The notes beneath the pieces were generated by a model. That model made no database searches and was not told the DNA's origin. It saw nothing but the letters and a program-made list of their open reading frames with translations. Shown here one piece after another: positions 1 to 64,000 of a stretch of 64,000 nucleotides of DNA (position 1 is its first letter; every line of letters starts with the position of its first letter). The translations under genes were made by a program, and so were the position numbers. Source of the DNA: Verrucomicrobiota bacterium. GTDB lineage: Bacteria; Verrucomicrobiota; Verrucomicrobiia; JABWAM01. The stretch spans positions 819-64,818 of the forward strand of contig JACQHZ010000291.1 of NCBI GenBank assembly GCA_016198745.1. Direction: 5' to 3'.

Positions 1-779
1 TTTTCGCTGGACTTGCTGCATCCGGTGTAGATACCCGGAATGGCGCACCAACATGCGATGAATACAAATCCCATTATTCTCCGTAAAATTGATAAAGGGG
101 CCACATCCAAACAATTGCGCCTCCGAATCGAGCAGTCAAGCCGCAACAAAGTTTCTAAGTTTCTTGTCAAGCGCGGGCCGCGTCGCAGACGGGGTGGTAA
201 TGCACCCAGTTTTCAGCTTTTCAGCCGCGTCTCCCGCTTGAGACCGCTGGCGACAGCGGTTATCCTGATCATATGAACGAATCATTTTCCTATCGTGATA
301 GGGCCCCAACCAAGAACCACAGAAAATAACCACAAAGAGGCACAAAATGCACAAGTCGTTTACCAAATCACTTTTTCCAGAGTGGGACAGGCACCCGCCT
401 GCCAATCGGCGGGCAGGTCTTGCTGATAGGAATTTTGATTCTGGCGCTGGGTTGGGGCGGGACGGAGTTGGAAGCCCAAATTCGGCGCCCGGTGTCCTGC
501 TTGTCACCCCCTTGGAGGGTGGCGGGAGGCGATTGCCCGCCGGGGCGAGGTCTCGTGGGAACGGACGGGACGTCGGAGCGGGCACCACCCCAAAGGGGTG
601 GCAGGCAGGCACGCTGAAACCGGGATTCTTCCAGGAAAGGAGGTTTTCGATGATGTCGGGGGAAAGTGCGCCCCGCGCTCGTCCTGGCACGAGTCCTGTG
701 TGCGACGCGCGGGGGGGCAAGCATCCGTTTGTGCGAAGGTCAGCCTTGCTTTTTATCCGCAAAATCGTAGTTTAGAACT

Positions 780-998
780 ATGGAAAAGAAAGTGGCAGGA
801 ATTTACGAAAACGGGGTCGTGCGATTGATCAATCCGGTCGAAGTTCCCGCCGGCACACGGGTTGATGTGGTTTTTGAGCAACCAGTTGAAAAGAAAGCAA
901 ATGTCCTCGATTTCGCCGGCATGCTTTCCGATTTGACCCAGGGGGAATGGGAGCGGTTTCAAAACGCTGTCCGTCGCCGCCCGCTTTTTGGAAATTAG
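780..998 (+). CDS. Small antitoxin-like protein (DUF104/VapB-like); likely antitoxin of a degraded VapBC-type pair
   Basis: 72-aa ORF. The N-terminus (MEKKVAGIYENGVVRLINPVEVPAGTRVDVVFEQ) resembles DUF104-family antitoxins. It is followed immediately by a PIN-like remnant. Confidence 0.5.
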   Translation: MEKKVAGIYENGVVRLINPVEVPAGTRVDVVFEQPVEKKANVLDFAGMLSDLTQGEWERFQNAVRRRPLFGN

Positions 999-1001
999 CC
1001 C

Positions 1002-1094
1002 ATGCCTGACATTCCGCGGTGTCTGTTCGATACCAACATTCTCGTCTCTCATTTTCGGGGTCATGAGGGGGTGGCGAGTCGCATGGCGGAATAG
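1002..1094 (+). pseudogene. Truncated PIN-domain (VapC-like) toxin remnant
   Basis: A short ORF starts a few nt after the antitoxin stop and reads MPDIPRCLFDTNILVSHFRGHEGVASRMAE then stops. FDTNILV is the characteristic PIN N-terminal strand carrying the first acidic residue. Only about 30 codons remain. Coordinates are approximate to within 1-2 nt. Confidence 0.4.
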
Positions 1095-1204
1095 GTTGGG
1101 ATGCCGGCGATCATACCGGGCACGACGTCGTCGCGATCAAGGACGCTCCGGTAGATATCGAGCACGGTCTGCCAAGCGCAGCGGGCCATTTTGCCAAGCA
1201 GGGA

Positions 1205-1969
1205 ATGATCGAATCCGAAATAACTCCGCAGGATGTTTTCGACTACCCGTTGGCCGACATTGAAGCGGATTATCGTTACGAACAGGTTGACCGGCAGATC
1301 AGGGAAATTCAATCGCGGGGCTTGTGCGCGACCGCGTGGATGGCCTGCACGGTTTTCGAGATTGCCTGGTATATGCGGAGCATGGAAATGCTGCTGATGG
1401 ATTTCGTCGATAACCAGGAGTTTGCCGAGGCGCTGCTCGATCGGATCACGGCGAAACGCGAGACGCAGGCGCGCCGCTACGCGGAACTGGGCGCCGACGT
1501 GGTCTGCCTTGGAGACGACGTGGCTTCGCAGCGCGGAATGTTGATGAGCGCGGCCATGTGGCGCCGCTGGTTGAAGCCGCGGCTGGCCCGCGTCGTCGCC
1601 GCCGCCAAGGCGGCGAGACCGGATGTGCTGGTTTTGTACCATAGCTATGGGGATGTGACCTCAATCATTCTCGATCTGATCGAGATCGGCGTTGATATTT
1701 TGAATCCGGTTCAACCCGAGTGCATGGATCCGGTTGCCATCAAAAAGAAGTACGGCGAGCGTCTTTCCTTTTGGGGAACGATTGGAACGCAGACCACGAT
1801 GCCATTCGGGACTCCCGAAGACGTGCGCCGGGAGATTTGCGCGCGGATCGAAACGGTGGGCAAAGGTGGGGGGCTTTTGATTGCTCCAACGCACGTTGTC
1901 GAGCCGGAAGTGCCCTGGGAAAACATTCTGGCCTTCGCCGAGGCCGTGAAGGAGTTTGGGCGTTACTAA
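1205..1969 (+). CDS. Uroporphyrinogen decarboxylase (URO-D)/MtaA-MtbA methyltransferase family protein, C-terminal roughly 250 aa only (N-terminally truncated, possible pseudogene)
   Basis: The 254-aa ORF aligns by eye to the C-terminal two thirds of URO-D family proteins (LGDDVASQ, WGTIGTQTTMPFGTPEDVRREI, LIAPTHVVEPEVPWENILAFAEA). Family members are about 340 aa. No in-frame upstream start would supply the missing N-terminal 90-100 aa. Confidence 0.5.
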   Translation: MIESEITPQDVFDYPLADIEADYRYEQVDRQIREIQSRGLCATAWMACTVFEIAWYMRSMEMLLMDFVDNQEFAEALLDRITAKRETQARRYAELGADVVCLGDDVASQRGMLMSAAMWRRWLKPRLARVVAAAKAARPDVLVLYHSYGDVTSIILDLIEIGVDILNPVQPECMDPVAIKKKYGERLSFWGTIGTQTTMPFGTPEDVRREICARIETVGKGGGLLIAPTHVVEPEVPWENILAFAEAVKEFGRY

Positions 1970-2030
1970 GAAATCAGTCTTTAAGGCAACACTTCGCCTG
2001 GGAAATGTACCCAAACTTCGATATATAGCG

Positions 2031-2145
2031 TCTTGACAAATCGCTGAATCTCTGATACGTATCAGATGAAATTCAGGAAAATATATTCATGAATTTTCGA
2101 CAATTTTCAATCTTGACACGCGACTGATTCTTTGATACGTAGCAG
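2031..2145 (+). promoter_or_regulatory. Tandem promoter/operator elements (two 35-bp direct repeats 80 bp apart)
   Basis: Repeat 1 at 2031-2065 is TCTTGACAAATCGCTGAATCTCTGATACGTATCAG. Repeat 2 at 2111-2145 is TCTTGACACGCGACTGATTCTTTGATACGTAGCAG. Identity is 27/35. Each has TTGACA, a 17-nt spacer and TACGTA. Repeat 1 contains a perfect 14-bp palindrome CTGATACGTATCAG; repeat 2 has an imperfect copy. The region is AT-rich and lies 20-130 bp upstream of the 2164 gene. Confidence 0.45.
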
Positions 2146-2163
2146 TTTTTAAACTCAAGCCTC

Positions 2164-3033
2164 ATGAGCAAAGAAAGCGACAACATGAAAACAAAACTCA
2201 TTGACAAGCCATCCCGTCTTGGCGGGACTAATTTTTCTGTCTTGAAAAGTTTTGCAAGTGATCCCGCCGCCAGCGGCATGACTTTAATAGAACTGCTTGT
2301 GGTGATCGCAATCGTTTCGATCCTGGCAGCGCTGTTGATGCCGGCGCTGAAACAGGCGCGAGAGACAGCGCAACGGACGGTCTGTGCGAACAACTTGAGA
2401 CAAATCGGTGTCGCCTCGTTAATTTATGCAGGGGATTCTGACGGTTGGATGTTCCGCTCAGGTGGTTGTGATACCGGCATAATAATCGATGGCGGTGTCA
2501 GCCCGGAACAATATTTTGGAAAGTTGCGCGTCTTGATTTGTCCGACATCTAAACTCGCCAGCGACCCTTATACCTACGCTAAATTGGGTGTTTTTTTTTC
2601 CAACAATAACTACACAGGCACGTCCTACCGGTGGTTCGGAACCAGGGGAAATTATGGAACTCCTTTGAGCAATACATACTTTAGACGCTTTGTCCATTAC
2701 ACCTATCCGCAGCAGGCGGGAGATTCAACCGAGGCGCCTTGCCCGAGCATCTGCGCTTTCAACAACAAGTTGAGTTGTCCCGAAACGGGCCAATCGGCTT
2801 ATATTCATGGTCCGGAACGTCAACCGATCGCATTTGATAATTACAACACAGCAAGCGATCGATGGATGGGTTTCAATAGCTTATGTCAGTGGCTGAACAA
2901 CCATCGGGGACAAGATGGACGGAGCAGCGGCATAAACATCGTGTTTTTCGATGGGCATGTCCAATGGGTCAACATCGGCAATGGCGTTCCGCGCGTGTGG
3001 CATCAGTGGGTTAATGACTGGGTGTATTGGTAG
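2164..3033 (+). CDS. Prepilin-type N-terminal cleavage/methylation-domain protein with C-terminal DUF1559 (H-X9-DG) domain; pseudopilin-like
   Basis: Contains [25 protein letters not shown] (class III signal / N_methyl motif). The C-terminal [13 protein letters not shown] matches the DUF1559 H-X9-DG signature. It is the first gene of the plus-strand operon. Confidence 0.8.
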
Positions 3034-3116
3034 CCGGCGGCATACAGGCCCTGCGCGACGCGTCGCGCGAGACAGTTCGCGAGATCGAAGACCGGGCGAC
3101 GAACCACACCAAGACC

Positions 3117-5741
3117 ATGAAGAAAAATCGAACCCTGACAATGGTATTATCCAGGTCCCTGGCGGGGGTTCTTCTATTTGCCGGTTGTGGCGCGCTCGGC
3201 TTGGATGCGGTGCGGACCCCCCTGGCTCAGGATGGCCGGGCGCTGATGCCCGTGATCGTGGGTGAGCAGGCCACGGTCCGGGTGCGTCAGGCCGCCGCGG
3301 AACTTCAGGCCTATCTACAGAGGATGAGCGGGGCCAGTTTCGAACTCAGCGTCGGCGATGGCACAACCGGCATTGCGGTGGGGACAGCCGGAGACTTTGC
3401 CAGTCTTCCTTTCGGCGATGCTTTGAAGGTTCAAGGCATGGTTGACCGCGAGCGGTATCTTTTGCGTTCTCATGCCCAGGGCGTGTACCTGATTGGGGCG
3501 ACGGAGCAAGGGGTGGAACATGCTGTGTGGGATTTCCTTTATCGGATAGGCTATCGGCAGTTTTTTCCGGGAGCAACCTGGGAAATTGCGCCTGAAATGC
3601 GGACGATCAACGTGCATCTCGATGTCGTCGAGAAACCAGACTACCATAATCGGAGCATTCGGTATGGGTGGGGCATGTGGGATTATAACAAGCAACCCTA
3701 TGCGGACTGGTGCCGTCGCAACCGGTCAGTTAAGGGATTTGCGCTTAGTCATGGCCATATGTACCAAGCGGTTGTCAGCGCTAACAAGGCGGTGTTTGAC
3801 GCGCATCCGGAGTATTACGCCCTGGTCAAGGGCAAGCGGTCGTCCGACAAAATGTGCCTGAGCAATCCCGAGGTGCGCAAACTGGTGGTGGAGTATGATC
3901 TGAAAACGTTGGCGTCAGCCCCCGCCCAAGAGTGCGTTTCGGTTGAGCCCAGTGACGGCGATGGCTGGTGCGAGTGTGCCGCCTGCGCGGCCATGGGCAG
4001 CATCAGCGACCGGGCCGTAACGCTGGCGAATGAAGTGGCGCAGGCCGTGGCCAAGAATTTTCCCGGCAAGCGCGTCGGCATGTACGCCTACAACCAGCAC
4101 TCGCCGCCGCCCACCATTACCATGGAAAAGAATATCGTGGTCAGCATAGCCACCGCTTTCATTACAGGAGGTTATACCGTTGAACAGTTGTTCGAACGCT
4201 GGGGGAAAATGGGAGGAACGCTTGGAGTTCGCGAGTATTATGGCCTCATCGTCGGGGACCGCGATCTGCCGGGCAAGGCGGTGGGAAGCAATATTGATTA
4301 TCTGCGCCGGAGCATTCCCCGGTTTCACCGCCAGGGGGCGCGATTCATGGATGCCGAGGCGAGTGACAATTGGGGGTGCAGCGGGTTGGGTTATTACCTC
4401 GCCTCACGGATGCTATGGGATATTACCGAGGCCGAACGTATAGAGGCGCTTAAAGAAGATTTCATCGAAAAATGTTTCGGTCCGGCTGCGGCGCCCATGC
4501 GGGACTTTTACAAGTTGATCGATGGCGGAAACAAACCGTTGTTTGGCGAAGACCTGATCGGGCGCATGTACCGTTTGCTGGGCGATGCCCGCGGGCGGGC
4601 GGGCGCCCCGGACATCTTGGCCCGCCTGCAAGCTCTGGTTCTCTACACCCGTTACGCGGAACTTTATTTTTATTACACCAATCCGGACGCCATTCCAGAA
4701 ACGGAACAAACCCATTATGCCGCGTTTGATCAAGGTGGTGAAAAGCCGCGCGCAACGCGCAGCTTGGCGGCCGAGGCGCTGGTTCGTCATGTCTATCGGA
4801 TTCGCCAGACCATGATGATTCATGCCTTGGGATTCTTACGCGAGTCGCGCATGATTGACAAGGAGTCCCGCCCTCCCGCCGAAGTTGATTGGAAAATCCC
4901 GGAAGGGAAAAACCCGTGGCGGTCGAGTGAGCCGTTCACCGAAGGGGAGATAAAAACCATCCTCGCCAACGGCATTGCCAACCACAAACTGCGCGAGTTC
5001 GAACCCGCGACCTTCGGTTCCGATCTGAAACCCGCCGATGGGCTGCGCGGCAATCTCAATGAGAAGGAAGGCGGGGGTCCACAATTCTACTTTCGTGGCG
5101 GTCGAGATGTGTTGACCTGGTTTGACAAGGCCCCGGCCGAGATGATGCTTTCAGTGACCGGTGGCGGAATTGTCGGTTACCGCTCGCGGGGGAATGCGCA
5201 GTTTTCCTTAAGATCTGGCGATGGACAAACCGTCTTTGACCAGGCGGAAGTGCCGCCGGATGGGAATCCGCACACGGTTGTGCTGAAGACGCCGCAGACG
5301 GGGTTGCATACCATTCGCATGCACGACCTGCACGTCGGAACCACCGTGAGATTCCCGGCAAACCTCCCGGTTGTCTTCGCTTGCGCCGCACCCGACGGGG
5401 TGACTTTTAACGAGAGCGTCAACGCGGCTTTTTATGTTCCCATAGGCGCCCGCACCATCGGTGGTTGTTATAGTGGCGGCGGGGACGCCGGCTGCGGACA
5501 TATTTGTCATCCAGATGGCAACATAGCCGAACGGCTGAAAAAGGCGGCGGCGTTTAAGGACTTCAACATCCCCGTGCCCAAGGGTGAAGATGGTAAAGTA
5601 TGGACGGTCCGGCAAGCGCGCGGCAGTTTTTTGCTGATGACGGTGCCGCCGTATCTGGCACTGGGCAACACGCCGATGCTGTTGCCGAAAGAAGTAGTTT
5701 CGGAAATTGAGTCGAACAGTCAGAAACATGATAAGAAGTAA
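3117..5741 (+). CDS. Secreted DUF4838-like protein (putative glycoside hydrolase, GH20/GH67-related fold)
   Basis: The long ORF 3027..5741 most plausibly starts at MKKNRTLTMVLSRSLAGVLLFAGCGA (3117), which gives a signal/lipoprotein-like N-terminus. The N-terminal region (RALMPVIVGEQATVRVRQAAAELQAYLQRMSGASFEL) resembles DUF4838 proteins common in glycan loci. Protein-like composition holds throughout. Confidence 0.5.
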   Translation: MKKNRTLTMVLSRSLAGVLLFAGCGALGLDAVRTPLAQDGRALMPVIVGEQATVRVRQAAAELQAYLQRMSGASFELSVGDGTTGIAVGTAGDFASLPFGDALKVQGMVDRERYLLRSHAQGVYLIGATEQGVEHAVWDFLYRIGYRQFFPGATWEIAPEMRTINVHLDVVEKPDYHNRSIRYGWGMWDYNKQPYADWCRRNRSVKGFALSHGHMYQAVVSANKAVFDAHPEYYALVKGKRSSDKMCLSNPEVRKLVVEYDLKTLASAPAQECVSVEPSDGDGWCECAACAAMGSISDRAVTLANEVAQAVAKNFPGKRVGMYAYNQHSPPPTITMEKNIVVSIATAFITGGYTVEQLFERWGKMGGTLGVREYYGLIVGDRDLPGKAVGSNIDYLRRSIPRFHRQGARFMDAEASDNWGCSGLGYYLASRMLWDITEAERIEALKEDFIEKCFGPAAAPMRDFYKLIDGGNKPLFGEDLIGRMYRLLGDARGRAGAPDILARLQALVLYTRYAELYFYYTNPDAIPETEQTHYAAFDQGGEKPRATRSLAAEALVRHVYRIRQTMMIHALGFLRESRMIDKESRPPAEVDWKIPEGKNPWRSSEPFTEGEIKTILANGIANHKLREFEPATFGSDLKPADGLRGNLNEKEGGGPQFYFRGGRDVLTWFDKAPAEMMLSVTGGGIVGYRSRGNAQFSLRSGDGQTVFDQAEVPPDGNPHTVVLKTPQTGLHTIRMHDLHVGTTVRFPANLPVVFACAAPDGVTFNESVNAAFYVPIGARTIGGCYSGGGDAGCGHICHPDGNIAERLKKAAAFKDFNIPVPKGEDGKVWTVRQARGSFLLMTVPPYLALGNTPMLLPKEVVSEIESNSQKHDKK

Positions 5742-5745
5742 TTGC

Positions 5746-6753
5746 ATGAGAGTTACTCATTCCGTAAATGGATTCCGAATGTTTGGGATGGTGGGCGCCA
5801 TGTTGTCGGCAAGGACGCCCTTGGTCATGGCGGCTGCCGAAGACCATTTTTGTCTCACGCGTGGTGGAAAGGCCAATTGTGATTTTGCGGCTTCCAAGCA
5901 GGTCCTGGACACGTTGAAGCAACTAACTGCCGAAATGATAGATTTTCGTCTGTATCCGGATCCTCCTGGCCCCGACCCTGTAGGGGATAAACATCCCGAA
6001 AATGAGGCGCGCGCTTTATGGTGGCGAACCTCTAATAACTATCTTAAGCGTTTCTGGTCGGCATGCGCCGAACAGGGAGTCGAGCGCGTGGCGGTCCGCT
6101 GCGAGCTTGTCGCCGGATGTCCGGACGAGTGGGACTTCCGGACCGACCCGAAGAATGTCGGCGAGTCGCTGGAATGGCATCGGGACGTCCGGATCGGCGG
6201 CGACTGGAAGCCGCTCAAGACCCTGACCGCGAGATGGAGCGATCAGGCACTTCACGACTACAAAGGCTTCGCATGGTATCGCATCGAAGTGGTGATTCCC
6301 AAGCAATTCGACGGGCGCAAGGTTTATTTGTGGTTTGGGGGTGTTGACGAGAACGCCACGGTATGGCTGAATGGCGGGTGTGTGGGCACGACCGCGGAAC
6401 CGGGTGGGGGTCTCCCCGGCGTGGCCGGCGCCTTCAAGCCGGTGGAGTTCGAGGTCAGCCAGGCCTTGCGCTTTGGCCAAGGCAATACCATCGCGGTCAA
6501 GGTCGAAAATAAGGTTCTTGACGAAATAGGCACCAGCGGCATCGTTGCTCCCGTCATGTTTTGGTCGCCACGAACAGGCCCAGCGGACAAGCAGAAGGAG
6601 AAGACCGATGACGGAATGAAGGTGTCCTGGCGACGCTCAGTCACGGGCAGTTGCACGGCCGAGACCGGGAAAATCGGTGCGTTTGAGGCATCGGCTTATC
6701 TGGCAAAGAATATGCAGATTCCCATCTATGCCAAGCCGGTAAAATTAAAATAA
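5746..6753 (+). CDS. Secreted protein with a GH2 N-terminal sugar-binding (galactose-binding-like) domain but no catalytic domain
   Basis: The ATG at 5746 overlaps the upstream stop at 5739-5741. There is a signal peptide (MRVTHSVNGFRMFGMVGAMLSARTPLVMAAA). The motif GFAWYRIEVVIPKQFDGRKVYLWFGGVDENATVWLNGGCVGT is the classic Glyco_hydro_2_N signature. At about 335 aa it is too short to carry a TIM barrel. Confidence 0.6.
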   Translation: MRVTHSVNGFRMFGMVGAMLSARTPLVMAAAEDHFCLTRGGKANCDFAASKQVLDTLKQLTAEMIDFRLYPDPPGPDPVGDKHPENEARALWWRTSNNYLKRFWSACAEQGVERVAVRCELVAGCPDEWDFRTDPKNVGESLEWHRDVRIGGDWKPLKTLTARWSDQALHDYKGFAWYRIEVVIPKQFDGRKVYLWFGGVDENATVWLNGGCVGTTAEPGGGLPGVAGAFKPVEFEVSQALRFGQGNTIAVKVENKVLDEIGTSGIVAPVMFWSPRTGPADKQKEKTDDGMKVSWRRSVTGSCTAETGKIGAFEASAYLAKNMQIPIYAKPVKLK

Positions 6754-6757
6754 AAAT

Positions 6758-8173
6758 ATGATTATTCGATCCATTCGCCGTGTAACCAACGACGCCCACC
6801 ACAATGCCTTCACGGGCGCCTGCTGGTTCAAAGGAAACCTTTTCATCGCTTATCGTCAGGGTGACGCGCACATATGCGACTTGGGTCGCATCGTTGTGCT
6901 TCGCAGCCGCGACGGCGGCGTGTCGTGGGACCACGTAGCGGTTTTACGCGGACCGGCCGACACGCGGGATGCCCATCTCTATACCGATGGAAGACGTCTC
7001 TATGCGGTCGCGTTTTGCTACTACTCAAAAAAGGAAAAGGGCAAGGAGACCGGCCAATCAGGTTGCGCTTCGACCGAGGACGGCGACATCTGGACGAAGT
7101 GGATCCCGTACCGGGGCGCGTCCAATTTCGTGTTATGGCGCCCCCAATTCCATCAAGGCAAACACTACTGCGCCGGCTATTGCTGGGACCTTAAGATCGG
7201 AGATGCGAAGCAGGAGGTTCATTGGTTTGAGAGCAAGGACGGAATGCGATGGATGCGCGTTCGCAAGTTGTTTGGCGGCCCAGAATCACCCAACGAATGT
7301 TTTCTCGACATTCGTCCCGATGGACGCGCCACCATGCTGATGCGTTGTGAACGGCGTGGACGCAATCCCTACCTTTGCATCAGCCGCCATCCATTCAAGA
7401 CCTGGAAAATGCAGAAACTCAACGACCTCTCGATCAGCGGTCCGTGCGTGTGGACCGTGGGCGAGGACGTGTACATCAGCGCCCGATGGTGGATTGCGGA
7501 CAAGGGACAACCTTTCGCGCACACCGCCATCTTCAAGATGGTGAAGGGCAAAGCACGGTTGCAGTGTGTCCTGCCGAGCGGGCCTGGCTACGATCATTCC
7601 TACATGGGGGTCGCGCAGCATCCTGAGAACAATCGCCGCTTCGCACTCAGTTTTTACAGCAATGGCATTGCTCCTGATGATCCACAGGTCAGCCAATGGG
7701 ATCATCCGGATATCTACCTTGCGGATGTTCTCTTCGACGCGGAGTATCTGCGGGATGGCTTTCTGGTTTCGAATCGAATTGTGTTGGAAGGCGGACTCCA
7801 ATCAGCAATCTGCCCCAATCCCGCCAACGCCTCGCTACAATTCCAAAAGGCGAAGGCAGGCGCGGAAATCCGTGATGCCGATTTCCTCGACGTAAGCGAT
7901 CACATCGAAGAAAAGCCCGGCGTCGTGTTCATCGTGCGTGACATCAAGATTGTCAGTGCCGACAAAGTCCGCGTCCATCTCGGCTATGACGGTCCTGTCA
8001 AGGCATGGTGGAACGGAGAGCAGATTTTCCATGGCCCTGGCGCCAATCCCGCGATCAAGGACCAGAAAACGCTCACCGTAAAGGCCCGCGACGGCGCCAA
8101 TCGCCTGGCCATCGCTCTTGACACCAACGGGGGAAAAGCCCATGGCGTTTTTGTGCGATGGGAACAAGCGTGA
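6758..8173 (+). CDS. BNR/Asp-box repeat beta-propeller protein (sialidase-like fold; glycoside hydrolase candidate)
   Basis: 471 aa. An Asp-box is present (SRDGGVSW). Composition is typical of GH33/GH93-like propellers. It follows the GH2-N protein with a 5-nt gap. Confidence 0.55.
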   Translation: MIIRSIRRVTNDAHHNAFTGACWFKGNLFIAYRQGDAHICDLGRIVVLRSRDGGVSWDHVAVLRGPADTRDAHLYTDGRRLYAVAFCYYSKKEKGKETGQSGCASTEDGDIWTKWIPYRGASNFVLWRPQFHQGKHYCAGYCWDLKIGDAKQEVHWFESKDGMRWMRVRKLFGGPESPNECFLDIRPDGRATMLMRCERRGRNPYLCISRHPFKTWKMQKLNDLSISGPCVWTVGEDVYISARWWIADKGQPFAHTAIFKMVKGKARLQCVLPSGPGYDHSYMGVAQHPENNRRFALSFYSNGIAPDDPQVSQWDHPDIYLADVLFDAEYLRDGFLVSNRIVLEGGLQSAICPNPANASLQFQKAKAGAEIRDADFLDVSDHIEEKPGVVFIVRDIKIVSADKVRVHLGYDGPVKAWWNGEQIFHGPGANPAIKDQKTLTVKARDGANRLAIALDTNGGKAHGVFVRWEQA

Positions 8174-8272
8174 TGCTCTTATCTGCGAGAACTAATGGAG
8201 TGCCGCTCAAATGCCTTTCCGATGTAGCGGGTTTTACCCCCGCCCGTGGGGTGTTTTGAAGGATATTCAAAA

Positions 8273-9394
8273 ATGAAAATGCAGAGCATACCCAAGTACA
8301 AAGAGATCGTTGCCAACCTGCAGCGGCAAATCATGAGTGGCGCGCTGCGCGAGGGACAGGAACTGCCGACCTATCGCGCCCTGATGGCTGAACATGACGT
8401 CACGGTCACCGTCGTCCGGCAGGCAATGCAAGTGCTTCAAGCCAACGGGGTTGTCGAGTCGGTTCCAAGAATTGGTTGTCGGGTGGCGCCCGTACCTGTG
8501 AGGCGGCGGCTGATCGGCTTGGTGTTGCTAGGGTTTTCCGAATCGCCCCACTACCTTGAGCAGATCAAGTTGTTGCACGACGAGCTTGAACGGGTGAGGT
8601 GCGATCTGGCGATCAAGTTCGTTGCAAAGACAGATGAATCGACTCTCGATGCTTGTGGCGACTGGACACGACGCTTGGATGGCGTGCTCTTGGCAGGGCG
8701 CGTACCGATGTGGGCGGCGCAACGCATGGTGAATATCGGTGTTCCCCTGGTGCAAATCGGGGAATTGACCGATGCGCCATTCCCGGCGGGCCTCAGCGCG
8801 GTCACGATCGATTTGCCGAGCCTGGTGCGCCTGGCGGTGAGTCATCTGGTGAGCAGTGGGCATCGCCGCATCGCATTCGACAGCGGGTACGGCTCACGGT
8901 ACTACGATCTTCTGCGCGAAGCATTCGATCGTTGCCGGGCGGAGTTTGGAATCGATGGACTGTGGATATTTCCTGCCGCCGGCGGCTCGCGGGCCTCTGG
9001 CGAGCAGATCGTGCAACAACTGGCGGAGCGGGAGGATCCCCCGACGGCGATTCTGTCGGAAGAAGGAGGTTATGCTTCCCGGTTGGTTGAACTGCTTCAG
9101 GCCAACGGCTGGCCGGTACCCGAACGGATCAGTGTCCTGGCGATCACGGCGTCCACTCAGTCTGCCCTTGTAAGGCGGGACCTGAGCAGTATTTTGACAT
9201 CAACGCGCGAGTTGATTCTCCGGGCCGTTGAAATCCTGAACGACCAACTGGGCAATTCCATTTCCACCGTCCGAGTGGAACGATTAGTCGCGCGCTACGT
9301 GCCCGGAAACACGTGTCGGGTTATGGCAACACCCACTTTGGGTTCTCAAACCGTTCTGATCTCCGAAAAAACAACAACCAACCCAAAAGGATGA
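8273..9394 (+). CDS. Transcriptional regulator: GntR-type winged HTH fused to a LacI-type periplasmic-binding-protein-like sugar-binding domain
   Basis: The N-terminus (KYKEIVANLQRQIMSGALREGQELPTYRALMAEHDVTVTVVRQAMQVLQANGVV) is a GntR HTH. The C-terminal 270 aa have the PBP type-1 pattern. The start MKMQS at 8273 is preferred over 8246. Confidence 0.75.
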   Translation: MKMQSIPKYKEIVANLQRQIMSGALREGQELPTYRALMAEHDVTVTVVRQAMQVLQANGVVESVPRIGCRVAPVPVRRRLIGLVLLGFSESPHYLEQIKLLHDELERVRCDLAIKFVAKTDESTLDACGDWTRRLDGVLLAGRVPMWAAQRMVNIGVPLVQIGELTDAPFPAGLSAVTIDLPSLVRLAVSHLVSSGHRRIAFDSGYGSRYYDLLREAFDRCRAEFGIDGLWIFPAAGGSRASGEQIVQQLAEREDPPTAILSEEGGYASRLVELLQANGWPVPERISVLAITASTQSALVRRDLSSILTSTRELILRAVEILNDQLGNSISTVRVERLVARYVPGNTCRVMATPTLGSQTVLISEKTTTNPKG

Positions 9395-9398
9395 CGCA

Positions 9399-10679
9399 AT
9401 GAATTCCGCAGCCCTTTACCCATGGTCTCAAACGCTGGCGCAAGAATATGCCGTTGTTGCCAGAGCGCCAGACGATACGGAGGATCGCTATTGGTTTTTT
9501 TTAAACATTGGTTTTGCCGCCCTTTCAGATGGCACCCTGCTGGCCGCGGGATCGCATGTCGTTGTGGGCCCCGGTGCGGTGACTGCGGATGGCACCAGCG
9601 ATTGTTGCGTCGTCATCGCGCGAAGTGCGGACCATGGGAAGACCTGGACGGAGACCGCGCGAATTCCCTTTCGCAATCGACCAGAAGTCACGCTGTATAC
9701 CCGAGAGAACATCGCGTACCTGATAGCCGGACTCAGCAGAAAGGAGGGGGTGATCATGGCGGCGGCCAGCAAAGACAAGGGGGCCACCTGGAGCCAACCG
9801 ACGCCGATCATCCGTTGGTCAAAGAAGGGCGCCACTGGAACCGGAAAAGGCGGAAACGACAAGTCGGGGAGTTGGGAAGTTCCCACGGAAGCCGTTTCAA
9901 AGGACGATCACTGGTATGCCACCAATCAGACGGCCATGGTCGAAAAGGACGATCGCCTTTACTTGGCGGTGGGCGAAAACTGTCAAACCATGGGCGTGGC
10001 GGTCTGCGATTTGGCAAAGGGACTCCTGAATCCACAGGCTTGGCGAATCACCGATCAGGTGGAGATGCCGATTCCCAAGGAACTGAATCCGGGCCTTTTT
10101 CCCGGTCCTGCCATGCGCTGTTTAGAAGGCAATATCATTTTAATCAAAGACCGGCTGCGGGTGCTGGCCCGGGCGGTGATAGACCGGTACGGCACCGCGA
10201 ACCTGGCGGCCGTCTTCGACCTGGAGGACAACGGCGAAAAGGTGAAGCTGTCGTTTACGCAATTCTATCCCATTCCCGGCGGACAGGGGAAGTTTTTCAT
10301 CATCTATGATGAGCGGTCCCGGTTGTATTGGATGGCATCCAACTTACCGGCCAACACGCAAGGCTGGGTGGAATCGCCGGCCGGCGCCCCCCGTGGAAAT
10401 GACCGGCGGTTTCTCATGCTGTGGTATGCGTGCGATGCCCTCAATTGGTTTCCGGCCGGCTGCATTGCCAGGACGGAGAAACTGACGGAATCTTTCATGT
10501 ATCCAGTGATGATCATTGAAAACGATGACCTGGCGATCCTGGTGAGGACCTCCGTGCGCTATTCCGGCCGGCAGGCGGAGAACAGGGCCAAGAATGGTTT
10601 TCACGATGCGAACCGGATGACCTTTCACCGAGTCCGTAACTTTCGTTCGTTGGCCATGAATATCTTGCCGCAAGCCTGA
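9399..10679 (+). CDS. BNR/Asp-box repeat sialidase-like protein
   Basis: 426 aa with Asp-boxes SADHGKTW and SKDKGATW. Cytoplasmic or periplasmic location is unclear because there is no obvious signal peptide. Confidence 0.6.
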   Translation: MNSAALYPWSQTLAQEYAVVARAPDDTEDRYWFFLNIGFAALSDGTLLAAGSHVVVGPGAVTADGTSDCCVVIARSADHGKTWTETARIPFRNRPEVTLYTRENIAYLIAGLSRKEGVIMAAASKDKGATWSQPTPIIRWSKKGATGTGKGGNDKSGSWEVPTEAVSKDDHWYATNQTAMVEKDDRLYLAVGENCQTMGVAVCDLAKGLLNPQAWRITDQVEMPIPKELNPGLFPGPAMRCLEGNIILIKDRLRVLARAVIDRYGTANLAAVFDLEDNGEKVKLSFTQFYPIPGGQGKFFIIYDERSRLYWMASNLPANTQGWVESPAGAPRGNDRRFLMLWYACDALNWFPAGCIARTEKLTESFMYPVMIIENDDLAILVRTSVRYSGRQAENRAKNGFHDANRMTFHRVRNFRSLAMNILPQA

Positions 10680-10683
10680 GTTG

Positions 10684-12162
10684 ATGAGCTTTACACTATT
10701 ACCCACCCCCCGGAACACGGCAATGGGTGACACGATCATCGCGTTGGGGCCGGGGTCGCCCATCACGGTTCCCGAAGGAACAAGCGATTGGGAGCGTCAG
10801 GCGCTTGGCGAACTGGCGCAACACGGTTCGGGCATCACGCCGTTGCGGGTGCGCCACGATGCAGATTTGGTTGCGGAGGGATACCGTTTGGAGGTGTCGC
10901 CGGAGGCGGTCGAGTTGTCGGCGGGTGACGCCCGCGGGCGACGGTACGGCATCGAGCGCCTGCGACAGATGACCGCGAACGGCCTCGTCAAAACCGGAAG
11001 GATCGTGGACTCACCCTCTCTGGGAATGCGCGGTTATCATCTGAATCTCAGCCTTTCCACCATCGGTTTCAATGAGGGCATGCGGCTTCTGGATTCCATG
11101 GCGAACTGGCGGTTGAACACGGTGCTGGTGGAGTATAACGCCCGGTACCCCTACAAGAAACATCACGCTATGTCGGCGCCGGATGCGCTGCAACGGGAAC
11201 AGGTGTGCGAGTTGGTCAGCCATGCGCAGGCGCTGAATATCGAGGTGATCCCGTTGCATCAATGCCTGGGGCATGTCGAATATATCCTCAATCACGATGC
11301 CTATGCCCATCTGCGTGAAGAGGACGAGCATCGGGACCAATGGTGTCCGCTGAAGAAGGAGTCGCTGGCGCTGTTCAAGGAGTGCGTGGACGACTTTGTC
11401 GAACTGCATCCGGGCATTCGCTACTTCCACATGGGCGGCGACGAAGCCCGTCGGCTGGGAACCTGCCCCAAGTGCGCCAAGGAGACTGAGGCGCATGGCA
11501 AAGGCCGTCTGTACGTGGATTTCGTGACAAAAGCCGCCGAATACGTGCTGTCTCTGGGTTTGACGCCGATTGTCTGGGACGATATGCTCTGCACACACAG
11601 CGAGGTGATTGAGCAGATGCCGCGCGAGATCGTCATCATGTACTGGGACTACTGGACCGTAAACGATCCCTGCGCCATCTTCGTTGCGCGTCCGGAAAAT
11701 GGACTCGGCGTCGTGACGGATAGGCGCTGGTTGGGACCCTGGCGCGCAGAACTCGGCGAGGTGGAACAGCGCATGATCGCGCATTTTGCCAAGCCCATGG
11801 ATTTCCAGACGGAGCTATCGCCGGCGTTTTGTGCGAAATTCGGCAAGTATTTGGGTAATCAATTCCCCAAGCGCATCCGGGCGTTTCCCTATATCGAGTT
11901 TTACCAGGACCTGGGATTCAAGGTCATTGGCGCGGCGGCCGGCGGCAGCAACACCAGCGCCTGGCATGGCCTCCCCGACTGGCCTCGTTACGGGGACAAC
12001 ATCCGCGTCTTCTGCCGGCGGCTGCACGAGGCCGGTTCGCTGGGGGTGGTGACAACGGCGTGGTACAATTTCCCGCCCGAAGCCATGTTGCCGGCATTGA
12101 TGTATACGGGACAATTTGCCTGGAATGTGGCGATAACAGGGGAGTGTTGCGCAAAATTGTGA
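10684..12162 (+). CDS. GH20 family beta-N-acetylhexosaminidase
   Basis: Contains the HMGGDE catalytic motif and an RGYHLNLS (R-x-x-HLD-like) region, with overall (beta/alpha)8 order. The ORF table starts at TTG 10681; ATG 10684 is used here. Confidence 0.8.
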   Translation: MSFTLLPTPRNTAMGDTIIALGPGSPITVPEGTSDWERQALGELAQHGSGITPLRVRHDADLVAEGYRLEVSPEAVELSAGDARGRRYGIERLRQMTANGLVKTGRIVDSPSLGMRGYHLNLSLSTIGFNEGMRLLDSMANWRLNTVLVEYNARYPYKKHHAMSAPDALQREQVCELVSHAQALNIEVIPLHQCLGHVEYILNHDAYAHLREEDEHRDQWCPLKKESLALFKECVDDFVELHPGIRYFHMGGDEARRLGTCPKCAKETEAHGKGRLYVDFVTKAAEYVLSLGLTPIVWDDMLCTHSEVIEQMPREIVIMYWDYWTVNDPCAIFVARPENGLGVVTDRRWLGPWRAELGEVEQRMIAHFAKPMDFQTELSPAFCAKFGKYLGNQFPKRIRAFPYIEFYQDLGFKVIGAAAGGSNTSAWHGLPDWPRYGDNIRVFCRRLHEAGSLGVVTTAWYNFPPEAMLPALMYTGQFAWNVAITGECCAKL

Positions 12163-12168
12163 ATTGGG

Positions 12169-15100
12169 ATGAACGCGCGCGCCTTATTCATTCTGCTCAT
12201 AATCTCTGAAACTCCTCATTTGACGGCCGCTCCGCCGCCATCTCCCCCGATGGAGCTTGCCTCGCAGATTCTTTTGACGGGGCAGGCCAGCAAAACAAAT
12301 GGCGTGATCCTGGTGGAGGAGAAATTGGCTAACCTGGTATTCGGCAATCAACAATCCAGCGGGTACCGTTGCGAAGTCCAATTGCGGCTGACGGCCAATA
12401 AGGCGCCGCTGCAAATCGCGGCCCTTCCCGAGGATCCAGCCGACGTCAACAAAGCGGCCGCTTTGCGAATCGATCTGCTTCGCGATAATGATGGCGCGAC
12501 TCTTACGGTCCAGCGTTACGAGTGGGATCCGGAACATAGCCGCTGGCAAAAAATGGACGAAGGCAGCAGGGTTCTGAATTACCTGCCTTCACCCAAGGAC
12601 AAAATGGCTTTGGCCAATGTGGACCGCGACCATTTGCGACCCGTCGGTTGGCGGGACCGGTGGCTGGACTTGCGGGTGGAGGCAACTGATCGCCAAATCG
12701 ACATCTGGCTGGATGGGTTGCTTCTGAACCACTTTGATCTGCCGAAGCCCCGGTCCGGTCCGGTTCGCGTAACCGTGGCCAAAGGCGACCAAGTGAGGAA
12801 GGTCATGTTCGTCCCGCTCGTGGACGGGGCGCGATTCTTGACGGCGGATATCGCGCGACAAGTGGGTGATGGAACCGAACCCCTGCCGTCCGCCACCAGG
12901 ATTGAGCAGGACGGCGTGCCGTTCATCCTGCTGGATGATGGAAAGCAAGTCATCGATGTGGGCAAGGCTTTTTGGTCCGAGTGCGATCGCGATCCCAGTT
13001 CCTACAACGAGGCCTATGACAATGGTCCGGTTTTTCTTTTCGACCCGCGGATGCCACTGCTCCGGGTTCCCGTGGCGGATTATGCGGCAGTACACCTTCT
13101 GGCGGTGGCCAAGGATGATGCCAACACCGTTCCCGTCCTGACCCTGCGGGCGGGACAATACGGTGGCCGCGGTCAGGTCGTCCAGCATGACTTCCCGACT
13201 TCGGTGCCCCGGCAAGGGGAGTTGGCACGGCTGGCGCCCGGGCGGATCGTTCAAAGCGCCGGCGGGGCTTTTGCGCATATTCGAGTCCCTTTCCCAGTGG
13301 CTTTTGCGCAGGATCTCCAGCGGGTAATGGAGATTGAACTGACCAAGGAAGTGCGGCTGGCGCGGCGGCGGCCGGATCCCGCCCGCTACCGGTACCGGCC
13401 ACTGGGACTGCCCAGCGGGGTTCGGGTGGCGGCGGTAACCTTGGAGCGTAGTCCTCTCCAAATGCGCGTGACCAGCGAGGAGCCTGGGCATGCCTTTGTC
13501 GATCCCGTCTGCCCGGAATTTACCGTAACCCTAAGCTCCCTGGCGCCGGTGCCTCAGGCTTTCGCGCTCCAAGCCGTCGCTACTCCTCTCGACGGGGAGA
13601 CCATAAAAGTCGATCGGCGTGGAAAAATTGAGTCAGGCCAAACCACCCATATCCAATTGCCGATCCCGGTCGGCCGGCGTGGATGTTACAATTTGGCGGT
13701 GACGTTGACCGTGGGCGAGGGAGAACCGACTCTGACGCGCCATACGAGTTTTGCGCTTTTGCCGCCAGATACGCGGCAGCATCGCGATTCGTCTCCTTTT
13801 GGCACGTGGGATTTCAGCGGCGCCCACTTCACTTGTCCCAAACCGGATCTGGTTGGAGCGCTTTATAAAAAAGCGGGGCTTCGTTATGGAATGTTTAGTT
13901 TCACTTCCGCGGATCGTAAAAAGTGGGGAGTTGCACAGGGAAGGGAACCCAAACTGATGGATAGCGCCGATGCCTACCGCAAGTGGTTGCAGGAGAATCC
14001 GGATGGCCTGCCGGTCGCGTTGCTTTTGCATGAGCATGCAATCTCGGGAGGCCACGCGATGCGGGTGCCCGACATCTTTCACGACCGGGCTCCGTATCAA
14101 TTGAACGAGATCGAAAAGCAGCGGTTTGAGGGGATTTGGAAATTGGCCGAGACCATGGCAACGATGATGCGCGCGAATTTTCCCAACGTGGCGCTCCGTC
14201 TTGGCAACGGTCCGCTGCCGACAAAAGAGGAGTTCTTGCGACGGAAGTTTCCGAAGGAGCTGTTTGATGCCTTGGGCAATGAAGCGGGGGTCTTTGGGCG
14301 ACCACCTGAAGCGCAACCTCCTGACTATGTTGCGAACAACGCCAGCCTTTGGATGGATCATGAGCTTCTCAAAGCCTATGGCTACCCGGATAAGAAGGTC
14401 GTTCAGTGCTATGAGATCTGTTATCCGAGCACAAATCCTGGCAACCTGTCACCATGCACGCAAGCCGCGTATTTTGTCCGCCATGCGATGCACTCTTTGG
14501 CCTGGGGAGTCCCCGAGGTTCGCTTCGGCATCATCTGCGATTCAGGGAGCAGCTACCGTTTTAGCAACTGGGGCGCAAGCGGTCTCGTGCGTTCATGGCC
14601 GGAGTTGAACGTCAAACCGTCGTTTGTCGCGGTCGCCACCATGACCCGGGTCCTGGACGGCGCGAAGTTTGTCCGTGAACTCGATTTGAATAGCTTGAGC
14701 CTGTATGGGGTTGAATTTCGTCGTCAGGATGGCAAATGCGTCTTGGTGCTGTGGACGATTCGCGGTTCTCGTCCGGTACGTTTTACTGTATCGGGTGGCA
14801 ACTGGGCGTTTACGAACGAACAAGGGCATGCCACGCCACTGGTTGCCAAAGACGGACCTTTGGATGTGACGCTTACGCCGTCGCCTCTTTATTTGATTGG
14901 TAACGGCGAAATCAATAAAGCCGAGCCAGGCGCGCCGAAGTACCCGGACGAGTTGCGGGGCCGAGTGTCTGAACTGGCGGCGCTGAGTTCCCTTGACGGG
15001 TGGAAGGTTGAGACGGAGCGCAACCCTGTGCTTGAATATCACAATTTCATGACGCCGCGGCGGAAGGGCGATTTCCGATTTGAGCCGGTGGCGGAATTTG

Positions 15101-15720
15101 CGGGCGAGAAGAACGTTTTGCGCGTCAACCCGCAATCAATCACGATTGGAAAGGTGACGATGCCAATGTACTCGGTGTTGCGCCACGACAAGGGAATACC
15201 GGTGCCCGGTGAACCAACCGAAATCGGCTTGTGGGTCAATGGCAACAGCAGTTGGGGACGGATCATTTTTGAACTGCAAGACGCCTCAGGCCAGGCATGG
15301 ACTTCCATCGGCGCGCCTCAAAAAGGCGATCTCTCGCCGTGGCTGTTGGATTGGATGCCGAAGGAGATGCTCGCCAGCGATAAGAAAACGACGCAAGCCG
15401 ATTGGAATACGGACGATGTGTTCGGGGTTAGTCGCATCGATTTTGACGGCTGGCGATATGTTGGTTTCCCGTTGCCGGGCAATTATCCCGGCGAACATTA
15501 TCCATGGCCCGGTTCAAGCCAGTGGCGTTACGATGGCGATGGGATTGTTCATTATCCATTGGTTTTACGGGCATTGATTGTGGAACTGCCGGAAAAGACG
15601 CTTCATCTGACGAAATATGCGCCTGCGCCCCGACCCGAGATTTATGTCAAACGCCTGGTGGCGGTCCAAGGTGAGACGCCGGGCGTGAAGCACACCGTCA
15701 GCGAATGGGAACAACCCTGA
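12169..15720 (+). CDS. Large secreted hypothetical protein (1183 aa), candidate novel CAZyme
   Basis: Signal peptide MNARALFILLIISETPHLTAAP. Uninterrupted ORF with protein-like composition. It is the last gene of the regulator-BNR-GH20 operon. I recognise no catalytic motif. Confidence 0.65.
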   Translation: MNARALFILLIISETPHLTAAPPPSPPMELASQILLTGQASKTNGVILVEEKLANLVFGNQQSSGYRCEVQLRLTANKAPLQIAALPEDPADVNKAAALRIDLLRDNDGATLTVQRYEWDPEHSRWQKMDEGSRVLNYLPSPKDKMALANVDRDHLRPVGWRDRWLDLRVEATDRQIDIWLDGLLLNHFDLPKPRSGPVRVTVAKGDQVRKVMFVPLVDGARFLTADIARQVGDGTEPLPSATRIEQDGVPFILLDDGKQVIDVGKAFWSECDRDPSSYNEAYDNGPVFLFDPRMPLLRVPVADYAAVHLLAVAKDDANTVPVLTLRAGQYGGRGQVVQHDFPTSVPRQGELARLAPGRIVQSAGGAFAHIRVPFPVAFAQDLQRVMEIELTKEVRLARRRPDPARYRYRPLGLPSGVRVAAVTLERSPLQMRVTSEEPGHAFVDPVCPEFTVTLSSLAPVPQAFALQAVATPLDGETIKVDRRGKIESGQTTHIQLPIPVGRRGCYNLAVTLTVGEGEPTLTRHTSFALLPPDTRQHRDSSPFGTWDFSGAHFTCPKPDLVGALYKKAGLRYGMFSFTSADRKKWGVAQGREPKLMDSADAYRKWLQENPDGLPVALLLHEHAISGGHAMRVPDIFHDRAPYQLNEIEKQRFEGIWKLAETMATMMRANFPNVALRLGNGPLPTKEEFLRRKFPKELFDALGNEAGVFGRPPEAQPPDYVANNASLWMDHELLKAYGYPDKKVVQCYEICYPSTNPGNLSPCTQAAYFVRHAMHSLAWGVPEVRFGIICDSGSSYRFSNWGASGLVRSWPELNVKPSFVAVATMTRVLDGAKFVRELDLNSLSLYGVEFRRQDGKCVLVLWTIRGSRPVRFTVSGGNWAFTNEQGHATPLVAKDGPLDVTLTPSPLYLIGNGEINKAEPGAPKYPDELRGRVSELAALSSLDGWKVETERNPVLEYHNFMTPRRKGDFRFEPVAEFAGEKNVLRVNPQSITIGKVTMPMYSVLRHDKGIPVPGEPTEIGLWVNGNSSWGRIIFELQDASGQAWTSIGAPQKGDLSPWLLDWMPKEMLASDKKTTQADWNTDDVFGVSRIDFDGWRYVGFPLPGNYPGEHYPWPGSSQWRYDGDGIVHYPLVLRALIVELPEKTLHLTKYAPAPRPEIYVKRLVAVQGETPGVKHTVSEWEQP

Positions 15721-15846
15721 CCCGCAGAGTATGGAACCCATGTCGCAGGAGCTTCTGATAACGGACATGCGCTGCGCGCGCGGACACACACCAGATGATT
15801 TTCTTTTGCCTCCCAATGCAGATACCTGAGATGTTACAAAAGAACA

Positions 15847-16230
15847 ATGGAAACCTACGACCCATTGACAGACCCCGAACCCACGGTATGGCAGGCGATG
15901 GATGAGGATGAACGACTCAGTCTTATCGAGGAGTTCCACAAGCAAGCGAGAATCCGAATGCCGAATCGTCGTCTCCACGCCACGCTTCACACGGTCGTGG
16001 AGAACCAAGTGGCCATGGGCGATGAAACACCGGTCAAGGCGGCGCTGGCGCGCTTGATGACGGAGGGTCTCGACCGACACGACGCCATCCATGCCATCGG
16101 CTGCGTTCTGGCCGAGCACCTGCACGGAATGATGACCAGCGCAAGGCCTGATGACCCGAATGCGGAGTACTTCAAACGGGTTCGGGAACTGACAGCCGAC
16201 GAATGGAGAGATATTGGACGCACACCATAA
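15847..16230 (+). CDS. Small cytoplasmic protein, DUF1841-like
   Basis: 127 aa. The pattern DPEPTVWQAMDEDERLSLIEEFH...LHATLHTVVENQV resembles DUF1841 proteins. Weak call. Confidence 0.35.
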   Translation: METYDPLTDPEPTVWQAMDEDERLSLIEEFHKQARIRMPNRRLHATLHTVVENQVAMGDETPVKAALARLMTEGLDRHDAIHAIGCVLAEHLHGMMTSARPDDPNAEYFKRVRELTADEWRDIGRTP

Positions 16231-16612
16231 GATGTTCGTAACTGCTCAGGTTGCCAGAGCCTGCCCCCGCGAAAGCGAGGGGTTCACCGTTCAGGGTTCA
16301 GGGTTGGTTGCGTTTCGCTGCTCATCCATCTTCAGGTAGTGATCCTGTACAACAATGTTCAAGAATCGCGCTTTTTCGATAAGAAATTTTTACCACGGAG
16401 AATACGGGGGCACGGAGAAAAATCGGCGAACTCTCAGACCAGAGGTTTCCGCCACGCGTCCGCCTGGGGCGAACGCGTGGCGAAAACTCTCCTCGGTTGG
16501 AGAAGGATGGAGGAATCTCCGTGCCTCCGCCTGCCTGTGCCGCGGCAGACAGGTGGTTCAATGTTTTTCCTCCGGATTGGGTTGTGGCTATGCCGCGCTG
16601 GGCAGTTACCGT

Positions 16613-17650
16613 TCAGAAGTTGTCCGTGCCGCTCCAGAAAAGGAATCCCTGCGCTCGCAGGAAATCGGCGAGCGCGTCGCTCCCGATAACGCGGTGCGGG
16701 AAGGTCGGCGAACGTCGCAGCAGGCGGACCATGCCGCCATATTGTTCGGCCAGTTCGATCCGCAGCGGGGACTGCTTTTCCAGATCCTCGCTGCGCGGAA
16801 AGATGGCCGCCCAGCGGCGCTCCCATTCCGGCGACCAGAAATTGAGCGCAACCTTGCGCTGGCGCAACGCATGTCTCGCCACCGCCGCGAGAACAGGTTT
16901 CCAGGAAGCCTGGTCACGCGCTGCAACTTCGACCACGGTCTTCCGGTCGGGCGCGACAAGAAAATAACCGGCCGTATTTCCTTGGATTTGAACCACGCAA
17001 ATCGTGAAGCGCGGCACCCATTTTGAGCCGTGCGGGGTCTGGCGATGGCGCAGCCAATCGGACCAGTATTCCCGGTTGCGCACCGCGCCGCCCCAGCCGC
17101 CGCGATTGGAAAACGCATAGCAAGTCTGGAGAAACGAAACGTCGCTTTCCCATCGCACGGCGCGCACCCGCACCTGGCGCGCGATGGGATCAAAGCATTT
17201 TGACTCGAAATGAATCGTCGCCTTCCATGCTGGAACGATTCGATAACCCGATCCGCCATAGACCTTCGGATTACCGAACAGAAATGCAAAATCGAATTTG
17301 CGCCGCGCCATCCAGGCGTGCGAAAACGCCAACAGCTTGCGGATCAATCCGCGCCCGCGCCAGGCCGGCCGCGTGAAGACATTGCCGATGCATCCCGCGC
17401 GCGCGACGCCGGCGCCCGCGCGGAGGCGGCGCTCGAAAACATGCAAGCCCGACGCAATCCTGCCGTCAACGGTGACGACGTGCGTGTGCGCCGCTGTGGT
17501 TCCCGGATCGCGCCTCAAAGTTTCCAACGCCCAGTCCGGGTTCTGCTTGAACGCGCCGCCGTACTGGCGGAACGACTCGGCCATTGCCTCGGCAATCGCC
17601 GCAATCTCGGTAGCGCGCGCCTCACGAACGCGAATGGATTCCGTCTTCAT
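16613..17650 (-). CDS. GNAT family N-acetyltransferase (Eis-like, with C-terminal extension)
   Basis: 345 aa. The N-terminal GNAT fold signature is IRVREARATEIAAIAEAMAESF...GIGNVFTRPAWRGRGLIRKLL. Its first 70 codons are duplicated at 40130-40344. Confidence 0.7.
   Translation of the reverse strand: MKTESIRVREARATEIAAIAEAMAESFRQYGGAFKQNPDWALETLRRDPGTTAAHTHVVTVDGRIASGLHVFERRLRAGAGVARAGCIGNVFTRPAWRGRGLIRKLLAFSHAWMARRKFDFAFLFGNPKVYGGSGYRIVPAWKATIHFESKCFDPIARQVRVRAVRWESDVSFLQTCYAFSNRGGWGGAVRNREYWSDWLRHRQTPHGSKWVPRFTICVVQIQGNTAGYFLVAPDRKTVVEVAARDQASWKPVLAAVARHALRQRKVALNFWSPEWERRWAAIFPRSEDLEKQSPLRIELAEQYGGMVRLLRRSPTFPHRVIGSDALADFLRAQGFLFWSGTDNF
17440..17650 (-). repeat. Direct repeat copy A (5' 210 bp of GNAT gene)
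   Basis: About 85-90% nucleotide identity to 40130-40344 in the same orientation. Homology begins exactly at the ATG and ends after codon 70 or so. Confidence 0.7.
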
Positions 17651-17788
17651 GTTCGACGAATGGTAGTGCGCAACCTCCCTAAAATGGAATCATAAATCCT
17701 TCGGCTGTTGCTCGACACGGATCGCGCCCGAGAACCATCGGTCGCGTGGACGGCACCGCCGCGTGGACGGATTCGATGGATTTGATTT

Positions 17789-20455
17789 TCATGGGCCGCT
17801 CTTGAACGAAGCCGACCAGACGAAGCTCGAATGGGGATTGTTTTCATTGGGTCGGGGCGCATCCACGGTCCAGCCCCGCGCGCACGCGACCGGTTGTGAG
17901 GCGGGCGAATGGAGCACGCCTCGCGGCGCGCCACGGCCTGGGGCGATCTCGACATCCGCGGGAAGCGTCATTTCGAGTTTGCGCGCGCCGGTCGAGATCG
18001 AGCGCGCACCAAGCAGGATGATTTTCCCCGCCTGATCGTCGCGCAAGACCGCCTCGGCGAGACACTCGCCATCGTCCCAACGAAAGAGTTGATTATGGGT
18101 GAGATGGAGACGGGCGGACTGCGGGAGCGTGACACAGCCTTCCCTATAAGTCACACCGGTCGCGTCGGCGCTGAGCGCGAACACCAACCGTCCATGGGTT
18201 ACACGCCCGGCCATCTCCAGTCGCCAGCGGCGGTAGCGCGGGAATTTTGCGTCGCGGAAGTTCTCCCTTCCCGTGAAGTTGAGACCATACGCATAGGACG
18301 GGAACCAATACGGCTCTCGCACGCTCACGCGGGACGCGTGCGACGAATCCAAGACCGTGGCGAAAATCTCGCCCTGCTCGTCGTCACTGAGTCCTTTGCT
18401 GCCGCCCTTTGTTCCCGCGATAAGATTGGCTTGTCCGCCGGTGAGCCGGTAACTCGTGTCGCTGATCTTGCTGACCGAGCTGGAGCAATGCAGATGCGTG
18501 GCGAATCGGAGCGGCCTGGTTCCCTCAAAGGAATCGATCAGCACGATGGCGCCCGTGCGGTAATCCATCAGGAAAATCCGGTCCGCTTCCTTGACCCCGT
18601 GTTTTGGATGCAATGCCGCTGTGATCACCGCGTGCGCGTAAATGAAGCGATCATTGATGAAACAGCGGCGGATGTGCGCGCTGACTTCGGGGCCGGTATC
18701 CCCGCAGAGCCACTGACCTTGGACGCGCGCGCCGCCGTCCTCAAAACACATTGTGTTCAACAGCGAACTGTCAAGCGCGTAACCGCCGATGTTGATCAGC
18801 ACGGGCGATCCGTCAACCGATACATCGATCTGCGCCAGGGACATGCCGAGTTCGCGATTGTGCGGCATCAGGCTGAAGCTGACGCACCTGCCCGCCTTGA
18901 GGCCCGCGCTGAATTGGCAGCCGATCGTCTTCTTCCCGCGTGAAACGCACACGATCTCGCCCGTGTCGCGCGCGAAGCGCGGACTGGAAGGAAACGCGGC
19001 GGGCGGATGCGATTCCGCGGGCGCATAAAGCAGGTCGTACAACGTGGGCAGCAGATCGCCCGCCGCCTTGCGTTCCCGCTCGACAAAGGCTTGGTGGATG
19101 GACTCGATCCGCCGGGTCGGGTGAAAGCGGCAGAGAAACGCGGTGAGATAGCGGTGCTCATGGGTTCGCAGTCCGCGACCGATTTCCTGCGCGTTCGGCG
19201 TTTCGAAGCAGGCCAGCAATGCCTGGCCAAGGTTGTCGAGAAAAGGACTCCGGCTGAGTTCAGGGCGTTTTCCGGCGAAGGTGTGCGCAGCCGCGAGGTA
19301 GCGCGCCAGGTGCATCGGGTAATACGTCGCCCAGTTGGTCTTGCCGCCGGGCGGGAAAAGCCGAAAGCTGTCCTTGAAAAGCCCGTGGAAAAACGGCAGC
19401 GCCTTTCGCGCGCTGTCCAGATCGTCGTAGAAGCACATGCACGCCACGCCCACGCCCGCCCACGTGCCGAGCGCGTGCGCGTCGGGCGTCGGGCAGCCCA
19501 TGTACGCGCGCTGCAGCACGGTGAAATCGTAAATCTTGCGCAGATATTCGTCCGCCTTGGCCAAGATGATGCGACGTTCCTGCTGGTTGAACAGGTCGAA
19601 GGCGTATTCACGCGCGATACCCGTGTAGTACAGCGCGCTGCCAATGTCGCGGTCATTATCGCCTCCCATCAACAGGGGATCGGGTCGCGAGCTCCAGGTC
19701 GGGCGCCGGCACAGCGTCAAAATAGAATCCTTGAGCTTCCGTCCGATGGATTTCTCCTTGATGATCAAGTACACCAGAGCGGCGAGGTCGAGGTTGCACT
19801 GCTGCTTGAAAGGGAGATTTTCACTCGTGAGTTTCTCGATTGTCGTTCGGAACATGGGTTGCGACGGCAAATGCTTGCGAAGCCGCTTCAGGTCACTTGC
19901 CCCGATGTACACCCGGGGGCGCTGATGGCTTCTGGGCCGCAACTCACAGAGCAGGCGGTCGTCACGACGCAGTTCGATGTAGCGAACGTCTCTCCAGCGA
20001 ATGCGTCCATGGTCGTGTTCGACGAATTCGAGCACGAGTTCCGTTTCCTCCCCTTCCGCTTCGAACCCAAAATCCGCCCACAACCGATTTTCCGCGATCT
20101 GCTCCGGTCCGGGCATCGCAAACCACAGCCCGCCTTTCAAACGGCCGTTCACGAATGTTTTGGCCATGGGCATCGCCATGACATTTTGGAAATGATCGAG
20201 GTCCCACGGTCCAGTGAGCAGTTTCTTGCCATCGGGCACACGCACCATGAGCATCATCGCAGTTTTCATGTCGAACCTGCCCACCCTCGTTTCCAGCTTG
20301 CAGCGATAGAGACCCGCAGGCAGGCGAGCCCGTATTGTGAAGCGGTGGTCGTCCACGCGGATATCGCTTATGACACCGCACACGTCGCGCCATTCGCAGG
20401 GGTTGAAGCGGTTCGGCGCGGGTTGCAAATAGGCGATCAGGTCGTCATTCAACAT
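17789..20455 (-). CDS. Large alpha/alpha-toroid protein, heparinase II/III- or alginate-lyase-like (putative polysaccharide lyase)
   Basis: The ORF table gives 17789..20623; the start MLNDDLIAYL at 20455 is preferred because the upstream 56 codons are Arg/Pro-rich junk. It is the last gene of the 11-gene minus-strand operon. Family assignment is by overall pattern only. Confidence 0.4.
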   Translation of the reverse strand: MLNDDLIAYLQPAPNRFNPCEWRDVCGVISDIRVDDHRFTIRARLPAGLYRCKLETRVGRFDMKTAMMLMVRVPDGKKLLTGPWDLDHFQNVMAMPMAKTFVNGRLKGGLWFAMPGPEQIAENRLWADFGFEAEGEETELVLEFVEHDHGRIRWRDVRYIELRRDDRLLCELRPRSHQRPRVYIGASDLKRLRKHLPSQPMFRTTIEKLTSENLPFKQQCNLDLAALVYLIIKEKSIGRKLKDSILTLCRRPTWSSRPDPLLMGGDNDRDIGSALYYTGIAREYAFDLFNQQERRIILAKADEYLRKIYDFTVLQRAYMGCPTPDAHALGTWAGVGVACMCFYDDLDSARKALPFFHGLFKDSFRLFPPGGKTNWATYYPMHLARYLAAAHTFAGKRPELSRSPFLDNLGQALLACFETPNAQEIGRGLRTHEHRYLTAFLCRFHPTRRIESIHQAFVERERKAAGDLLPTLYDLLYAPAESHPPAAFPSSPRFARDTGEIVCVSRGKKTIGCQFSAGLKAGRCVSFSLMPHNRELGMSLAQIDVSVDGSPVLINIGGYALDSSLLNTMCFEDGGARVQGQWLCGDTGPEVSAHIRRCFINDRFIYAHAVITAALHPKHGVKEADRIFLMDYRTGAIVLIDSFEGTRPLRFATHLHCSSSVSKISDTSYRLTGGQANLIAGTKGGSKGLSDDEQGEIFATVLDSSHASRVSVREPYWFPSYAYGLNFTGRENFRDAKFPRYRRWRLEMAGRVTHGRLVFALSADATGVTYREGCVTLPQSARLHLTHNQLFRWDDGECLAEAVLRDDQAGKIILLGARSISTGARKLEMTLPADVEIAPGRGAPRGVLHSPASQPVACARGWTVDAPRPNENNPHSSFVWSASFKSGP

Positions 20456-20472
20456 CTTGAGTTCTCCTCGGC

Positions 20473-23178
20473 TCACAGGACTTCGAACCCGTACACCGCC
20501 AGCCGCCGCGTCGCGGTAACCCCCGCCAGGAAACACGTTTGCGGGCCGCCAAGCATCGGCATTTCGGGGTTGGCAAATTTGTGTTCGGGATCGAAGCCCG
20601 ATTCGAGGCCGATTTGAAAGCAATGCCTGCTGTCGGGCAGTCCCGCCGCCAGCAGCCGTCGCTGCATGATTCGTCGAGGATAGTACAGCCGCAGGCGCTG
20701 CGGAGGTTGTTCGTCGATCCGTACGATCGCAGTTCCAGCATGGGGCGAGGTTTCGATCAGCGCCACCAAGCCATCGCCCTGAAACTCACCGCAGATCGCC
20801 GCGCCCGTTTGCGTCGTCACCGCAAGTCGGTCGTTCGCCTCCTGCCAGCGCCCGTTCCGTTGAAGCGACGGATGATCGACGCTCAAGAAGGACCTGATCC
20901 GACGGGCATATCCCTTGATCGTTCGGTAGGAATAGCCGCGCAGGTAACAGCCGTTCCGACTGGCGCCGTTGTCGGACGATCTTACCCCCAAGAGGTCGTA
21001 GGTGAGGTAAGCCTGCCCGGCGCATTCATCAACCAGCAGGCCGTTATTCATGCTCGAATAGCCGTACCAACCGAAGTGGGCAGCCATTTCATGAATCCGG
21101 TCATCCTCAACGCAGACCTGCGTTTCAAACGACTCCCCGTTGTCGCAACTCACCGCCAGGATGATTCCGGGGCGGCCGATGGTTAAAAACAACGTCCCAT
21201 CCCGCAGAGTCCGAAGTTGCGGAGCAACTCCGCAAAGACCTGTTCGTTCAGGCGGACTCCAGGTGCGTCCGTTGTCGTCCGAAACACTCTTCATCAACGC
21301 CTGATTGAACCCTCCCGTTCGCGCTACCATCAATATCCGACCATTCGCGAGCTGGACTGCCGCCGCTTCGCAATAACCTTCTTCTCGAAGCCCGTCGTCG
21401 CGCATCGGCACAGCCACAGCGCGCCAGCGACGGAGATCGTCGCTGGCCAACACAAGCATTGAAGATCGCTCGTCGCCGGGAAGGATGCCATCCGCGAACA
21501 ACAAATAGCCGCCATCCTTAAGCGCCAGCAGTTGGTCGAGCGCCAACGGCATTCGCCCGCCGTTGTAACCGGCCATATCCACACGCGCCTGAACCAGTTC
21601 CTCATGTTGGTCTGTAGCGGTGAGCCGCAGGGTGAACGAGTCGGGGCATGCCTGTTCTCGGGGCATAATCCGACCATCGGGCAGCGCGTTTGTCACGTGC
21701 GGGAAAGAACACCAGCGTCCATCCGGGAGTTTAACGGCAGGGCGACCGTGGCCGGGTTCGACGGGTCGGTGGTTCTTCCACGTCCGCCCGTCGTCATCGC
21801 TTTCCGCCTGATGACGCGACGGGCGGGCGCGTTCGTTCACGCCGGGCAGGTGATCCGGTCTGCACACGTACTTGACGATCAATTTGCCGCTTTCTTTGCT
21901 GAGGACGTTGGGAAACCAGCAGTAGCTCGGCGCCGAGATGATTTCGTGGCGCGGCCCTGGTTCGAGAAACACGACGTTCGCGGGCGGTTCATACTGACCT
22001 GGCAAGGGACACGTGGACTCCATCGCCAGCAACACATCTTCCGCCGTAAAACGCCCCGGCGTCAACCGCCAGCTTCTCAACCATCCGTCCAGTTCTGCTG
22101 CGACATTCGGGTCGGCGAGCATTCCGCCCAGGGCGCAGCCGCCAACGACCATTGTCTCCCCGACCCGCAGCGGGTCCAACGCGTGAGCTTTGACCTGCTG
22201 CACGCAAGCATGGGATTGTCCGTTCCAGTAAATCGTCGCCGCTCCGTCCTCGTCCCAAACGGCCGCCGCATGATGCCAGGAGTGGGAGCGAAAGCCCTGC
22301 CCAAGGCACCACTCCCAGTAATACATCCACGGACACGGTTTTTCGCCGGCGTGAAGAAGAGGCTCCTGATTTTCCGCGCCGAAACTGAAGTACCCGTGTG
22401 CCATGTCGAAGAAGATATGGTTCGGGTGCGCCGCTTCCCACGCCGGCTGAAACCAGAAATCAATCATCCCGGATTTCGGAATCGAGCCGCGCGGAACGCG
22501 GACTTCGAGGCGATCGCGATCTCGCGCTTCGCCTCCGGGCACCCAGCTTCCCGGACACGGGAACAGCACGGACCGCCGGGCCGTTCGATAGGTTGTGACA
22601 AACGGCTCAAGCATCAGGCCATCCACGAACATCTCACCTTCTTCGACAATGACCGCCGCTTCGAGAGATCGCTTGGCCATCGGACCATCCAGCGCCACAC
22701 ACCAGCGTTGCCGGCGATCCACGACCATGAAGCCACGCTGAACTTCCAGGCTGTTGAGACCATCACGCAGTCTCAGCGACACCTTGCCGTGGCCGCGAAC
22801 ATGAGCCGAAAGTTGATAGATGACGCCGACGAAGGTCGTGCCTTCGTCCGATAGTTCGCCGAGCGAATCCCGGTGCAGCAAAGGCAGCGGCAAGATCGCA
22901 GGGCGATGGGAAGCGCGGATCAAAAGGCCGCGCCCCTTCTGGAACTCCAGGCCGTCGATCCTTGCCCAATCCTCGGGGACTCCCTGGAACGGCGCAAACT
23001 CTCGTGGCAACAGATTGCGCGTTTGTCGTCCAAGAAACAGGGCGGGTCCCGCCTTGGTGTTTTCGATGTGGGGAACGTTCGGGCCGGCGACACGGACGAA
23101 GTCGCTGCTCCACGAACTGCTGTTGCGCTGGAAGCGGCAAGGGCCGGAAAGGCCGGTGATAAACTTTTCCAGATTCAT
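20473..23178 (-). CDS. LamG (concanavalin-A-like) domain plus BNR/Asp-box sialidase-like propeller protein
   Basis: Start MNLEKFITGL at 23178 overlaps the sulfatase stop. Asp-boxes are SDDDGRTW, SDDNGRTW and SCDNGESF. The N-terminal 250 aa have a LamG-like beta-sandwich pattern. Confidence 0.6.
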   Translation of the reverse strand: MNLEKFITGLSGPCRFQRNSSSWSSDFVRVAGPNVPHIENTKAGPALFLGRQTRNLLPREFAPFQGVPEDWARIDGLEFQKGRGLLIRASHRPAILPLPLLHRDSLGELSDEGTTFVGVIYQLSAHVRGHGKVSLRLRDGLNSLEVQRGFMVVDRRQRWCVALDGPMAKRSLEAAVIVEEGEMFVDGLMLEPFVTTYRTARRSVLFPCPGSWVPGGEARDRDRLEVRVPRGSIPKSGMIDFWFQPAWEAAHPNHIFFDMAHGYFSFGAENQEPLLHAGEKPCPWMYYWEWCLGQGFRSHSWHHAAAVWDEDGAATIYWNGQSHACVQQVKAHALDPLRVGETMVVGGCALGGMLADPNVAAELDGWLRSWRLTPGRFTAEDVLLAMESTCPLPGQYEPPANVVFLEPGPRHEIISAPSYCWFPNVLSKESGKLIVKYVCRPDHLPGVNERARPSRHQAESDDDGRTWKNHRPVEPGHGRPAVKLPDGRWCSFPHVTNALPDGRIMPREQACPDSFTLRLTATDQHEELVQARVDMAGYNGGRMPLALDQLLALKDGGYLLFADGILPGDERSSMLVLASDDLRRWRAVAVPMRDDGLREEGYCEAAAVQLANGRILMVARTGGFNQALMKSVSDDNGRTWSPPERTGLCGVAPQLRTLRDGTLFLTIGRPGIILAVSCDNGESFETQVCVEDDRIHEMAAHFGWYGYSSMNNGLLVDECAGQAYLTYDLLGVRSSDNGASRNGCYLRGYSYRTIKGYARRIRSFLSVDHPSLQRNGRWQEANDRLAVTTQTGAAICGEFQGDGLVALIETSPHAGTAIVRIDEQPPQRLRLYYPRRIMQRRLLAAGLPDSRHCFQIGLESGFDPEHKFANPEMPMLGGPQTCFLAGVTATRRLAVYGFEVL

Positions 23179-24551
23179 CTTGCGTGTCCGTATGTTGATC
23201 GCAGCCAGGTCTCCAGCTTGTCGCGGAGCAGCCTGGCCTGGAGCGGTGGTTCCTTTACACCAAAGCACAGGTTGTTCAACTCGTGCGGATCGGCGGCTAA
23301 ATCATACAAGGTGTCGAACCGTTGCTCGGGCCAGCGCGTATAAGCCCAGCGCACGTCGCGGTAGCGCCATTTGTTCGGCTCCGCAAACATGAACGCCTCG
23401 CGTCTTGGCGGGCGGGCGCCTTTGATCGGATCGAGCAAATTGAATCCCTGACAGTGGCGTGGCACGGGCGCCCCGGCTGCCGAAAGAATCGTTGGCATGA
23501 GGTCCACGTTTGTTGAAAACTCCGCGCAAGTGCCGCTCGGCACTTGCCCGGGCCAACGGATCAAGAGCGGCACCTTCATGTCGGCGTCACACGGCAGATA
23601 GGCTTTCCACAGGAGATCATGATCCCCGAGATAATCTCCGTGGTCGGAAGTAAAGATCACCAGAGTGTTTTCCGCCACCTCTTGCCGCTCCAGGAGCTTG
23701 AGCACACGACCGACCCATTCGTCGATCAAGGTCACGTTGCCGTAGTACAAAGCTCGAATCCGACGGATCTCAGCGTCGGGAATGCCCCACAAATTCAACT
23801 TTTCGATGCCGAACGCCGTCGTTTCCTCGCGCACGATCGGGGGAACTCGATCCAGTTCACCATCGGCCCGCCGCGGCGGCGGGACCTTTACGGGATCATA
23901 CATCGAGGCATACGGCTCGGGCGGATCATAGGGATCATGCGGACCGCAGAAGGAAACCCAGGCAAAGAACGGCCTTGACGCAAGCCTGCGTTCAGCGATC
24001 AATGTCTCCAACATCTCGATGCTTCGCTGTCCCACAAAGCCGTCAATATGATCTTCCGGGTTCAGCGGGCTGACCATCGCCTTGTTGGCTTTGCCGAAAC
24101 CGGGAGTTTGGTGGCCGATCACACGCCCTTGCAGGTCGTGGTCTCTGATGTGCGCTTGATACTCATCGGGTTCCTCCGCGTACTTGCCTTCGATGATAAC
24201 CCGTCGCTGAAAGCCACAGAGCGCATCCCACGGGACGAAATGCATTTTCCCGATGCCGACCGTGCGATAGCCGTGGGCGGACAGCAGGCCGGGCAACGTT
24301 GGCAAGCTCGATGGAACCCACCGGCCGGCCCCGCTTTGCATGACGCCGTGGATCGTCGGGTAAACGCCGGTGAGAATGCACGCGCGCGATGGCTGACAAG
24401 CCGCGGCGGCGCAATAGCTGTGAACGAAACGAACCCCTTCCGCCGCCAGCCGATCCAGGTTGGGAGTTAAGATCGAAGGATTGTCGTTCGCTCCGACCGC
24501 ATCCCAGCGTTGCTGATCGGTTGTGATGAGCAGGATGTTGGGCGAATTCAT
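23175..24551 (-). CDS. Sulfatase (S1 family, formylglycine-dependent)
   Basis: Contains ILLITTDQQRWDAVG and the CQPSRACILTG formylglycine motif (C-x-P-S-R), plus GKMHF and the C-terminal sulfatase pattern. 458 aa. Confidence 0.9.
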   Translation of the reverse strand: MNSPNILLITTDQQRWDAVGANDNPSILTPNLDRLAAEGVRFVHSYCAAAACQPSRACILTGVYPTIHGVMQSGAGRWVPSSLPTLPGLLSAHGYRTVGIGKMHFVPWDALCGFQRRVIIEGKYAEEPDEYQAHIRDHDLQGRVIGHQTPGFGKANKAMVSPLNPEDHIDGFVGQRSIEMLETLIAERRLASRPFFAWVSFCGPHDPYDPPEPYASMYDPVKVPPPRRADGELDRVPPIVREETTAFGIEKLNLWGIPDAEIRRIRALYYGNVTLIDEWVGRVLKLLERQEVAENTLVIFTSDHGDYLGDHDLLWKAYLPCDADMKVPLLIRWPGQVPSGTCAEFSTNVDLMPTILSAAGAPVPRHCQGFNLLDPIKGARPPRREAFMFAEPNKWRYRDVRWAYTRWPEQRFDTLYDLAADPHELNNLCFGVKEPPLQARLLRDKLETWLRSTYGHAR

Positions 24552-24699
24552 GGTTCAAAGAATCGCTGCATGTCCACAATCAGCAGCGCGGACGACTCAG
24601 GGCAAAAACGTCGCACCCGACAATTCCATGCCGCAATTACCCTCAGCCATTCTTCCGTTTTCTTCATCAACGATTCGGCGGTAAAATAGGCTTCTCGTT

Positions 24700-26100
24700 T
24701 CATGCCGGTAGTTTGTTGATCAGGTCCAATGCCTGTTGTGTCAAGTGCTCCCCGGCGCCCAACGCATAGGGCAACGGACGCGCGCCCGGCGCCAGTTTGG
24801 CGTAGCGCTGCGCGGTGTACATTTCGTAGCCGCCATGCCGGCGGCTCTCATCCAAGCCGATATAACCATCGGATCCGTTGCTCATCGCCATGAGCAGGGT
24901 CTCGCGCAAGGGGCTTCGCGCGGCCAGGGTCAGGCCAAATTCCGTGAAAGGCTCTCCGGAATAAAAAACCAAGCCCAGATCATCAATCACCCAAACGTTG
25001 ACCTCGGAAGGCCAGGTCGCGGGGAACTTCCGCCCCGCTTGGATCGCTTCCCTCATCCGTTGCGCCCACTCCGCAAGCGGGCGGACGCTGCCTTTCTTGT
25101 CTTCCACCGACCAATCCTTCTTGCAATTAAAGCCGAGCACCCATTCGAGGCTTGGGTCTTTGTCGAGCGCGGCAATGAACGCCTCGACTTCTGCGATCTC
25201 CCTCTCCAAGAGTTCGACGGGAGGCGGCGGATCAAGGGGAAGCTCGATTGTTCGCGAGCCCGTCACAAACCGGCGCGGCCCGGCGGTCTGGATGCCTTTA
25301 AACACCTGCGCTGCTGCATTGGCGAGGTTGAGGCCGAGATCCTTGGAGTCCTTTTCCATGCCGAACATCGGAATGCAATTCACATCGCCGCACGCTCCCA
25401 GTCCGAACAGGACCGGAGCGCCCGTCGCGACGGTTTCGCTGACTCGCTCGGTCATGTAACCGGGATATTCGCCCGAGAGCGGCGCATTGAAGATCACACA
25501 AGCTGGATGGGCCGCGAATCGAATCCAGCCGGCGATCGGTTTGCCGTTTTGATCGTCAATGCGGATCACGTTCAACCGCGGGTCGATCGGCCGTCCCGCC
25601 GCCAATCCTTCGCGAAAGTCGCGGGTGAACTTCACGCCACCGTTCGGCAAGCGGACCTGGGTGTTGAACGAGGCGCCCGCGATGTACGTGATCCCTTGCC
25701 CAAACCGGGCGGGCCGCCGTGCATCCCAAGCGGTCAGCGCCGCCTCCAGGGAGCGCGACTTGATGAAGTCGAACAACGGATGTTCGCCGGCGAGAGGCTC
25801 GAGAAATGGCGTCGAATGACTGTGGGTGGCCGAGATGATGATCTCTTCGGGACGAAGAGCGGTGTGTTGGCTAATCGCTTGTCGAAGCTCGACGCAGTGT
25901 TCCGCCGGTATGAAGACCAGATCGAGCGCCACCATCAGCGCTCGCCTTGAACCGGACGACAACGCCAGCGCTTTCGCCTGCAGACGGGAACCTGGCGCCC
26001 CCCACTGAACCCTCATATTGGAGTGCAACCCAGGATTGATCATCTCGGGCGACAAGGTAAGGTCACGCGCTGACGCACCGGCATGAAACGATCCATTCAT
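24700..26100 (-). CDS. Neutral/alkaline ceramidase-like hydrolase (low-confidence family call)
   Basis: The ORF table extends to 26745, but the upstream 215 codons are Arg/Gly-rich junk that overlaps the MFS gene. The start MNGSFHAGASARDL at 26100 is chosen. Motif IISATHSHSTP resembles the neutral ceramidase N-terminal domain. Confidence 0.4.
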   Translation of the reverse strand: MNGSFHAGASARDLTLSPEMINPGLHSNMRVQWGAPGSRLQAKALALSSGSRRALMVALDLVFIPAEHCVELRQAISQHTALRPEEIIISATHSHSTPFLEPLAGEHPLFDFIKSRSLEAALTAWDARRPARFGQGITYIAGASFNTQVRLPNGGVKFTRDFREGLAAGRPIDPRLNVIRIDDQNGKPIAGWIRFAAHPACVIFNAPLSGEYPGYMTERVSETVATGAPVLFGLGACGDVNCIPMFGMEKDSKDLGLNLANAAAQVFKGIQTAGPRRFVTGSRTIELPLDPPPPVELLEREIAEVEAFIAALDKDPSLEWVLGFNCKKDWSVEDKKGSVRPLAEWAQRMREAIQAGRKFPATWPSEVNVWVIDDLGLVFYSGEPFTEFGLTLAARSPLRETLLMAMSNGSDGYIGLDESRRHGGYEMYTAQRYAKLAPGARPLPYALGAGEHLTQQALDLINKLPA

Positions 26101-26855
26101 GAACGCCTTTCGGAAATCGCGGGGTGGTTTTCCCCCATCAAGCGGCTGGACAACCGCCGCAGCAGGGAAAGTTCGACGATCAAAGCGAACGCGCCAGCCA
26201 CGGCCAGCGATTCCTTCACTCCCAGGATCCGGGCCATCAGTCCGGCGCTGGCTTCGCCGAGAATGTTCCCGACCAGCATGGTGGCCATCAGTCGGCCGAC
26301 TTGCGGGACCACGTGATCCACGGAGGTATGTTGTGCGGCCATCTGGATCAGGCTCGGGAAGAACAAGCCGTGACCCGTCCCAAACAGCAAACCGATCATG
26401 GCGAACTCGCCGGGTTGCGACGCGAACGCAAGCGCCAGGGCGCCGAACGGCACCAAGCAACCCGTCGCCACCAGCCCAACCCCCGGCAAAAGATGCCTCA
26501 ATCGCGTTTCCAAGAAGGCGCGCGACAAAAATGCGCTGGCGCCATACCAGCCGGTTAAGGTACAACCGCGACAACCAATCCTTCCAATGGCGCGGCCCCC
26601 GGTCGCCGTCCCCGCAAGAAAAGCGAAACTGAAAGCCGCCATGATCCACCCATGCCACGCGAGGTCGAGTCCCTCGCGTTGAAACAAGCGTGGCAAAAGG
26701 AGCATGAGACTCATGGATCCGCCGATCAGAATCTGGCCAATCCATACGACCATCATCCCCGACCGCTTTTCGTCACCGGGGTTCATGACGGTGTTGTTCC
26801 TTTCACCGGCCGCCCGCCCTCGCGTTTCGGAGGAAATTGAAGATGCCATGAACAA
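26097..26855 (-). CDS. MFS transporter, half-length (6-TM, 252 aa); possible split or decayed gene
   Basis: Hydrophobic segments throughout with an MFS-like pattern. It overlaps both neighbours, by 72 nt with the upstream gene and by 4 nt with the downstream gene. Confidence 0.5.
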   Translation of the reverse strand: MFMASSISSETRGRAAGERNNTVMNPGDEKRSGMMVVWIGQILIGGSMSLMLLLPRLFQREGLDLAWHGWIMAAFSFAFLAGTATGGRAIGRIGCRGCTLTGWYGASAFLSRAFLETRLRHLLPGVGLVATGCLVPFGALALAFASQPGEFAMIGLLFGTGHGLFFPSLIQMAAQHTSVDHVVPQVGRLMATMLVGNILGEASAGLMARILGVKESLAVAGAFALIVELSLLRRLSSRLMGENHPAISERRS

Positions 26856-27913
26856 TGGGCGCAGGCGGCCGGGCCATGCGCGGCGAAGACGCCGCCCAGA
26901 CGAAAAAGCTCGGGGTGGCTGCCGTTGGCTTTACAGAGCGGAATCGAATTTCCAAACGCCTCATGGCAACCGGCGAAGGCCGGGCAATCCTCGCGGACCA
27001 CGTCGCCAGCCTTCGCTGGTGCGATCGGTTGGGGCGGAATCGCGAAGGATTTCGCCCCCCCCTGCCGGCCGCGCTTCCGGGCTCTTAGCATTGCCGCCGC
27101 CTTTTGCAGCGCATCCAGAGCCAGATCGTCGCTTCCACGATCGGGTGGGCGCAGCACCAGACAATACGGATCATCCGCGAATAGGGTTGCCATGAAGCAG
27201 TCGAAATCCCGCGCGCGCATCAGCCCCGAAACACTCTTGCCGATGGGACCGGTTTTGAGAATGCCTGCGGCCCGGCAGACATCCTGCATGACGCCGGGGT
27301 ATTCATACTGAATGCGTCGGCCCGTCACGCAATGATTGAGATGTCTTTCCTTGGGCCAATAATGGCCTAAGTAAGGCACTTGAAGAATCTCTTCGTAGTA
27401 ATGCCAAAGCGTCACGGTGTTGACCTGCACGCCAAGAGTCAGAATGCAGCCATCGAGTTGAAGCAACGCTTCGAATGGATTCCCCCGCCCGCATGGCGTG
27501 GGCGATGCGCGGTGCCCCTCCACCAACCGCTCCGCTGAAGCTCCCAAGGCAACCCACGAATGCGTTGGATGGCAACTACGCAAACTGCCCGTGCGCTGTC
27601 GCACTTCTTCGGCGATCACGCCCTGAAAACCCGGCAACTTGCTCGGACAAAGACGCTGCGGACAACGAGCAGCGCAATCGCTGTTGGTGAAATTGGCGGG
27701 GTCGCCCCAGACGCTGTCGCGGAAAGCGGGAACAAGCAAGGTCCCGCGCGGGCCGACTGCTTCGAGCAGGGCATCGACGACGGTGGTTGCGCCGCCTTCG
27801 ACATGTCCGAGCGCGCTGAGCGAACTGTGCATCATCACCGCATCGCCCGCGCGCACGCCGAGCGCGCGCAGGTCGCGGACGATTCGTGATGGGCCAATAC
27901 CAGACGCCTTCAT
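26783..27913 (-). CDS. AAC(3)-family (aminoglycoside N3-acetyltransferase-like) acetyltransferase with a Cys-rich C-terminal extension
   Basis: The N-terminus (DLRALGVRAGDAVMMHSSLSALGHVEGGATTVVDALLEAVGPRGTLLVP) closely matches the Antibiotic_NAT family signature. At 376 aa it is longer than the usual 270 aa or so. The tail contains CPAFAGCHEAFGNSIPLCKANG...ACAHCSWH. Confidence 0.7.
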   Translation of the reverse strand: MKASGIGPSRIVRDLRALGVRAGDAVMMHSSLSALGHVEGGATTVVDALLEAVGPRGTLLVPAFRDSVWGDPANFTNSDCAARCPQRLCPSKLPGFQGVIAEEVRQRTGSLRSCHPTHSWVALGASAERLVEGHRASPTPCGRGNPFEALLQLDGCILTLGVQVNTVTLWHYYEEILQVPYLGHYWPKERHLNHCVTGRRIQYEYPGVMQDVCRAAGILKTGPIGKSVSGLMRARDFDCFMATLFADDPYCLVLRPPDRGSDDLALDALQKAAAMLRARKRGRQGGAKSFAIPPQPIAPAKAGDVVREDCPAFAGCHEAFGNSIPLCKANGSHPELFRLGGVFAAHGPAACAHCSWHLQFPPKREGGRPVKGTTPS

Positions 27914-27915
27914 CC

Positions 27916-29325
27916 TCAGGTTCGTTCCAATGTTTTCAAGGCGCGGTCCAGCAGCGCCTTGACCTTCTGCTCCGTGGCTTCATCCATGCCCGGCGCCGGA
28001 TCGGGGCCGGCCATGATCTCTTCCCACCGACGACGCGCGCGATCTTCCAGGGAAGTTCCATCCTTGCTCTGCCAAAAATGAAATCCACTGTGGCTGAACA
28101 ACGGCGCCTTCCACAACGCCGTGCGCACATGTGCCGCCGTGTGGTCGGCGCCAATGAAACCGCCCCCTGCTCCAACGGCGCGGATGGTTTCAAAAGCCAG
28201 GTGTTCATCATCAAACGATTCACGCCGGCCGAGGCGATTCAAGGCGTCGGCCAGCTCATCATCGATGATCAACTGGATCGGGCTGCAGACTTCGTCGCCG
28301 GAGAGGAGACCCGCGTTGATCGTGGCGGCATTGAAATACAGCAGGGACGGAATCACGGTCAGCATTTTCTGTGCCGCCGCCTCCGAGCCGGGTTGCTTGG
28401 CATCCGCCAGCCCGGTCTGGCCCACGTGCTGCGCGCCATAGAACCGCGCCATTTGGCCGTGGAGCAGGTTGGCCACCGCATTTTCCGGACGGCCATAACA
28501 GTAGGCCGCCCGCCGCATATCCAGCGGCAGAATGGAGCAAAGAAAATTCAACGTTCGGGTTCCATAGTACAGACGCTGTAAAATGTTGCAGAAAATGTCC
28601 TCGGCCAGGTGTTGCGCCAGCGCGCCCGCGAGCGTAATCGGTCCGCTGCCGCCCAGGGTCGTCATATTGGAGATCGAACACGGATAACCGCGTTCAGCGA
28701 AGTAGAGGAACTGCTCGGCATCCGTAGCGGCAAGTTTGAGCGGCGAGATAAGGAACATCGTGCCGCGCATGGATTCTTTCAGCGGCATGCCGAGCGCCTC
28801 CGCGCGCAAACCATGGAACTCTTCGATGAAGGGGCATAGTTCCAAACTCTGAATGCCCTGGTCCATGTCGATGCCCAACTTCCAGCAAAGATATTTCACA
28901 TGGAGCGGATGGATCCGGTGCGGCGCCGGCACCGGACAACCCAGGGTGCCGATGCCAGTGACGTTGGGCATCGCCTTGGCCGTCTTCACGTACGAGGCCA
29001 TCCGATCCTCCGTCCAATCCTCGAATTGATTGGTTCTCGGATTCAGGTATTTCCCGATGTAAATGCCAACGCTGCACTCCACGCGCGGTTCCGCGACGCG
29101 CTCCGCGGCGGGTTCCGACTCGCCGATAAACCGCTCAATCAACGCCTGGGGAAAACGTGCGACCTGGGTCGTCCGGTTGACATCCGCCCCAAAATCAACC
29201 AGTCGATCAAGAATTCGGTTGCTCTCGATCTTGACGCCGATTTCCGCCAGGATGCGCAACACAGCGCGGTGGATGCGTTCCTTCTCGCTCGCAGTCAGTT
29301 GTTGAAAGCCATGGATCGTTTCCAT
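27916..29325 (-). CDS. MttB-superfamily (trimethylamine methyltransferase family) protein, non-pyrrolysine member
   Basis: Start METIHGFQQLTASEKERIHRAVLRILAEIGVKI at 29325 gives 469 aa. The N-terminal motif and length match the MttB/MtgB family. There is no in-frame TAG. It is translationally coupled to the AAC(3)-like gene (stop/start overlap at 27913-27916). Confidence 0.7.
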   Translation of the reverse strand: METIHGFQQLTASEKERIHRAVLRILAEIGVKIESNRILDRLVDFGADVNRTTQVARFPQALIERFIGESEPAAERVAEPRVECSVGIYIGKYLNPRTNQFEDWTEDRMASYVKTAKAMPNVTGIGTLGCPVPAPHRIHPLHVKYLCWKLGIDMDQGIQSLELCPFIEEFHGLRAEALGMPLKESMRGTMFLISPLKLAATDAEQFLYFAERGYPCSISNMTTLGGSGPITLAGALAQHLAEDIFCNILQRLYYGTRTLNFLCSILPLDMRRAAYCYGRPENAVANLLHGQMARFYGAQHVGQTGLADAKQPGSEAAAQKMLTVIPSLLYFNAATINAGLLSGDEVCSPIQLIIDDELADALNRLGRRESFDDEHLAFETIRAVGAGGGFIGADHTAAHVRTALWKAPLFSHSGFHFWQSKDGTSLEDRARRRWEEIMAGPDPAPGMDEATEQKVKALLDRALKTLERT

Positions 29326-29329
29326 TGTT

Positions 29330-32023
29330 TCACCGTATATGTTTGGCGCGCGCGGCGATTTCAGCTTCCGCCAGCGCGCGATTATAGATTTCAGCCTGGC
29401 CGAATGACCCGGCAAAATAATCGCCGATTTCCTCCACGGCGCCTTCGGGATACAACGTGTTGCCGTTGCGTCCGAAATGGATATCGCCGGCGTGCGCCGG
29501 CAACTCGGCAGCAGCGCCGGCAGCCGCCTTTTTCCCGTCCACGTAAAGGATCAACCGATCCGCCGCTACGGTGGCGCCCGCTTGGTTCAGCACAAGCGCC
29601 GCGTGATGCCATTTGTTCGGCTCGATTTGATCGTACGTAAGCCATGTCCCCGGCCAGACCGCCTTTGCCCACATGCCTCCTCGCAGGGCGCCTTTGTGGA
29701 TAAAGAGATTGAGGCCGTTCCCAGATCCGCCTTCCTCATACAACATCTGGCGTTTGGTCACATCGGCCGCCCTGAACCATAGAAGAACGGTGCGATTGGC
29801 GTAGGGACCGCCCGAATTGATCGTCGGGCAATTCAACACGGAGACATAACTCTCCTTTCCGTCAAGTTCCAGTGCTGCGCCTCGCTGCGGATCATCCACC
29901 CAGTTGCTTCCCGCGACGAAGCCGAGATTGTTGTTGCCCGACGAGTCGTAAAGGAAACGATAACAGGGTTTGTACCAGCGCCCCGCGCCCCAGATCCACT
30001 GCAGCAAGCCCTGTGAGGGCGGGCGTTTTATGATGTAGCGCAGCACCAGGTCCTTCTCTGTCTGCAGACCGACGAATATCGGGACCGCGTGAGCAGCCTC
30101 GGCCTTCGCATCACCCGAGGCCCTAAGCTCGACAAGGTACTGGCCCGTCGAACTGAACGCGTGCGTCACTTTCTCGCCTTCGCCGTTCTTGCCGTCGCCG
30201 AAGTTCCACGTCAGTTTCGTCAGTTTTCCATTCGGCGCAAAAGGATCGAGCGCGGTGAATTCGACGGGCTTGCCTGACTCGACGAACTGCGACGCGACAC
30301 CAATCGCCACACTTGGCGGACCGCCGCGCCAGACCACGGTCATTTTTTTCGATTGTTCCGATACATGGAAAAATGCGCCTGCTTGCGGCACATCGACCGT
30401 GATTGGCCCGAATTCGGGCACGATGATCTCGACATTGAGGCGGGGGCGGCGCGGCGCGTGCGCATAGACGAGCCACTCGCGGGTCGGCGGTTTGCCTTTC
30501 GCCAGCGCAAGAGCGTACACGGGAATCTCGGTTTCGAGCGTCCACGGCCATTTTGCATCGAGACTCGTGTCGAGCAAAAACCAACGGTCCTCCTTCTTAT
30601 ACTCATCGGGAATGTCGGTCTGGTAGGGATGCTGATGGGCGCGATTGGGCACAAGTTCGCCTTTCCGCCAAAACTCGCGCAACACGGCGTTCGTATGGAC
30701 GCGGTCCACCGCCTCCACGATTGACATGAAATACGGCCCCGCGTACTCGACTGTCTCCAACCAACCGCGAAACTCGCGCACGACGCGCGGCCGCAACAAC
30801 CACATCCCGAACTGCACAAAACCGCCGTAACGCTCTGGCGTGAACGACTGTCCGAGGCGCGCATAGAATTTCCGTTTCGCGTTGGGTTGATCGGTCGCAT
30901 CGCCGTCCCATGTGGACATCTCGAACCAGAACCGCGGATTGAGCTTGTGCGCTTCTTGCAGCATAAAAATCCAGTTCATGGACTCGATCTGCGGACTCCA
31001 CACCGTGAAATCGGTGATCGGCATCCAGTTGTGGAGATAGTAGGAGGGCGAACCGCCGCCCCACGCCAGCGGCCCGGAATCAATCCGTCCGGGGAAATAC
31101 CCGGAGTACAGCTTCCAGTATTCAGGCGGTTCCATCGGCCGTCCCATGTGCGGAGGGCCGAGCACTTCATAACCAACGAACATGGCGTTCTTCTTCCACG
31201 CGGAATTGACCAATCCCTCCCGCATCGCCGCCTGCAACGCGCGGTAGCGTTCGATCCATCCTTCGGACACGACTCTGCGCTTGAAATCATCGTCGCGCCC
31301 CTTGCCATACCGTTCCAGGTATCCCTTGGAAGTCTCGACTTCATTCCATTGCAACTTCGAGTGTTCGTTGTTAGAAATGAAAATCACCAGCGGCGGATCG
31401 GGATACCATTCCTGGAGTTTCTTCATGAAGATGCCAGCCGTCCATTTGCCGCCCACTTCTCTCCAAGGTTCCACGGGGCCGAAGGGCGAGACCTTGGGTT
31501 GAATCGTGCCATCGAGTCCCGCCTCGTTGGGATTCTTTTCGGGTGGCAGATCGAGGTACGCCTTATCGGTGGTCAACAACGATTCCCACTGCGTGCCGAG
31601 AAACGTGAGAGGCAGTCTGAGTTGCGCCGCTTTTTGGATGCGCAACTCGTATTCCTTCATCTTGGCCTCGATCCACTTTTCACGCTCGGGGGCGCCCGGC
31701 TTCCATGTTTCCTGGAGCCACCGGTCCGTCGGCGGATGCGAAAACCAGGGCAGGACATGGCGCCCCTGATCGAGCAACTGAAACTGGTATTCTGGAGTGA
31801 ACCCATCGGCTCCGCCTTCGCCGACACCCCAATGCGCCGCCAATGGAAGTGGTCGTCCCGCTTCGCTGTGGTTCGGGCGGAGCGCCTCGACGCGGACCGC
31901 TTCGGGCACGGGCAGCGGTTTGTCCTCTGCCCTCGAATGTCCTGACGGCAAAAAGAGGGTCATCGCGTGGATGATGAAGATGGCGGTTGAGAGAATAGTC
32001 GTTGCGCCTCGCACGAGTCTCAT
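29330..32023 (-). CDS. Secreted multidomain protein: N-terminal glycoside-hydrolase-like region plus PKD domain plus C-terminal LamG domain
   Basis: Signal peptide present. The PKD signature is LTWNFGDGKNGEGEKVTHAFSSTGQYLVELRASGD. The C-terminal LamG pattern is RLILYVDGKKAA. 897 aa. Confidence 0.6.
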   Translation of the reverse strand: MRLVRGATTILSTAIFIIHAMTLFLPSGHSRAEDKPLPVPEAVRVEALRPNHSEAGRPLPLAAHWGVGEGGADGFTPEYQFQLLDQGRHVLPWFSHPPTDRWLQETWKPGAPEREKWIEAKMKEYELRIQKAAQLRLPLTFLGTQWESLLTTDKAYLDLPPEKNPNEAGLDGTIQPKVSPFGPVEPWREVGGKWTAGIFMKKLQEWYPDPPLVIFISNNEHSKLQWNEVETSKGYLERYGKGRDDDFKRRVVSEGWIERYRALQAAMREGLVNSAWKKNAMFVGYEVLGPPHMGRPMEPPEYWKLYSGYFPGRIDSGPLAWGGGSPSYYLHNWMPITDFTVWSPQIESMNWIFMLQEAHKLNPRFWFEMSTWDGDATDQPNAKRKFYARLGQSFTPERYGGFVQFGMWLLRPRVVREFRGWLETVEYAGPYFMSIVEAVDRVHTNAVLREFWRKGELVPNRAHQHPYQTDIPDEYKKEDRWFLLDTSLDAKWPWTLETEIPVYALALAKGKPPTREWLVYAHAPRRPRLNVEIIVPEFGPITVDVPQAGAFFHVSEQSKKMTVVWRGGPPSVAIGVASQFVESGKPVEFTALDPFAPNGKLTKLTWNFGDGKNGEGEKVTHAFSSTGQYLVELRASGDAKAEAAHAVPIFVGLQTEKDLVLRYIIKRPPSQGLLQWIWGAGRWYKPCYRFLYDSSGNNNLGFVAGSNWVDDPQRGAALELDGKESYVSVLNCPTINSGGPYANRTVLLWFRAADVTKRQMLYEEGGSGNGLNLFIHKGALRGGMWAKAVWPGTWLTYDQIEPNKWHHAALVLNQAGATVAADRLILYVDGKKAAAGAAAELPAHAGDIHFGRNGNTLYPEGAVEEIGDYFAGSFGQAEIYNRALAEAEIAARAKHIR

Positions 32024-32035
32024 TCGTTTTTCCTT

Positions 32036-34944
32036 TCAGTCGCTCTCGACGACGCAGGCGCCATTCTGCGGAGGGAGCAGTTTCCCATCTTGGATCCGAG
32101 GCGCCCGCAACAGCATGGCCTTGGTCTTGCCCGATGCGAATTTCATCGTCACCGCCACATCCGCATTCTTCACGGCATAACTGAGTCCGCTGAGCGCCGG
32201 CGCCTGGTCGAAGGCCTCGAAAAACTCCACATTCACCGTTTGCTTGACCTGACGTTTCCGCATGAGACTGAATGGGATCGGCGTGCCCGCCCACGTGGCA
32301 TAGGCAGTGCCGATCATCACTTCCTTCGGCTCGCCACCGGCAACGGTTCGTTGCGCCTTGAAGGACGCAAGCGGCCACTGGAAGGTGAACGCCCCGTCCG
32401 TAACCGTGCCGCTCAAGTCGTGCGGCACATCGTAGCCCGGACCCTTGGCTCCTTTCCAGTCCACCAACTTCATGTTGGCAAGACTCGTCTCCACCTTGCC
32501 AGGCGGATAGAACGGCCAGTCCACGTTGTGGGGGGCATCGGATTTGATTACATCCACCAGCAGGACGCCCTCTGGTCGCGCCACAAAATAGCGCACGATT
32601 TCCACCCCGGGATAGAGTGGCCGCTGCGGATCAGCCGCGACGATCCCCGCCGAGAACCGATTCCCTCCATCGACCAGGCAGGAGAGTTGGCGACTCATGG
32701 ATGAATCGGCCTCATCCACCACGATGCCGCTGGCGGCAAGCGAGGCGCTGGTGAACGAAGCCTGCGGATGCGAGTAGGAGATTCGGCCGGCTCTGGAATC
32801 CGCCCGCTGACCGCGGAGATAGAGCTTGTGGCTGAACAAATCATGCGCATTCCGCTCCCAGGTTTGACCCCAGTTCACATCGATGCCGTTGAAAGTCTTC
32901 GGTTCGCCAAAACGAACGAAGGTATATCCCGTCCCCTCCTGAATGGAGGAGGCCTCCTTCTCACGCGCTTTTGCCACCGCCAAATCCGTTTTCGCGCGTG
33001 GCGAACAGAAGAACCAGCGCTCGTTGCTGTGATAATTCGCCTCGGATTGGCTGAAGATCGCTGTCGGACGGACGCGTCCAGCCTCGTCCGGATAGGGCGT
33101 CTGGTATCGGGCGAAGAGGACATGGCGCAGGCCGGCCAACTTCAACAGCTTCTCGAATTTCCCGCGGCGATACACATCCGCGCCCGCGTAATGCGCGGCC
33201 TCGGCGATTTCATCGAGACAGTCGGCGTGTCCCCGCTGATAGCCTTCCGAGCCTTCGATCGTCCACCCGTCGGCGTCAAACCCATATTCGACTAACTCGT
33301 GGAATCCAAAGTCCCAATTCAAGGCGCGACCCGCCATCACCCAATGCCCGCACGCCAGGGCAATGGCCAATTGGTTGGACCGATATTCCGCCGTCTGGTT
33401 CGAATACTGGCCGTTGTGCAGGCTCAGGCGCTTCATCAGCGGCAGCAAGAAATTCGTTTCAATCTCCTGTTGTTCGGTTTCGGTGAGGCAATGACCCGCG
33501 AGCAGAAAATCATACGCCCAGGGAAAACCGCTGCACAAATACGACTCGCCGAGGACGCACCATCCGAGCAGGTTGTTGTAGCCCGTGGCTTGTGCGTTCA
33601 CGAGTTTCATGCGCGGCGCGATCCGGGCGTAGCCAAGCAAAATCTCCTTCGCCCGGTCGGCGTACTTCTTCTCGCCCGTGAGCGCGAAGGCCAGGGCGCA
33701 TTCGTAAGACATGTTGGCGTTGAGGCGATGGAACTCCGTCACCACTTTCTCGCGCAAATTGCGATTGCCGCGAATCCACTCCTTGCAAGTTGGACAATAG
33801 AGTTGAGTGAGCATTTCCTCGGTCAGTGGCGCTGTGGCGAACCCGGTGCTGCACTTGGGACAAACAAAACCTTGATCGTAGCCTCCGGATGTCTCGGGAA
33901 GGACCACGCGCGGCTTCAGGAAATTCTCCGCGTTTTCCACGAGCGAGGCGCGGGCCGCGACGAAGTCCGGCTCTTGCGCGCACCATTCGCGCAACGCGGT
34001 GAGCCGCGCCGCGTCGCAGCGGACGCGCGGGCGGTCGGCCCCGGCGTAGCGGGGCGGAACCGCGCCGAAAACGGGCAGCTCCTGCCAGCCGCGCAACACC
34101 GTGGTATCGGTCTCAGCGAGGCCCTTCACTCGAAGAATCACCGGCGCTTCTTCCGTGTAAAGCGGTTCGAGTTTTGACGCGACTTCAGCGGGAATCGACA
34201 GAATCGCGACAACGACTTTCTCCGCTCCCGCTTTCACCATGAACGGTTCCTCTTCGGAGACGAGAGTGAAATGCTTCAGGCGTTGACGATCAAATACCAG
34301 GGCGCACTCACGCTCAACGTTGTCCCGGTTGTGAATCTTCAAGTCATAGCGATACCGATATGCGTCTCCATCCTTTTCGAAGCCCTTGACCGTCTCGTCA
34401 TAGTCGAGCGTGACCGTATACCGAACGGCGCGCAGGTTCTTGACCCGCCATTCGTAGGTTGCATTCGGGCCGGTCTTCCAACCTGCAAATGAGAGCCGCA
34501 ACAGCGTGCGCGGGTCTTTGCCGTTGTCGGGACTATCGTCATCGAGCCGCAACTCGAACCGCGCCGTGCGCCAGACCTGTTTGTAGCGGGACGAAAACTT
34601 GAAATACCAGTTGCGCGCGGTGGCGAAACCGGGGACGTTTTCCAAGGTCATCCAGGCCTGACTCGGCTCTCCATCCATCCAGTATTCAAAACAGATCGCA
34701 TCGCAACCGGCCAACTGATCCTTGAGCGGCGTGAGATCCTTCACCATCGCGGTGCTGTCACGCGAAACCGAACGCCACCGGAGACAGGCGCCTCCTTTCG
34801 GATCCTCCACTGCGCTCACCTCCTTCGCGCCTTCAATCTGCCAATTCGCGAGGTTCTTAAAGTCATCCAACCGGAGCGCGTTGTCATTGCCACCCGCTGA
34901 AACGGATTTGGCGCTCGCCACGACGAGCAAGATCGCAAGGATGG
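32036..34944 (-). CDS. Secreted heparinase II/III-like / alginate-lyase-like alpha/alpha-toroid protein
   Basis: Start at MEMSILAILLVVASAKSVSA (signal peptide); the upstream part of the table ORF is junk. The central region (NGQYSNQTAEYRSNQLAIALACGHWVMAGRALNWDFGFHELVEYGFDADGWTIEGSEGYQRGHADCLDEI) resembles lyase toroid domains. Confidence 0.45.
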
Positions 34945-34956
34945 ACATCTCCATTT

Positions 34957-37900
34957 TCACGGTGTATCTCCATGTTTCGTGTTGGTTGAACCGACGGACG
35001 CCGTACCGTGCGCTTCTTTGCCGGTGATCCCCTCTTTGACCGACACGCGATACTTTCCGGGCGGGTCCGTCAGTTTGCCCAACGAAATTCTTGCGGCAAA
35101 ACAACCCCGGGCATCCGTCGCCGCCACAAAAGAATGGCTGGTCGCTTGCCCGTTGGGATATTCCACGGTCACTTCGAGAGGCCAAATCGCGGGAATACTC
35201 TCTTTCTTGGATCCGCAAACCGCGCCGGCCAACTCGATCTCGCGCTCCTTGACATTCACCCGTAGATCGATGCTCTCCACAGCCTGGGGAGGCAACATGA
35301 CCATTTGCCAATCGGCAGGCGCAATGGCGCCATTCCACTCGATTCGTTCACTCTTGCGGCGCACGGCAATCCGTTCGTGTTTCATCACATCGTAGGCCGC
35401 GTCACCCGGATGAACGAAACTGACCCCGATTTTCTGCGGTTCCCACAGGTTCAGGTTCACCAGAAACACATACCGCGCCTGGCCGCCGTAAAGCTGATGC
35501 GGGCTGATGAAATCGCTGCCGCTGACAATCAAGTCCGCCGGCTTTAGAACGGGTGTTACCGTCTCTTTCAATTTCATGACTTGTTCGCCGTGGGTATTGA
35601 TGACGCGATGGATGGGATCGTTGCCCGTCGCGCTCAGTTCGTGGTTCACGACCTCAATATCCATCGCGCTTGGAGGAAGCAGGTCCGACCGTTTTGGATC
35701 GCTGAAGAACAGGCGCTTCCCCGGTGTCTTCGCGAACTCGACGATCTTCTGCCAAACGCTTTTCGCGGAGTAACGATGATGAAAGAGAACCAATGCCTGA
35801 TATTCTTGCAGCCGTCCTTCGAGAACGTCCTGGTCCAGAACCAAATCCACCGGCGCATTGGCGCTGCGAAGGGCGGCGTAGGTGTAATCCAAGAATCCGG
35901 GCCAGCGATGTCCCTCGTGCACCCATCCCGCAAGGTTCGATTCGCTAAGCAGCACCGCCACGCGGCGATTCGGACGAAATTCGAGCCGGGCGAGCATCGG
36001 TCCGTAGCGGTGACACCAGTCCGCCCAGCGGATGAACTCGGCCTTGAGATCGTCGCGGCTCAGGATTCCTTGTTCCTTTTTCGCGCCGCTCCCATTCCAA
36101 TCGCCAAGCGCCCATTGGATCATCGAGACGCCTTTCGCGATGGCCATCTGGGTGTTTAATCGGAAATCGCCGACGCACCAGCTCAGATCAGCATCCTTGC
36201 TCTTCTGATCCATGTCGCCCGACCACCAGCCGGGCAGCCCCGCGAGCGGTTTGAAAGGACGCTGCTTTTGACGATAGCGGTGACGATCGTAAAGGAAATC
36301 GAGCCGGCCGTAGCTGACGGTATAACCCGGCGTGGGCTCCCAGGTCGAGGTATAGGCGTAATCCATCACGCAATCGAGTTCGCCGCCTTCGCTGCCGCTG
36401 ATGTTGAGCGTGGTCACATCGGGCCGGACCGTTTTGACCCACTCGTGACATTGACGGTAAGCGCGTTCAAACGCCGGTGCGCTGCAATCGCCCGGCAATC
36501 CGATGATCCGGGCCCATTGAATGTACGGTTCCTGATCGGGAAAAATGGTGGCGGGTTCGGACACCGGAGGAAAGGCCGGCCCCTTTAAGCCGGTCTGTTG
36601 CATGAAATGTGCCACCGCATGCTGGTTGTAATCGCCGATCTGCAATCTTTTATTCACCTCTTCCAGCCGCAAGTCGTATTCATCCTGAAACGAAACAAAC
36701 CGCAGGCCCGGATAATCTTTTAGCCGTTTCATCACCGACAGAACGAACTCCTTGATGAATTCCTGCGCGACCGGGCTTGAAGGCGAAGCGATGCTGCTGG
36801 GGAGACTGCCGGTGCTGTTGTTAAAATCCTTGCCGTCCGCCCAAGCCAGAATCTGGCAGATTTCCGCTTGCCCCTTCGGACTGAGCCGGCCGTCTTTGTC
36901 AAAATAATCCCGCGTTTTTTCCGGCGAAATTCGCGGATAAAACGAATGATGAAACACATTAAAATTCACCATGGCAGAAATACCGTAAGTGTATGCCTCA
37001 TTCATCCGCGCCTCGAGACCGGATTCCGGGAAAAGCTCATACGTCACCCACGTGTCGATATGCCATTTCCGCAGCATTTCATACTGCCACGATTCAGTGA
37101 TGCCGCCCCAGAGACCAAGTGAAAATGCGGGCGGACTTTCGGGCTGTACGCCCAAGACGATCTCCGGACTCGAAGCCACCTGCTTGGCGCCATCCCATAA
37201 CTCGGCGCTAACACCGTAACGCCCCGGTCTCAGGTCCGTGGTGTTGAGCGCGAAGCGGTTTTCATGGGAAGGCAGAGCGCCGAGGACCCATTTGTTGGTC
37301 GAACCCTCCGCATGCGCAACAATCCGCGCCTCAGTTCCGCGGCTGTAGGAAAGCACGCTGAGCGCGACTTGCTCGCCGCGTCGGTAGCCGCGCCTCGGCG
37401 CGTGAAGCAGAATCCCGCCGCCAAGCGATTGGATCAGCCCCTTGTAGGCAGGGTCGTTCCCGTCACGCCAGAGTCGTTTCACCTCCTCGTCCGAAAGCGG
37501 CGACCGCAGAATCGCGAACTCGTCCAGGATGGCGTTTGCGAAGCCGCTGTCAGGTTCAGATGTGCTACCGTGCCTGAACCCCAGGTAAAATCGGGGATAC
37601 ACGCCATACTGACACTTGTTCAACGGAAGCGCGCCATCCCGCGAGCCGACCAGTTCGCCGTCAAAATAAAACCGTCGTTTGTCCGCGTCCCACACGCCCA
37701 CGACGAAATGCCATCGTTCCGACAGATCATTCATGAAAGGATGAAGGTCGCCTTTCACGAAGTCCTGATGCGTGCCCGCGTAGAAGAGCATCGCGTCGCC
37801 CGATGTTTGGTACATCTCGAACGTGGCGTTGCCGCTGCAATACAACGTTCCGATTTGAGCGCCCTTGGGCTTGAACCAAAGCATCACGCTGCCGCGATCA

Positions 37901-38250
37901 AGAGGAAAATTCCTCATGTCAATCCAGTAGCTCGGTCGAGCGCCGCCGGGCGCTTGTTCCGGCGCGCCGACCCACAGGCCTTGACCAATCCTCCCCGGCT
38001 GGAAGACCGACACGCCGGTTGTTGCCGCGGCGTTCGTGGCCGCCGATTCCGCGCGACCAAGCGAAGTGTCCCAGGAAGACCCGATCACGGGCGCCATCGT
38101 TCCGTCCATCGGCGCGTAAAAAAAGACCTTGGTTATGGCGTTGCTGCTGCTGTTTTGACTCTCGGCGAGCAGGTTCATTGCCCCATCGCTCAAGACCAAC
38201 AGAGAAAGAAAAATGCTTTGGACGATGGGTTGTGGAAAGATTCGTTTCAT
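34957..38250 (-). CDS. Secreted LamG-domain plus GH42-like TIM-barrel glycoside hydrolase candidate
   Basis: 1097 aa. The N-terminal LamG pattern is RFYFDGELVG. The remainder resembles GH42/GH35-type barrels. Family assignment is weak. Confidence 0.45.
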   Translation of the reverse strand: MKRIFPQPIVQSIFLSLLVLSDGAMNLLAESQNSSSNAITKVFFYAPMDGTMAPVIGSSWDTSLGRAESAATNAAATTGVSVFQPGRIGQGLWVGAPEQAPGGARPSYWIDMRNFPLDRGSVMLWFKPKGAQIGTLYCSGNATFEMYQTSGDAMLFYAGTHQDFVKGDLHPFMNDLSERWHFVVGVWDADKRRFYFDGELVGSRDGALPLNKCQYGVYPRFYLGFRHGSTSEPDSGFANAILDEFAILRSPLSDEEVKRLWRDGNDPAYKGLIQSLGGGILLHAPRRGYRRGEQVALSVLSYSRGTEARIVAHAEGSTNKWVLGALPSHENRFALNTTDLRPGRYGVSAELWDGAKQVASSPEIVLGVQPESPPAFSLGLWGGITESWQYEMLRKWHIDTWVTYELFPESGLEARMNEAYTYGISAMVNFNVFHHSFYPRISPEKTRDYFDKDGRLSPKGQAEICQILAWADGKDFNNSTGSLPSSIASPSSPVAQEFIKEFVLSVMKRLKDYPGLRFVSFQDEYDLRLEEVNKRLQIGDYNQHAVAHFMQQTGLKGPAFPPVSEPATIFPDQEPYIQWARIIGLPGDCSAPAFERAYRQCHEWVKTVRPDVTTLNISGSEGGELDCVMDYAYTSTWEPTPGYTVSYGRLDFLYDRHRYRQKQRPFKPLAGLPGWWSGDMDQKSKDADLSWCVGDFRLNTQMAIAKGVSMIQWALGDWNGSGAKKEQGILSRDDLKAEFIRWADWCHRYGPMLARLEFRPNRRVAVLLSESNLAGWVHEGHRWPGFLDYTYAALRSANAPVDLVLDQDVLEGRLQEYQALVLFHHRYSAKSVWQKIVEFAKTPGKRLFFSDPKRSDLLPPSAMDIEVVNHELSATGNDPIHRVINTHGEQVMKLKETVTPVLKPADLIVSGSDFISPHQLYGGQARYVFLVNLNLWEPQKIGVSFVHPGDAAYDVMKHERIAVRRKSERIEWNGAIAPADWQMVMLPPQAVESIDLRVNVKEREIELAGAVCGSKKESIPAIWPLEVTVEYPNGQATSHSFVAATDARGCFAARISLGKLTDPPGKYRVSVKEGITGKEAHGTASVGSTNTKHGDTP

Positions 38251-38277
38251 GGTATTGCCAACTCCATTTGAAGACGG

Positions 38278-39681
38278 CTAGAATGGGTAGTCTCCCCCGT
38301 TGGGATGAACGCTACGACCTTCCACGAAACTCCACGAATACCAGGCGACATGCCAATCACAGAAGAGGACGTTGATCCCATTCGAATGCCTTGGAAACGC
38401 GTAGGAGGTGGGTATGGTGAAAGTGCTTGATTGATAAAATCCGCCGTCGAAGCAGAAACAAATCCTCGATGGAATCGGGACGGCCAACGCGGATGACTCA
38501 AGCACTTGATACTTGATCGGATTGGTGAACAAGTAGCTTCTGCCGTAGGTCGTGTCGATGCCCGGTTCGCCGGGCATCGGGGTTGACGGACAATCCACGC
38601 TGCATGGATAAGCAACGCGCGTGCCCAACGGTCCGCCATACTGCGGATATTTCTTGCCGAGGTACCCCATCCAATCCAGCGTGGCAACTCCGCGCAGCCA
38701 TTCCGGCCAGGGCGCGAAATAGACGGAAGCCGGCGGAAGATACTCCTCATTGTCATTCATATACAGGACCAGCGCCGTTCCGATTTGCTTCAGGTTGTTC
38801 ATGCACGCAATCGATTTCGCCTGGTTTCTCGCCGATTTGAGCGATGGCATCAGCAGGGCAGCAAGAATGCTGATAATGGCGACCACCACCAGAAGTTCTA
38901 TTAAGGTGAAGCTCCGCTTGGACGACGCCCCGGTTCTTCGTTTCGGGATCATCTCGCCAACCGATCCCATGTGCCGCATCATCCATTGTCGGTCTTTTTC
39001 TTGGGCGGCGGCCGCAAGCAGATTCGAAAAGATTGGCGCCGTATGCCGGTAAACCAGTTCGACAGCGCCTTCCGCATCACGAGTTCGGAGAGCTTGAATG
39101 ATGCGACGGTGAGTGCGAAGGACGCCTTCGGTGTCCGCGCGATGGTTTTCGACGCTGACGCCGCTCATCCAACTGAACACCTGCACGTGCGCCCCCTGGA
39201 CGAGCGCCTCCACGCGCTGGCTGTTGGCGAGGCCGACCAACAGACGGTGAAACTCCAGGTCGTAATGATCCGCCGCGCGCCAGTCGCCCTTTCGCGACGC
39301 CGACTCCATCGCGTCGCAGGCGTGTTCCATTTCAGCCAGCTTGAACTCCGAGAACCCTCTTCGGCACGCGATCCGCACCGCAAGACACTCCAGCGCTGAG
39401 CGAATCTCGAAGGTCTCCTCAATTTCCTCCACCGTGCAATGCCGCACAAAAAACCCCGCATTTCGCACCCGCTCCACCAGTCCTTCGCCGACCAGTCGCA
39501 TCAGCGCCTCACGAATGTGAAATCGTCCTGCGCCGAGATGCTCGGCGAGCGGCGTCTCGGTCAGGTGCGTCTCCGGTGGAAATTGCCCTTCGAGAATTGC
39601 ATAACGAATTTCTGAGTACGCCCGATCCACCGGCGAACCGGCGGTCAAGGGCGGATTCAGCCTGGATTTCATTCTGATCAT
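38278..39681 (-). CDS. Fusion protein: GntR/FadR-family regulator (HTH plus FCD domain) fused in-frame to a pseudopilin-like TM helix and DUF1559 (H-X9-DG) domain
   Basis: - Residues 1-230: GntR HTH ([52 protein letters not shown]) plus an FCD-like helical domain.
- Basic linker: [11 protein letters not shown].
- Then [25 protein letters not shown] (N_methyl motif) and a DUF1559 domain ending [13 protein letters not shown].
- Single uninterrupted 467-codon ORF, first gene of the 11-gene operon. Confidence 0.75.
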
Positions 39682-39694
39682 GCGTATTGTTTAT

Positions 39695-39708
39695 CATTGT
39701 TAACAATG
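39695..39708. promoter_or_regulatory. Perfect 14-bp palindrome CATTGTTAACAATG (GntR-type operator candidate) inside an AT-rich promoter region 39685-39830
   Basis: It matches the GntR-family operator consensus (T.GT-N-AC.A). It lies 14 bp upstream of the GntR-pilin fusion start codon. The surrounding 150 bp are markedly AT-rich compared with the window. Confidence 0.4.
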
Positions 39709-40017
39709 ACTGTCAATATAAAAAAGAGCGCGAAACAACAAGCAAATGGTTACAGCCAGGCAGCGCCAAATCGACCTCTTTTGCATTAAACGTTTACATA
39801 AGTTAGAACCGTGACGATTGTGTCAAGTTAGGCGGCTTTTTTGAGGGGCGTTTTGATCTGGGCGTGATCGAGCAGGCGCTGCACTTCCGTTTCTCCAGGC
39901 GCGACCCGGGGCGGTGTAACCGTCCGCGTGGGATTGGCGGAGCGCTTGCGAGCAGTCAGCCCCAGCGTGGCCGCCGGCGGATGATGCGTTTGCTCGAACG
40001 GGAGGAAGCTGTTCTAA

Positions 40018-40344
40018 TCACGCCATGAGAAACGCCCGAGTCACAACGATCGCGCTCGTTCCCGCCAGAGGTCTGAACGAACTGCGCCGCCATCTCGCGG
40101 AAGTGTGAAAAACGGCCGCAACGGAGAATCCCGACGCAATCTGGCCCCCCACGGTGACGACGTGCGTGTGCGCCGCTGTGGTTCCCGGATCGCGCCTCAA
40201 AATCTCCCGCGCCCAGTCCGGGTTCTTCTTGAATGCGCCGCCGTACTGGCGGAACGACTCGGCCATCGCCGCCGCAATCGCCGCGATCTCGGCTGCGCGC
40301 GCCTCACGAACGCAAATGGATTCCGTCTTCATGTTCGACACCAT
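40018..40344 (-). pseudogene. GNAT acetyltransferase fragment (N-terminal ~70 codons homologous to gene 16613..17650, then unrelated sequence)
   Basis: MKTESICVREARAAEIAAIAAAMAESFRQYGGAFKKNPDWAREILRRDPGTTAAHTHVVTV is nearly identical to the N-terminus of the complete GNAT gene. Homology stops near 40130. Confidence 0.6.
40130..40344 (-). repeat. Direct repeat copy B (5' 215 bp of GNAT gene)
   Basis: Same orientation as copy A at 17440-17650, and 22.7 kb away. Homology starts at the ATG in both copies. Confidence 0.7.
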
Positions 40345-40457
40345 GCCTCAACTTTGAAACTTAAATTCACCTTTGCCCTTGAGTTCGGTTTGGCCCCGAG
40401 CAAGCGCGTCCGAATGCGGTCGCCAGAACATCAGCCAGACCGCGCCGAGGAGCAGCG

Positions 40458-41657
40458 TTAAAACTCCAAGCACTCGTAGAATTCGGAGAAGGTGGGACAC
40501 GGCTTTCTTATGAACAAGCATTTCGTAAATGCAAGGCCGGTGAACAGGTTGCCCTGATCCGTTTTCCCGTCGGGATATACATCGCCGGTCACGAGGTCGA
40601 GCGTTTCATAAAACTTCTCGTGATCGTATCCGTACCAGGTGAGCATCGCGTTGGTGGTGATCGGAACGCGCACGCCTTCCTGCCGCAACCATTCGCGTTG
40701 CAGTCCCCAGCATTCTCGGATTTGGTGGTCCATGAAAAGGCCATAAAGTTGGTGAAGGCAGGGGTTCGACCCCGCTTCGGGCAGGGGCGCCTCCTCGAAT
40801 GCTCGCGAAGTGCGGCCCAAAAAAAACTGGCCGACCTTGAAGTTGAACGTTTCGATCTCTTCGAACAGCCGCTTCAACCACTGCTGAAAACTGCGGTGAC
40901 ACAGCGGACAATAACAAAACGGGCGCCCGATTTCGTTGTCAATTTGCCAGCCGATGACCGATGGGCACTGCGCATAGCGCCGGGCCATGGCTCGAACGAT
41001 GCGTTCGCAATTCTCGCGATAGCGCGGCGACGTCGGGCAGGTATGGCGTCGCACGCCGGTTCCGTAACTGCGCCCGTCCATTTTCACGGGCACAATCTCG
41101 GGGTGCTTCAGACAAAGCCAGTCGGGCGGCGATCCCGTCGGCGTGGCAAGAATCACGTTGATTCCGCGATCGGCAAGGATGCGAATGAAGTGATCCAGCT
41201 TTGGATCGAGACGACAGCCGAAACTGGCCGTCGCCGTGCCCGGCCCGACGCCGAGTCCGAGCAACGGACGAATCGGGTTGTGGAGTTTCAACGGCGCGAG
41301 CAGTCCGCACAGTTCGGTAGCGAGTTGCTCGGGCGAGCAGGCTTCGACTTGCGTCCGCCGTTCCTTCTGTCCGCCCTTCGGGATGCCTTCGCCCGCGTCG
41401 GGGTCGGCCTGGCGATTGAGATGAAACACCGGGTGCGGCCGCGGCCGTCCCGCTTGCGCCGCCAGGTCGGCCGCGAACCCGTCGCACGCGGGGTTCGCCC
41501 GCAACGCGGCCGCCAGTTCGGTCAGAGCATCGTCAACGTGTTGGTTCATACGAATTACTAAGCAGTCGGTATTTACGCCATCTCCAGCGATTCTCATGGT
41601 TTTTCCAAAATGCGAGTGCTTGTGGGGGATCCATATCTCCTTGATAAGTTGCGACAT
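40458..41657 (-). pseudogene. GH42-like beta-galactosidase fragment (TIM-barrel portion only; trimerisation and C-terminal domains missing)
   Basis: VILATPTGSPPDWLCLKHPEIVPV...RYAQCPSVIGWQIDNEIG...CYCPLC is the GH42 order, including the catalytic acid NE and the Cys cluster. GH42 enzymes are about 650-700 aa. The N-terminal 100 aa look degenerate. It abuts the GNAT fragment. Confidence 0.5.
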
Positions 41658-44600
41658 CGGATCTCGAGTGCCTGAACCACGGAGGATTGAACCACCGCGT
41701 CGTCTTTGATGCGAATCCAGGCCGCCCGACCATTGAATTCCACCTTATCGAACTGGTGCAGGCCATCCTTCTCACTATACAAAACCATGTCCGTGAACGT
41801 TTCCCTTTGGAGACGAAGACCCACGCGCACCCCCTCCGAGTCAGACTCCGTGATTTCGATTGGCTCCACGGTTGTGATAGGGGGCTGATCGCCGCGAATT
41901 TCCATGACCGAAACAAAGACTGTGTTTCGTGCTTGCCGTCGAGCAACGAACATGGAGCGAAGCGGCTGGTGCTTCATGCAACCAGGGCTCTGACAGGCAA
42001 AAATCGTGGTTTCCGGAATGGGCATGAGTCTGAATACCAGATCGGTAAATCCCTTGGGCGTGTTGAAGGGCCATCTGACCGAATACTCAGAGTCACAGCG
42101 ACGCTTGGCAATGACATCCACATCCTGATACCCGTTGCCGATCCCCAGCTTGGTTTCTGGAGAAGCGGGGAAATTTGACGGGTCTTTCCAGTCGCTATCG
42201 ACGTGGAGGACGTAGTCGTATTGGTGTTGGTTGGCGCTGCGACAAATAAAGACATCGACCAGACAATCCGGGCCGAGGATGAGCGCCCGCCGCAATCCCA
42301 CGTCGGGATAACATGCGTCCGCCGATGCGCCCACGGCTTGAAGGAATGAATCACCGTGAAAGAAATCCAGGCGGCCGGTGTTGGGCTTCCGACTGTCGTC
42401 CCCAATGCGGTGGCTGGTTTCGTCCACAACGACCGTGTTGTAGGATATGCTGGTGCGTTGATACTCCTCGTAGCCCGGCTGATGATAAGTGCTGGTCCGG
42501 TATACTGGAAAGGCTCCCCGTGCATAGAGAATGTACGCAAGTCGATCGCCGTGATTGTGCCCGCCGCCATAGGGACCGTAGGTGAATGCCAATACCGGCG
42601 CATCGGGGTTGGATTCATCCTGACGAAGAACGGCGAAGCCCGTGGAGGGAAAGAGCGTGCTGCCATTCTCGGCCACACCGGTGTTGGCAAAACGTCCGGT
42701 GCCAATCTTGAACTCTGCGTCTTTGGGAAAGGTCTCGTCCCACCATATCAGCCGGGACCAACCATTCAGAGCCGTCTGATTGAACCAGGCATACCGAGGC
42801 TCCTGGTATCGGAGCCATGCCAGGTAATAGTGTTCACCCCCATACCACTTGTTTGCCACCGCGTCGCCGAAGGTCGGCGCCGTATGATCCGGGAACATAA
42901 AGTACAAGAGGGCATCGAAAGCCATTTTAAGGGTCTTGGGACCGTTGTCGCCGTCCACCGGATAGTGCTCGCCATAGTCCTCCAGACAGGTATCCGGCAC
43001 CGGGGTATGCCAAAGATCCACATTATTGTTGTAGGCAGCTTCGGCCAAGTCGTACAAGGGAGGCATGGCGGTGGTCACGTGGTAGCTGATGCTCTTCTCC
43101 CACCACAACCCGTCGTCACTGACCTGGCTGGCGACCTGCTTGAGAAACCCATAGGGACCAAACACCGCCCAGCGGATATACTTTTCTTCGCAGATACAAA
43201 AGCCAGTTAGTCCCACCGCGCCAATCCGCATGTTCTGAAAGTTGGTGGCGGTGTGACATAGGTCTTTTTCGCCCCTGCGATTAATCATGAGGTCGTCCGC
43301 CATGGGGCGAAAGAGATCATCCTCGATGTGTTGTTTGTCTTTTTCGGAGAGAACTGGGCATGGATAAAGCAGGTCGTAGGATCGAACTGCTGAATTCAGC
43401 CAACATGCATCCGTGAATTGCCATGCGGTAACGCGCCCTTCGTCATGCTGGAAAGGAAGGTTGCGGTAACGGTCCGCCCAATCGAGAAGCGTCTCGCGGA
43501 CCTTTTTTGCGAATTCCTCTTGTCCCGTCAGAACATAGGCGGCGGCTTGCTGGAAAGTCTGATCGTAGGGGCCTTTCTGGCTGGCGCGGCGGAGAACGTC
43601 CTGGACGCAATCTTTAGCCCAAGGGAACTTTTTGACCCTCGCTTTTGCCCTTTCGATTTGCGCTTGAGTGTAGAGCAGACGCGGATGGCGTCGAATGCCG
43701 GTTGTATTCGGGTCCACCTTCTTCACTTCCGGAGGGGACCACGATTCCCCGGGACCGACACCCAGGATTCCGTTCAGGCCTTGGCCTGCGATTTCCAGCG
43801 GTTGCGGTTCCGCAGGTTTCATCCACACAACCGCCCCGCGCTGTCTCTTGACGTTCTCGGCCACCACGCCGTATTCCTCATCCCGTTTCCCTTCGGGATC
43901 GGTGAACAGGAACACCCCTTCGCGGGATGCCTTCTTGTCAATCACCCTCTCCATCTGTCCTGCCGCCCGGCGGTTTAGGACAAGGTATTCTTTCACCGGC
44001 TCGCCTGAAAGCGCATCCCAGCGGATCGTGACACCCCCCTTGCGATTGGGGCAGACGAACACATTCCGAACAGTTCCAGGTGTTGCCACCGCCTGGACCA
44101 GTGCCCGGACAACACCGGAACCTGTTCCCACCTCCCCAGCGAGGTTCAGCGAAAAGACTTGATAATATACCTCGCTGTTGGGCGGTACGGCGGAATCCTC
44201 AAAGACCTCCGATACCGTCTCACCAAGAATCTTCTTATTACTCATATCAGGTGAGGTCGAACGGAAAATACGATACCGAAACACCCCGCGAAGTTCGTCC
44301 GGCATCTTCCAACTCAACCTTATGGCGCCGCGGGGAAGAATGAACGCTGCCGCACAGGTGGGCGGGGGAGAAACTTCTCCGCTGAACGCAGTAATGCACA
44401 CATTGTCATAGGCATATTCATAACGATTGAAGTGCTGGAAACCGAGCTTCCCCTTGACCGGAACCTCCTTTGTGACCAAAAGCTCTTCCACCGAAACGTC
44501 CGGCCGTCGCCGGTATACAGCCGCTTCGCCGTTTGTGACCACCAGACGCATGACGTACGGTTGATTGACCTGAAACGACGTTGGCGTCAGGCGAAGTTCA

Positions 44601-44959
44601 TTCTCAGGCACGCTTCCTCCCTCGCCCGCTCCCGCCACGATCACGGCTCTCTCATCTCCCTTGTCCGCCAAACGCACCATGGTCCATTGCATGACAACAT
44701 TTCGAAAAGATTGTTTGGTCAAGAGGAGCGCATGGGCATAGGAATCCTGCCACTCGCTGTTGCTGGCGATAAGCCTTCCCCCCTCAACCCGGAATCCTTT
44801 GTCGCGACGGCTCCAAAACTCCGCCCAGACAGGCGGGGTGTCGAAGTTGTCCTTGTACTGAACGAATTCTTCGCCCGCGGCAAGGGGGTTGCTGAAAACC
44901 AACAGCAAGATAACCCCGGTAAAATACGCAACACTCATTCTACTAAAATAAAACAGCAA
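41594..44959 (-). CDS. Secreted heparinase II/III-family protein (PL12/PL21-like) with N-terminal beta-sandwich/FN3-like domains
   Basis: Signal peptide present. The C-terminal half carries an alginate-lyase-like toroid and the Hepar_II_III-like motif PYGGGHNHGDRLAYILYARG. 1121 aa. Confidence 0.6.
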   Translation of the reverse strand: MLFYFSRMSVAYFTGVILLLVFSNPLAAGEEFVQYKDNFDTPPVWAEFWSRRDKGFRVEGGRLIASNSEWQDSYAHALLLTKQSFRNVVMQWTMVRLADKGDERAVIVAGAGEGGSVPENELRLTPTSFQVNQPYVMRLVVTNGEAAVYRRRPDVSVEELLVTKEVPVKGKLGFQHFNRYEYAYDNVCITAFSGEVSPPPTCAAAFILPRGAIRLSWKMPDELRGVFRYRIFRSTSPDMSNKKILGETVSEVFEDSAVPPNSEVYYQVFSLNLAGEVGTGSGVVRALVQAVATPGTVRNVFVCPNRKGGVTIRWDALSGEPVKEYLVLNRRAAGQMERVIDKKASREGVFLFTDPEGKRDEEYGVVAENVKRQRGAVVWMKPAEPQPLEIAGQGLNGILGVGPGESWSPPEVKKVDPNTTGIRRHPRLLYTQAQIERAKARVKKFPWAKDCVQDVLRRASQKGPYDQTFQQAAAYVLTGQEEFAKKVRETLLDWADRYRNLPFQHDEGRVTAWQFTDACWLNSAVRSYDLLYPCPVLSEKDKQHIEDDLFRPMADDLMINRRGEKDLCHTATNFQNMRIGAVGLTGFCICEEKYIRWAVFGPYGFLKQVASQVSDDGLWWEKSISYHVTTAMPPLYDLAEAAYNNNVDLWHTPVPDTCLEDYGEHYPVDGDNGPKTLKMAFDALLYFMFPDHTAPTFGDAVANKWYGGEHYYLAWLRYQEPRYAWFNQTALNGWSRLIWWDETFPKDAEFKIGTGRFANTGVAENGSTLFPSTGFAVLRQDESNPDAPVLAFTYGPYGGGHNHGDRLAYILYARGAFPVYRTSTYHQPGYEEYQRTSISYNTVVVDETSHRIGDDSRKPNTGRLDFFHGDSFLQAVGASADACYPDVGLRRALILGPDCLVDVFICRSANQHQYDYVLHVDSDWKDPSNFPASPETKLGIGNGYQDVDVIAKRRCDSEYSVRWPFNTPKGFTDLVFRLMPIPETTIFACQSPGCMKHQPLRSMFVARRQARNTVFVSVMEIRGDQPPITTVEPIEITESDSEGVRVGLRLQRETFTDMVLYSEKDGLHQFDKVEFNGRAAWIRIKDDAVVQSSVVQALEIRCRNLSRRYGSPTSTRILEKP

Positions 44960-44980
44960 AGACTTCTCTGGATGAATCTG

Positions 44981-45688
44981 CTATGGAATAGTTTTCCTTT
45001 TCTCAGTGTTTCCAGGCATCTTCTCGTCTATTTGGAGCGTTACATCATCAATATACACAACCAATTTTCCATCCCCCTTCCGCGCGCCCGTGATGCTCAC
45101 CATCCAGCCAACCACCGTTGCGGTGCCGGGCTTGTAGTCAGTGTATTTTGCGTTCCTCGCTATTTCCTCGTTCACATTGATTTCGTAATGATGCCATCCG
45201 CTGTTCTCATCAATAGAGCGCTTCGGCGTAAGCGGCGCCGAACCGCTTGGCTGTCCAGTTGTTTCCTTTATTCCATTCACCAGCACCGCCAGCTTGACCG
45301 CCGACGAGTCAGAACCCTCAACATATAAGTACCCTGACAGCACGGCGTTGCCTTCTTTAATGGCCACAGTTGGAGAAAAGGCGTGTTTCAAATACACATA
45401 TACAATACTGTCATCCAAACGCGTAATATCACACTTGAGCGAACATTTTCCAGAATGGGCCTTTTCACTGGAAATCCCCTTGTAGTTGATCATCACCTTT
45501 TCATTTCCAAAAGCCTGCTTCTCAATGGGTCCCGTGATGGAAGAAGTAAAACCGGGATTACCGCCTTGTATTGCTTTCACATCGTCATCGTCTTCATTCT
45601 CATAACTATTTGTATGGGCCGGTTCCGACCCCACACTGACGCCAGTGATCATGGTCATCAGTAAGGATGAGTATAGGATGCGTTTCAT
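44981..45688 (-). CDS. Small secreted hypothetical protein (235 aa), compositionally atypical (lower GC)
   Basis: Signal peptide MKRILYSSLLMTMITGVSVGS. It has an acidic stretch NEDDDDV and is rich in beta-strand-forming residues. Its GC content is visibly lower than that of its neighbours. Confidence 0.6.
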   Translation of the reverse strand: MKRILYSSLLMTMITGVSVGSEPAHTNSYENEDDDDVKAIQGGNPGFTSSITGPIEKQAFGNEKVMINYKGISSEKAHSGKCSLKCDITRLDDSIVYVYLKHAFSPTVAIKEGNAVLSGYLYVEGSDSSAVKLAVLVNGIKETTGQPSGSAPLTPKRSIDENSGWHHYEINVNEEIARNAKYTDYKPGTATVVGWMVSITGARKGDGKLVVYIDDVTLQIDEKMPGNTEKRKTIP

Positions 45689-45705
45689 AAGCGAATCTCC
45701 TTTGA

Positions 45706-47424
45706 TCAGAAATCAAGCAAGTAAGGTGAATTTCCTCCTCGACTGATATCGATAAGCCATGCTTGCAGCTCTCCGGACTTCTTAGCCGCAACGTGTCCAT
45801 CTACAAACAGAACGTTGTCGATTCCGCCGTGCCGGCCTGGAAAATAAGTATTGTAAGTGGGAAGATTTTTCAGTGTAAAGTAGCCGTAGTCCGGAGTTGT
45901 CAGATACGCCTGGTCCGCGGCCAGGACGCTTCGGCTCGAATCTGCTATTTGGGATAGCTTGGCGGGAGGGTATTGACCGGGGTTGGTCCAGGGAGGCGTC
46001 TGGCCGTTGGCCGGCCAAGCGCATGGTCCATAGAAAAGGACTCCGTAGGTGTAATACCTCAGGGACGTGACCTGTTTCGTAACAGGACAGTATAGAATGC
46101 TGGTTGGCCTGGTATAATCTGCTCCGAAAGGTTTCAGATATTCTCCAAAAAGTTTCGCGGGCACCTCGGTTCCGTTCGAGATTGGAGGAAAGGATTCGTT
46201 GTTGTCCTGAGCATACATGTTAACAACCATCCCAAGTTGCTTCAAATTGTTCATGCAGGCAATGCCCCTGGCCTGATCGCGCGCCTTTTTTAGCGCCGGA
46301 GATAATAAGGCCGCCAGAACGGCAATGATTGCGATAACGACGAGTAATTCGATAAGTGTGAATGCGGTTGCGCGGCGACCGTTTCTATTGCCGACGGCAG
46401 CGGGTTCCAACTGCGGGGTGGATTGATCGGCGGGACAGGATTGTTCAGCCCGACAAGCCGGGGTTGATTCGCGAACGATGAGGGATACCGGCAAGATGAT
46501 GTTGTCAACGTTTCCGACGGACATCAATTGCATGAGACTCGATGCGGCGCGTCGACCGATTTCCTGTTTGGGCGGGGCGATCGTCGTGAGGCGGGGTCTG
46601 ATGACGGTGGCAATGGGCATGTCGTTGAATCCGGTGATTGCCAGATCCCGAAACGGGTCAAAGCCGAGGTCGATGGTGGCGGCAATGATCCGGGCCGCCA
46701 GATCGTCACTAAAGGCGAACACGGCCAAAGGGCGTTCTCGTTGCAAGAGCACCCTGAACGTATCAACGTTCCAGTCCATCGCCCAATGTCCCTGAAACGG
46801 AAGGCCATGATCGCGCAACGCCTTCCGGTAGCCGAATGATCGAGCTTGTCCGAACGGGCCCCGCCCGCCGCCAATGTAATAGATTCGACGATAACCGCAT
46901 TGAATCAGATGCTCAACAGCCAGAAAGGCGCCGTGTACATTGTCAAACCCCACATAGGGGCCGGGAATCCCCCGGATGGGTGCGGTCACAAACACCGTAG
47001 GAATCCTTTTCTGGGATAGTTCCTGATAAAGGCTTGGCGGAAACGCATGGTGGGGCACAATCAATCCATCCACTTGTCTCTCCAACAGGACCCGCACGGC
47101 TTTCGCAAGGATGGGCGTCGATGTGGGAACCAGACGAATCAGGAGTCCATGGTCATGGTCATCCAGCACCTGCTCGATGCCCTGCAGGATGTCGGAGAAG
47201 AACGAGGCGGTTAAGGTGGGCATGATGACGCCGACCAAAAACGATTTCCCCATTCGTAGGTTGCGGCCCAAAGGATTCGGTCGATACCCCAATTCGGCAA
47301 CCTTTTTCAGGATGCGTCGTTCGGTTCGCTTGCTGATCTGCCCACGCCGGTACAATGCACGGTCAATGGTTGCCCGGGAAACCCCTAAAGTGCGAGCCAA
47401 CTGGGAGGAGCCGATATTCATCAT
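45706..47424 (-). CDS. Fusion protein: LacI-family regulator (HTH plus PBP-like domain) fused in-frame to a pseudopilin-like TM helix and DUF1559 domain
   Basis: - N-terminus: [50 protein letters not shown], a LacI HTH.
- About 280 aa of PBP type-1 pattern.
- Linker NRNGRRATA.
- Then [24 protein letters not shown] and a DUF1559 domain ending [14 protein letters not shown].
- One continuous ORF of about 572 codons, first gene of its operon. Confidence 0.75.
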
Positions 47425-48084
47425 GCGGGCACGTGCCCGTAATTTCACAGAATGACACATTGGCCAGTATTGTCAAGAGCATAGCTGAAAAAAAATTCCT
47501 CCTTACGTCCGGATTTGGGGGTGGCAAGACTTTTTTCTGGGTCGGTTTGGTCGCGCTTTTGAAGGAGCGTTGAGATTCGGTCTTGGAATTGGACATCGGG
47601 GATGAGCTTTCGGATTGGGGGTGGAACCTTTTCGATGTTGGCGTTGCCTGTCTGCCGTGCTCGGCACAGGCAGGCGACTCGATGAGTTCGCGGCGGACCA
47701 TGGCCACGTCGATTTGCGCGAAACGCGCTTCCAAGGTGGGTTGCCCGTTCAAGAGCACTTCCAGATGCTGGGGATTTTCCAGATTCTTTGCCAGGGGCGT
47801 ATCGGCGACCTGCCTGTGCGGCACGCAGACAGGTCATGGCCTGAAGCGTTCGGCTAATGCAGTGGTTGCCTGCCTGTGCGTGCCGCACGCAGACAGGCCG
47901 CTGCGGCGACGCGCGTCCGGCTCATCCAGATTCACCATCCCCGCCACGCGGATTGAGGGATCGAGCACGCGGAAGCAATTCTTGATCATCCAACTGACGC
48001 GCAACCCGTGCCCGATCACACCCAGCCGAAGCAGTTTGGATTTCATGATGCGAACTCTCCTCATTTCTGTTTCCGAAAAAACAC

Positions 48085-51000
48085 CTAACTTTTCGAACCC
48101 GGGGGCGAACCGGTCAATTCAAGAATCCAATCGATGATCCGCTGGCGCGTCTTGTCATAGTCAGCCCCCACCAGCTTGTTGCTGGCGGGAATGGCGTTCT
48201 GAATGAACATCTGGCGGACCTTTTCCAGATCGGCCGCAATTTCCGAGGCCCGTTTGGCGGCGGCGCCACCCGCCTTTTTCGCCCGGCGGATTTCCTTTTC
48301 CAGCAGATCGCAATACTTGAAGTCATCAATCCCCTCTCGCACCAGCTCCCAGCCGAGGCTGGTCACATATTGGCCGTCCATCATCGGCCAGTTCCAGAAG
48401 TAATCGCCAATCCCGTCCATCCCGTTATAGACGCTCAATACACAGCCGGGATCATGGTAATGCCACCACACCGATCCCTTGCAACGTTTGGCCCACATCA
48501 GGAAACCCGGTTCCCGACGGGAACGACCGGGAAAATGAGAGCTGTTGGGCATGTACTGCCAAAAAACGGCGCCTTCCGCCTGAATGGCGTTGCCTTCCAG
48601 TTCCGGATTGCCCACCCCCTTTACATAGCACCGGATGTCAATGCAGGACTTGAGCATTTCGATGCTATCGGTCGTGCAGGTGACAAAGGTCCGGCAATGC
48701 GGAACCGTCTTGATCAACTCGTAAATCCGTTTTGCTTTTTTACGCAGATCCAGCGCATTCGGTTCGTCCACCGCATAAAAAAGCATCTCGGGATATTCCT
48801 TGCCAGCCAACTGTTCCTTGACGTAACGGGTGCATTCCACAATGGTTTTTTCATCATCGGGAGTCAATTTGTAGTCGGGTTCCCTGATGTTGAATGGCAA
48901 AGCCGGAACCGTATATTGCCCACTGAAGAAGGGATGCGTCAGCCCGTATTTTTGGGCCAGCTTGATGCGGTCCTCAGTGATCTTGAGCGGTTTTTTCTCA
49001 CGCGCCTTGCCGACAAGATCGGGTTCCAACTGGATTTCAACGGCATTCATGCCGTGTTCCCGCATGTCGCTCAGGTGTTTTTCGGCGGCAGCCGGGTTGC
49101 CGGGCCAGGAGAAGTATTGTATCCAGGTAATCTCCGCGGGATCAGACAATTTGAACGGCAGGACCTCCAGTGTCAAAGGAACCGCCTTGCCCCCCACCGT
49201 GACCGTTCCCGAGTATTGGCCGGCTTTGGCTGAATCCGGCGCCTTGACTGTAATCCAAAGCCCGCGACATTCCCCCTTGAAAACTTCCTCCAGCGTACTC
49301 GCCGGCTTCAGAAAAATGGGTTTGATCGCATGGGCGCTTTCCTTGACGCTCTTGGCGATCTGTTTCGGGTAGGCGGTTTCCAGCAACAGGCGGTTGAACC
49401 GCGCGAGTTCCTCGTCGGTCAGCACGAGGTCCACGATATGGCGTTTCAGCAGTTCGTTCAGTTCCTGGTCAAAACCCAAACCTTCCCATGCCGATTTGTC
49501 CTCCCGGTTGTACAGCTTGTCGTTTTTAAGGACCCTTCCGTTCAACTCGCTGACCAATTTATCCTGGAGTTCCCCCTCCAGTTTCTGGCTGGGTTCCCAT
49601 TTTTGCAGGCCGGCCTGGAGATCCTCACTCAGAAGATTCCAAACCTGTTTTCCCGGCGAGGATTTCGGCGCCGCGGCATCAACCTTCAACATCTTGATCC
49701 ATCCGGGCCAATCCTCCATATCCGTTTTACTGAAGTTGGAGCCACCGGGCTTCCACTTGAAACGCATGTATCCAATGTCATAGACTGCGATGTCCTTGGC
49801 GGCCACCAGGACGCTTCCCGCCGCATCCTTCAGGTCGCTGATGGAAACCGGAATTTCCAACTGGTCCCGAAGCGGATAAACCCCCAGGAAAACGGGTTCA
49901 TACTCGCCGGGCGTGGCCCGCAGGGAAAGCGTCTTGACCCGTTCCGATTCGTCCGGCACGGTTTCGGGAAACACCGGCCCGACATACTGGCTCCCTCCCG
50001 TGCAACTGCGGGTGAAAAGCGCAAAGCCGCGCGTCGTCTCGTCCGTGTCCGGCGCCAGCGGTTTGGCCGGCGGTTCTGCGATTGACATGCGCGCCGTCCA
50101 TGGTTTGCTGGTCCGACTCTTGGCCAGAAAAATCTGCGCTTCATCCAGGTCAGCCTGCGTGATCGCCTTCAGCCGGTCAGCCGCCGGGTAAACCACCAGC
50201 GAATGGCAGATCCACCCCAGGTAAAACGAGCTGGTCTGAGGCAATGACTTGAAACGAACCCGCAACACCCCGTCCGTCACCTTCCCGCGCAGGGTGATGG
50301 GCGCGATCACGTTGTACGGCTGGGGGCACCGGATGGCAAACGGCTTGCCATCGTTGACTGAAATCTCGAAATGCGGACCACTGCTGATCAACAGCCGCAC
50401 GAAATAGTCGCCGTTGGGCGCATCCACCCGGAACGCATGGTCGGCTTCTTTGGCCGCATTCAACTTCACAAAAATAAAGTCATCGGAAAGCGCGTTGCCG
50501 CTGATCCCCCAGTCTTTTCCAAACTCCACTCCGGAAGAAAGACCCTGGACGGATTCAAAGCCGAAACCCCGTTCATGGCGGTAAAGAGTGGCCGGCGTAA
50601 CCTGGCGGTAGCCCTCGCGCACCGGGGACATCAGCCCGCCGAAATCAAACGCCGCCGTAAACTCGTAACCGCGCGGGCCGCTCTTTTCCACCGGCGGTTT
50701 CAACGTCTTGAGGTCCAGATTTTCGAGACTCACCCCGTTCACCAGCGCGACCAGCGGTCCCGGCTCATTCACCGTAAAACTGAGCGCCACCCGGTAAGGA
50801 CCATTGGTCGAGGCCACAAAATCCGATTCGAAACGCCGCCAACCCGGTTCCTGCACTGCCTCATAAACAAGAAAAAAATCGCGAGCGATCTTGCCGTTCC
50901 GCACCGGGTCCACGCTGATCAGCAACGTGCTGCCTTTGCCGATGTTGCACCATGCGGCCAGGCGGCAGGCATCACCGGTCTTGAGTTCCACATCCTGGTA

Positions 51001-51441
51001 GAGTGTTACGTGCTGTTCGGTCTCCACCCGCAAAGCCGGTTTGCTCTTGGATTCCGCGGGCAGATCATTCGTTTCAACTGAAATCACCACGGGTTTTCCA
51101 GCCTTGAAACTTTCCACCGCCCAACCCCCCGGTATTCGCAACTGAACATTTGTGGTCGCGGGGTCCGGGTTGATCGTCTCCCATCCTCCCGCAAAATCCC
51201 CGTTCTTCAAAAGCGATCCCTCCGCCCGGACTTCGCTGAAAACCCCGAGGACAAGTAAAATTACGTTAAATATTCGGATGATTTGAGTTGCTTGCAAAAT
51301 TCTGTGGAGGCGCTTCTGTGAAGCGCCGTCTAGCGGAAGTCTGCGCTTCACAGAAGCGCAGCTACATTTTGCGGCGGAGTTTTGCAAGAGGCTCATTTGT
51401 TTCATGTTCTTTTTCCTTCCTGATTTTGAAGTTTTTATCAT
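48085..51441 (-). CDS. Large secreted hypothetical protein (about 1100 aa), candidate CAZyme
   Basis: Uninterrupted ORF. A hydrophobic signal-like segment IIRIFNVILLVLGVFSEVRAEG lies about 50 codons into the table ORF. The true start is uncertain and may be TTG near 51297; see the inverted repeat at 51310-51359. No catalytic motif recognised. Confidence 0.6.
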   Translation of the reverse strand: MIKTSKSGRKKNMKQMSLLQNSAAKCSCASVKRRLPLDGASQKRLHRILQATQIIRIFNVILLVLGVFSEVRAEGSLLKNGDFAGGWETINPDPATTNVQLRIPGGWAVESFKAGKPVVISVETNDLPAESKSKPALRVETEQHVTLYQDVELKTGDACRLAAWCNIGKGSTLLISVDPVRNGKIARDFFLVYEAVQEPGWRRFESDFVASTNGPYRVALSFTVNEPGPLVALVNGVSLENLDLKTLKPPVEKSGPRGYEFTAAFDFGGLMSPVREGYRQVTPATLYRHERGFGFESVQGLSSGVEFGKDWGISGNALSDDFIFVKLNAAKEADHAFRVDAPNGDYFVRLLISSGPHFEISVNDGKPFAIRCPQPYNVIAPITLRGKVTDGVLRVRFKSLPQTSSFYLGWICHSLVVYPAADRLKAITQADLDEAQIFLAKSRTSKPWTARMSIAEPPAKPLAPDTDETTRGFALFTRSCTGGSQYVGPVFPETVPDESERVKTLSLRATPGEYEPVFLGVYPLRDQLEIPVSISDLKDAAGSVLVAAKDIAVYDIGYMRFKWKPGGSNFSKTDMEDWPGWIKMLKVDAAAPKSSPGKQVWNLLSEDLQAGLQKWEPSQKLEGELQDKLVSELNGRVLKNDKLYNREDKSAWEGLGFDQELNELLKRHIVDLVLTDEELARFNRLLLETAYPKQIAKSVKESAHAIKPIFLKPASTLEEVFKGECRGLWITVKAPDSAKAGQYSGTVTVGGKAVPLTLEVLPFKLSDPAEITWIQYFSWPGNPAAAEKHLSDMREHGMNAVEIQLEPDLVGKAREKKPLKITEDRIKLAQKYGLTHPFFSGQYTVPALPFNIREPDYKLTPDDEKTIVECTRYVKEQLAGKEYPEMLFYAVDEPNALDLRKKAKRIYELIKTVPHCRTFVTCTTDSIEMLKSCIDIRCYVKGVGNPELEGNAIQAEGAVFWQYMPNSSHFPGRSRREPGFLMWAKRCKGSVWWHYHDPGCVLSVYNGMDGIGDYFWNWPMMDGQYVTSLGWELVREGIDDFKYCDLLEKEIRRAKKAGGAAAKRASEIAADLEKVRQMFIQNAIPASNKLVGADYDKTRQRIIDWILELTGSPPGSKS
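51310..51359. terminator. Perfect 17-bp inverted repeat (GCGCTTCTGTGAAGCGC, 16-nt loop, GCGCTTCACAGAAGCGC); stem-loop, possible terminator/attenuator
   Basis: Seen directly in the sequence. It lies about 100 nt downstream of the stop of gene 51461..55401 on the minus strand. A weak U-run (AAUUUUG) begins 9 nt after the stem on the minus-strand RNA. Confidence 0.35.
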
Positions 51442-51460
51442 GAGATTGATTTTGCCGGAA

Positions 51461-54400
51461 TCAGTTATTTTTAACCTCCGGCTGATAGAACTGGATAGAG
51501 TTAAACGAACCTTTCAGGCGGACGGCTTTATACCATCCCCCGGGAAACGCGATAAACCGTGGTCCTTCCAATTCCCCCTCGTGCATGGTCTGTTGGGGCA
51601 GGGCTTGCCACGTGAAACCGTCCGGGGAAACCTCGATCGTGTAGGAATGGGGATAGACACGAAAATCGTTGGTCATGTTTTCGATCCGGAAGGCCGGCGT
51701 GACGGCCACACCCGTCAAGTCCCGCGGTTCGGGGAACAAGATGGTCACCGGCTCATTGTCGGCGGGAAACCGGACATATTCATTGGTGTCGTAAACCACG
51801 CAGGCAACCGATGACCAGAAGTCATCGCAACCGGCCACACCCGTCTGGTTCTGAATCCCGCGCGCCAGGAGGGTGGTTCCATCCGGCGCCACATAGACTC
51901 CATCGCTGATGATCCGTCCTCCCTTCAAATCCAGCGGGGCGCCCACCGGCTTGGCTCCTTCCAGCAGGCCGATGGGACGGAAATCTCCACCACCTCCCTT
52001 GTCCTTTTCGGTGGGATCGACGCCCGTCATCGCCAACAGGATGGGCGATGCGAACCGCTTGATGAAAGGCGCCGTGAAGATGACCTTGACGATTTTCTTG
52101 TCCGGCTTGGGGTTGACCCATTCCGAAAAGTAAAGGAAGGCCGTTACGCCGGCCATGGTCTCCCCCTGCCAGGCCATGGTACCAGCCTTCATGGTTTTTA
52201 TGCCCCTGGGAGAATAATCCCATTTGGTGGGCAATCCATCCCAGTTGGCAATATTGATGTTGTACTTGATCTCCTCCTTGGCAAAGGTGTTGTCCTCGTA
52301 AACCATGAGATAATAGCCGGCCAGTTCCGCCCTGCGGACGTAATTTTGTCCCGGTCGTTCACTGAGCGTATGGAGAAAGAGCAGACTGGCTGCCTTGCGG
52401 TTGACCGGAATCTCCACCCGCGCGGGCAGGGTCCGGTCCACCAGACCAGGGTTTTGCACCATCACGCAACCGCGTCCCTTGTTTTGGCTTTCGTCAATGA
52501 TTTCAAAGGGGATGCCGCTGAAGTTGCGCTTGCCGGACATGAGGGCGCGCAAATCCATCTCTCGTCCCAAACCGAGCCAGCCGCCCTTTTCAACTCCCGG
52601 ATCCTCATCCTGGCGGCTGAGGTTTGCCGTAGATTGCAGGTCCACCGTAAAAAATTCCTTGGGACCCAACCGTCGACCAGGCAGGGCGATGTTATCAACC
52701 ATCTCGCGCACCAGCGGCAGACAGGCATCCTGAGCCGCGTCAAATTCAGGCGTTCCATTGACCATTTTGGATGGCGACCAGCCCATTTGAGCGGCGCCAG
52801 CGGCAATGGCCAGGTCAAATGGACCGTCGGAAAAGTTCATATAGTAGCCGCTCCAGGCCGGCGACTTGGCGTTCTCCGCCGACGGCATATTGCCGCGGAA
52901 TAATAAGAGGGGATATTTCAGCTTCTTGAGCCGATCAACCACCTCGTCATGCCAGACGTAGATGACCAAACGTTCAAAGAAGTTTTCCTTGGCCAGCAGT
53001 TCGGCCGCCTGGCGCCAGTCGTTTTGTTTGTCATCGGCATGGCTGATGCCCGCCACCCAGAAGGGGGAATCGTTCATGATGATGCGCTTGTTCCTGGCCG
53101 CCAGGTGGTCGCCAATTTTTTTCAAGGTTTCCACCCACAACTCCTGCCCGGCGAGCTTGCGGGCGCGACACCGTTCGCAGACATTCCATCGCGAACCATT
53201 ACCCAACTGCTGCATCTCGTCGCAGTTGATGTTGACCAAGTCGGAATTGCAATGCGCGGAGGCAGTGTCCAATACCTCAAAGTAACTTTTCCAGACCTCG
53301 GGATGGGATGGACAGGGGTTCTGCCGCCCGACACCGAGCTTGTCCAGCATTTCATCCGGCAGTCGTTCCACAAATTTTTCGGGATCAGGATTCCAGGCCC
53401 AGTTGAACTGAACACCGGGCGTCAGCTTGATAAAATACCGGTCCGCCATCGGCACAATGCCTTTGGCATATTCATCGAATTTACGGGCCGACTCCATGTT
53501 GACCAGGCCGATAAAGTTGTCGAAGTAGTTGTACTTGAGCCGCGCTAACGCCCGCACGAGCGATGGGTTCAGGCGCCGGTTGGCGACGATGTAACGGTAG
53601 GTTTTTTCCGGCCAATCCCGCACCTTGAAGCAAGGCACCGTCCATCCGCCATCGCGCCAGGCAACCGATTGCAAAAGACTCATGCACCCGTAAAATGTTC
53701 CCGCCGGGTCCCGGCCGGTGACCGTGACCCCGTCCTTTCCGACTTCGAGGACATAGCCTTCCAGTTTGTCCAGGGTGGCAGAATTTTCCTTCAATTCGAT
53801 GGCCGGCCCCGCTTTGGATTCCGCGATGGCGGCCTCAATGCCAAAACTGAGTTTGAGTTCCTCCTTGAGGACTTCCGCGGTGGCGCGCATTCGTGGTGAG
53901 GCATTGGCGGGGATGACAATGGAGACGTTCTTTCCCATTGGAAAGGCGCCCTTCTGCCGTTCAATTTCCTGCGGCACCGGAAAGATTCGCGGATCGAAAA
54001 CTTCCGGCAGCGCAATTTCCTTGGGATCGTTGTTGACGATTTTCCCCTGGTTCTGGCGGTAGGCTGTTTTGGTCGGGGTTTCCCCCCTCTTGAGCGGCCG
54101 CCCCCAAATCCGCGTCTCGCTCAGCCCCAAATATCCCCCACCGGTGAACGTGACATTGGCGCGAATCCAGCGCGCACTGGTATTCATGTCGCTGAATTCA
54201 GCCAGGGGTGCGGGATGGTATCCTTGTTGGTCAAACGTCACCAGGTCCTGGACCGTGTGAGTCATGACGTAGCGGCCGCCCGGGGATTTCAGATAGAGCG
54301 CGGCATTGGCCAGAGCGGGAGTGCCGGATAGCAGTTCGACCTTGTCGATGGCATATTCCATTCCCAAATCAAACACGATGTCATATCCGTTGTTTCCAAG

Positions 54401-55401
54401 CTGAAATATCGGCCAGCCCGCGGTGGGTCCCAGAATTCCATCCGTCAGGATGCCCTCCGTGAAGGAGATCCATCCCCCCACCCGCATCCCTTCCGCAAGA
54501 TTACGGTCCTCGAACGACAGGTAATACGGAAAATGAGCGGCAGTCGTGCCGGGTTCGTTGTACGTGTAGCGTCCACCGACCGATGCGTTCAGTTTCTCCA
54601 GCGAAGCGGGGGCATTTCCCGTCAGACAAAAGGTGCCTTCCTTGACCTTGTAAGAAGCCGCAATTTTGGATTGATCCACAACGTCAAAAATCAGTTCTCC
54701 CACGCTGATCACGTCGTCAAATCCGCCTCCGCTGGTGGTCCAACTGGAGAGTTCCGTGGCGCTTTTATGGCCATAATTTGAGCGCGCCAGGCGGATGGCC
54801 CACACATCCCCCCGCGCAGGAGTTTTCTGGTCCAGAGCGGCAAAGGGAATTTTGACTTCCACGATCCAGCCCCAATCATATTTCTTGCCGACCGCTTCCC
54901 AGTCCGCTTTGGGATTCCATTTTCGTCCTTGCCCCGCCATCATCCCGTCGTAACGGGAACCGGCGAGGTTGGCAACGAACTGGAACCATTCCTCGTTCTT
55001 CCAACTGTGTTGGGGTGAGAAATGAAACTCTGCGCAATCGCTCTGCCAAACGTCGTCGGTATCCTTGCCACAGGCGCCACCCAGCATGTCGCGATCTTCG
55101 GCGGCAAAAGCGAAATAAAGCGCCTCATCCGTGTAAACCACATAAGCCAGCATCTGTTCTTTCGTCGGGCGCGTCGTATTCGCCACCAGGTAGGGACCCG
55201 CGGGAGCGGCTTTGGACCAGCTTTCGTCATGAAGCGCGCCATCCAGGGCCGGCGCCTTTTCCACCCGCGGCGCGACAATGCGCCAAGGGCCCTTGCCGCC
55301 CGAACGCACAAAATCCTTCGTGCTCACATCCAACCCCTTCAGATGCCCCGCTGCCAGGATACCCATTCCCAACATGTAAACCCATCGGTTTATTTTAGTC
55401 A
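51461..55401 (-). CDS. Giant secreted GH20-like multidomain protein (CBM9-like N-terminus, GH20b-like domain, barrel, F5/8-type-C/discoidin-like C-terminal domains)
   Basis: Start MTKINRWVYMLGMGILAAG at 55401; the upstream 175 codons of the table ORF are junk. The GH20b-like motif is GYVLEVGKDGVTVTGRDPAGTFYGCMSLLQ. Where GH20 has H-x-GGDE, this protein has NCDEM. The C-terminus shows a discoidin-like pattern. Confidence 0.5.
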
Positions 55402-55410
55402 TAAAACACT

Positions 55411-56265
55411 TTACCGACTCGGAACGTTCGTGAGCAGAACAATTCCGATGGCAAGCAACAGGCCCATCATCTGCCGTTTGAGCAAGGACTCCTTCCACAG
55501 CAGCCGCGAGGCGAACACGTTCAGGCAAATCTCCAGACTCGCGAGCGTCGGATAGAACACCACGGCGGGGATGCGCGCCAGGCAGATCAGCACGAGCAGA
55601 AGCATGGAGGCGTTGACGAAGCCGATCGCGCCGCCGAGAGCGACGTCGCCCTTGGAATACTCGACGCGGCGGGCGAATGCGTAACTCAACGACGAAAGCG
55701 TCGCGAACGTGAACAAAAGCGTCATGTAAGTCTCGCGTTGCCCTACCGTGAAATGTATCTGGGCATACTTGTGGAGCGTCAGGATCGTACCCGCCATGGC
55801 GAAGCAGGTGAACAACACCAAATCGCCTCTCACGGTCACACGCGGATGCGATGACTCGCGCCGCCGCATCAGAATCATCGAGACGGGCACGAGCGCCAGC
55901 GCCACCCAGCGGTAAGGCGTCATGGTTTCGCCCCACGCAAGCCATGAGACCAGGACGGGCACGACGGTTCCCGCGCGGGACAGCGCCGCGGTGATTCCCA
56001 CGCCCACGATGCGGTAGGCGGCCAGAATGACGAGGATGTGCGCGAAGTAGAGAATGCCGTTCACGCCCGCGACCGCGATTACGTGCCCATCCAGCAACCG
56101 GCTCGGGCTAAGCCCGTGCGACAAGAAAATCATCAAGGAAGCACCGGCGGCGATGAGGTAGTTCACCACGATGGCGGCGAGAATGTTTGTGCCGTGCTTT
56201 TGCCCGTAGCGCAAGCACTGGTTGAAGCACACGCTGCCGACGACGGCGAGAAGCAGGAAGATCAT
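55411..56265 (-). CDS. EamA/DMT-superfamily transporter (10 TM)
   Basis: 284 aa, hydrophobic throughout, with two EamA-like halves. Confidence 0.75.
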   Translation of the reverse strand: MIFLLLAVVGSVCFNQCLRYGQKHGTNILAAIVVNYLIAAGASLMIFLSHGLSPSRLLDGHVIAVAGVNGILYFAHILVILAAYRIVGVGITAALSRAGTVVPVLVSWLAWGETMTPYRWVALALVPVSMILMRRRESSHPRVTVRGDLVLFTCFAMAGTILTLHKYAQIHFTVGQRETYMTLLFTFATLSSLSYAFARRVEYSKGDVALGGAIGFVNASMLLLVLICLARIPAVVFYPTLASLEICLNVFASRLLWKESLLKRQMMGLLLAIGIVLLTNVPSR

Positions 56266-56395
56266 GTCGGATGCTCGGCGTGGTCAGCCGCGCTTCTCAC
56301 GGGCGCGGCGGAGGTCGTCGAAAACCTGTTTCCACACCTTCTCGTCGTTTGAAAGAATGGCGCATCCATCCTGTTGAATAAACCGGGCGGGATTT

Positions 56396-59300
56396 TCATT
56401 TCGGTTTCTGTCGCTGGAACGGGAGAACAACTCCCGCCTTCCATTTCGGCTCGAAAAATTCATCGGGCGTGGCCGCGAAATAGGGCGACAGACCGCTGCC
56501 AAAAAAACTCCCGCCGTCCATGCGTTTGGGGATGGTCAGGATTTGTCCCTCTTGCATGCCATATTCAAACCGCCAAAGTGCGGCGGCAGGTTGGGATGGC
56601 AGGGGAACGTCCACCGTGCCGGCGCCTTTGGGCCAGCAGGCGTTGATGGGGATGACGGTCCCCTTGCCGCCCAGCTCCACAAGGCGGTTGGAACGCCCGC
56701 TGATCCACTCACCCAGCGGCCGGGACAAGGTCAACTCCGCAGCCGCCCCGTCTCCCCGCGTTTGAAAAACAAAGCTGCGGGCCAGAGGCTGCCAGCTATA
56801 GGGTTGGCGGGGCAATTCATAAACCACCTTGGCCAGGTTATGCTGAATCACATAGTGAAGGGCCTCGCGGGGCCACCCCGACTGGGGCGTCTTGCCGGGC
56901 CGTTTGCCGGATTCCCGGCACACCAGCGTGTACACGCCAGTTTTGCCGTCCGGTTTAACCTCCAGCTTGCCGCTCAAGCTTTTCTCGTAACTCAAATCAA
57001 TCTGCGCGCACACCTGGCCGTCGGGATCGTACAACGCGTAAGGTCCACCGTAGTAAGAGGCGATCTCAATCGAAACCGGCTGATCGTGCGTCTTCAAAAA
57101 ACAAATGTGGTGATCCTGCGGAATGGTGACCAGCAACCCTTTTTTATGGGTTGGCAGATTGGAATCCAGGAAGTCGCGCGGCGCTTTCATGAAAACACCG
57201 AGAAAACGCGGAAGGGTTTGCACCGTCCATTTCCCGCCTGTGTCCAGCGCCTCGGGCGCAGCCCACTTGTAGAGCGAGTTCATCACCACGTTGCGCCCCA
57301 CCCGCAGGTAGGCCGTGTCGCCCGTCAACAGAAAACCCATGGCGTAAGGGTTGAGCGAACCGGATTGAGTGCCGCCCTTGGTGAAGCCAAGCCCCCGTTC
57401 CATGTGTCTCCGGCAGAATTTCAGGAGGACCTCGCGGATCCGGGCATCGCCCGTCAACTGGTAATAGTCCCAGAGCCCTTCAAAGACCCAGCCGGCGTGG
57501 TACATCAAATATCCCGCCTGCTCTTCCAGGCTGTCGCGGGAGATATCACAATCCCGGAAAGATTCCGCCACCCGGTCGGCGCGCGCCTTCCAGCGCGGGT
57601 CCCATGTCGCCTGGTAAAGCAGGGTCCAGCGTTGAAGGAGGCCGCCGAGGTTGCGTCGGGCGTTGCCGTAAGCCTCCTCCTTTTCCAGGTTGCGGTAGTA
57701 TTGCCCGTTGGGGTCCACCTCGAGTTGGTTGTTCTCGTAACACTCCGTCATTTCCGCCCACATCAGCAGGGCATCCAGCATGCGCCGTTCACCGGTCATC
57801 CAATAAAGGTAGATGGCGTCCTCTTTGCCGGTCAACGTATCGCCAAACTCGCTTCCCCCAAACCAGCCGATCTCGCTGTTGTTGTAATGATAAGTGCCGC
57901 CGCGAAAATCTTTGGTGACGGAATGGTCGTGATAACAAATTCCGCGATCGAAGGAATAACCAGTGTATTCCTGCGCGTATTTCAGGTAACGCCGCAGCCC
58001 CGTCCGGTAATACATGGAAGGAGCGTAGGTGGACCAGCCATAATGCGACTTGGGCCGGGCGCGATACCATAGGCCGCCGTCCCGCCCGCAAAACGGCGCT
58101 TCATGGTAGCCGCCGAATTCAAAGAAACCGTAAATGCAATCCTGCTCCCGTTCCGCCAGGCGCAGGTCCAGGATGGTGGCCAGGTAGGCTTCCTCATCCC
58201 GGAAGTTTTTGACATCGTATGGATGCGCTTCCCGAAGCAACGCGCCGGTGCCGCACGCCCACGCCGGATCCACCACGGCCAGCACCGGTTGCGCGATGTT
58301 GCGCACGCGATCATGGATTGCATACAATTCCTCCGCGCGAAACATGAGCCAGATTTCGTGGGTCTTGGCGATGCCCGAACGGTTGACGGTACGGCACCAT
58401 TTGATCAATTCCGCCGGTGTCGCGTTGCCGACCGCCGCCGCCTTCCCGATTAATTTGTCCAATTTCTGTTCCTCGCTGAGATAGTACCATATACCGTCGA
58501 AGGAAAGATCCAGCAACCGCCCGTGCCGGGGCCACAAATGGAAACTGGCCACAGGACCGTTTGCCTCCGCCTCAAACGGGTTCTGTTGCCAGGCATCCCG
58601 GACCGCCAGACAAACCGCCGCCGACCCCGCGCGGGCCTGGACCCAGCCCGCGTTTTTCTCTCCACGGTAATAGATCGCCTTCTTGTCCAAATCCTTCAAG
58701 GTCCACTCGATAAGGTGGCCATCTGGCCGGTCGCAAACCAGCGACCAATGCACCCGGCTGGAAAAATCCATCACCTCGCTGATTCTTTCATATTCCTCGC
58801 CGCCAAACGCGCCGCTCACTGCCTCGGGTTTCTCACCCGCAGCCAGGGGGATGACCACGGCAAGGTCGCGCACGCGATCCTTCAGCGATTCGCCCGTGAA
58901 AATAAAGGTATGCTCCATTTTAATGTCGGGCTGGTTCCGGTAAAAATGGAGCCGCACCTGGTAGCGGCCAAATTTTTCACCCTTTTCGTTGGCGTACCAA
59001 CCCGACGCCTTGAGAGTTGCGCGCCACGGCCCGTTTTCCTCCAACGCCACCGTGGCGGAACGGTCATGGATGGCCAGGAAAACCCCGCGCTTTTCGTGTT
59101 CAACCAGCAAGCCATAGGGTTTGGACGGATCGATTTGTTTTTGACCCCCCACCGTCAGGTTCCGCCATGGATCAAACTGTTTTTTCAGACAGGTCGTTTT
59201 TAAAACACCGGTATCAATTATAAACCCATCGTCCTTTTCGGTCACTAACGGCGGCAAAGCGGACGGCTCTTTTTTTAATTCGCCGCCAAAAACCAGCCGA

Positions 59301-59614
59301 TGCGGACGGCTGTCCTTCGCTTGAAAATCCAGCAAAATCCAGCGGGCGCCCTCACGACCGTCAGCATCCCATGTGGCATGCACCCGGGTCTGGACGGGAA
59401 CCGACTGACCATCCGCATCGAGCAATCCCACCGGCGCATCAATCTTCAGCGTTCCCTTGGGGAAAGGCACCCCGACCGTACAGGGCGCCGGCCAGGCGCG
59501 CGGCGGCGCCGTGACATCGATCCGGATGAGAATTTCCCCGGCATCGCAGGTCCATGCTGCGAAAATCCAGACAACCAGGCGGGTCAATGAATGGACAAAC
59601 GGATGTGGTTTCAT
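56396..59614 (-). CDS. Large secreted hypothetical protein (about 1070 aa), candidate CAZyme
   Basis: Start MKPHPFVHSLTRLVVWIFAAWTCDA at 59614 gives a signal peptide. The remainder is a continuous protein-like ORF with no recognised family motif. Confidence 0.6.
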   Translation of the reverse strand: MKPHPFVHSLTRLVVWIFAAWTCDAGEILIRIDVTAPPRAWPAPCTVGVPFPKGTLKIDAPVGLLDADGQSVPVQTRVHATWDADGREGARWILLDFQAKDSRPHRLVFGGELKKEPSALPPLVTEKDDGFIIDTGVLKTTCLKKQFDPWRNLTVGGQKQIDPSKPYGLLVEHEKRGVFLAIHDRSATVALEENGPWRATLKASGWYANEKGEKFGRYQVRLHFYRNQPDIKMEHTFIFTGESLKDRVRDLAVVIPLAAGEKPEAVSGAFGGEEYERISEVMDFSSRVHWSLVCDRPDGHLIEWTLKDLDKKAIYYRGEKNAGWVQARAGSAAVCLAVRDAWQQNPFEAEANGPVASFHLWPRHGRLLDLSFDGIWYYLSEEQKLDKLIGKAAAVGNATPAELIKWCRTVNRSGIAKTHEIWLMFRAEELYAIHDRVRNIAQPVLAVVDPAWACGTGALLREAHPYDVKNFRDEEAYLATILDLRLAEREQDCIYGFFEFGGYHEAPFCGRDGGLWYRARPKSHYGWSTYAPSMYYRTGLRRYLKYAQEYTGYSFDRGICYHDHSVTKDFRGGTYHYNNSEIGWFGGSEFGDTLTGKEDAIYLYWMTGERRMLDALLMWAEMTECYENNQLEVDPNGQYYRNLEKEEAYGNARRNLGGLLQRWTLLYQATWDPRWKARADRVAESFRDCDISRDSLEEQAGYLMYHAGWVFEGLWDYYQLTGDARIREVLLKFCRRHMERGLGFTKGGTQSGSLNPYAMGFLLTGDTAYLRVGRNVVMNSLYKWAAPEALDTGGKWTVQTLPRFLGVFMKAPRDFLDSNLPTHKKGLLVTIPQDHHICFLKTHDQPVSIEIASYYGGPYALYDPDGQVCAQIDLSYEKSLSGKLEVKPDGKTGVYTLVCRESGKRPGKTPQSGWPREALHYVIQHNLAKVVYELPRQPYSWQPLARSFVFQTRGDGAAAELTLSRPLGEWISGRSNRLVELGGKGTVIPINACWPKGAGTVDVPLPSQPAAALWRFEYGMQEGQILTIPKRMDGGSFFGSGLSPYFAATPDEFFEPKWKAGVVLPFQRQKPK

Positions 59615-59630
59615 AATTCCTTTCGATTTT

Positions 59631-61067
59631 TCATTGTAATTCAGATGGAATGGATAAATGGGCCGGTTTGACGCTCCAGGTTTGCCAGCGGGTGAATTCT
59701 TCGATGTTTCCGAAGTCCAGCGCGGGATCAAACACGCGCCACGCTTTCAGACCATGCGCCGCCTGCGCCCATTCACCGGCGAACGCGGGATAAGGATGGC
59801 GGGGTTTCGAGGTCCAGCGAGAGCCGGCCCGCCCGCCACGCGCGTCATCATAGACCTCGGCTAACAGTCCCAAGGCGCCAGATAGTGTCACCTCCGTTTC
59901 CGCAACGGACAAGTGAGCCGGCAGAGATCCGGTTGTTCGCACGTGACGGACCAACTGAGCGGCCAGGTTTTTCACATCATCCCATGAAAAGGCGCCCTTT
60001 GCCGTCGCGTCACTTTTGCGGATGACGGTTGGACCGATCACCGGGGTTTTCCTGATCTCCAGCGGCCAGCGGCCACTCTGTCCATAGCCCGTTACCGCTT
60101 CTGCCAGGGCGGTCAACAACTCGGCAGGACTGAACCAGGGATCAAGCGGCACGTCTTCGCTTTCCCGGACACGGCGGGCGTATTGGGCAAGATGATCGGC
60201 CGTCACGCGCTGAGCTTGGCATCCAAAAATAACGGCCAGGTCGCCCAGGCCGCAGATCGAGACCGTCCCGCTTGCCTGGGCCAACGCGGCAACCAACCGC
60301 TCCAAATTGCGGCGGATGCGTTCCCGTTCGGCAAGCGGCCGCGGCATCAGCGGCTGCGGTTCCGGACGATTGAATCCCCCGTAATGATTCTTGCACGAAA
60401 ATTCGCTGGAAAGCAGGTGGTGCGGATGCGCCCCGAAAAGCGCCGTGAATTCCCATTTCTGGGCGGTTTCCTCCAGGAGGGAAGGCAGACGAACGAGCCG
60501 GGTATTGAATGCTTCGTCATGGGCGTAATCTTCCTCGAAATAACCCGGTCCATCTCCACTTTCGGTTACGATCAGGTCCAGAATACTGAAAACAAGATTG
60601 CCGCAAAACCAAAAGACCCGATGTTCCGGCAACTGAAACGGGGCGCCGTAATAAACCTTGCCGCATCTTGATATGGCCTGAATGATTTGGGGGGCGTAGG
60701 ACCCGCCATGGCGCGTGAGCGCCGCGCATTTTCCAAAGATGCGTTCGATGTCCCGGAAACCGGTCTCTTCTTCTTGCAGGGTGATTCGCACCCCTGCTTC
60801 CCAATCCGCCGCCGCCACCTGCTCGACGGTTGCAGGATGGACTGAGCCGCGATTGAAGTGGCTGGAAACGTCGTGGCGCGACACGGCCCGGATCACGTCC
60901 CGACGCCCCCGCCGCTCCAGGCGCCGGGCCTTGTCCCCGATGACATGGAAGGATCCCTTGACCTGGTAACGGCTGAGCAGATCGGCAATCCAAAGAACAA
61001 TGTCATCGCTGCCAAACGCCGGCGGTGAAAAGGAATCCTCGGTATCGAAATAGAGAAGAGAATGCAC
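59631..61067 (-). CDS. Hypothetical protein with weak NodB/CE4-like polysaccharide deacetylase resemblance
   Basis: 478 aa. The N-terminal YFDTEDSF and downstream His-containing segments loosely resemble CE4 motifs. Assignment is weak. Confidence 0.35.
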   Translation of the reverse strand: MHSLLYFDTEDSFSPPAFGSDDIVLWIADLLSRYQVKGSFHVIGDKARRLERRGRRDVIRAVSRHDVSSHFNRGSVHPATVEQVAAADWEAGVRITLQEEETGFRDIERIFGKCAALTRHGGSYAPQIIQAISRCGKVYYGAPFQLPEHRVFWFCGNLVFSILDLIVTESGDGPGYFEEDYAHDEAFNTRLVRLPSLLEETAQKWEFTALFGAHPHHLLSSEFSCKNHYGGFNRPEPQPLMPRPLAERERIRRNLERLVAALAQASGTVSICGLGDLAVIFGCQAQRVTADHLAQYARRVRESEDVPLDPWFSPAELLTALAEAVTGYGQSGRWPLEIRKTPVIGPTVIRKSDATAKGAFSWDDVKNLAAQLVRHVRTTGSLPAHLSVAETEVTLSGALGLLAEVYDDARGGRAGSRWTSKPRHPYPAFAGEWAQAAHGLKAWRVFDPALDFGNIEEFTRWQTWSVKPAHLSIPSELQ

Positions 61068-61111
61068 AGCGGGACCCCAATTTATCCAAAAGGGAAACGG
61101 ACATGTTGTTG

Positions 61112-61873
61112 TTACTGGTTGTCAAACCAGGCAGGGTTATGGCCTTGGATGAGGTCATAACTGTGCCAACTGACGTGAAGATCCACCCAAAGCACGTTGC
61201 TTCCTCCGTGGTGCCTTCTGCCCGGTTCCTGGCTCGGCAAAGGACCGTTTCCAAAACAGACGTAATCCGCACTGCCATCACCATCGGAATCGAGGCACAC
61301 GACCGTCTCGGCGGGCTGGGCAATATTACTGAGAGGTTTGATCCCAAAGTATGCCGTGCTCGCATAGTTGTAGCTGTAACTGAGTCTGTTTAGCGACCAC
61401 TGTTGTGTCGGCGGTCCTGCGGGACAAAAAAACACATTGGTGGCCACATAATTTGTCAGGCTATTGTACCAATAATCACAAGCTGGAAAGTAATCGTTGT
61501 TGTCATCAGCATACATGCGATACGCAAATCCAATCTGCCGCAGATCATTCATGCAAGCAGCCGATTTGGCGGACCCGCGGGCATTTTTCAAGGCGGGCAA
61601 CAAGAGACTGGCCAGGATGGAAATGATGGCGATGACGACCAGAAGCTCGATGAGCGTGAAGGCATGGGATGATGGAATGATGGAATGATGGAGTGGTGTG
61701 GGACGATGGTTGTTCCGTCTTTCAACCCTTCCCATTACTCCAGCGTTCCAGCATTTCATTGTTCCATGCGTTTGCATCGTGAATCGTTCGCCACGTCGAA
61801 TCCGTCCTTTGGCGGATGTATCGTTCAGGTTGGAATACCGATTACTTATCACTGATAACTGGTTTCTGATCAC
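61112..61873 (-). CDS. Prepilin-type N-terminal domain plus DUF1559 (H-X9-DG) pseudopilin-like protein, translationally coupled to the upstream regulator
   Basis: Contains [25 protein letters not shown] and the C-terminal [12 protein letters not shown]. Its start overlaps the regulator stop (ATGA at 61870-61873). Confidence 0.8.
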
Positions 61874-63054
61874 TGGTCACTGATATGGAGTAATTCGTTT
61901 TCCTCCGGACGCGTGGTCTCCCCGCCAATCCACGGCGTGGAAAAAATGCGGCCGGCAACGGATGATGTTCCGTTTCCTCTTCTTTCCAACCGTTGGCAAA
62001 TCATGTCCACCGCCGCCTCCCCGATCTTATCCAAGGGTTGAACCGTCCGTGTCAAACACGGGTGATGGCTGTGGGACAGATCGATTCCGCTGCCGCCCAC
62101 CACGCTCATCTCGACGGGAATCCGAATCCCTTTTTCGCGCGCGGCGCGCGCCACTCCTAATGCCAAAAGATCCCCCATGCACAGGACCGCGTCAGGTATT
62201 TCTCCTCCACGAGATAGAATGTCCTGCATGGCGCTGTAACCGTCTTCCTCGGAATAGGATTTCGCCCTCGCGATTTTGAAACGGACCTCCTCATTCAAGA
62301 GTTCGTCGCCAAGTCCCGTTTCCACGCCAAACCGTCGCAAACGACTGGAAACGGATTTCTGAATGGAAACTCCCAGCAAGAGAAGGATGCGTCGCCGTCC
62401 CGTTTGCCTCCAAACCTCAGCGATCCGTCGGCTGGACTCAAAGTAGTCCGGGGACACAAAATTGGCGGTGGCGCCGTCAGCAGGGGGATTGATATCCACC
62501 ACCGGCTTTCCATGACGCTCGTAAATCGGCCGGATTTCGTCGCTGACCCACACTGGAAAGAGAATGATCCCGTCCACGCGGGAGCAATCATCCACCAAAC
62601 TCTGCACGAGGGAATCGCATCCCCGGTTCTCGCACGACCGGGGCACCAGCATCAGCGGCGGAAAACGCTTGGCGGCCGCCTGCAGGATGCCGCTATTCAA
62701 ACCCGATAAAAAGGGGAGATTCATAGCTGGTCCGGAAATGGGAATGCCGAGCGCAATTCGCCATTCCGCGGCGCGAGAACCATTCGCTCCCATAAAAAAG
62801 GTCCCCCGTCCCACTTCACAACGAATCCGCCCCTGCTGGGCCAGCTTGTCAAACACTCCTTGGACGGTCCGCTCGCAGACACGAAGCCGATGGGACAGTT
62901 GTCGAATGGTGGGAAGCCGCGTCCCCATCGGCAGTTCAGGCCGCAGGAATTCAGTCTCCAGACAGTTGAGCACCCGTTCCCCCGCTCGTAAAGAAGCCAT
63001 ATCCGCCTTCAATAATCGGCCGGCTTTTTTGCGGTTTGAAAATGGATTTTCCAT
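61870..63054 (-). CDS. Transcriptional regulator, GntR-type HTH plus LacI-type PBP-like domain
   Basis: The HTH is [41 protein letters not shown]. The C-terminal 260 aa match the PBP type-1 pattern. An AT-rich promoter lies at 63055-63170. Confidence 0.75.
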
Positions 63055-63605
63055 GGTGATTTCGAAAGGTTAAAGCAACTTTATACATCTCTTATGCGTC
63101 AATAATAGATCAATATTACTATAATGCAAGTTTAATTTGCCGCGCTCAAAGTCGTCTCAAGGTTCATGAAAGGATCTCCCGCCGAATCTGCTTCCCGGGT
63201 TGCAACCTCTTGAATATTCTGCGAACCTCCGACGGGGACCGGTTCTTCGGATACCCCGCCGGACAATTTGTTATCCCCGGCAAATACGGCTTCTTCATTT
63301 CATCCTCCTTTTTCAAGAAGGGGAGGATCCTCAGCCAGGGACGGCTGGGCCACATGGTTTCATTAGTCTCATCTTGATAGTGAAAGCGAACTATGGTCAC
63401 AATAGACAGTTGGCCCCTTGGCGATCAAGAGCTTATGGGGGCTTGAGAGTTCGTTATTACCGCAGCTATACAAAATCCAGCCGCCTTTTGTGCGAATACC
63501 TGAGGCCCATTGAAACCCATCAAATTGGTCCGTCTGGCCCAGGACTGCAGTGGCTACGCCACATTTCAGAGCCATAACCAGAAAGTTCTCGCCACGCCGC
63601 ACGGA

Positions 63606-64000
63606 ATGCTCTTGAGCTACCTCGTCGACTACGATGGCAACACGGGCACGTGCCGCTGGAATTTGGCCCGCAGTCAAGACGGAGGGGATTCCTTCGACAC
63701 GGTTTACGAATCACCGGTTCGCGTGGGCAACAAGCCGCCTTGCCTGGAGATCGATGAAGCAGGCCGCCTGTTGGCGTTTTGCGAAAATGGCCGCAACGGA
63801 TCGAATGAAATGATGTTCTTCCGCTTTCGAGCCTTTACCGAACCGGATTGTTTTGAGGTCGGACCGAGTCATTACGGCAACCATCGGAGGGTGCCGCGAC
63901 ATCACGCCGGAAGGCTACGTGCTCGGCACGTTTACCGCACAAAATGGGAGCCGCGGGGACCCATATTTTTTCAAAATCAGTGTTGTCAGGGGGTGCGAAA
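63606..64000 (+). CDS. BNR/Asp-box sialidase-like protein, 5' partial (runs off the window end)
   Basis: The frame is open from 63504 to the window end. The first ATG is at 63606; TTG 63510 is an alternative start. An Asp-box ARSQDGGDSF is present. It is divergent from the regulator promoter. Confidence 0.45.
   Translation, partial: MLLSYLVDYDGNTGTCRWNLARSQDGGDSFDTVYESPVRVGNKPPCLEIDEAGRLLAFCENGRNGSNEMMFFRFRAFTEPDCFEVGPSHYGNHRRVPRHHAGRLRARHVYRTKWEPRGPIFFQNQCCQGVR

Follow-up and report, generated by a model that had tools for sequence, protein, structure and literature searches.

A truncated GNAT-family gene copy in a probable rearrangement scar between two glycan-degradation operons of a Verrucomicrobiota bacterium

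A 64,000-nt stretch of DNA from a Verrucomicrobiota bacterium (the whole stretch is referred to below as the window) contains a long catabolic operon with the beginning of one and the same GNAT-family gene found on either side of it. Such an arrangement raises the question of how a gene and its fragment came to flank an operon, and what the repetition means for the operon enclosed. The sequence of the locus is a contig from a metagenome bin (MAG). An earlier, sequence-only reading regarded the locus as a block lying cleanly between two repeats.

The direct repeat and the enclosed operon

Pairwise alignment and a window-wide repeat search gave one direct repeat, 17445-17657 versus 40127-40339, which is gap-free over 213 nt. 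The two copies, designated A and B, are identical at 194 of the 213 positions (91.1%, 19 mismatches; blastn E 2.3e-83), with the longest identical run being 51 nt. They are 22,682 nt apart from start to start, with 22,469 nt between them, and represent the sole repeat of at least 40 nt within the 64-kb window. The collinear, same-orientation repeats of about 215 bp described earlier are thereby confirmed. Their limits had been placed exactly at the ATG of the GNAT gene and about 70 codons further on; the end agrees with codon 68, while the start had to be moved, as on the minus strand the repeat begins 7 nt 5' of the start codon (GTCGAAC preceding ATG). No homology between the two repeat neighbourhoods was detected outside the 213 nt, either at the DNA or at the translated level. 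The features of this part of the window are as follows.

16445-16487, no strand: hairpin with a 20-bp stem between the convergent GNAT and DUF1841 genes, likely terminator of the transcript of unit 1 and GNAT (folding)
16613-17650, minus strand: intact 345-aa GNAT gene, MBI4026318, the last gene after the block (Acetyltransf_9 domain)
17445-17657, minus strand: repeat copy A, 7 nt of upstream sequence and codons 1-68 of the intact GNAT gene (alignment, blastn)
17789-39681, minus strand: bracketed operon, unit 1, 10 long ORFs (ORFs, Pfam)
39682-40126, minus strand: 445 nt from copy B to the first ATG of unit 1, presumed promoter/operator region (two TTGACA boxes and a palindrome)
39694-39709, no strand: perfect 16-nt palindrome TCATTGTTAACAATGA, candidate GntR-type operator, unique in the window
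40127-40339, minus strand: repeat copy B, 91% identical GNAT 5' fragment, putative pseudogene remnant (alignment, blastn)

The repeated segment was correctly recognized earlier as the duplicated 5' end of a GNAT gene, with copy A belonging to a full GNAT ORF and copy B being a truncated copy. The product of MBI4026318, whose contig in the Verrucomicrobia MAG has a length of 81,429 bp, shows the Acetyltransf_9 GNAT domain with E 5e-14. With HMMER, 1.84 billion representative proteins were searched exhaustively, giving 807 relatives, of which the nearest full-length ones (about 330 aa) are only 26-31% identical. Just one match is close, P0123 (104 aa, with 86% identity in residues 1-71), and it proved to be the product of copy B.

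The bracketed operon starts with a fused ORF (38278-39681) in which a GntR-FCD regulator continues in frame as a DUF1559 domain of the prepilin type. It is followed by a 1097-aa Laminin_G_3 protein, a protein of 1100 aa, an 897-aa PKD/Laminin_G_3 protein, an MTTB-like protein of 499 aa, an AAC(3)-like protein of 376 aa and a protein of 681 aa; the operon ends with a sulfatase/SGSH_C protein of 458 aa, a BNR protein of 931 aa and a protein of 944 aa. The neighbouring ORFs are separated by short gaps or overlap. The region between the repeats had been described as a complete 11-gene operon with its promoter. A long operon and an upstream region are indeed present there, but the gene number does not hold, since 10 long ORFs were found; the public annotation has 12 CDS in the block (MBI4026319-330), as obtained by accession arithmetic. 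Scans for sigma-70 and terminator consensus sequences near both copies gave results at or below chance.

The GNAT gene follows the preceding gene after a gap of 138 nt. Because this gap contains no terminator-like site and a strong hairpin occurs only after the GNAT gene, where a 201-nt region folds with z = -5.1, GNAT is probably co-transcribed with the block as the last gene of the bracketed operon's transcript. In this case the proximal repeat would lie inside the operon and not outside it.

A string of gene remnants around the distal copy

Within the window, similar glycan-degradation units follow one another as a chain, each comprising a regulator, a DUF1559 pilin-like protein and large hydrolases, lyases or sulfatases. 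Copy A is found at the 3' end of unit 1 and copy B at the 3' end of the unit upstream, designated unit 2. A difference between fused and free DUF1559 proteins in the residue at -1 of the prepilin site was considered and rejected, the three copies read having S, A and A in this position. The features between the two units and the intact part of unit 2 are as follows.

40018-40332, minus strand: 104-aa ORF HY360_15205 (MBI4026331), annotated as a hypothetical protein, GNAT codons 1-68 and 36 unrelated codons
40340-40505, minus strand: spacer of about 170 nt from the GH42 fragment to copy B (no Pfam match)
40506-41201, minus strand: internal fragment of a GH42 beta-galactosidase, residues ~58-290 of ~675 (alignment, Pfam)
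41202-41549, minus strand: 5' fragment of a P0015-like gene, 116 codons, fused in frame to the GH42 fragment (90.5% protein identity to HY360_25105 residues 1-116)
41594-47460, minus strand: unit 2, intact part, consisting of a LacI-PBP and DUF1559 fused ORF, a 235-aa protein and a 1121-aa heparinase II/III-like protein

The ORF of copy B (104/108 aa) is located on the same contig as the intact GNAT gene. As noticed previously, the distal copy runs into unrelated sequence, which here begins after codon 68 and continues for 36 codons. The domain search gave no match for this ORF. When 14 full-length members of the family were aligned, 20 columns proved invariant, and 19 of these, among them R98 and G101 of the acetyl-CoA loop, are situated past residue 68. 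Since nearly all the invariant residues of the family thus lie past the truncation, copy B is presumably not an active acetyltransferase. A 27-codon plus-strand ORF abutting the copy B breakpoint was considered as a truncated Phd/YefM antitoxin and dropped, having no Pfam support.

The annotated "beta-galactosidase" P0002 (363 aa), which precedes copy B, consists of two gene fragments fused in frame. It aligns to GH42 enzymes of 614-699 aa only over their residues ~58-290, the best match being 84% identical, and Pfam covers only positions 49-269 of the 376 of the GH42 catalytic domain. The GH42 homology ends sharply at 41198/41201 and at 40506-40527. The first 57 codons of a GH42 gene, the nucleophile region and the trimerisation and C-terminal domains were not found anywhere in the window. 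The fragment keeps the acid/base motif known for GH42 (DNEIG) and stops before the nucleophile region (FGMMEM in P0003). Because parts of the GH42 domain are missing, the P0002 chimera is presumably non-functional, while keeping an open frame of 363 codons and being annotated as a gene.

An intact paralogue of the other fragment of the chimera is present in the same MAG, as judged by the shared locus-tag prefix: P0015 (HY360_25105, 379 aa) is encoded on a contig of 4,749 bp. No Pfam family was assigned to it, and its remaining 263 residues were not found in the window. For two of the three remnants, the same genome thus contains intact copies, from which they have diverged by about 10%.

The stretch of 1.9 kb separating the two operons therefore comprises, in this order, the 5' end of a P0015-like gene, the middle of a GH42 gene, about 170 nt, the 5' end of the GNAT gene and about 445 nt. 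The two spacers around copy B (~170 nt and ~445 nt) gave no Pfam match and have no similarity elsewhere in the window. All the identified remnants (P0015-like, GH42 and GNAT) are on one strand. Copy B is accordingly a member of a row of three or more gene remnants located between two glycan-degradation operons, so that the clean two-repeat structure assumed initially has to be abandoned in favour of a string of remnants of about 1.9 kb in which copy B is embedded. The presence of several remnants points to a multi-step or complex history and not to one simple insertion.

Several abrupt breakpoints of homology within 1.5 kb could also result from incorrect assembly. In this case, related strains or loci would have been misjoined at short shared k-mers, giving rise to an apparent fragment and a mosaic ORF; the origin of the sequence from a MAG contig and the exact 51-nt run common to both copies would fit this explanation. 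However, the 19 differences between the copies lie to either side of the 51-nt run, which means that both sequences must be present in the sample, and the breakpoints have no k-mer in common, as a chimeric join would need. Furthermore, the P0015-like piece and the gene of the other contig share only ~90% identity, and a 213-nt repeat with no more than 51 nt of identity is resolvable by paired short reads. The chance that the structure is an assembly artefact appears to be slim.

Divergence, recombination and mobile elements

Over the 68 codons, copies A and B differ with dN 0.064 and dS 0.22 (dN/dS 0.29). Because the copies are 9% diverged (dS 0.22), the duplication is apparently not recent, or a diverged donor was involved. 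The ~10% protein divergence of the P0015-like remnant is compatible with an age similar to that of the GNAT remnant. The dN/dS of 0.29 is lower than the value of ~0.5 or more expected if copy B had always been neutral, though 68 codons offer little power and this can be taken as a hint only. Of the 19 substitutions, 8 are synonymous versus 24% expected at random, with the same 68 codons providing little statistical power. The dN/dS value, within the limits of 68 codons, hints that copy B may have been functional part of the time or may originate from a diverged functional homologue. The view that the repeat marks a past duplication or insertion event is upheld in the sense that it marks a past duplication or rearrangement.

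The repeats were also supposed to be substrates for RecA-mediated deletion or tandem amplification of the block. The minimal efficient processing segment for RecA-dependent exchange is shorter than the 51-nt identical run. Homologous recombination depends on identity, and a divergence of 9% should depress exchange strongly. The supposition can therefore be kept in a weakened form: the 51-nt run makes exchange possible, while the divergence should strongly reduce it, and now and then the operon could be lost or amplified in tandem through RecA-dependent exchange across the repeat. Such an exchange, if happening, would join the GNAT halves into a chimeric but complete GNAT gene. In the predicted recombinant, unit 2 would be followed immediately by this full-length chimeric GNAT, and the operon would be either lost or amplified.

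In this respect the locus resembles amplifiable or deletable units such as the AUDs of Streptomyces and the tandem amplifications of Salmonella and E. coli, in which direct repeats of a few hundred bases also surround a catabolic block. However, the repeats of such units are usually near-identical (IS elements, rrn operons, REP sequences or recent duplications), whereas here the identity is 91%. It might be suggested that the repeat is kept because it lets the catabolic operon be amplified in tandem or excised in a regulated or selectable way, or because the 104-aa product has its own role. This would agree with the direct orientation of the copies and with an identical run exceeding the minimum for RecA-dependent exchange; besides, no terminator-like structure was found in unit 2 before copy B, so that the fragment may be transcribed. 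On the other hand, the copies are 9% diverged with no sign of homogenisation by gene conversion, the fragment has lost almost all of the conserved residues, and the searches gave no second example. A maintained function of this kind is highly improbable, and the repeat presumably has no function of its own.

No integrase, recombinase or transposase domains were found in those ORFs of the window that reach 100 aa, no tRNA or tmRNA genes in the 64 kb and no terminal inverted repeats at the block ends. Since integrase, transposase and tRNA are all missing, a classical mobile element is unsupported. The same opinion had been expressed from the lack of an integrase or transposase, and the domain searches agree with it.

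The GC content of the block is 0.59-0.62 compared to 0.55-0.59 in the flanks; the GC3 ranges overlap, and the tetranucleotide correlations differ slightly. GC3 amounts to 0.65-0.73 in the block, the remnants and the GNAT gene, versus 0.54-0.64 in the three intact genes of unit 2. The composition of the block departs from that of its flanks only slightly.

Genomic islands and integrative elements share with this locus a multi-gene block between direct repeats, but an integrase, a tRNA target and a marked shift in composition are all lacking here. The att direct repeats of such elements have a short core, unlike the 213 nt of diverged coding sequence found here. A composite transposon needs an IS element or transposase and terminal inverted repeats at both ends, and neither is present.

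A similarity also exists to the Campbell-type single crossover, which likewise leaves flanking direct repeats with the upstream copy truncated and the downstream copy complete. According to this explanation, a circular or linear molecule with the 22.5-kb operon and the 5' segment of a GNAT gene, which probably came from a relative diverged by ~9%, was inserted in a single step by recombination with a resident GNAT gene at the end of unit 2, and the other remnants are older and unrelated. The geometry of the repeat is exactly that produced by a single crossover with a 5' gene fragment in the same orientation, the dN/dS of 0.29 suits two functional orthologues which diverged before the event, and the slightly higher GC3 of the block, GNAT and remnants relative to the three intact unit-2 genes would agree with it. 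However, the explanation needs a donor in which the operon lay beside a GNAT homologue, and no GNAT relative with an identity above 31% was obtained in the exhaustive searches. It also has to treat as a coincidence the two more remnants beside copy B, one of which has a ~90% identical paralogue in the same genome, and the compositional difference is small. Furthermore, the locus has no plasmid, phage or integrative backbone, the divergence of its copies amounts to 9%, and neither a donor nor an empty site was found. Single-step insertion is unlikely, although its probability is appreciable.

Origin of the arrangement

In our opinion, copy B is probably a non-functional, 3'-truncated GNAT pseudogene within a rearrangement scar between two glycan-degradation operons; this reading is accepted with moderate confidence. 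Followed along the direction of transcription, the scar would consist of 116 codons of the P0015-like gene, an internal third of the GH42 gene joined in frame, about 170 nt, 68 codons of the GNAT gene and about 445 nt, the last stretch carrying the promoter of the next operon. It would have been formed by one or more old duplicative rearrangements which proceeded without an element-encoded recombinase, the events presumably being illegitimate recombination or deletion. As a result, the 22.5-kb operon would now be flanked by the GNAT remnant on one side and by the intact GNAT gene on the other, the latter now probably being the last gene of the operon's transcript. The order of events could be either of two: insertion of the operon beside or inside a GNAT gene already present there, or decay in place of a second GNAT paralogue ending unit 2.

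The arrangement has much in common with partial-gene pseudogene remnants, for which a truncated copy and an intact copy in the same genome, the lack of an associated recombinase, sharp breakpoints unrelated to domain boundaries and other adjoining remnants are likewise characteristic. It differs from the usual remnants in two respects. Here the remnant and its intact source, in direct orientation, exactly flank a complete 22.5-kb operon, and two unrelated remnants are fused in frame and annotated as a beta-galactosidase.

All three remnants might also have been stitched together in one MMBIR-like template-switching event, which relocated or duplicated the 22.5-kb operon at the same time. This version is rather improbable. 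If it were true, PUL-like operons of Verrucomicrobia would be shuffled as units without mobile-element machinery, and in-frame chimeric ORFs would be by-products of this process.

The comparison with relatives covered several collections. Searches of the protein database, GTDB genomes and JGI metagenomes gave neither a close nor a syntenic relative, and the scans of the genome and metagenome collection revealed no relatives of either the 1121-aa boundary gene or P0015. A profile-based scan for GNAT-family loci returned five only, all from Armatimonadota, with ~27% identity and in unrelated contexts. P0015-like or GNAT neighbours were not found beside intact GH42 relatives in the contexts examined, a result which speaks neither for nor against a possible ancestral order P0015-GH42-GNAT. 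In a contig of Chthoniobacteraceae (L007), an intact GH42 gene is the terminal gene of a DUF1559-led operon of similar build, which also encodes Laminin_G_3 and Antibiotic_NAT proteins. This terminal position agrees with that of the GH42 remnant at the end of unit 2.

With the scar as the preferred reading, the repeat would date and place a rearrangement which assembled two neighbouring glycan-degradation operons in the genome of an uncultured member of the Verrucomicrobia with no mobile-element genes taking part. It can be regarded as a routine evolutionary footprint, a known kind of genomic scar which raises no new mechanism or question. The analysis has also exposed two errors of the public annotation, namely the 363-aa "beta-galactosidase", which is a chimera, and the 104-aa "hypothetical protein", which represents a GNAT remnant.

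Regulators joined to DUF1559 proteins

Regulator and DUF1559 sequences stand together in three units of the window:
38278-39681 (-), fused ORF of a GntR-FCD regulator and DUF1559 (MBI4026330, 464 aa)
39694-39709, perfect 16-nt palindrome TCATTGTTAACAATGA, with a TTGACA box on one side and the start codon (ATG) of the GntR-FCD ORF on the other
45706-47460 (-), fused ORF of a LacI-PBP regulator and DUF1559 (MBI4026335, 572 aa)
61870-63054 and 61112-61873 (-), regulator and DUF1559 gene of the third unit

GntR-FCD and LacI-PBP are two distinct one-component regulators, and each runs in frame without a stop into a prepilin-type leader (…KRS|FTLIELLVV… and …ATA|FTLIELLVV…) followed by a pilin-like DUF1559 / H-X9-DG domain. 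Both ORFs are annotated publicly as one protein each. The third unit encodes its regulator and its DUF1559 protein in two distinct ORFs with a 4-nt overlap. The two in-frame fusions, together with this overlapping pair, suggest that the regulator and the DUF1559 protein are functionally linked. It can be speculated that the fused ORF is a ToxR-like membrane-anchored regulator with DUF1559 as its periplasmic sensor domain.

The palindrome TCATTGTTAACAATGA agrees with the GntR/FadR operator type T.GT..AC.A and occurs once in the window, where 0.16 matches at ≤3 mismatches are expected by chance. It is a candidate autoregulatory site of the GntR-FCD ORF. Since the ATG lies just ~12 nt downstream, the leader of this transcript would be very short, as the spacing suggests.

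Possible substrates of the gene set

The following genes may bear on the substrate:
16613-17650 (-), GNAT
23175-24551 (-), sulfatase with an N-sulphoglucosamine sulphohydrolase C-terminal domain
26783-27913 (-), AAC(3)-like N-acetyltransferase
27916-29415 (-), MTTB-family (trimethylamine methyltransferase-like) protein, within the glycan operon
41594-44959 (-), heparinase II/III-like protein
1205-1969 (+), URO-D-fold ORF covering only profile positions 147-346 of 346

In the lysosomal heparan-sulfate route, N-desulfation is followed by glucosamine N-acetylation and then by cleavage. The sulfatase, the two acetyltransferases and the heparinase-like protein, which co-occur on the minus strand of the window, run parallel to this route; by analogy, the set may serve the degradation of N-sulfated glycans. 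The URO-D-fold ORF may be 5'-truncated, and P0015 (379 aa, intact paralogue in the same MAG of the gene fragment at 41202-41549) gave an MtaA/CmuA match below threshold (E 0.0035). Together with the MTTB-family protein, these two give a hint of a module with methyltransferase or demethylase activity on methylated sugars, but a corrinoid protein did not turn up.

Related operon, chimeric ORF and probable terminator

The L007 metagenome contig (ENA ERZ27256370 k141_439558) carries at 160-10040 an operon of DUF1559, a HEAT/GH2_N protein, a 1082-aa Laminin_G_3 protein, a 906-aa Antibiotic_NAT-containing protein and GH42 (P0009, labelled Chthoniobacteraceae), followed by a GntR-PBP / DUF1559 / GH123 unit. 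Its proteins share only 25-40% identity with those of the window, except GH42 (59%). This distant verrucomicrobial lineage repeats the gene-family vocabulary and operon grammar of the window.

In the word-indexed protein search, true homologues can escape when Ala- or Arg-rich words fill the 8000-candidate limit. The GNAT query returned only itself in this search and 807 relatives in exhaustive HMMER; an 88%-identical 68-residue match inside a concatenated query also escaped the word-indexed search.

Two further features are:
40458-41549 (-), MBI4026332, 363 aa, annotated beta-galactosidase, chimera of two gene fragments
16445-16487, hairpin with a 20-bp stem in the intergenic region where GNAT and DUF1841 converge

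MBI4026332 joins 116 residues from an unrelated gene to an internal GH42 fragment that has neither the nucleophile region nor either of the two C-terminal domains, and is most likely a pseudogene wrongly annotated as a gene. The hairpin, enclosed in a 201-nt region with a folding z of -5.1, is likely a bidirectional terminator.

What the first reader, a model, noticed from the sequence alone, without database searches (positions are those of the whole stretch)
26783..27913. AAC(3)-like acetyltransferase with a Cys-rich C-terminal extension inside a glycan operon
The N-terminal 100 aa match the aminoglycoside N3-acetyltransferase family closely (VMMHSSLSALG, DALLEAVGPRGTLLVP). The protein is about 100 aa longer than typical AAC(3) enzymes, and the tail is Cys-rich (CPAFAGC, LCKANG, ACAHCSWH), suggesting a metal-binding module. 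The 3' end overlaps the MFS gene by 72 nt.

In this context, resistance is an unlikely role. The enzyme is more plausibly an N-acetylating glucosamine-type amines released after N-desulfation, analogous to the acetyl-CoA:glucosaminide N-acetyltransferase step of heparan degradation.
Basis: partly seen in the sequence, partly recalled or inferred. Interest (0 to 1): 0.55.

Follow-up and report, generated by a model that had tools for sequence, protein, structure and literature searches.

The report
Cysteine-rich AAC(3)-fold acetyltransferase paired with amidase
This gene encodes an uncharacterised branch of the aminoglycoside-acetyltransferase fold that has eight conserved cysteines and a private C-terminal domain and usually sits beside a ceramidase-like amidase, so it is probably a metabolic amine-acetylating enzyme rather than an antibiotic-resistance gene.

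Summary
ORF 26783..27913 (-) encodes a 376-aa protein with an Antibiotic_NAT/AAC(3) domain (Pfam E=7e-42) and about 110 extra C-terminal residues.

The extension is not read-through. Homologues of about 355-380 aa cover 93-97% of the protein. The tail keeps C310, C327, C351 and C354 in 59 of 60 sequences. Four more cysteines (C80, C89, C114, C141) are conserved in the loops that form the acceptor pocket in canonical AAC(3) enzymes.

The catalytic motif (T168, H171, E174, G124, G161) is invariant. It is probably not a resistance enzyme:
- NCBIfam AAC(3) scores fall far below the curated cut-offs.
- The aminoglycoside-binding E185/D187 segment of AAC(3)-IVa has no counterpart.
- No antibiotic-related genes turned up in the neighbourhoods examined.

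The tail profile hit only this family among 1.84 billion proteins, and has no Pfam or PDB match.

The 72-nt overlap with the MFS gene comes from taking the longest ORF; the likely junction is a 4-nt ATGA overlap.

The N-desulfation idea is not supported. The adjacent sulfatase is arylsulfatase/choline-sulfatase-like. The only widely conserved partner is a neutral-ceramidase-like hydrolase, within 3 kb in 15 of 27 lineages.

Most likely it is a metal-stabilised N-acetyltransferase working with that amidase. Substrate and metal are unknown.

The parts
26783..27913 (-). Whole gene: 376-aa cysteine-rich Antibiotic_NAT-fold acetyltransferase (stop codon included)
   Evidence: ORF. Pfam PF02522 E=7e-42. 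An identical protein in NCBI nr is named 'MAG: AAC(3) family N-acetyltransferase [Verrucomicrobia bacterium]'.
27128..27913 (-). Residues 1-262: Antibiotic_NAT / AAC(3) fold domain
   Evidence: The AF2 model (pLDDT 79.9) matches FrbF 3sma and AAC(3)-IVa 6mn3 at E about 1e-19 over about 260 columns. hhalign to AAC(3)-IVa gives probability 99%, residues 7-262.
27614..27721 (-). Residues 65-100: cysteine-bearing loop (C80, C89). It replaces the alpha4-alpha5 hairpin of the minor (acceptor-binding) subdomain
   Evidence: C80 57/60 and C89 60/60. The region corresponds to variable region 62-95 of meta-AAC0038 (PMC8956665). AF2 confidence is low here (pLDDT 54-64).
27392..27412 (-). Residues 168-174, TLWHYYE: the family catalytic motif TxΦHΦxE (T168, H171, E174)
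   Evidence: Invariant in 60/60 sequences. The motif is defined in PMC8956665.
27002..27127 (-). Residues 263-304: long helix (263-281) followed by a variable linker
   Evidence: AF2 secondary structure. The linker columns are variable and carry indels in the alignment.
26828..27001 (-). Residues 305-362: family-specific Cys4 tail domain. Motif: R-x-D-C-P-x-F ... L-C-x-A-N-x-x-H-P ... T-C-x-x-C-x-W
   Evidence: C310, C327, C351 and C354 are each 59/60. The tail profile hits only this family in 1.84e9 proteins. No Pfam hit and no PDB fold hit.
26097..26786 (-). Half-size MFS-like membrane protein (229 aa from ATG 26786), joined to the acetyltransferase by an ATGA overlap
   Evidence: MFS_1 matches only profile positions 2-172 of 347 and scores below the cut-off. 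Junction read. This gene is absent from the other loci.
24700..26100 (-). Neutral-ceramidase-like hydrolase (466 aa), the conserved partner gene
   Evidence: Profile against PDB: 2zws neutral ceramidase E=4e-16 and 4wgk E=8e-14. H95, H198 and E383 are invariant, H93 is present in the window protein, and Y413 and Y425 are kept in 9 of 11. It lies within 3 kb of the acetyltransferase in 15 of 27 lineages.
27916..29325 (-). MttB-superfamily protein immediately upstream, with no in-frame stop. The stop codon is 2 nt before the acetyltransferase ATG. The start at ATG 29325 is inferred.
   Evidence: PF06253 E=9e-51. This pairing was seen only in this window.
23175..24551 (-). S1 sulfatase downstream, arylsulfatase/choline-sulfatase-like
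   Evidence: Pfam Sulfatase. Best PDB match 7oz8, E=4e-61; S1_8 chains only about 1e-24. NCBIfam arylsulfatase and choline-sulfatase models match, both below cut-off.

Best explanation
The gene encodes a cytoplasmic, acyl-CoA-dependent N-acetyltransferase of the Antibiotic_NAT (AAC(3)/FrbF) fold. It belongs to a distinct, uncharacterised clade.

Shown:
- The His/Glu catalytic dyad and the other family-invariant residues are intact.
- The acceptor-binding minor subdomain is rebuilt around four conserved cysteines (C80, C89, C114, C141).
- A private 60-residue C-terminal domain carries four more (C310, C327, C351, C354).
- The only widely distributed neighbour is a neutral-ceramidase-like hydrolase that keeps the residues aligned with the ceramidase zinc and catalytic site.

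Inferred:
- The two cysteine sets bind structural metal, zinc being the simplest reading by analogy with the C-terminal zinc site of AAC(3)-IVa. That metal shapes a new, non-aminoglycoside acceptor pocket.
- The enzyme works with the amidase on one amine-bearing catabolite imported in glycan- or solute-utilisation loci. The amidase would unmask, or later re-expose, an amine, and this enzyme would acetylate an amine of the same molecule. This would be either an N-acyl exchange or a protect-and-process step.
- The substrate is unknown. An amino sugar or amino-sugar acid is the leading guess.
For: - Family membership and fold.
- Catalytic residues: T168, H171, E174, G124, G161 and H29 are invariant in 60 sequences. 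They correspond to Thr165, His168, Glu171, Gly122 and Gly158 of meta-AAC0038 (PMC8956665).
- Cysteine conservation down to 40% identity.
- Position of the first cysteine set: C80, C89, C114 and C141 map onto the three variable inserts that form the minor subdomain (PMC8956665).
- Tail domain: specific to this family (15 hits in 1.84e9 proteins, all family members or fragments except one repetitive false positive).
- Zinc precedent: AAC(3)-IVa has a CxxC-containing zinc site whose loss abolishes activity (PMC8956665; PMC7504452).
- Partner gene: the ceramidase-like gene lies within 3 kb in 18 of 70 loci, representing 15 of 27 lineages (groups at 75% identity). It is within 400 nt of the acetyltransferase in 12 loci (10 lineages) and, with one exception (L047), on the same strand; both gene orders occur. 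The loci come from Verrucomicrobiota, Planctomycetota, Desulfobacterales, Opitutaceae and others.
- Metagenome support: two closer relatives show the same pair in called genes. Eighteen contig lengths coincide exactly between the homologue lists of the two proteins.
- Tight packing in the window: the upstream stop lies 2 nt before the acetyltransferase ATG, and two ATGA overlaps follow.
- Other neighbours fit catabolism: SSF transporters, GntR/FCD regulators, class III aminotransferase, HpcH aldolase, oxidoreductases and BNR_2 proteins.
Against: - No biochemical data exist for any member.
- About 45% of lineages lack the ceramidase-like neighbour within 3 kb, so the pairing is not obligatory.
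- Metal binding is inferred from conservation only. AF2 is least confident exactly at the cysteine loops (pLDDT 54-64).
- The cysteine spacing is mostly single residues with only one CxxC. This is not a textbook zinc ribbon and would also fit an Fe-S cluster.
- An acetyltransferase and an amidase acting on the same amide would form a futile cycle, so the logic needs two different acyl groups or two different amines. That is speculative.
Confidence: 0.5

Rival explanations
1. The enzyme re-acetylates glucosamine residues exposed by N-desulfation of heparan-like glycans, as a functional analogue of HGSNAT.
For: - A sulfatase lies two genes downstream and matches the SGSH_C Pfam domain.
- A heparinase II/III-like lyase lies about 14 kb away at 41597-44959.
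- Sulfatases occur within 3 kb in 5 loci.
- Acetylation of an amino sugar is compatible with everything seen.
Against: - The sulfatase is closest to arylsulfatase/choline-sulfatase-type enzymes (7oz8, E=4e-61). Chains labelled S1_8 score only about 1e-24.
- SGSH_C is probably a generic S1-sulfatase C-terminal domain (my knowledge of the family, not tested here).
- Sulfatases are never adjacent to the acetyltransferase and occur in only 4 of 27 lineages. The conserved partner is an amidase.
Confidence: 0.12
2. It is a genuine aminoglycoside 3-N-acetyltransferase, an environmental resistance gene or intrinsic resistance determinant.
For: - Antibiotic_NAT fold with an intact catalytic dyad.
- Many environmental members of this family do acetylate aminoglycosides (PMC8956665).
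Against: - NCBIfam AAC(3) models score at half or less of their cut-offs.
- The segment carrying E185/D187 of AAC(3)-IVa is absent, and D67 aligns to a variable column.
- The window protein's acetyltransferase domain has pI 8.1 and the family median pI is 6.4, against 5.7 for AAC(3)-IVa.
- The minor subdomain is rebuilt.
- No mobile-element or antibiotic context was seen in 70 loci.
Confidence: 0.07
3. The cysteine sets bind iron-sulfur clusters rather than zinc. This would make the enzyme redox- or oxygen-responsive, or give it chemistry beyond acetyl transfer.
For: - Eight to nine conserved cysteines, mostly widely spaced single residues and not paired zinc knuckles.
- Many hosts are likely anaerobes (my knowledge of these groups): Spirochaetia, Desulfobacterales, Lentisphaeria, Sedimentisphaerales, Christensenellaceae.
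Against: - The family also occurs in marine Pirellulales, SAR202 and Opitutaceae, taken here as aerobes (my knowledge of these groups).
- The only metal precedent in the fold is structural zinc (PMC8956665).
- No ferredoxin-type motif is present and there is no Pfam Fe-S hit.
Confidence: 0.15
4. It is a biosynthetic tailoring acetyltransferase like FrbF, acting in natural-product or cell-envelope sugar synthesis.
For: - FrbF is the top profile and fold match.
- Aminotransferase and GFO_IDH_MocA oxidoreductase neighbours in some loci resemble amino-sugar biosynthetic trios.
Against: - No phosphonate, NRPS/PKS, nucleotidyl-sugar or glycosyltransferase genes were seen nearby.
- The neighbours are transporters, glycoside-hydrolase-like proteins, aldolases and catabolic regulators.
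Confidence: 0.06
5. The C-terminal extension is not real: read-through, a frameshift, or a fused neighbouring ORF.
For: None beyond the unusual length.
Against: - The same-length architecture appears in more than 100 homologues from many phyla.
- The tail has 57% mean column identity and invariant residues.
- The stop codon is coupled to the next gene by ATGA.
Confidence: 0.01

Closest known systems
[quoted passage not shown]
   Same: - Same fold; this is the best structural superposition (TM-score on target 0.77-0.80).
- It is the only solved relative that aligns through residue about 262.
- Same His/Glu dyad.
- It also has a C-terminal extension with a CxxC that binds zinc close to the acceptor pocket (PMC8956665, PMC7504452).
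   Different: - The IVa extension is about 20 residues with a C3H1 site. Here the extension is about 110 residues, with a long helix, a linker and a 60-residue Cys4 domain.
- IVa C247/C250 align to non-cysteine positions, around S261.
- The IVa aminoglycoside-binding segment with E185/D187 is absent.
- Four extra cysteines sit in the minor subdomain.
- NCBIfam AAC_3_IV scores 86 bits against a cut-off of 420.
FrbF (PDB 3sma), phosphonate FR-900098 biosynthetic N-acetyltransferase
   Same: - Top profile hit (E=7e-32) and top Foldseek hit.
- It shows that this fold is used for non-antibiotic metabolic amines.
   Different: - FrbF is 286 aa with no Cys-rich tail.
- Its context is a phosphonate biosynthetic cluster, which is absent here.
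YokD / BA2930-type chromosomal Antibiotic_NAT proteins of Bacillus (PDB 2nyg, 3e4f)
   Same: Chromosomal members of the fold with unclear physiological substrate. They match at E=1e-27 to 1e-28 with the family profile.
   Different: No conserved cysteine sets, no tail, and different neighbourhoods.
HGSNAT (lysosomal heparan-alpha-glucosaminide N-acetyltransferase)
   Same: Only the proposed chemistry: acetyl-CoA-dependent N-acetylation of an exposed amino-sugar amine during glycan breakdown.
   Different: By my knowledge, not tested here, HGSNAT is an unrelated multi-pass membrane protein family. No sequence or fold relationship is claimed. The N-sulfatase partnership was tested here and not found.
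Neutral ceramidase (PDB 2zws, 4wgk), for the partner gene
   Same: - The profile match covers the catalytic N-terminal domain.
- The HxH, His, Glu and two Tyr positions aligned with the zinc/catalytic site are kept.
   Different: - The partner is about 466 aa against 646-688 aa for the ceramidases, so the extra C-terminal portion is missing.
- Pfam scores are marginal or absent.
- No lipid context was seen in the annotated neighbours.

Membership tests
Antibiotic_NAT (PF02522) fold family | Pfam model matched above the gathering score | tested here: met
   144 bits against a cut-off of 25, residues 27-241
Antibiotic_NAT (PF02522) fold family | TxΦHΦAE motif with the catalytic His/Glu dyad, plus two invariant glycines (PMC8956665) | tested here: met
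   T168, H171, E174, G124 and G161 are invariant in 60 sequences. The Ala position is Tyr here.
Antibiotic_NAT (PF02522) fold family | Three-dimensional fold | tested here: met
   The AF2 model (pLDDT 79.9) matches 3sma, 6mn3 and 7lap by Foldseek at E=4e-19 to 4e-18, probability 1.00
Antibiotic_NAT (PF02522) fold family | Acetyl-CoA-dependent N-acetyl transfer | not testable with these tools
   Needs an enzyme assay
AAC(3) aminoglycoside-resistance enzymes (NCBIfam AAC_3 and subfamilies) | Score at or above the curated NCBIfam cut-off | tested here: not met
   AAC_3 134 against 270; AAC_3_II 111 against 480; AAC_3_VIII 102 against 560; AAC_3_VIa 88 against 675; AAC_3_IV 86 against 420
AAC(3) aminoglycoside-resistance enzymes (NCBIfam AAC_3 and subfamilies) | Acidic aminoglycoside-contacting residues (AAC(3)-IVa D67, E185, D187, E249) | tested here: not met
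   In the hhalign alignment, E185 and D187 fall in a 9-residue IVa segment with no counterpart, and D67 aligns to a variable Pro column. The IVa sequence was recalled from memory. Its numbering reproduces H154, C190, C247 and C250 as given in the papers.
AAC(3) aminoglycoside-resistance enzymes (NCBIfam AAC_3 and subfamilies) | Confers aminoglycoside resistance | not testable with these tools
   Needs MIC testing
Group 1 Antibiotic_NAT C-terminal C3H1 zinc site | CxxC at the position of AAC(3)-IVa C247/C250 | tested here: not met
   IVa C247 aligns near S261. The family has no cysteine there. An analogous CxxC lies about 90 residues later, at C351/C354.
FrbF-type biosynthetic acetyltransferases | Location in a phosphonate or natural-product biosynthetic cluster | tested here: not met
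   No such genes were found in the window or the annotated neighbours of the related loci
HGSNAT-like heparan N-acetylation step (functional analogy only) | Conserved partnership with an N-sulfoglucosamine sulfohydrolase (S1_8-type) | tested here: not met
   The window sulfatase best matches 7oz8 (4e-61) against S1_8 chains at about 1e-24. A sulfatase lies within 3 kb in 4 of 27 lineages and is never adjacent.
Neutral ceramidase family (partner gene 24700..26100) | Catalytic-domain homology and residues aligned with the zinc/catalytic site | tested here: met
   Profile against 2zws E=4e-16. H95, H198 and E383 are invariant, and H93, Y413 and Y425 are conserved. A related member passes the Pfam cut-off (34.5 against 32.1); the window protein itself does not.

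The most novel reading that the evidence does not exclude
The cysteine-rich acetyltransferase and the ceramidase-fold amidase form a previously unrecognised two-enzyme module. It would edit the N-acyl group of an imported amino sugar or nonulosonic-type acid: remove an unusual acyl group, then install acetyl, or protect one amine while another is processed. This would open otherwise indigestible glycan components to standard catabolism in Planctomycetota-Verrucomicrobiota, Acidobacteriota and related uncultured degraders. The acceptor pocket would be built on metal sites new to this fold, possibly Fe-S.
Probability: 0.2. Interest if true: 0.7.

Novelty: new variant of a known kind. Interest (0 to 1): 0.5.

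Why it matters
Databases label this protein an AAC(3)-family acetyltransferase, so resistome surveys can count it as an aminoglycoside-resistance gene. The evidence says it is a separate metabolic clade with a rebuilt substrate pocket.

The clade has an uncatalogued cysteine domain and a conserved amidase partner. The 62 loci recovered from the species-representative genome collection are all metagenome-assembled genomes, from several phyla of polysaccharide degraders.

Defining its substrate would assign function to two protein families that are currently 'hypothetical' or misnamed. It could also reveal a new amine-handling step in glycan or solute catabolism, and it would extend the known metal-site repertoire of the Antibiotic_NAT fold.

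Tried and rejected
- Tail-only structure and fold search. The AF2 model of residues 303-376 had low confidence (pLDDT 66.7). Foldseek against PDB gave nothing below E=2.8. No fold could be assigned.
- Model coordinates are not exposed, so cysteine-cysteine distances could not be measured.
- A PDB sequence search with residues 169-376 alone found only chance hits to the arginine repressor.
- A Pfam scan of 26 tails at E up to 10 gave only noise.
- The first neighbour census overstated Amidohydro_2 adjacency. The single-linkage cluster had chained in class III aminotransferases and alternative-frame ORFs lying over the acetyltransferase gene. It was redone with seed-based HMMs and envelope coordinates, and Amidohydro_2 dropped to 3 of 27 lineages.
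- The ceramidase-like profile also hit TAL-effector repeat proteins in PDB. I judged these compositional artefacts.
- The tail profile hit a 1391-aa repetitive protein, P0129. This is a spurious low-complexity match.
- Literature searches for the pair or the clade found nothing relevant. Only open-access papers are covered.
- The MttB-like gene as a conserved partner: rejected, because it was seen only in this window.
Full report
**1. The observation**

Pfam places residues 27-241 in PF02522 Antibiotic_NAT (E=7.2e-42, 144 bits against a cut-off of 25). The nearest solved proteins by sequence are AAC(3)-Xa 7lap (E=6e-29), FrbF 3sma and other AAC(3) enzymes. Their alignments stop near residue 180, except for AAC(3)-IVa, which aligns through residue 263. 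An identical protein is in NCBI nr as 'MAG: AAC(3) family N-acetyltransferase [Verrucomicrobia bacterium]' on an 81-kb contig.

**2. The extension is real**

The homologue search returned 291 proteins. The best 120 are mostly 355-380 aa long and cover 89-97% of the query (mostly 93-97%) at 55-72% identity. In a 31-sequence alignment the tail is as conserved as the catalytic domain.

I extended this to 60 non-redundant sequences, including relatives at 40% identity from the genome scan. Conservation of the key residues was:
- Tail cysteines: C310, C327, C351 and C354 are each present in 59/60.
C251 is present in 57/60.
- The second Cys of 'CPAFAGC' (C316) is not conserved.
- H29, H115, H118, H171 and H191 are invariant.

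Read-through or a frameshift is excluded.

**3. Gene junctions**

The claimed 72-nt overlap with the MFS gene comes from taking the first TTG (26855). An ATG at 26786..26784 overlaps the acetyltransferase stop codon TGA (26785..26783) as ATGA and has AAGGAA about 12 nt upstream. The MFS stop (26099..26097) overlaps the ATG (26100..26098) of the next gene in the same way. The upstream MttB-like gene stops 2 nt before the acetyltransferase ATG.

The MFS product is only 229 aa. It matches only one half of the MFS_1 model, below the cut-off.

**4. Is it an active enzyme, and of which kind?**

The family-defining motif TxΦHΦAE with its His/Glu dyad, and two invariant glycines (PMC8956665), are all present and invariant: T168, H171, E174, G124, G161. 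The AF2 model built on the family alignment (pLDDT 79.9, pTM 0.75) matches FrbF, AAC(3)-IVa and AAC(3)-Xa by Foldseek at about 1e-19 over about 260 columns. The best superposition is on AAC(3)-IVa (TM-score 0.77-0.80). An acyl-CoA-dependent N-acyl transfer is therefore the expected chemistry.

It is unlikely to be an aminoglycoside-resistance enzyme:
- All NCBIfam AAC(3) models score far below their curated cut-offs (134 against 270; 86-111 against 420-675).
- In a profile alignment to AAC(3)-IVa, the segment that carries the aminoglycoside-binding E185/D187 has no counterpart, and D67 aligns to a variable column.
- The window protein's acetyltransferase domain is basic (pI 8.1). The family median pI is 6.4, against 5.7 for AAC(3)-IVa.
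- No antibiotic-related or mobile-element context was seen around the acetyltransferase in any of the loci examined.

**5. The cysteines**

C80 and C89 lie in the region equivalent to variable region 62-95 of meta-AAC0038. C114 lies in region 110-117 and C141 in region 127-142. These are the three inserts that build the minor, acceptor-binding subdomain (PMC8956665). AF2 is least confident exactly there (pLDDT 54-64), which I take to be compatible with loops organised by a metal ion absent from the model.

After a long helix (263-281) and a variable linker, the tail forms a small domain (about residues 305-362). It has a beta-hairpin and short helices, with the motif R-x-D-C-P-x-F ... L-C-x-A-N-x-x-H-P ... 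T-C-x-x-C-x-W.

A profile of the tail alone, searched against 1.84 billion representative proteins, found 15 proteins. All were family members or their fragments, except one repetitive false positive. No Pfam model and no solved structure matches the tail, although that model had low confidence.

The fold has one metal precedent. AAC(3)-IVa and other Group 1 enzymes carry a C-terminal C3H1 zinc site, including C247/C250, near the acceptor pocket, and its mutation abolishes activity (PMC8956665; PMC7504452). Those cysteines align to non-cysteine positions here, so this is an analogous site and not the same one.

I infer two structural metal sites. Zinc is the simplest reading, and Fe-S is not excluded. 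I could not measure distances because model coordinates are not exposed.

**6. Genomic context**

In the window the gene lies in a minus-strand run:
- a PKD/LamG protein
- the MttB-like gene
- the acetyltransferase
- the half-size MFS
- a 466-aa protein
- a sulfatase
- a BNR_2/LamG protein
- a 944-aa protein of unknown family
- a GNAT acetyltransferase

GntR/FCD and LacI regulators, a GH42-like gene and a heparinase II/III-like lyase lie further away.

The 466-aa protein is a neutral-ceramidase homologue. Its family profile hits 2zws at E=4e-16 and 4wgk at E=8e-14. The HxH, His, Glu and two Tyr positions aligned with the ceramidase metal/catalytic site are conserved.

I collected 62 loci from species-representative genomes, all of them MAGs. 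They come from Verrucomicrobiota, Planctomycetota, Lentisphaeria, Latescibacterota, Dehalococcoidia/SAR202, Spirochaetia, Acidobacteriota, Desulfobacterales and Christensenellaceae. I added loci found by exact-protein look-up.

My first census was flawed by a chained cluster. A seed-based HMM census then gave these counts within 3 kb of the acetyltransferase:

| Neighbour | Loci (of 70) | Lineages at 75% identity (of 27) | Note |
|---|---|---|---|
| Ceramidase-like | 18 | 15 | 11 of 21 lineages when 3 kb is available on both sides |
| Amidohydro_2 | 13 | 3 | |
| SSF transporter | 7 | 4 | |
| Sulfatase | 5 | 4 | never adjacent |
| Class III aminotransferase | 3 | 3 | |
| HpcH aldolase | 3 | 3 | |
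| GntR/FCD | 3 | 3 | |

The ceramidase-like gene is within 400 nt of the acetyltransferase in 12 loci. With one exception (L047) it is on the same strand, and both gene orders occur.

Metagenomic contigs of closer relatives show aminotransferase-acetyltransferase-(470 aa) and GH94-(278 aa)-acetyltransferase-(467 aa) operons. Eighteen contig lengths coincide exactly between the homologue lists of the two proteins. The ceramidase-like amidase is therefore the one widespread partner.

**7.

The sulfatase next door is closest to arylsulfatase/choline-sulfatase-type enzymes (7oz8, 4e-61; NCBIfam arylsulfatase 283 bits and choline-sulfatase 206 bits, both below cut-off). Chains labelled S1_8 match only at about 1e-24. 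I consider the SGSH_C Pfam hit generic for S1 sulfatases; that is my knowledge of the family, not a test run here. Together with the weak sulfatase co-occurrence, the N-desulfation and re-acetylation scheme is not supported. Acetylation of some amino-sugar amine remains possible.

**8. Best explanation**

This is a cytoplasmic acetyl-CoA-dependent N-acetyltransferase with a metal-stabilised, non-aminoglycoside acceptor pocket. It acts together with a ceramidase-fold amidase on an imported amine-bearing catabolite, either as an N-acyl exchange or as a protect-and-process step.

Shown:
- Fold and catalytic residues.
- Conservation of the cysteines and the tail.
- Family specificity of the tail.
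- The partner association.

Inferred:
- Metal binding.
- The functional coupling.
- The substrate class.

Confidence is about 0.5.

**9. Novelty**

No member is characterised, and the accessible literature does not describe the clade or the pair. It is a new variant of a known fold family and not a new kind of system. Interest is moderate. The main reasons are that such genes can be miscounted as resistance genes, that the domain is uncatalogued, and that the acetyltransferase-amidase module gives a concrete, testable handle on an unknown catabolic step in uncultured glycan degraders.

Noticed in passing
window 26097..26786 (-): A half-size MFS-like protein (229 aa, matching one half of the MFS_1 model, below cut-off) sits between the acetyltransferase and the ceramidase-like gene. 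It is joined by ATGA overlaps on both sides. It is absent from every other acetyltransferase/ceramidase-like locus examined. It could be a remnant or a genuine half-transporter.
   Followed up: partly
window 27916..29415 (-): An MttB-superfamily protein with no in-frame stop lies directly upstream, its stop 2 nt before the acetyltransferase ATG, inside a glycan-type locus. No corrinoid protein was noticed nearby. URO-D-like genes flank the acetyltransferase in L009 and lie upstream of it in L072.
   Followed up: partly
L009 2472..11265: Three tandem ceramidase-like paralogues and three URO-D-like genes surround the acetyltransferase, in the order c3 c3 URO-D c3 NAT URO-D URO-D (c3 = ceramidase-like gene, NAT = the acetyltransferase).
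   Followed up: no
L062 7071..8027: A second Antibiotic_NAT paralogue (318 aa, 36% identity over 180 aa) lacks all the conserved cysteines and the tail. It lies in the same operon: paralogue, SSF transporter, Cys-rich acetyltransferase, ceramidase-like gene.
   Followed up: partly
window 38281..39681 and 45709..47460 (-): Two regulator ORFs (GntR/FCD and LacI/Peripla_BP) each continue in frame into a prepilin N-methylation motif plus a DUF1559 segment. These may be fusions or two genes merged by ORF calling.
   Followed up: no
window 23175..24551 (-): The sulfatase is closest to the PDB chain 7oz8, which is labelled choline-sulfatase, and to the NCBIfam arylsulfatase and choline-sulfatase models. 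Its SGSH_C Pfam hit does not indicate an N-sulfatase.
   Followed up: yes
window 16616..17650 (-): A GNAT (Acetyltransf_9) acetyltransferase lies at the end of the same minus-strand gene run. It is a second, unrelated acetyltransferase in the locus.
   Followed up: no
loci L008-L069: All 62 species-representative genomes carrying this family are metagenome-assembled genomes. No cultured isolate was recovered by the scan.
   Followed up: no
L003, L027-L034, L056 (Spirochaetia); L013, L017, L019 (Pirellulales group): In these lineages the acetyltransferase is adjacent to an Amidohydro_2 protein rather than the ceramidase-like gene. That protein has no PDB or NCBIfam match. Apiosidase-like, aldo-keto reductase and GDSL genes lie nearby.
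   Followed up: partly

Follow-up and report, generated by a model that had tools for sequence, protein, structure and literature searches.

A FadR-type GntR/FCD repressor fused in frame to a DUF1559 pseudopilin, encoded first in a glycan-utilisation operon of a Verrucomicrobiota bacterium

Regulators of the FadR subfamily of the GntR family (e.g. NanR, LldR, PdhR and CsiR) combine a winged helix-turn-helix with an all-helical FCD domain that carries conserved Asp/His positions. The N-terminal 240 residues of the protein described here resemble them in all these respects, and the likeness extends to a GT..AC-type palindrome in its own promoter and to its place at the head of a catabolic operon. 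However, no described member of the subfamily has a membrane segment followed by an extracytoplasmic domain behind its regulator part. The C-terminal 210 residues resemble the DUF1559/H-X9-DG 'PulG-like' pseudopilins of Planctomycetota, Verrucomicrobiota and Lentisphaerota, with an N-terminus of the type FTLIELLVV...C.NNLKQIG, a pilin fold and a C-terminal H-X9-D. In many Planctomycetota and Verrucomicrobiota no paralogue family is larger than that of these pseudopilins, some of which are essential (67-74 copies per genome), and the setting in a glycan-utilisation operon is frequent among them. Their ordinary leaders have a median length of ~26 residues as called, whereas a folded protein of 257 residues takes that place here; the fusion also differs in having DW for DG and in Pfam and TIGR04294 scores that fall just below threshold.

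The order of parts across the membrane is that of ToxR, CadC, TcpP and TfoS, the last of which links the sensing of a glycan (chitin) to transcription. The DNA-binding domains of these proteins are of the OmpR or AraC type, unlike the GntR domain found here, they have no cytoplasmic effector domain and their transmembrane helix is not a prepilin signal; the likeness lies in a possible way of working and not in family membership. Archaeal sugar-uptake proteins with pilin-type signal peptides that are processed by the prepilin-type peptidase PibD form a precedent, although their leaders are short, their folds are those of true solute-binding proteins and they carry no regulator. In the literature on DUF1559, on the pseudopilins of PVC glycan loci, on membrane-bound LacI/GntR proteins and on regulators released by prepilin peptidase we found no description of the present architecture, in agreement with the earlier note on this DNA, which was aware of none.

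Architecture of the fusion protein

Within the window (the whole stretch of 64,000 nucleotides that was analysed) a single ORF encodes, in this order, a GntR-type helix-turn-helix, an FCD domain, a basic linker with predicted disorder, a signal segment of class III (prepilin) and a head of the DUF1559 type (Table 1). Going by its domain matches, the product is a complete member of the GntR family, FadR subfamily, joined to a type IV pilin-like protein. The GntR domain was modelled as a winged helix-turn-helix by structure prediction, the all-helical FCD bundle runs on to about residue 237 (helices at 84-237 in the AF2 model), and in the alignment the FCD residues D141, H145 and H191 are invariant between the fusion and free homologues. 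The linker is, by position and length, the counterpart of the C-terminal tail of the free regulators, which have 256-258 aa and show the same ending of VGE plus a short tail.

In the C-terminal half, N_methyl (PF07963) matches residues 254-277 with 29.3 bits and TIGR02532 passes its threshold (22.9 vs 16.3), whereas SBP_bac_10/DUF1559 (PF07596, residues 283-320) reaches 22.9 bits, slightly below the gathering score of 23.3; the nearest homologues of this half (33-47% identity) do carry PF07596. TIGR04294 (H-X9-DG) is also sub-threshold (16.2 vs 19), because the motif reads H-X9-D-W in the fusion. There is one hydrophobic segment (Kyte-Doolittle windows of 19 residues above 1.6 start at residues 254-266, with a peak of 2.97), and the 15 residues preceding it carry a net charge of +4. 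The pilin segment begins at residue 258, behind a folded domain of 240 aa and not behind a short N-terminal leader, and S257|F258 is a candidate cleavage site. The two halves have no fixed mutual contact in the AF2 model (pTM 0.47). These results bear out the earlier note on the order of the domains, on the one membrane segment of pilin type and on the linker with its positive-inside charge, and also on the Pfam matches it expected to GntR, FCD and N_methyl, with only PF07596 falling slightly below its cutoff.

In the PDB, the DUF1559 family profile matched only pilins and GspG, so that the earlier view of DUF1559 as a solute-binding-like sensor fold did not hold. The head of the fusion has the lollipop fold of pilins (a long alpha1 helix on a beta-sheet head) and not the two-lobed alpha/beta fold of solute-binding proteins; SBP_bac_10 is a legacy name in Pfam.

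Table 1. Features of the fusion locus and of related gene arrangements in the window
Feature	Position	Strand	Remarks
Fusion ORF, 467 codons	38278..39681	-	NCBI call from M4, 464 aa, MBI4026330.1
GntR winged-helix DNA-binding domain, residues 19-79	39445..39627	-	PF00392, 52.6 bits (cutoff 27)
FCD effector-binding domain, residues 89-214	39040..39417	-	PF07729, 81.7 bits (cutoff 24.3)
Disordered basic linker ('leader'), residues 238-257	38911..38970	-	pLDDT <50 at 238-255; tail alignment
Class III signal / pilin alpha1-N hydrophobic segment (F+1, E+5)	38845..38910	-	PF07963, TIGR02532, hydropathy, motif scan
Remainder of pseudopilin: alpha1-C helix and DUF1559-type globular head	38281..38844	-	
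C-terminal H-X9-D-W motif, variant of H-X9-DG	38353..38388	-	Read from sequence; common to P0005
Perfect 14-bp palindrome CATTGTTAACAATG, 14 nt upstream of ATG	39695..39708	.	Candidate GntR-type operator (autorepression)
TTGACA, -35-like hexamer directly upstream of palindrome	39711..39716	-	Read by eye
About ten co-directional downstream genes	16613..38250	-	ORF list, Pfam
Second fusion: LacI HTH, periplasmic-binding-protein-like effector domain, prepilin segment (|FTLIELL), DUF1559	45706..47460	-	MBI4026335.1
Split pair: GntR-HTH+PBP regulator (61870-63054), gap of ~110 nt, pseudopilin gene (61112-61756, |FTLIELL)	61112..63054	-	
Split pair: URO-D-like gene (1205-1969), then fourth pseudopilin gene (2164-3033, G|MTLIELL)	1205..3033	+	

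The junction and its genomic setting

Inspection of the junction revealed no stop codon or frameshift, which bears out the claim of a single intact ORF. The homology to regulators continues in frame through VGE (residues 241-243), 14 residues ahead of F258, neither half is continued in another reading frame at the junction, and between M244 and F258 there is no in-frame ATG, GTG or TTG; the fusion can therefore not be explained by a single-base error. It is highly improbable that the two genes are separate in the real genome and were joined by an error of assembly or sequencing in the MAG, since no single-base change would restore them (none creates a stop that leaves a usable start between M244 and F258), the composition is continuous across the junction, and analogous fusions have been assembled independently more than once (P0250 from two SRA runs; P0131/P0387, P0272/P0389, P0083/P0134). 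Moreover, the adjacent ORFs of 1100-1500 codons are intact (lengths up to 1494 aa), indicating that the sequence is not error-ridden. Such an error would fit the fact that MAGs may contain local errors and that the exact locus is represented only once in public data (MBI4026330.1, on one contig): a search for another assembly of it gave none, the junction peptide searched as degenerate DNA gave no match in JGI metagenome contigs, and when close relatives of the regulator half were sought in metagenome contigs, nothing beyond matches of 23% identity turned up. Exact-protein look-ups of P0001, P0083 and P0390 returned no record. The ORF truly unites in one frame the two leading genes of a glycan-utilisation operon, one for a GntR/FCD repressor of the FadR type and the other for a DUF1559 pseudopilin.

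Two other explanations of the junction were considered and rejected. The ATGA at the M244 codon recalls the ATGA stop/start overlap in the close relative L005, and might be the remnant of an ancestral overlap, but the VGE homology lies in the same frame as the ATG. A point error in a stop codon would leave the pilin without a start codon.

The palindrome CATTGTTAACAATG in the promoter, reported before, proved to be perfect and unique within the window at 0-2 mismatches, and is part of a larger imperfect 17+17 inverted repeat, which is suggestive of an operator for the encoded regulator. A sigma-70 consensus scan of the gene's strand gave no promoter and no -10 sequence matching the TTGACA hexamer. 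The downstream genes encode proteins with Laminin_G_3, PKD+Laminin_G_3, MTTB-like, Antibiotic_NAT-like, sulfatase, BNR_2 and GNAT domains, and three genes have no Pfam match. The fusion heads a glycan operon with a sulfatase and a BNR_2 protein, much as had been claimed, but the lyase-like members of that claim were not recovered, as the Pfam search of this operon gave no lyase domain; a heparinase/alginate-lyase-like protein (41594-44959) is part of the upstream operon. Within the window there is no gene for a prepilin peptidase or for T2SS/T4P machinery.

The window also contains a second fusion and two split pairs, all of which the earlier note had overlooked. The four pseudopilin genes of the window all stand behind a gene for a cytoplasmic protein, a regulator in three cases and a URO-D-like enzyme in one, and the fused counterpart of the URO-D-like/pseudopilin pair occurs elsewhere (P0190). 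The MAG apparently holds four fusions, as inferred from neighbouring accessions (MBI4024997, 4026330, 4026335 and 4027605).

Recurrence of regulator-pseudopilin fusions

We found about 20 regulator-pseudopilin fusions in public data, some of them in two independent assemblies, with regulators of the LacI (LacI+PBP: P0121, P0124, P0125, P0127, P0130, P0145, P0153 and P0430), AraR-like GntR (GntR+PBP: P0083, P0134, P0135, P0390, P0178, P0428, P0429 and P0131) and GntR/FCD type (P0250, P0272 and P0358, besides the fusion described here). They originate from MAGs of Verrucomicrobiota, Omnitrophota and Capsulimonadaceae, while others look planctomycete when the sequence of the DUF1559 half is read. 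The public annotation is 'substrate-binding domain-containing protein' or 'FCD domain-containing protein', and Laminin_G_3 or glycoside-hydrolase genes often lie downstream. P0272 is encoded in a locus for sialic acid, a setting in which one expects regulators of the NanR type. Partners other than regulators were found as well (the URO-D-like enzyme in P0190 and an unknown domain in P0080).

The AraR-like fusions make up at least three clades that have lasted to identities of 52-71%, each half of the protein being conserved; for instance, P0083 and P0134 are 71% identical overall and have a linker that diverged with indels while the small residue at -1 and the frame were kept. The other three FCD-type fusions share ~30% identity or less with the present one and have Gly at -1, and the nearest relatives of the regulator half of the present fusion are unfused, so that it probably arose independently.

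Among 88 sampled pseudopilin genes of reference genomes none was a true fusion, and at least 10 stand behind a LacI/GntR gene on the same strand; a regulator followed by a pseudopilin is a common operon head. Long frames upstream of six of the sampled pseudopilins (L013, L014, L019, L056, L074 and L086) were rejected as fusions, being of low complexity and without domains by eye.

Fusions that are this scattered and rare could be near-neutral or mildly harmful accidents, in which a deletion joined adjacent operon genes and no special mechanism is involved. The regulator would then work whatever its tail, the pilin half might be dispensable among dozens of paralogues, and some free prepilin may also come from internal initiation at M244, which would yield a canonical leader of 14 aa. 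Each half has its closest relatives among unfused proteins, the regulator phylogeny mixes fused with free members, and the tandem pilin-pilin ORF P0132, the second pilin module of which looks topologically unworkable, has the appearance of a plain accident. We nevertheless consider this origin rather unlikely, as several fused clades have persisted, their two halves conserved and their frame intact despite indels in the linker, one MAG apparently holds four fusions, and M244 is, on reading the sequence, not preceded by a Shine-Dalgarno-like sequence.

Possible fates of the fusion protein

The leaders of prepilins vary in length and end in Gly or Ala (review PMC10191384). The 115 nearest relatives within DUF1559 are ordinary prepilins with short leaders; 54 of them have Gly at -1, 33 have Ala and 19 (17%) have Ser, and by this count Ser at -1 is a normal variant in the family; the argument that the Ser makes processing unlikely was therefore not upheld. 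All 24 fusion proteins examined have G, A or S at -1, F at +1 and E at +5, and the net charge of their linkers (positions -15 to -1) ranges from 0 to +7 and is positive in 22 of them. In about half of the fusions the nearest Met is more than 25 residues away from F+1, and in the LacI fusion of the window there is no ATG or GTG in the last 54 codons before F+1.

The reading that we prefer, with a probability of roughly 45%, is that the fusion protein would be a polyprotein which prepilin peptidase separates into two products, a free autorepressor and a mature pseudopilin. We infer its membrane topology, cleavage, binding to the palindrome and effector as follows. The regulator half would fold in the cytoplasm, and the pilin alpha1-N helix would insert N-in/C-out as a signal anchor. 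The basic linker and Ser257|Phe258-TLIE would be read as a class III signal peptide by the prepilin peptidase of the cell, the regulator being in effect a giant prepilin leader, and cleavage would free a regulator of the native length of 257 aa. The freed regulator may bind the palindrome in its own promoter, with its FCD domain sensing a cytoplasmic metabolite, and the mature pseudopilin would be left in the membrane in a 1:1 ratio to the regulator.

Several observations argue for such a polyprotein. Every prepilin feature is retained at the junction, with the residues at -1, +1 and +5 kept in all 24 fusions and a mostly basic linker, Ser at -1 occurs in ordinary relatives, and in orthologous fusions the linker diverged with indels while the -1 residue and the frame were kept. 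A cut at S257 would give a regulator that matches the free homologues in length, and the linker between the halves is predicted to be disordered, the halves themselves showing no fixed contact in the model. The head has a pilin/pseudopilin fold, and pilins require processing prior to assembly (review PMC10191384). Where there is no nearby start codon the pilin half can be made only via the fusion, yet it is conserved. The partners that are not regulators fit a general tolerance for a cytoplasmic N-terminal extension that is later removed, and the frequent order of regulator and pseudopilin at operon heads is in line with this reading too. Against it, we know of no prepilin with a folded leader of ~250 aa, fusions are rare in the reference genomes, the interleaving of fused and free regulators also fits short-lived, near-neutral accidents, and the exact locus is a singleton from one MAG.

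Alternatively, the protein might stay uncleaved as a membrane-tethered one-component regulator of the ToxR/CadC kind, as was proposed earlier, with a GntR/FCD dimer that the pilin helix keeps at the membrane and that binds its operator from there, and with a periplasmic DUF1559 head that modulates the regulator via glycan binding or via interaction with pseudopilus machinery. This is topologically possible, the parts being ordered as in the ToxR family (DNA-binding domain inside, one transmembrane helix, periplasmic domain), and an artificially membrane-tethered Lac repressor, as cited in PMC7888679, retained inducible repression, so that tethering need not abolish function. In addition, the fusions are evolutionarily persistent and recur with three regulator families, and for the classical prepilin peptidases Ser is not a canonical residue at -1 (PMC10191384). 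We nonetheless regard a permanent tether as unlikely. A mere anchor would not require the cleavage motif and E+5 that are conserved in all fusions, Ser is normal within DUF1559, the pilin fold of the head is not a known sensor or solute-binding fold, and P0190 shows a partner that is no regulator fused in the same way. Furthermore, the regulator already has a cytoplasmic effector domain of its own, with its conserved Asp and His residues, and a periplasmic sensor is thus not needed.

Beyond the polyprotein reading, it is conceivable, though in our view doubtful, that the pseudopilin specific to a locus and the regulator form a unit in which cleavage by the peptidase, or extraction of the pilin into a pseudopilus, times the release of the regulator from the membrane. 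Envelope-level capture or secretion of glycans would then be coupled to transcription of the locus, and the fusions would be Rosetta-stone evidence for an unrecognised signalling link in PVC-type glycan utilisation loci. This would also provide the first function for the DUF1559 family and the first transcription factor released by a prepilin peptidase.

At the heads of glycan operons the gene for a DUF1559 pseudopilin routinely comes immediately after that for the regulator of the locus, and the pair has been fused repeatedly and stably, which makes the recurrent fusion a concrete and testable link between regulation and a pilin-like apparatus. Should the regulator come off as a leader of 257 residues, the known substrate range of prepilin peptidases would be widened greatly and a bacterial polyprotein strategy would be at hand; should it stay attached, these proteins would be the first membrane-integrated one-component regulators of the LacI and GntR families.

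The fusion ORF and its junction

The fusion ORF, whose product is identical to MBI4026330.1 ('FCD domain-containing protein', on an 81-kb Verrucomicrobia MAG contig), runs uninterrupted for 467 codons. Pfam places GntR at residues 19-79, FCD at 89-214, N_methyl at 254-277 and the start of SBP_bac_10/DUF1559 at 283-320, the last just under its cutoff (22.9 against 23.3 bits); the earlier note had expected hits to these four families. According to NCBIfam the prepilin domain TIGR02532 lies above cutoff and the H-X9-DG match is sub-threshold, because the motif reads H-X9-D-W. The only strongly hydrophobic segment (19-residue windows above 1.6 begin at residues 254-266) follows a basic linker (net charge +4 over the 15 residues preceding F258, the first mature pilin residue or F+1), as had been proposed. 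In an AlphaFold model of the full-length protein, a regulator made of a winged helix and a helical bundle (residues 17-237) is followed by a disordered linker (238-255, pLDDT <50), a 50-residue helix (260-310) and a small beta-sheet head, in line with the domain order read from the sequence; at a pTM of 0.47, the two halves have no fixed contact in the model.

Both halves are from known families. The C-terminal half does not have the fold that its Pfam name, SBP_bac_10, implies, a name repeated in older literature (PMC2754498): among solved structures, a profile of 115 relatives matched only type IV pilins and GspG, which contradicts the solute-binding-protein-like fold suggested earlier. Literature searches found no paper describing the combination, in agreement with its presumed novelty, and databases label such fusions by their regulator domains only.

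The regulator half is 41-47% identical to free relatives (P0002-P0004 and P0241), with in-frame homology reaching the invariant Gly-Glu of VGE (residues 241-243), and the mature pilin start FTLIELL lies fourteen codons further. Within these fourteen codons there is no in-frame ATG, GTG or TTG, and the two other frames at the junction hold nothing that continues regulator or pilin, so no single substitution or indel restores two working genes. Although no second assembly of the exact locus was found in public data, an assembly artefact is very improbable: neighbouring ORFs of 1100-1500 codons are unbroken and base composition continues across the junction.

Pseudopilin genes in the window and regulator fusions elsewhere

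Motif scanning in all six frames, together with Pfam searches, identified four pseudopilin genes in the window, each heading a carbohydrate-active-enzyme operon; for the GntR/FCD fusion this bears out its assignment to the head of a glycan operon.

Pseudopilin genes and other features of the window (a slash in a motif marks the candidate cleavage site)
Coordinates	Strand	Feature	Remark
1205-1969	+	URO-D-like (methyltransferase-family) gene	followed by pseudopilin
2164-3033	+	pseudopilin	mature end begins with Met in place of Phe (G/MTLIELL)
8246-9394	+	GntR-HTH+PBP regulator	BNR_2 gene directly next
26783-27913	-	aminoglycoside-3-N-acetyltransferase-family gene	sulfatase/BNR glycan operon
27916-29415	-	MTTB-like (trimethylamine methyltransferase family) gene	same operon
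38278-39681	-	GntR/FCD + pseudopilin fusion	motif and Pfam scans
40018-41657	-	GH42 beta-galactosidase-like ORF	399 aa, profile positions 49-269 of 376
45706-47460	-	LacI HTH + PBP-type effector domain + prepilin segment (/FTLIELL) + DUF1559	MBI4026335.1
61112-61756	-	pseudopilin of split pair	
61660-61756	-	conserved long leader	…R.PP(L/S)HHSIIPS.HA/FTLIELL
61870-63054	-	GntR-HTH+PBP regulator of split pair	
12169-15720		ORF without Pfam match	
17789-20623		ORF without Pfam match	
24700-26745		ORF without Pfam match	
32036-35338		ORF without Pfam match	
44981-45688		ORF without Pfam match	
59631-61067		ORF without Pfam match	

In the second, LacI-type fusion the 54 codons ahead of F+1 contain neither ATG nor GTG; a 76% identical free LacI (P0122, locus L005) runs into the next ORF through an ATGA stop/start overlap. 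The URO-D-like and pseudopilin pair occurs fused elsewhere (P0190, 584 aa). The regulator at 8246-9394 lacks a pseudopilin, so the pairing is frequent in this genome, not obligatory. Prepilin leaders conserved in sequence are unusual; the long leader of the split pair recurs in the Verrucomicrobia pseudopilins P0005, P0030, P0041 and P0062, and may either have a function as a leader or reflect an upstream DNA element that is conserved and happens to be translated in frame. The MTTB-like, acetyltransferase-family and URO-D-like genes hint at methyl or acetyl removal from sugars. The GH42-like gene at the end of the upstream operon, with a 108-aa ORF just downstream, may be truncated or split. 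Six large glycan-operon ORFs (235-1183 aa), of which two come immediately after pseudopilin genes, have no Pfam match at E<=0.001.

Database searches yielded about 20 further regulator-pseudopilin fusions, of LacI type (P0124, P0125, P0127, P0130, P0145, P0153, P0430), AraR-like GntR+PBP type (P0083, P0134, P0135, P0390, P0178, P0428, P0429, P0131) and, as in the ORF studied here, GntR+FCD type (P0250, P0272, P0358), together with two non-regulator fusions (P0190, URO-D-like, and P0080, unknown domain). The sources of the regulator fusions are MAGs of Verrucomicrobiota, Omnitrophota and Capsulimonadaceae; for some, a reading of the DUF1559 half suggests a planctomycete origin. Independent assemblies support several (P0250 in two SRA runs, P0131/P0387, P0272/P0389 and P0083/P0134). 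Judged by accession number, P0083 and P0178 probably belong to the MAG that contains the window, which would bring that genome to four fusions. The gene neighbourhoods are similar to those in the window: genes for Laminin_G_3 proteins and glycoside hydrolases come after P0250 and P0130, and P0272 lies amid sialidase, N-acetylneuraminate-lyase-family and sialate-esterase genes. Downstream of P0130 (L009 16993-18619, Omnitrophota MAG, GCA_043797665.1) a 342-aa ORF without Pfam match overlaps a 213-aa DUF1559 ORF by about 40 nt; the two may be a further pair of regulator and pilin, or a fusion broken by a frameshift.

Fusion is rare and adjacency common: among 88 evaluable pseudopilin genes from GTDB species-representative genomes none was truly fused, and at least 10 were immediately preceded by a LacI/GntR gene in the same orientation (a lower bound, these families alone having served as probes). 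In a neighbour-joining tree of AraR-like regulator halves, the fused proteins form at least three clades, among which free regulators also branch; full-length identities within fused clades are 71% (P0083/P0134), 67% (P0178/P0428) and 52% (P0390/P0135). Between P0083 and P0134 both halves are conserved and the linker is unalignable, with indels; despite this divergence the open frame and the small residue before the candidate cut (-1) are kept. The regulator half of P0390 is closer to a free regulator (68% identity; GH106 gene next, no pilin) than to its fused relative, so fused and unfused states interconvert.

Proposed readings: cleaved polyprotein or membrane tether

Prepilins generally carry Gly or Ala at -1 (PMC10191384). 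In each of the 24 fusion sequences examined this position holds G, A or S, with F-T-L-[IV]-E next to it and a usually basic linker before it. The Ser at -1 had been taken to make prepilin-peptidase processing unlikely; judged by the 115 closest ordinary relatives (G 54, A 33, S 19), it does not argue against processing. A cut between S257 and F258 would give a 257-aa regulator, free homologues being 256-258 aa long and sharing its VGE-plus-short-tail ending. In about half of the fusions there is no Met within 25 residues of F+1; the pilin halves of these proteins can probably be produced only by way of the fusion.

We tentatively favour a polyprotein cut by prepilin peptidase (probability roughly 0.45). 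The regulator half would fold in the cytoplasm, the pilin helix would insert N-in/C-out, and prepilin peptidase, whose active site is on the cytoplasmic face (PMC10191384), would release a native-length autorepressor and leave a mature pseudopilin in a 1:1 ratio. The freed regulator would bind a candidate operator, CATTGTTAACAATG, which is, as claimed before, a palindrome in the promoter (perfect, unique in the window and 14 nt ahead of the start codon), and its FCD domain, in which D141, H145 and H191 are kept, would sense a cytoplasmic metabolite. This model accounts for the conserved cleavage motif and for a product of native length; it also accounts for unrelated cytoplasmic partners being tolerated and for fusion being rare without function being lost.

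The main rival, an uncleaved ToxR-like membrane-tethered regulator as the earlier note had it, is feasible, since a Lac repressor tethered to the membrane is reported to remain functional (PMC7888679), but we consider it unlikely, as it leaves the conserved F+1, E+5 and small -1 residue and the URO-D fusion P0190 unexplained. A near-neutral accident without special mechanism is also rather unlikely. P0132 (524 aa, outside the window) is an ORF with two complete pseudopilin modules, one after the other, with FTLIELL near residues 11 and 300. It looks like a non-functional read-through or error, since the leader of the second module would need to re-enter the cytoplasm; some fusions are thus probably plain accidents. 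The accident reading overlaps with the polyprotein model, cleavage being what would make such accidents harmless.

The GntR/FCD fusion is apparently an independent new member of a regulator-pseudopilin class that recurs across phyla. The class is rare and possibly near-neutral, and processing is proposed from sequence patterns. These fusions bear on the function of a very large pseudopilin family, and pose a sharp and cheap experimental question, namely whether the regulator is cleaved or tethered.

Follow-up and report, generated by a model that had tools for sequence, protein, structure and literature searches.

The window analyzed here, a 64,000-nucleotide stretch of DNA from a bacterium of the Verrucomicrobiota, contains a gene that joins, in frame, a complete LacI-family repressor to a complete type IV pilin-like pseudopilin of the DUF1559/H-X9-DG family. 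Sequence comparison with related loci identifies this gene as the fused state of a recurrent cassette made up of a sugar regulator of the periplasmic-binding-protein (PBP) type, a pseudopilin, and large exported glycan-active proteins. The same comparison places the cassette in Verrucomicrobiota, Lentisphaerota, Armatimonadota, and Omnitrophota, usually as separate, closely spaced genes, and indicates that fusions arose several times by joining of the two genes, with some of them kept over long divergence. In our preferred reading, to which we assign a probability of about one half, the gene is a recurrent, sometimes long-kept read-through fusion, whose product would adopt an N-in/C-out topology and would probably be cut into a soluble repressor and a mature pseudopilin.

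An initial annotation of the window had placed a fusion of a LacI helix-turn-helix (HTH), a sugar-binding PBP domain, a pilin helix, and DUF1559 in this gene. Its coordinates and its uninterrupted frame held, with the gene lying on the minus strand, and Pfam matches were obtained for all parts of the proposed architecture. The gene and its features are as follows.

45706..47424, minus strand: LacI-family repressor-pseudopilin fusion gene, one open frame, 572 aa
47426..47439, no strand assigned: perfect 14-nt palindrome CGGGCACGTGCCCG, candidate operator, abutting the start codon
47275..47397, minus strand: LacI-type HTH (Pfam PF00356, residues 22-62, 30.6 bits versus a cut-off of 27)
about 47260-47283, minus strand: hinge helix, just downstream of the HTH
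46462..47235, minus strand: two-lobed PBP-type effector (sugar-binding) core (PF13377, E 4e-23; PF00532, E 4e-17)
46369..46446, minus strand: disordered linker with a basic C-terminal end (pLDDT <50, residues 327-352 of the 572-aa model)
46342..46365, minus strand: predicted prepilin-peptidase site, Ala(-1)/Phe(+1)-Thr-Leu-Ile-Glu(+5)-Leu-Leu (Pfam N_methyl and TIGR02532)
46204..46356, minus strand: pilin alpha-1 helix, its N-terminal half a predicted single transmembrane segment
45709..46203, minus strand: pseudopilin head, predicted periplasmic, with the family-conserved Cys402 and Cys458-Pro and the H-X9-DG motif
45796..45831, minus strand: H-X9-DG, residues 544-555, found by pattern

The same frame can also be read from an upstream ATG at 47460 (45706..47460, 584 aa); the ATG at 47424, giving a normal LacI N-terminus, is the likely start of the fusion gene. 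The 572-aa product is identical to NCBI entry MBI4026335.1. Such fusions are currently labeled only as “substrate-binding domain-containing protein,” a name that hides both halves. Since both halves have significant, independent domain matches in one frame, chance is not an issue. In the full-length AlphaFold2 model (pLDDT 87.7, pTM 0.61), a check that the initial annotation had called for, the LacI and pilin domains are both confidently predicted, and the linker between them is disordered.

Within the repressor half, the helices of the HTH region (residues 6-13, 17-24, 32-45, and 51-58) are modeled with pLDDT >85 and the effector core, which Pfam matches as Peripla_BP_1/3 at residues 76-333, with pLDDT >90. 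The NCBIfam models CytR, GntR, RbsR, and CcpA match end to end, all below their equivalog cut-offs. We considered the palindrome CGGGCACGTGCCCG as an operator and did not find it convincing: at 0 mismatches it is present as a single copy in the window, with the second copy absent, and its occurrence is within chance expectation, about five such palindromes being expected per window. A promoter and terminator scan gave background level.

The pilin half begins with the alpha-1 helix, which runs continuously through residues 357-407 of the full-length model and residues 11-61 of a model of the module and matches the N-termini of GspG, PilA, and ComGC. The module has a predicted pilin fold, in which the extended alpha-1 helix packs on an antiparallel beta-sheet head. 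Its DUF1559/SBP_bac_10 match scores 28.3 bits versus a cut-off of 23.3 but covers only model positions 2-37 of 268; the matched stretch is the continuation of the pilin helix. With the TIGR04294 HMM the fusion protein stays below the reporting level (E <= 0.01), though the H-X9-DG pattern is present, and the H, N, and DGH are nearly invariant among 81 relatives. The best 120 matches of the C-terminal module have about 150-350 residues and are nearly all annotated as N_methyl, DUF1559, or H-X9-DG proteins, and its closest relatives share 43-53% identity with it (best, 53%). All family-conserved residues are retained in the fused head, so the head is presumably still used as a pilin, a role that needs a free N-terminus. 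The family itself is the largest paralogue group in Planctopirus, with 68 copies (PMC10632474). Verruconatronum has 67 copies, and few paralogue families in Planctomycetota, Verrucomicrobiota, and Lentisphaerota are larger.

The two halves are connected by a linker of about 26 residues that resembles a former prepilin leader and starts at the point where DNA homology to the nearest regulator homologue stops. K/R-rich linkers of varying length are found in all fusions, and old leaders, including their Met, persist inside many linkers (MRIRA/F, MQRSKA/F, MKKTGKMVRKTFA/F, MKRESCGVNRPSKKA/F). The predicted cleavage site is matched by N_methyl at residues 362-386 (27.3 bits versus a cut-off of 21.2) and by TIGR02532 above its own cut-off, and Phe+1, Glu+5, and a hydrophobic tract of about 21 residues are all present. 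The FTLIELL motif is invariant in 13 fusions, and the -1 residue is A, G, or S in 15/15 fusions and in 90% of 231 free relatives. The basic linker NRNGRRATA and the Ala at -1 are as the initial annotation had described them; the idea that they distinguish the fusion had to be dropped, both being normal in free family members, where Ala at -1 is as common as Gly (42% and 40%, respectively, of the 231 free relatives). These -1 statistics come from a search of 5.8 billion proteins with a profile that spanned the junction, from the end of the PBP core through the linker to the pilin helix; the search returned free pilins only and no further fusions, because the pilin helix dominates candidate selection. 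Judged from these patterns, the cleavage site looks selected. The part that precedes it departs from the usual form: 354 residues, including the folded repressor, stand before Phe+1, the last 10 or so of them basic and leader-like, in place of a short hydrophilic leader of 6-26 aa ending in Gly. Known class III leaders have 6-26 residues, and Gly at -1 has been called critical in bacteria (PMC4471445).

It is plausible that the fusion gene is the first in an operon for exported glycan-active proteins, and related units are found elsewhere in the window.

44981..45688, minus strand: downstream gene 1, a 235-aa exported protein with a signal-peptide-like N-terminus, after a 17-nt gap
41594..44959, minus strand: downstream gene 2, an exported lyase, heparinase II/III and alginate-lyase related (PF05426, PF07940, PF16889)
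40458..41657, minus strand: downstream gene 3, a GH42-like beta-galactosidase domain protein (PF02449, E 1.5e-59)
38278..39681, minus strand: sister fusion of a GntR-FCD regulator and a pseudopilin, with Ser at -1
61112..63054, minus strand: split pair of a GntR-HTH plus PBP regulator (61870..63054) and then a free pseudopilin (61112..61873), with SHA/FTLIELL
1205..3033, plus strand: URO-D-like ORF (1205..1969) directly upstream of a free pseudopilin (2164..3033)

An operon containing a low-GC secreted protein and a heparinase II/III lyase had been proposed from the start, and the same-strand arrangement with gaps of 17 and 21 nt is in keeping with it. The gene for the 235-aa protein has a GC content of 0.44-0.49, versus 0.577 for the window, and its product has no Pfam or NCBIfam match. 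The signal peptide of the lyase begins at a Met seven codons into the ORF, the end of which is overlapped by the GH42-like ORF. The GntR fusion at 38278..39681, also reported initially, is real; its old leader is still visible, and an exported 1097-aa LamG protein follows it. Its claimed independence from the LacI fusion was confirmed as well, the two pilin modules not being mutual nearest relatives and their DNA differing at synonymous sites. Exported proteins likewise follow the split pair at 61112..63054, and the large proteins downstream of pilin genes carry signal peptides at 4/4 loci whose N-termini were read. Among the scanned window ORFs there was no prepilin peptidase or secretion machinery. 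In a cultured verrucomicrobium, a pseudopilin paralogue is located in the alginate-degradation gene cluster, and a pseudopilin gene is among those over-expressed on alginate (PMC13274419).

This exact gene is present in a single MAG assembly only, and a metagenome scan for its close relatives found none. The same kind of junction is found in at least 10 other assemblies from Verrucomicrobiota, Omnitrophota, and Armatimonadota, in agreement with the earlier argument that such fusions, as a class, are not assembly artefacts. It is conserved in 13 aligned PBP-type fusions, or 15 with the GntR-FCD and URO-D fusions; one fusion (P0025) is present on two contigs from two samples, and the cluster of another (P0011) has a second, Logan-derived member. 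Judging by accession proximity alone, this MAG probably carries at least three fusions (with P0001 and P0058). Four further candidates (L055, L059, L062, and L082) were discarded as fusions, because their long N-terminal extensions turned out to be shadow ORFs when the translations were read. An assembly chimera formed at the pilin-helix DNA was also rejected, given that the four copies in the window share no long identical stretch and differ at synonymous sites, and that the join is located upstream of the repeated pilin-helix segment.

The split state is commoner than the fused one: the regulator gene is followed at 0-60 nt by that of a free pseudopilin, and exported enzymes come next. The loci were ranked by similarity to the full-length query, a bias that makes the split and fused frequencies rough. 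In some split cassettes the gap is so short that start and stop codons could overlap. Of the pilin module's six nearest free relatives, five are encoded immediately behind a LacI/PBP regulator and ahead of a large Pfam-less ORF (roughly 770-940 aa where complete). Split pairs also occur in MAGs labeled Chthonomonas, Victivallis, Armatimonadota, and Abditibacteriaceae, where the FTLIELL motif starts 9-210 nt past the end of the regulator. Among 42 other upstream neighbors of free pilins no family dominates, and the regulator-pilin pairing is therefore recurrent, not universal. In the nearest regulator homologue (76% identity), a stop codon stands where the linker would begin. A phylogeny had been suggested as a way of finding out whether the fused DUF1559 domains form a clade of their own; they are instead polyphyletic, scattered among free ones, and for 12 of the 13 fused heads the nearest neighbor is a free pilin. 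The same pilin module is also fused to a URO-D enzyme (P0070), the kind of domain that in the window is encoded just ahead of a free pseudopilin. Two of the fusions (P0014 and P0015) have a homologous linker (...CGV...), their regulator halves being 49% identical and their pilin heads 37%, and another two (P0010 and P0326) share 87% identity in the regulator and 33% in the head. Read-through also joins pilins to each other, as in P0012, a tandem pilin-pilin product with its first copy frameshifted, and similarly in P0183.

Under the preferred reading of a cleaved read-through product, the hydrophobic pilin helix would insert into the inner membrane N-in/C-out via SRP/Sec, with the repressor remaining cytoplasmic and the pilin head periplasmic. 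Both this topology and cleavage at the cytoplasmic face are established for class III signal peptides (PMC4471445). We infer that a prepilin peptidase would cut the precursor, in effect a prepilin with a 354-residue leader, between Ala and Phe at that face; cleavage is most likely because the small -1 residue, Phe+1, Glu+5, and the upstream basic stretch are intact, as in free paralogues. The cut would free the LacI repressor as a soluble protein that keeps a tail of about 30 residues and may regulate the lyase/glycosidase operon downstream of its gene by responding to a cytoplasmic sugar. It would also give an equimolar amount of mature pseudopilin, which could act like the free locus-specific pseudopilins, likely as part of a filament resembling that of type II secretion, by which the neighboring enzymes are exported or their substrate is captured. 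What the fusion would add is co-production and a transient membrane localization, and no new sensing principle. Several points count against this explanation: no prepilin peptidase is known to us to remove a folded leader as long as about 350 residues, the -1 residue is Ala where Gly has been called critical in bacteria (PMC4471445), the presence of such a peptidase in this genome is assumed, and this particular fusion is supported by a single MAG assembly. Moreover, the long retention of some fusions, with three in one genome, could mean that the tether itself is useful, which would favor the alternatives.

A doubtful but still plausible alternative is that the product stays uncleaved, as a membrane-tethered one-component regulator similar to ToxR or CadC in which the pilin helix is an anchor only. 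The DUF1559 head would then be a periplasmic sensor or interaction domain, for example for oligosaccharides or the secretion apparatus, and the operator-bound LacI part would integrate the periplasmic signal with the cytoplasmic sugar signal; this is essentially the “modular sensor” of the initial annotation. The layout of a cytoplasmic DNA-binding domain, a single transmembrane helix, and a periplasmic C-terminal domain is the one expected, and a flexible linker of at least 26 residues would permit dimerization and DNA binding. Processing may be blocked by the Ala instead of Gly at -1 together with the huge “leader” (PMC4471445). Some fusions are old (P0014/P0015), several are probably present in one genome, and the head changes far more quickly than the regulator, as is often the case for ligand-binding or exposed domains. 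However, the idea of a purpose-built sensor sits poorly with the prevalence of split pairs: regulators and pseudopilins are separate in most genomes, so that no tether is needed, and the closest regulator homologue is unfused. The fusion of a URO-D enzyme to the same module is left unexplained by sensor logic, and for the fused heads neither a clade nor features of their own were found. Finally, the motif for cleavage and assembly is retained in full (small -1, Phe+1, Glu+5), although a helix that serves only as an anchor would have no use for it.

Less probable, and in our estimation unlikely, is that cleavage occurs and is regulated, the repressor being inactive or kept off its operator for as long as it is bound to the membrane as part of the precursor, and set free once prepilin peptidase acts. 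In that case the glycan locus would be transcribed in step with the activity or capacity of the pseudopilus or secretion machinery, with the class III peptidase acting as a proteolytic switch. All of the evidence for a cleavable site applies here too, as do the long-kept fused states and the several fusions probably present in one genome. Regulated proteolysis of membrane-tethered regulators is a known principle, and in Pseudomonas membrane pilin pools feed back on transcription (PilA-PilS), both of which count in favor of such a switch. On the other hand, prepilin peptidases are generally held to be constitutive, with no known regulated step, and the predominance of split pairs would make the coupling a lineage-specific add-on. 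It is highly improbable that the in-frame join results from an error in sequencing or assembly, or that the fusion is recent, non-functional, and nearing loss: the exact gene is indeed confined to one assembly, the nearest homologue has its stop at the linker start, and clearly accidental read-through products exist among the relatives (P0012, P0183), but neither half is damaged, all conserved residues are kept, the predicted folds are confident, and the same join recurs in the at least 10 other assemblies, in some cases replicated.

Full-text searches of the open-access literature found no description of regulator-pilin fusions. Fusion to sugar-responsive repressors, or a position right after them, provides a first functional lead on the DUF1559 family. 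The repressors head clusters of exported lyases and glycosidases, and the fusions thereby form a Rosetta-stone link between DUF1559 pseudopilins and glycan utilization. The gene also offers a natural experiment on the size of the cytoplasmic cargo that a prepilin peptidase is able to remove. A regulated cut would in addition be a new way to couple transcription to a secretion filament. It seems improbable to us that a class III signal peptidase serves as the release switch for a LacI repressor made as the giant “leader” of a pseudopilin; were this so, the repressor would stay at the membrane until the pseudopilin is processed for assembly, and expression of each glycan-degrading locus would be tied to the state of its secretion filament. 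More broadly, the pairing of regulator and pseudopilin would then point to a locus-specific part for DUF1559 pseudopilins in glycan utilization by PVC-type bacteria.

Each part of the fusion resembles a known system and departs from it. Like the LacI/GalR repressors (CytR, RbsR, CcpA, PurR), it has an N-terminal HTH and hinge helix followed by a type I PBP fold (residues 19-336); unlike them, it falls below every equivalog cut-off and carries a 230-residue membrane/periplasmic extension, and we know of no characterized LacI-family member with such an extension. In common with the DUF1559 (PF07596) and H-X9-DG (TIGR04294) families it has the conserved Cys pair and, by pattern, the H-X9-DG motif, whereas their members are free proteins of 200-350 residues and the module here is fused to a regulator. 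Type II pseudopilins and type IV pilins (GspG/PulG/EpsG, PilA) have a hydrophilic leader of 6-26 residues in contrast to the folded 354 residues found here; the fusion also differs from them in having Ala instead of Gly at -1, a larger head with H-X9-DG, and no secretion operon nearby. ToxR, CadC, and TcpP share the predicted arrangement of a cytoplasmic DNA-binding domain, one transmembrane helix, and a periplasmic C-terminal domain, but they have an OmpR-type winged helix, dedicated sensor domains, and no prepilin signal, so that, with a LacI-type domain in the fusion, the layout alone is common to both. Archaeal peptidases accept Ala and Ser at -1. In the Sulfolobus “bindosome,” a class III signal is found on sugar-acquisition proteins, and archaeal leaders often lack a terminal Gly (PMC4471445), which fits the A, G, or S seen at -1 here. 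There, however, the pilin signal precedes an extracellular solute-binding protein, whereas in the fusion the binding-protein fold is a cytoplasmic regulator upstream of the signal. Finally, the “modular” type IV pilins, such as Streptococcus sanguinis PilB, likewise combine a pilin module and another functional module in one polypeptide; their extra module is C-terminal and displayed on the filament, while that of the fusion is N-terminal and cytoplasmic and would block filament assembly unless removed.

The interval 45706..47424, initially annotated as a LacI regulator fused to a pilin helix and a DUF1559 domain, does lie within one uninterrupted minus-strand ORF (45706..47460, 584 codons), whose second ATG, at 47424, yields 572 residues with a LacI-typical N-terminus. 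NCBI lists exactly this 572-residue form as MBI4026335.1 (Verrucomicrobia MAG), with no annotation beyond "substrate-binding domain-containing protein". Its Pfam matches are ordered along the single frame:

Residues 22-62, LacI helix-turn-helix (HTH)
Residues 76-333, periplasmic-binding-protein (PBP) core
Residues 362-386, prokaryotic N-terminal methylation motif
Residues 392-428, start of the DUF1559 domain

Residues 19-336 align end to end with the CytR, RbsR and CcpA models of NCBIfam, every score being below the equivalog cut-off. The DUF1559 match exceeds the Pfam cut-off yet spans no more than 36 of the model's 268 positions. By eye, an H-X9-DG signature can be read at residues 544-555, where its HMM gave no reported match, and the pilin half retains all residues that are nearly invariant in free relatives (Phe1, Glu5, a Cys...Cys-Pro pair, H, N and DGH). 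In a full-length structural model (pLDDT 87.7, pTM 0.61), the LacI repressor is complete, with both lobes (residues 1-326, pLDDT mostly >90), and is followed by a disordered linker (residues 327-352, pLDDT <50) and then by the pilin, so that both halves, as modelled, look like working proteins on a flexible tether. The junction reads as first described, with a basic linker and Ala at -1 of the predicted prepilin-peptidase site (Ala/Phe; a slash marks this site throughout), and the sister fusion of a GntR-FCD regulator to a pseudopilin (38278..39681) is as real as the LacI fusion.

The lack of any homologous fusion elsewhere had been named as grounds for giving up the claim. The fusion is not unique, because other proteins share its layout: a homologue search returned P0004, P0005, P0007 and P0010 from Omnitrophota, P0011 from Capsulimonadaceae (Armatimonadota; GntR-type HTH, PBP core and pilin module) and P0014, P0015, P0025, P0033 and P0058 from Verrucomicrobia, and P0270 and P0326 were found later. 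When the fusions are aligned, the junction is conserved, a K/R-rich linker of variable length leading to a small residue and FTL(I/V)ELLVV(I/V/T)AII. P0025 was seen on two contigs from two samples, and P0011 has a second member from a different source. P0058 (MBI4024997.1), encoded on a contig of 22.6 kb, joins a GntR-HTH + PBP regulator to a pseudopilin; its accession is 1,338 numbers away from MBI4026335.1. Given this proximity, both probably come from the same MAG, in which case the number of regulator-pseudopilin fusions in that genome would be three or more. Assembly error at the repeated pilin-helix DNA was rejected, as the four copies in the window differ at synonymous positions, leaving no long repeat, and the regulator-pilin join is located upstream of this segment.

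The usual state is that of regulator and pseudopilin as two adjacent genes (a split pair), and the window itself holds an unfused counterpart of the fusions at 61112..63054:

61870..63054, minus strand, GntR-HTH + PBP regulator
61112..61873, minus strand, free pseudopilin (SHA/FTLIELL), directly after the regulator

Stops occur between the two in all three frames (~61860-61880). The pseudopilin is followed by a 478-aa ORF and then by an exported PcRGLX-like lyase. Every one of the nearest relatives of the fusion gene's pilin module, at 43-53% identity, is a free protein, 226-272 residues long. Five of the six examined (L001, L002-L004, L092, L094 and L089) adjoin an upstream LacI/PBP regulator, with gaps ranging from overlap to 43 nt, and five of six precede a large ORF without Pfam match (four of these ORFs are complete, with 771-939 aa, and that of L089 is interrupted by the contig end). 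The cut upstream fragment of L089 terminates in ...ILKPKLIERHSC, a LacI C-terminal motif, and at L090 the neighbours differ from this pattern. A scan of one genome per species found that loci matching both query halves were adjacent genes and no fusions, including MAGs labelled Chthonomonas, Victivallis vadensis, Armatimonadota and Abditibacteriaceae, and in five more loci, chosen by the pilin alone, a PBP-type regulator ends 9-131 nt ahead of the motif. Since 42 other upstream neighbours of free pilins showed no dominant family, the pairing is recurrent, not universal, in a locus sample biased by the ranking method. Closest to the regulator half is P0002 (76% identity); it has a stop codon where the linker begins, and its DNA homology to the window ceases exactly there. 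Not all GntR-HTH + PBP regulators in the window have a pilin partner: after the one at 8246..9394 (plus strand) come a BNR-like protein and a GH20, and a pseudopilin is missing.

Many linkers retain what appears to be an old pilin leader with its initiator Met (MRIRA/F, MQRSKA/F, MKKTGKMVRKTFA/F, MKRESCGVNRPSKKA/F), and the linker of the sister fusion likewise shows a former-leader-like stretch ending in /F. The phylogenetic comparison proposed in the initial annotation did not place the fused DUF1559 domains in a clade of their own: 12 of 13 fused heads (pilin C-terminal domains) have a free pilin as nearest neighbour and the window's two are not each other's closest, which argues against a separate fused clade. 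Nor is fusion restricted to regulators, since P0070 is a uroporphyrinogen-decarboxylase (URO-D)-like enzyme fused to the same pilin module; here at least, the fusion partner corresponds to a gene type also encountered ahead of a pilin:

1205..1969, plus strand, URO-D-like ORF, 254 aa, possibly 5'-truncated
2164..3033, plus strand, free pseudopilin (ASG/MTLIELL), immediately downstream of the URO-D-like ORF

The URO-D-like ORF also lies upstream of a DUF4838 protein. Accidental read-through products exist in the family, plainly so for P0012, a tandem pilin-pilin read-through whose first copy is apparently frameshifted near the H-X9-DG region; P0183 carries a remnant pilin helix ahead of a second, complete pilin. 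Some fusions are nevertheless old, such as P0014 and P0015, whose linkers are homologous and whose regulator halves and heads share 49% and 37% identity, respectively. Between P0010 and P0326 (locus L086), identity drops from 87% over the LacI half to 33% over the head; conversely, no regulator paired with one of the fusion gene's closest pilin relatives exceeds 22% identity to the LacI half of the fusion. Judged by such identities, the two halves evolve discordantly, also within orthologous fusions, which recombination at the boundary between the modules might explain, and in P0010/P0326 and P0014/P0015 the head was either swapped by recombination or is diverging very fast.

The proposed operon, in which the fusion gene precedes a low-GC secreted protein and a heparinase II/III lyase, is plausible, all its genes lying on the same strand:

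Directly 3' of the fusion gene (17-nt gap), minus strand, exported 235-residue protein of no known family, low GC
41594..44959, minus strand, exported heparinase II/III / alginate-lyase-like protein (21-nt gap)
40458..41657, minus strand, GH42-like protein, third downstream of the fusion gene

No terminator-like sites above background were found between the fusion gene and these genes. The last two overlap by 64 nt and the minus-strand ORFs 34957..38250 and 32036..35338 by ~380 nt, and the mechanically listed starts of these overlapping downstream genes are probably too far upstream. For four pilin genes, the N-termini of the large proteins encoded downstream were examined and carry signal peptides, and the loci of other fusions hold DUF4838, LamG/CBM9, GH2, GH65, GH123-like and URO-D genes. 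At L087 and L090, two URO-D genes follow the pilin. Interspersed with the window's glycan-active genes are an MTTB-like methyltransferase (27916..29415, minus strand) and the URO-D-like gene at 1205..1969 (plus strand), a combination that, with the related loci, points to corrinoid-dependent demethylation as a step in these glycan loci. A cultured verrucomicrobium has 67 PulG-like paralogues, of which one lies within an alginate-degradation cluster over-expressed on alginate, and a pseudopilin gene is among the genes over-expressed on that substrate (PMC13274419); DUF1559 is also the largest paralogue group of Planctopirus, without known function (PMC10632474). Upstream of the fusion gene, a gap of ~620 nt contains three GC-rich REP-like hairpins of the CCTGCCTGTGCGGCACGCAGACAGG family (within 47640..47900). 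A short minus-strand ORF starting near 48046 (MKSKLLRLGVIGHG..., about 47830..48050) resembles a repeat-interrupted Gfo/Idh/MocA oxidoreductase N-terminus. The perfect 14-nt palindrome CGGGCACGTGCCCG (47426..47439) abuts the start codon at 47424 and is unique in the window (0 mismatches), a few per window being expected by chance.

Class III signal peptides are inserted by SRP/Sec in an N-in/C-out orientation; cleavage takes place on the cytoplasmic side, behind a small residue that in bacteria is normally Gly, and Glu5 is required for assembly and dispensable for cleavage (PMC4471445). The LacI half of the fusion protein would thus remain cytoplasmic and the head periplasmic. We judge cleavage at Ala/Phe to be its most likely fate, because 90% of 231 free relatives have A (42%), G (40%) or S (8%) at -1, because a small residue is kept there in 15 of 15 fusions, because the head resembles a working pilin and working pilins must have their N-terminus free, and because a URO-D enzyme as N-terminal partner is easiest explained if the halves separate after synthesis. 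A constraint at -1 makes sense only if the sites are cut, and the residue counts show that Ala is normal there for this family. Against cleavage, we know of no case in which a prepilin peptidase removes a folded 350-residue leader, and no prepilin-processing or secretion machinery was found in the window. We give the reading as a processed precursor a probability of about 0.5; what the data show directly is the domain content, the folds, the recurring junction and the split/fused relationship. That the fusion protein stays uncleaved as a ToxR-like tethered regulator is rather unlikely, even if old and multiple fusions hint that the tether itself might be useful; of the modular sensor initially proposed, the fusion and its recurring junction stand, while the sensor reading is weakened by the usual two-gene state, the missing fused clade and the fused URO-D enzyme. 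Regulated release of the repressor, which would share the cleavage site and its constraint, is more doubtful still, and an artefact or dead gene, for all the read-through products in the family, is highly improbable beside the intact frame and the recurring junction.

The main value of the fusion lies in functionally linking a pseudopilin family that is uncharacterised and hugely expanded to secreted glycan-degrading enzymes under sugar regulation; a proteolytic coupling of a secretion filament to transcription, which would be new, is a less likely prospect. In full-text searches of the open-access literature, neither regulator-pilin fusions nor the pairing of regulator and pseudopilin genes turned up. 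The two halves belong to known families, LacI/GalR and the pilin-like DUF1559/H-X9-DG proteins, and in sequence and predicted fold the whole has the features of type IV prepilins except a short leader ending in Gly. It resembles ToxR and CadC in layout alone. Unlike the fusion gene, "modular pilins" carry their extra modules C-terminally, and in the archaeal bindosome the pilin signal precedes an extracellular sugar-binding protein.
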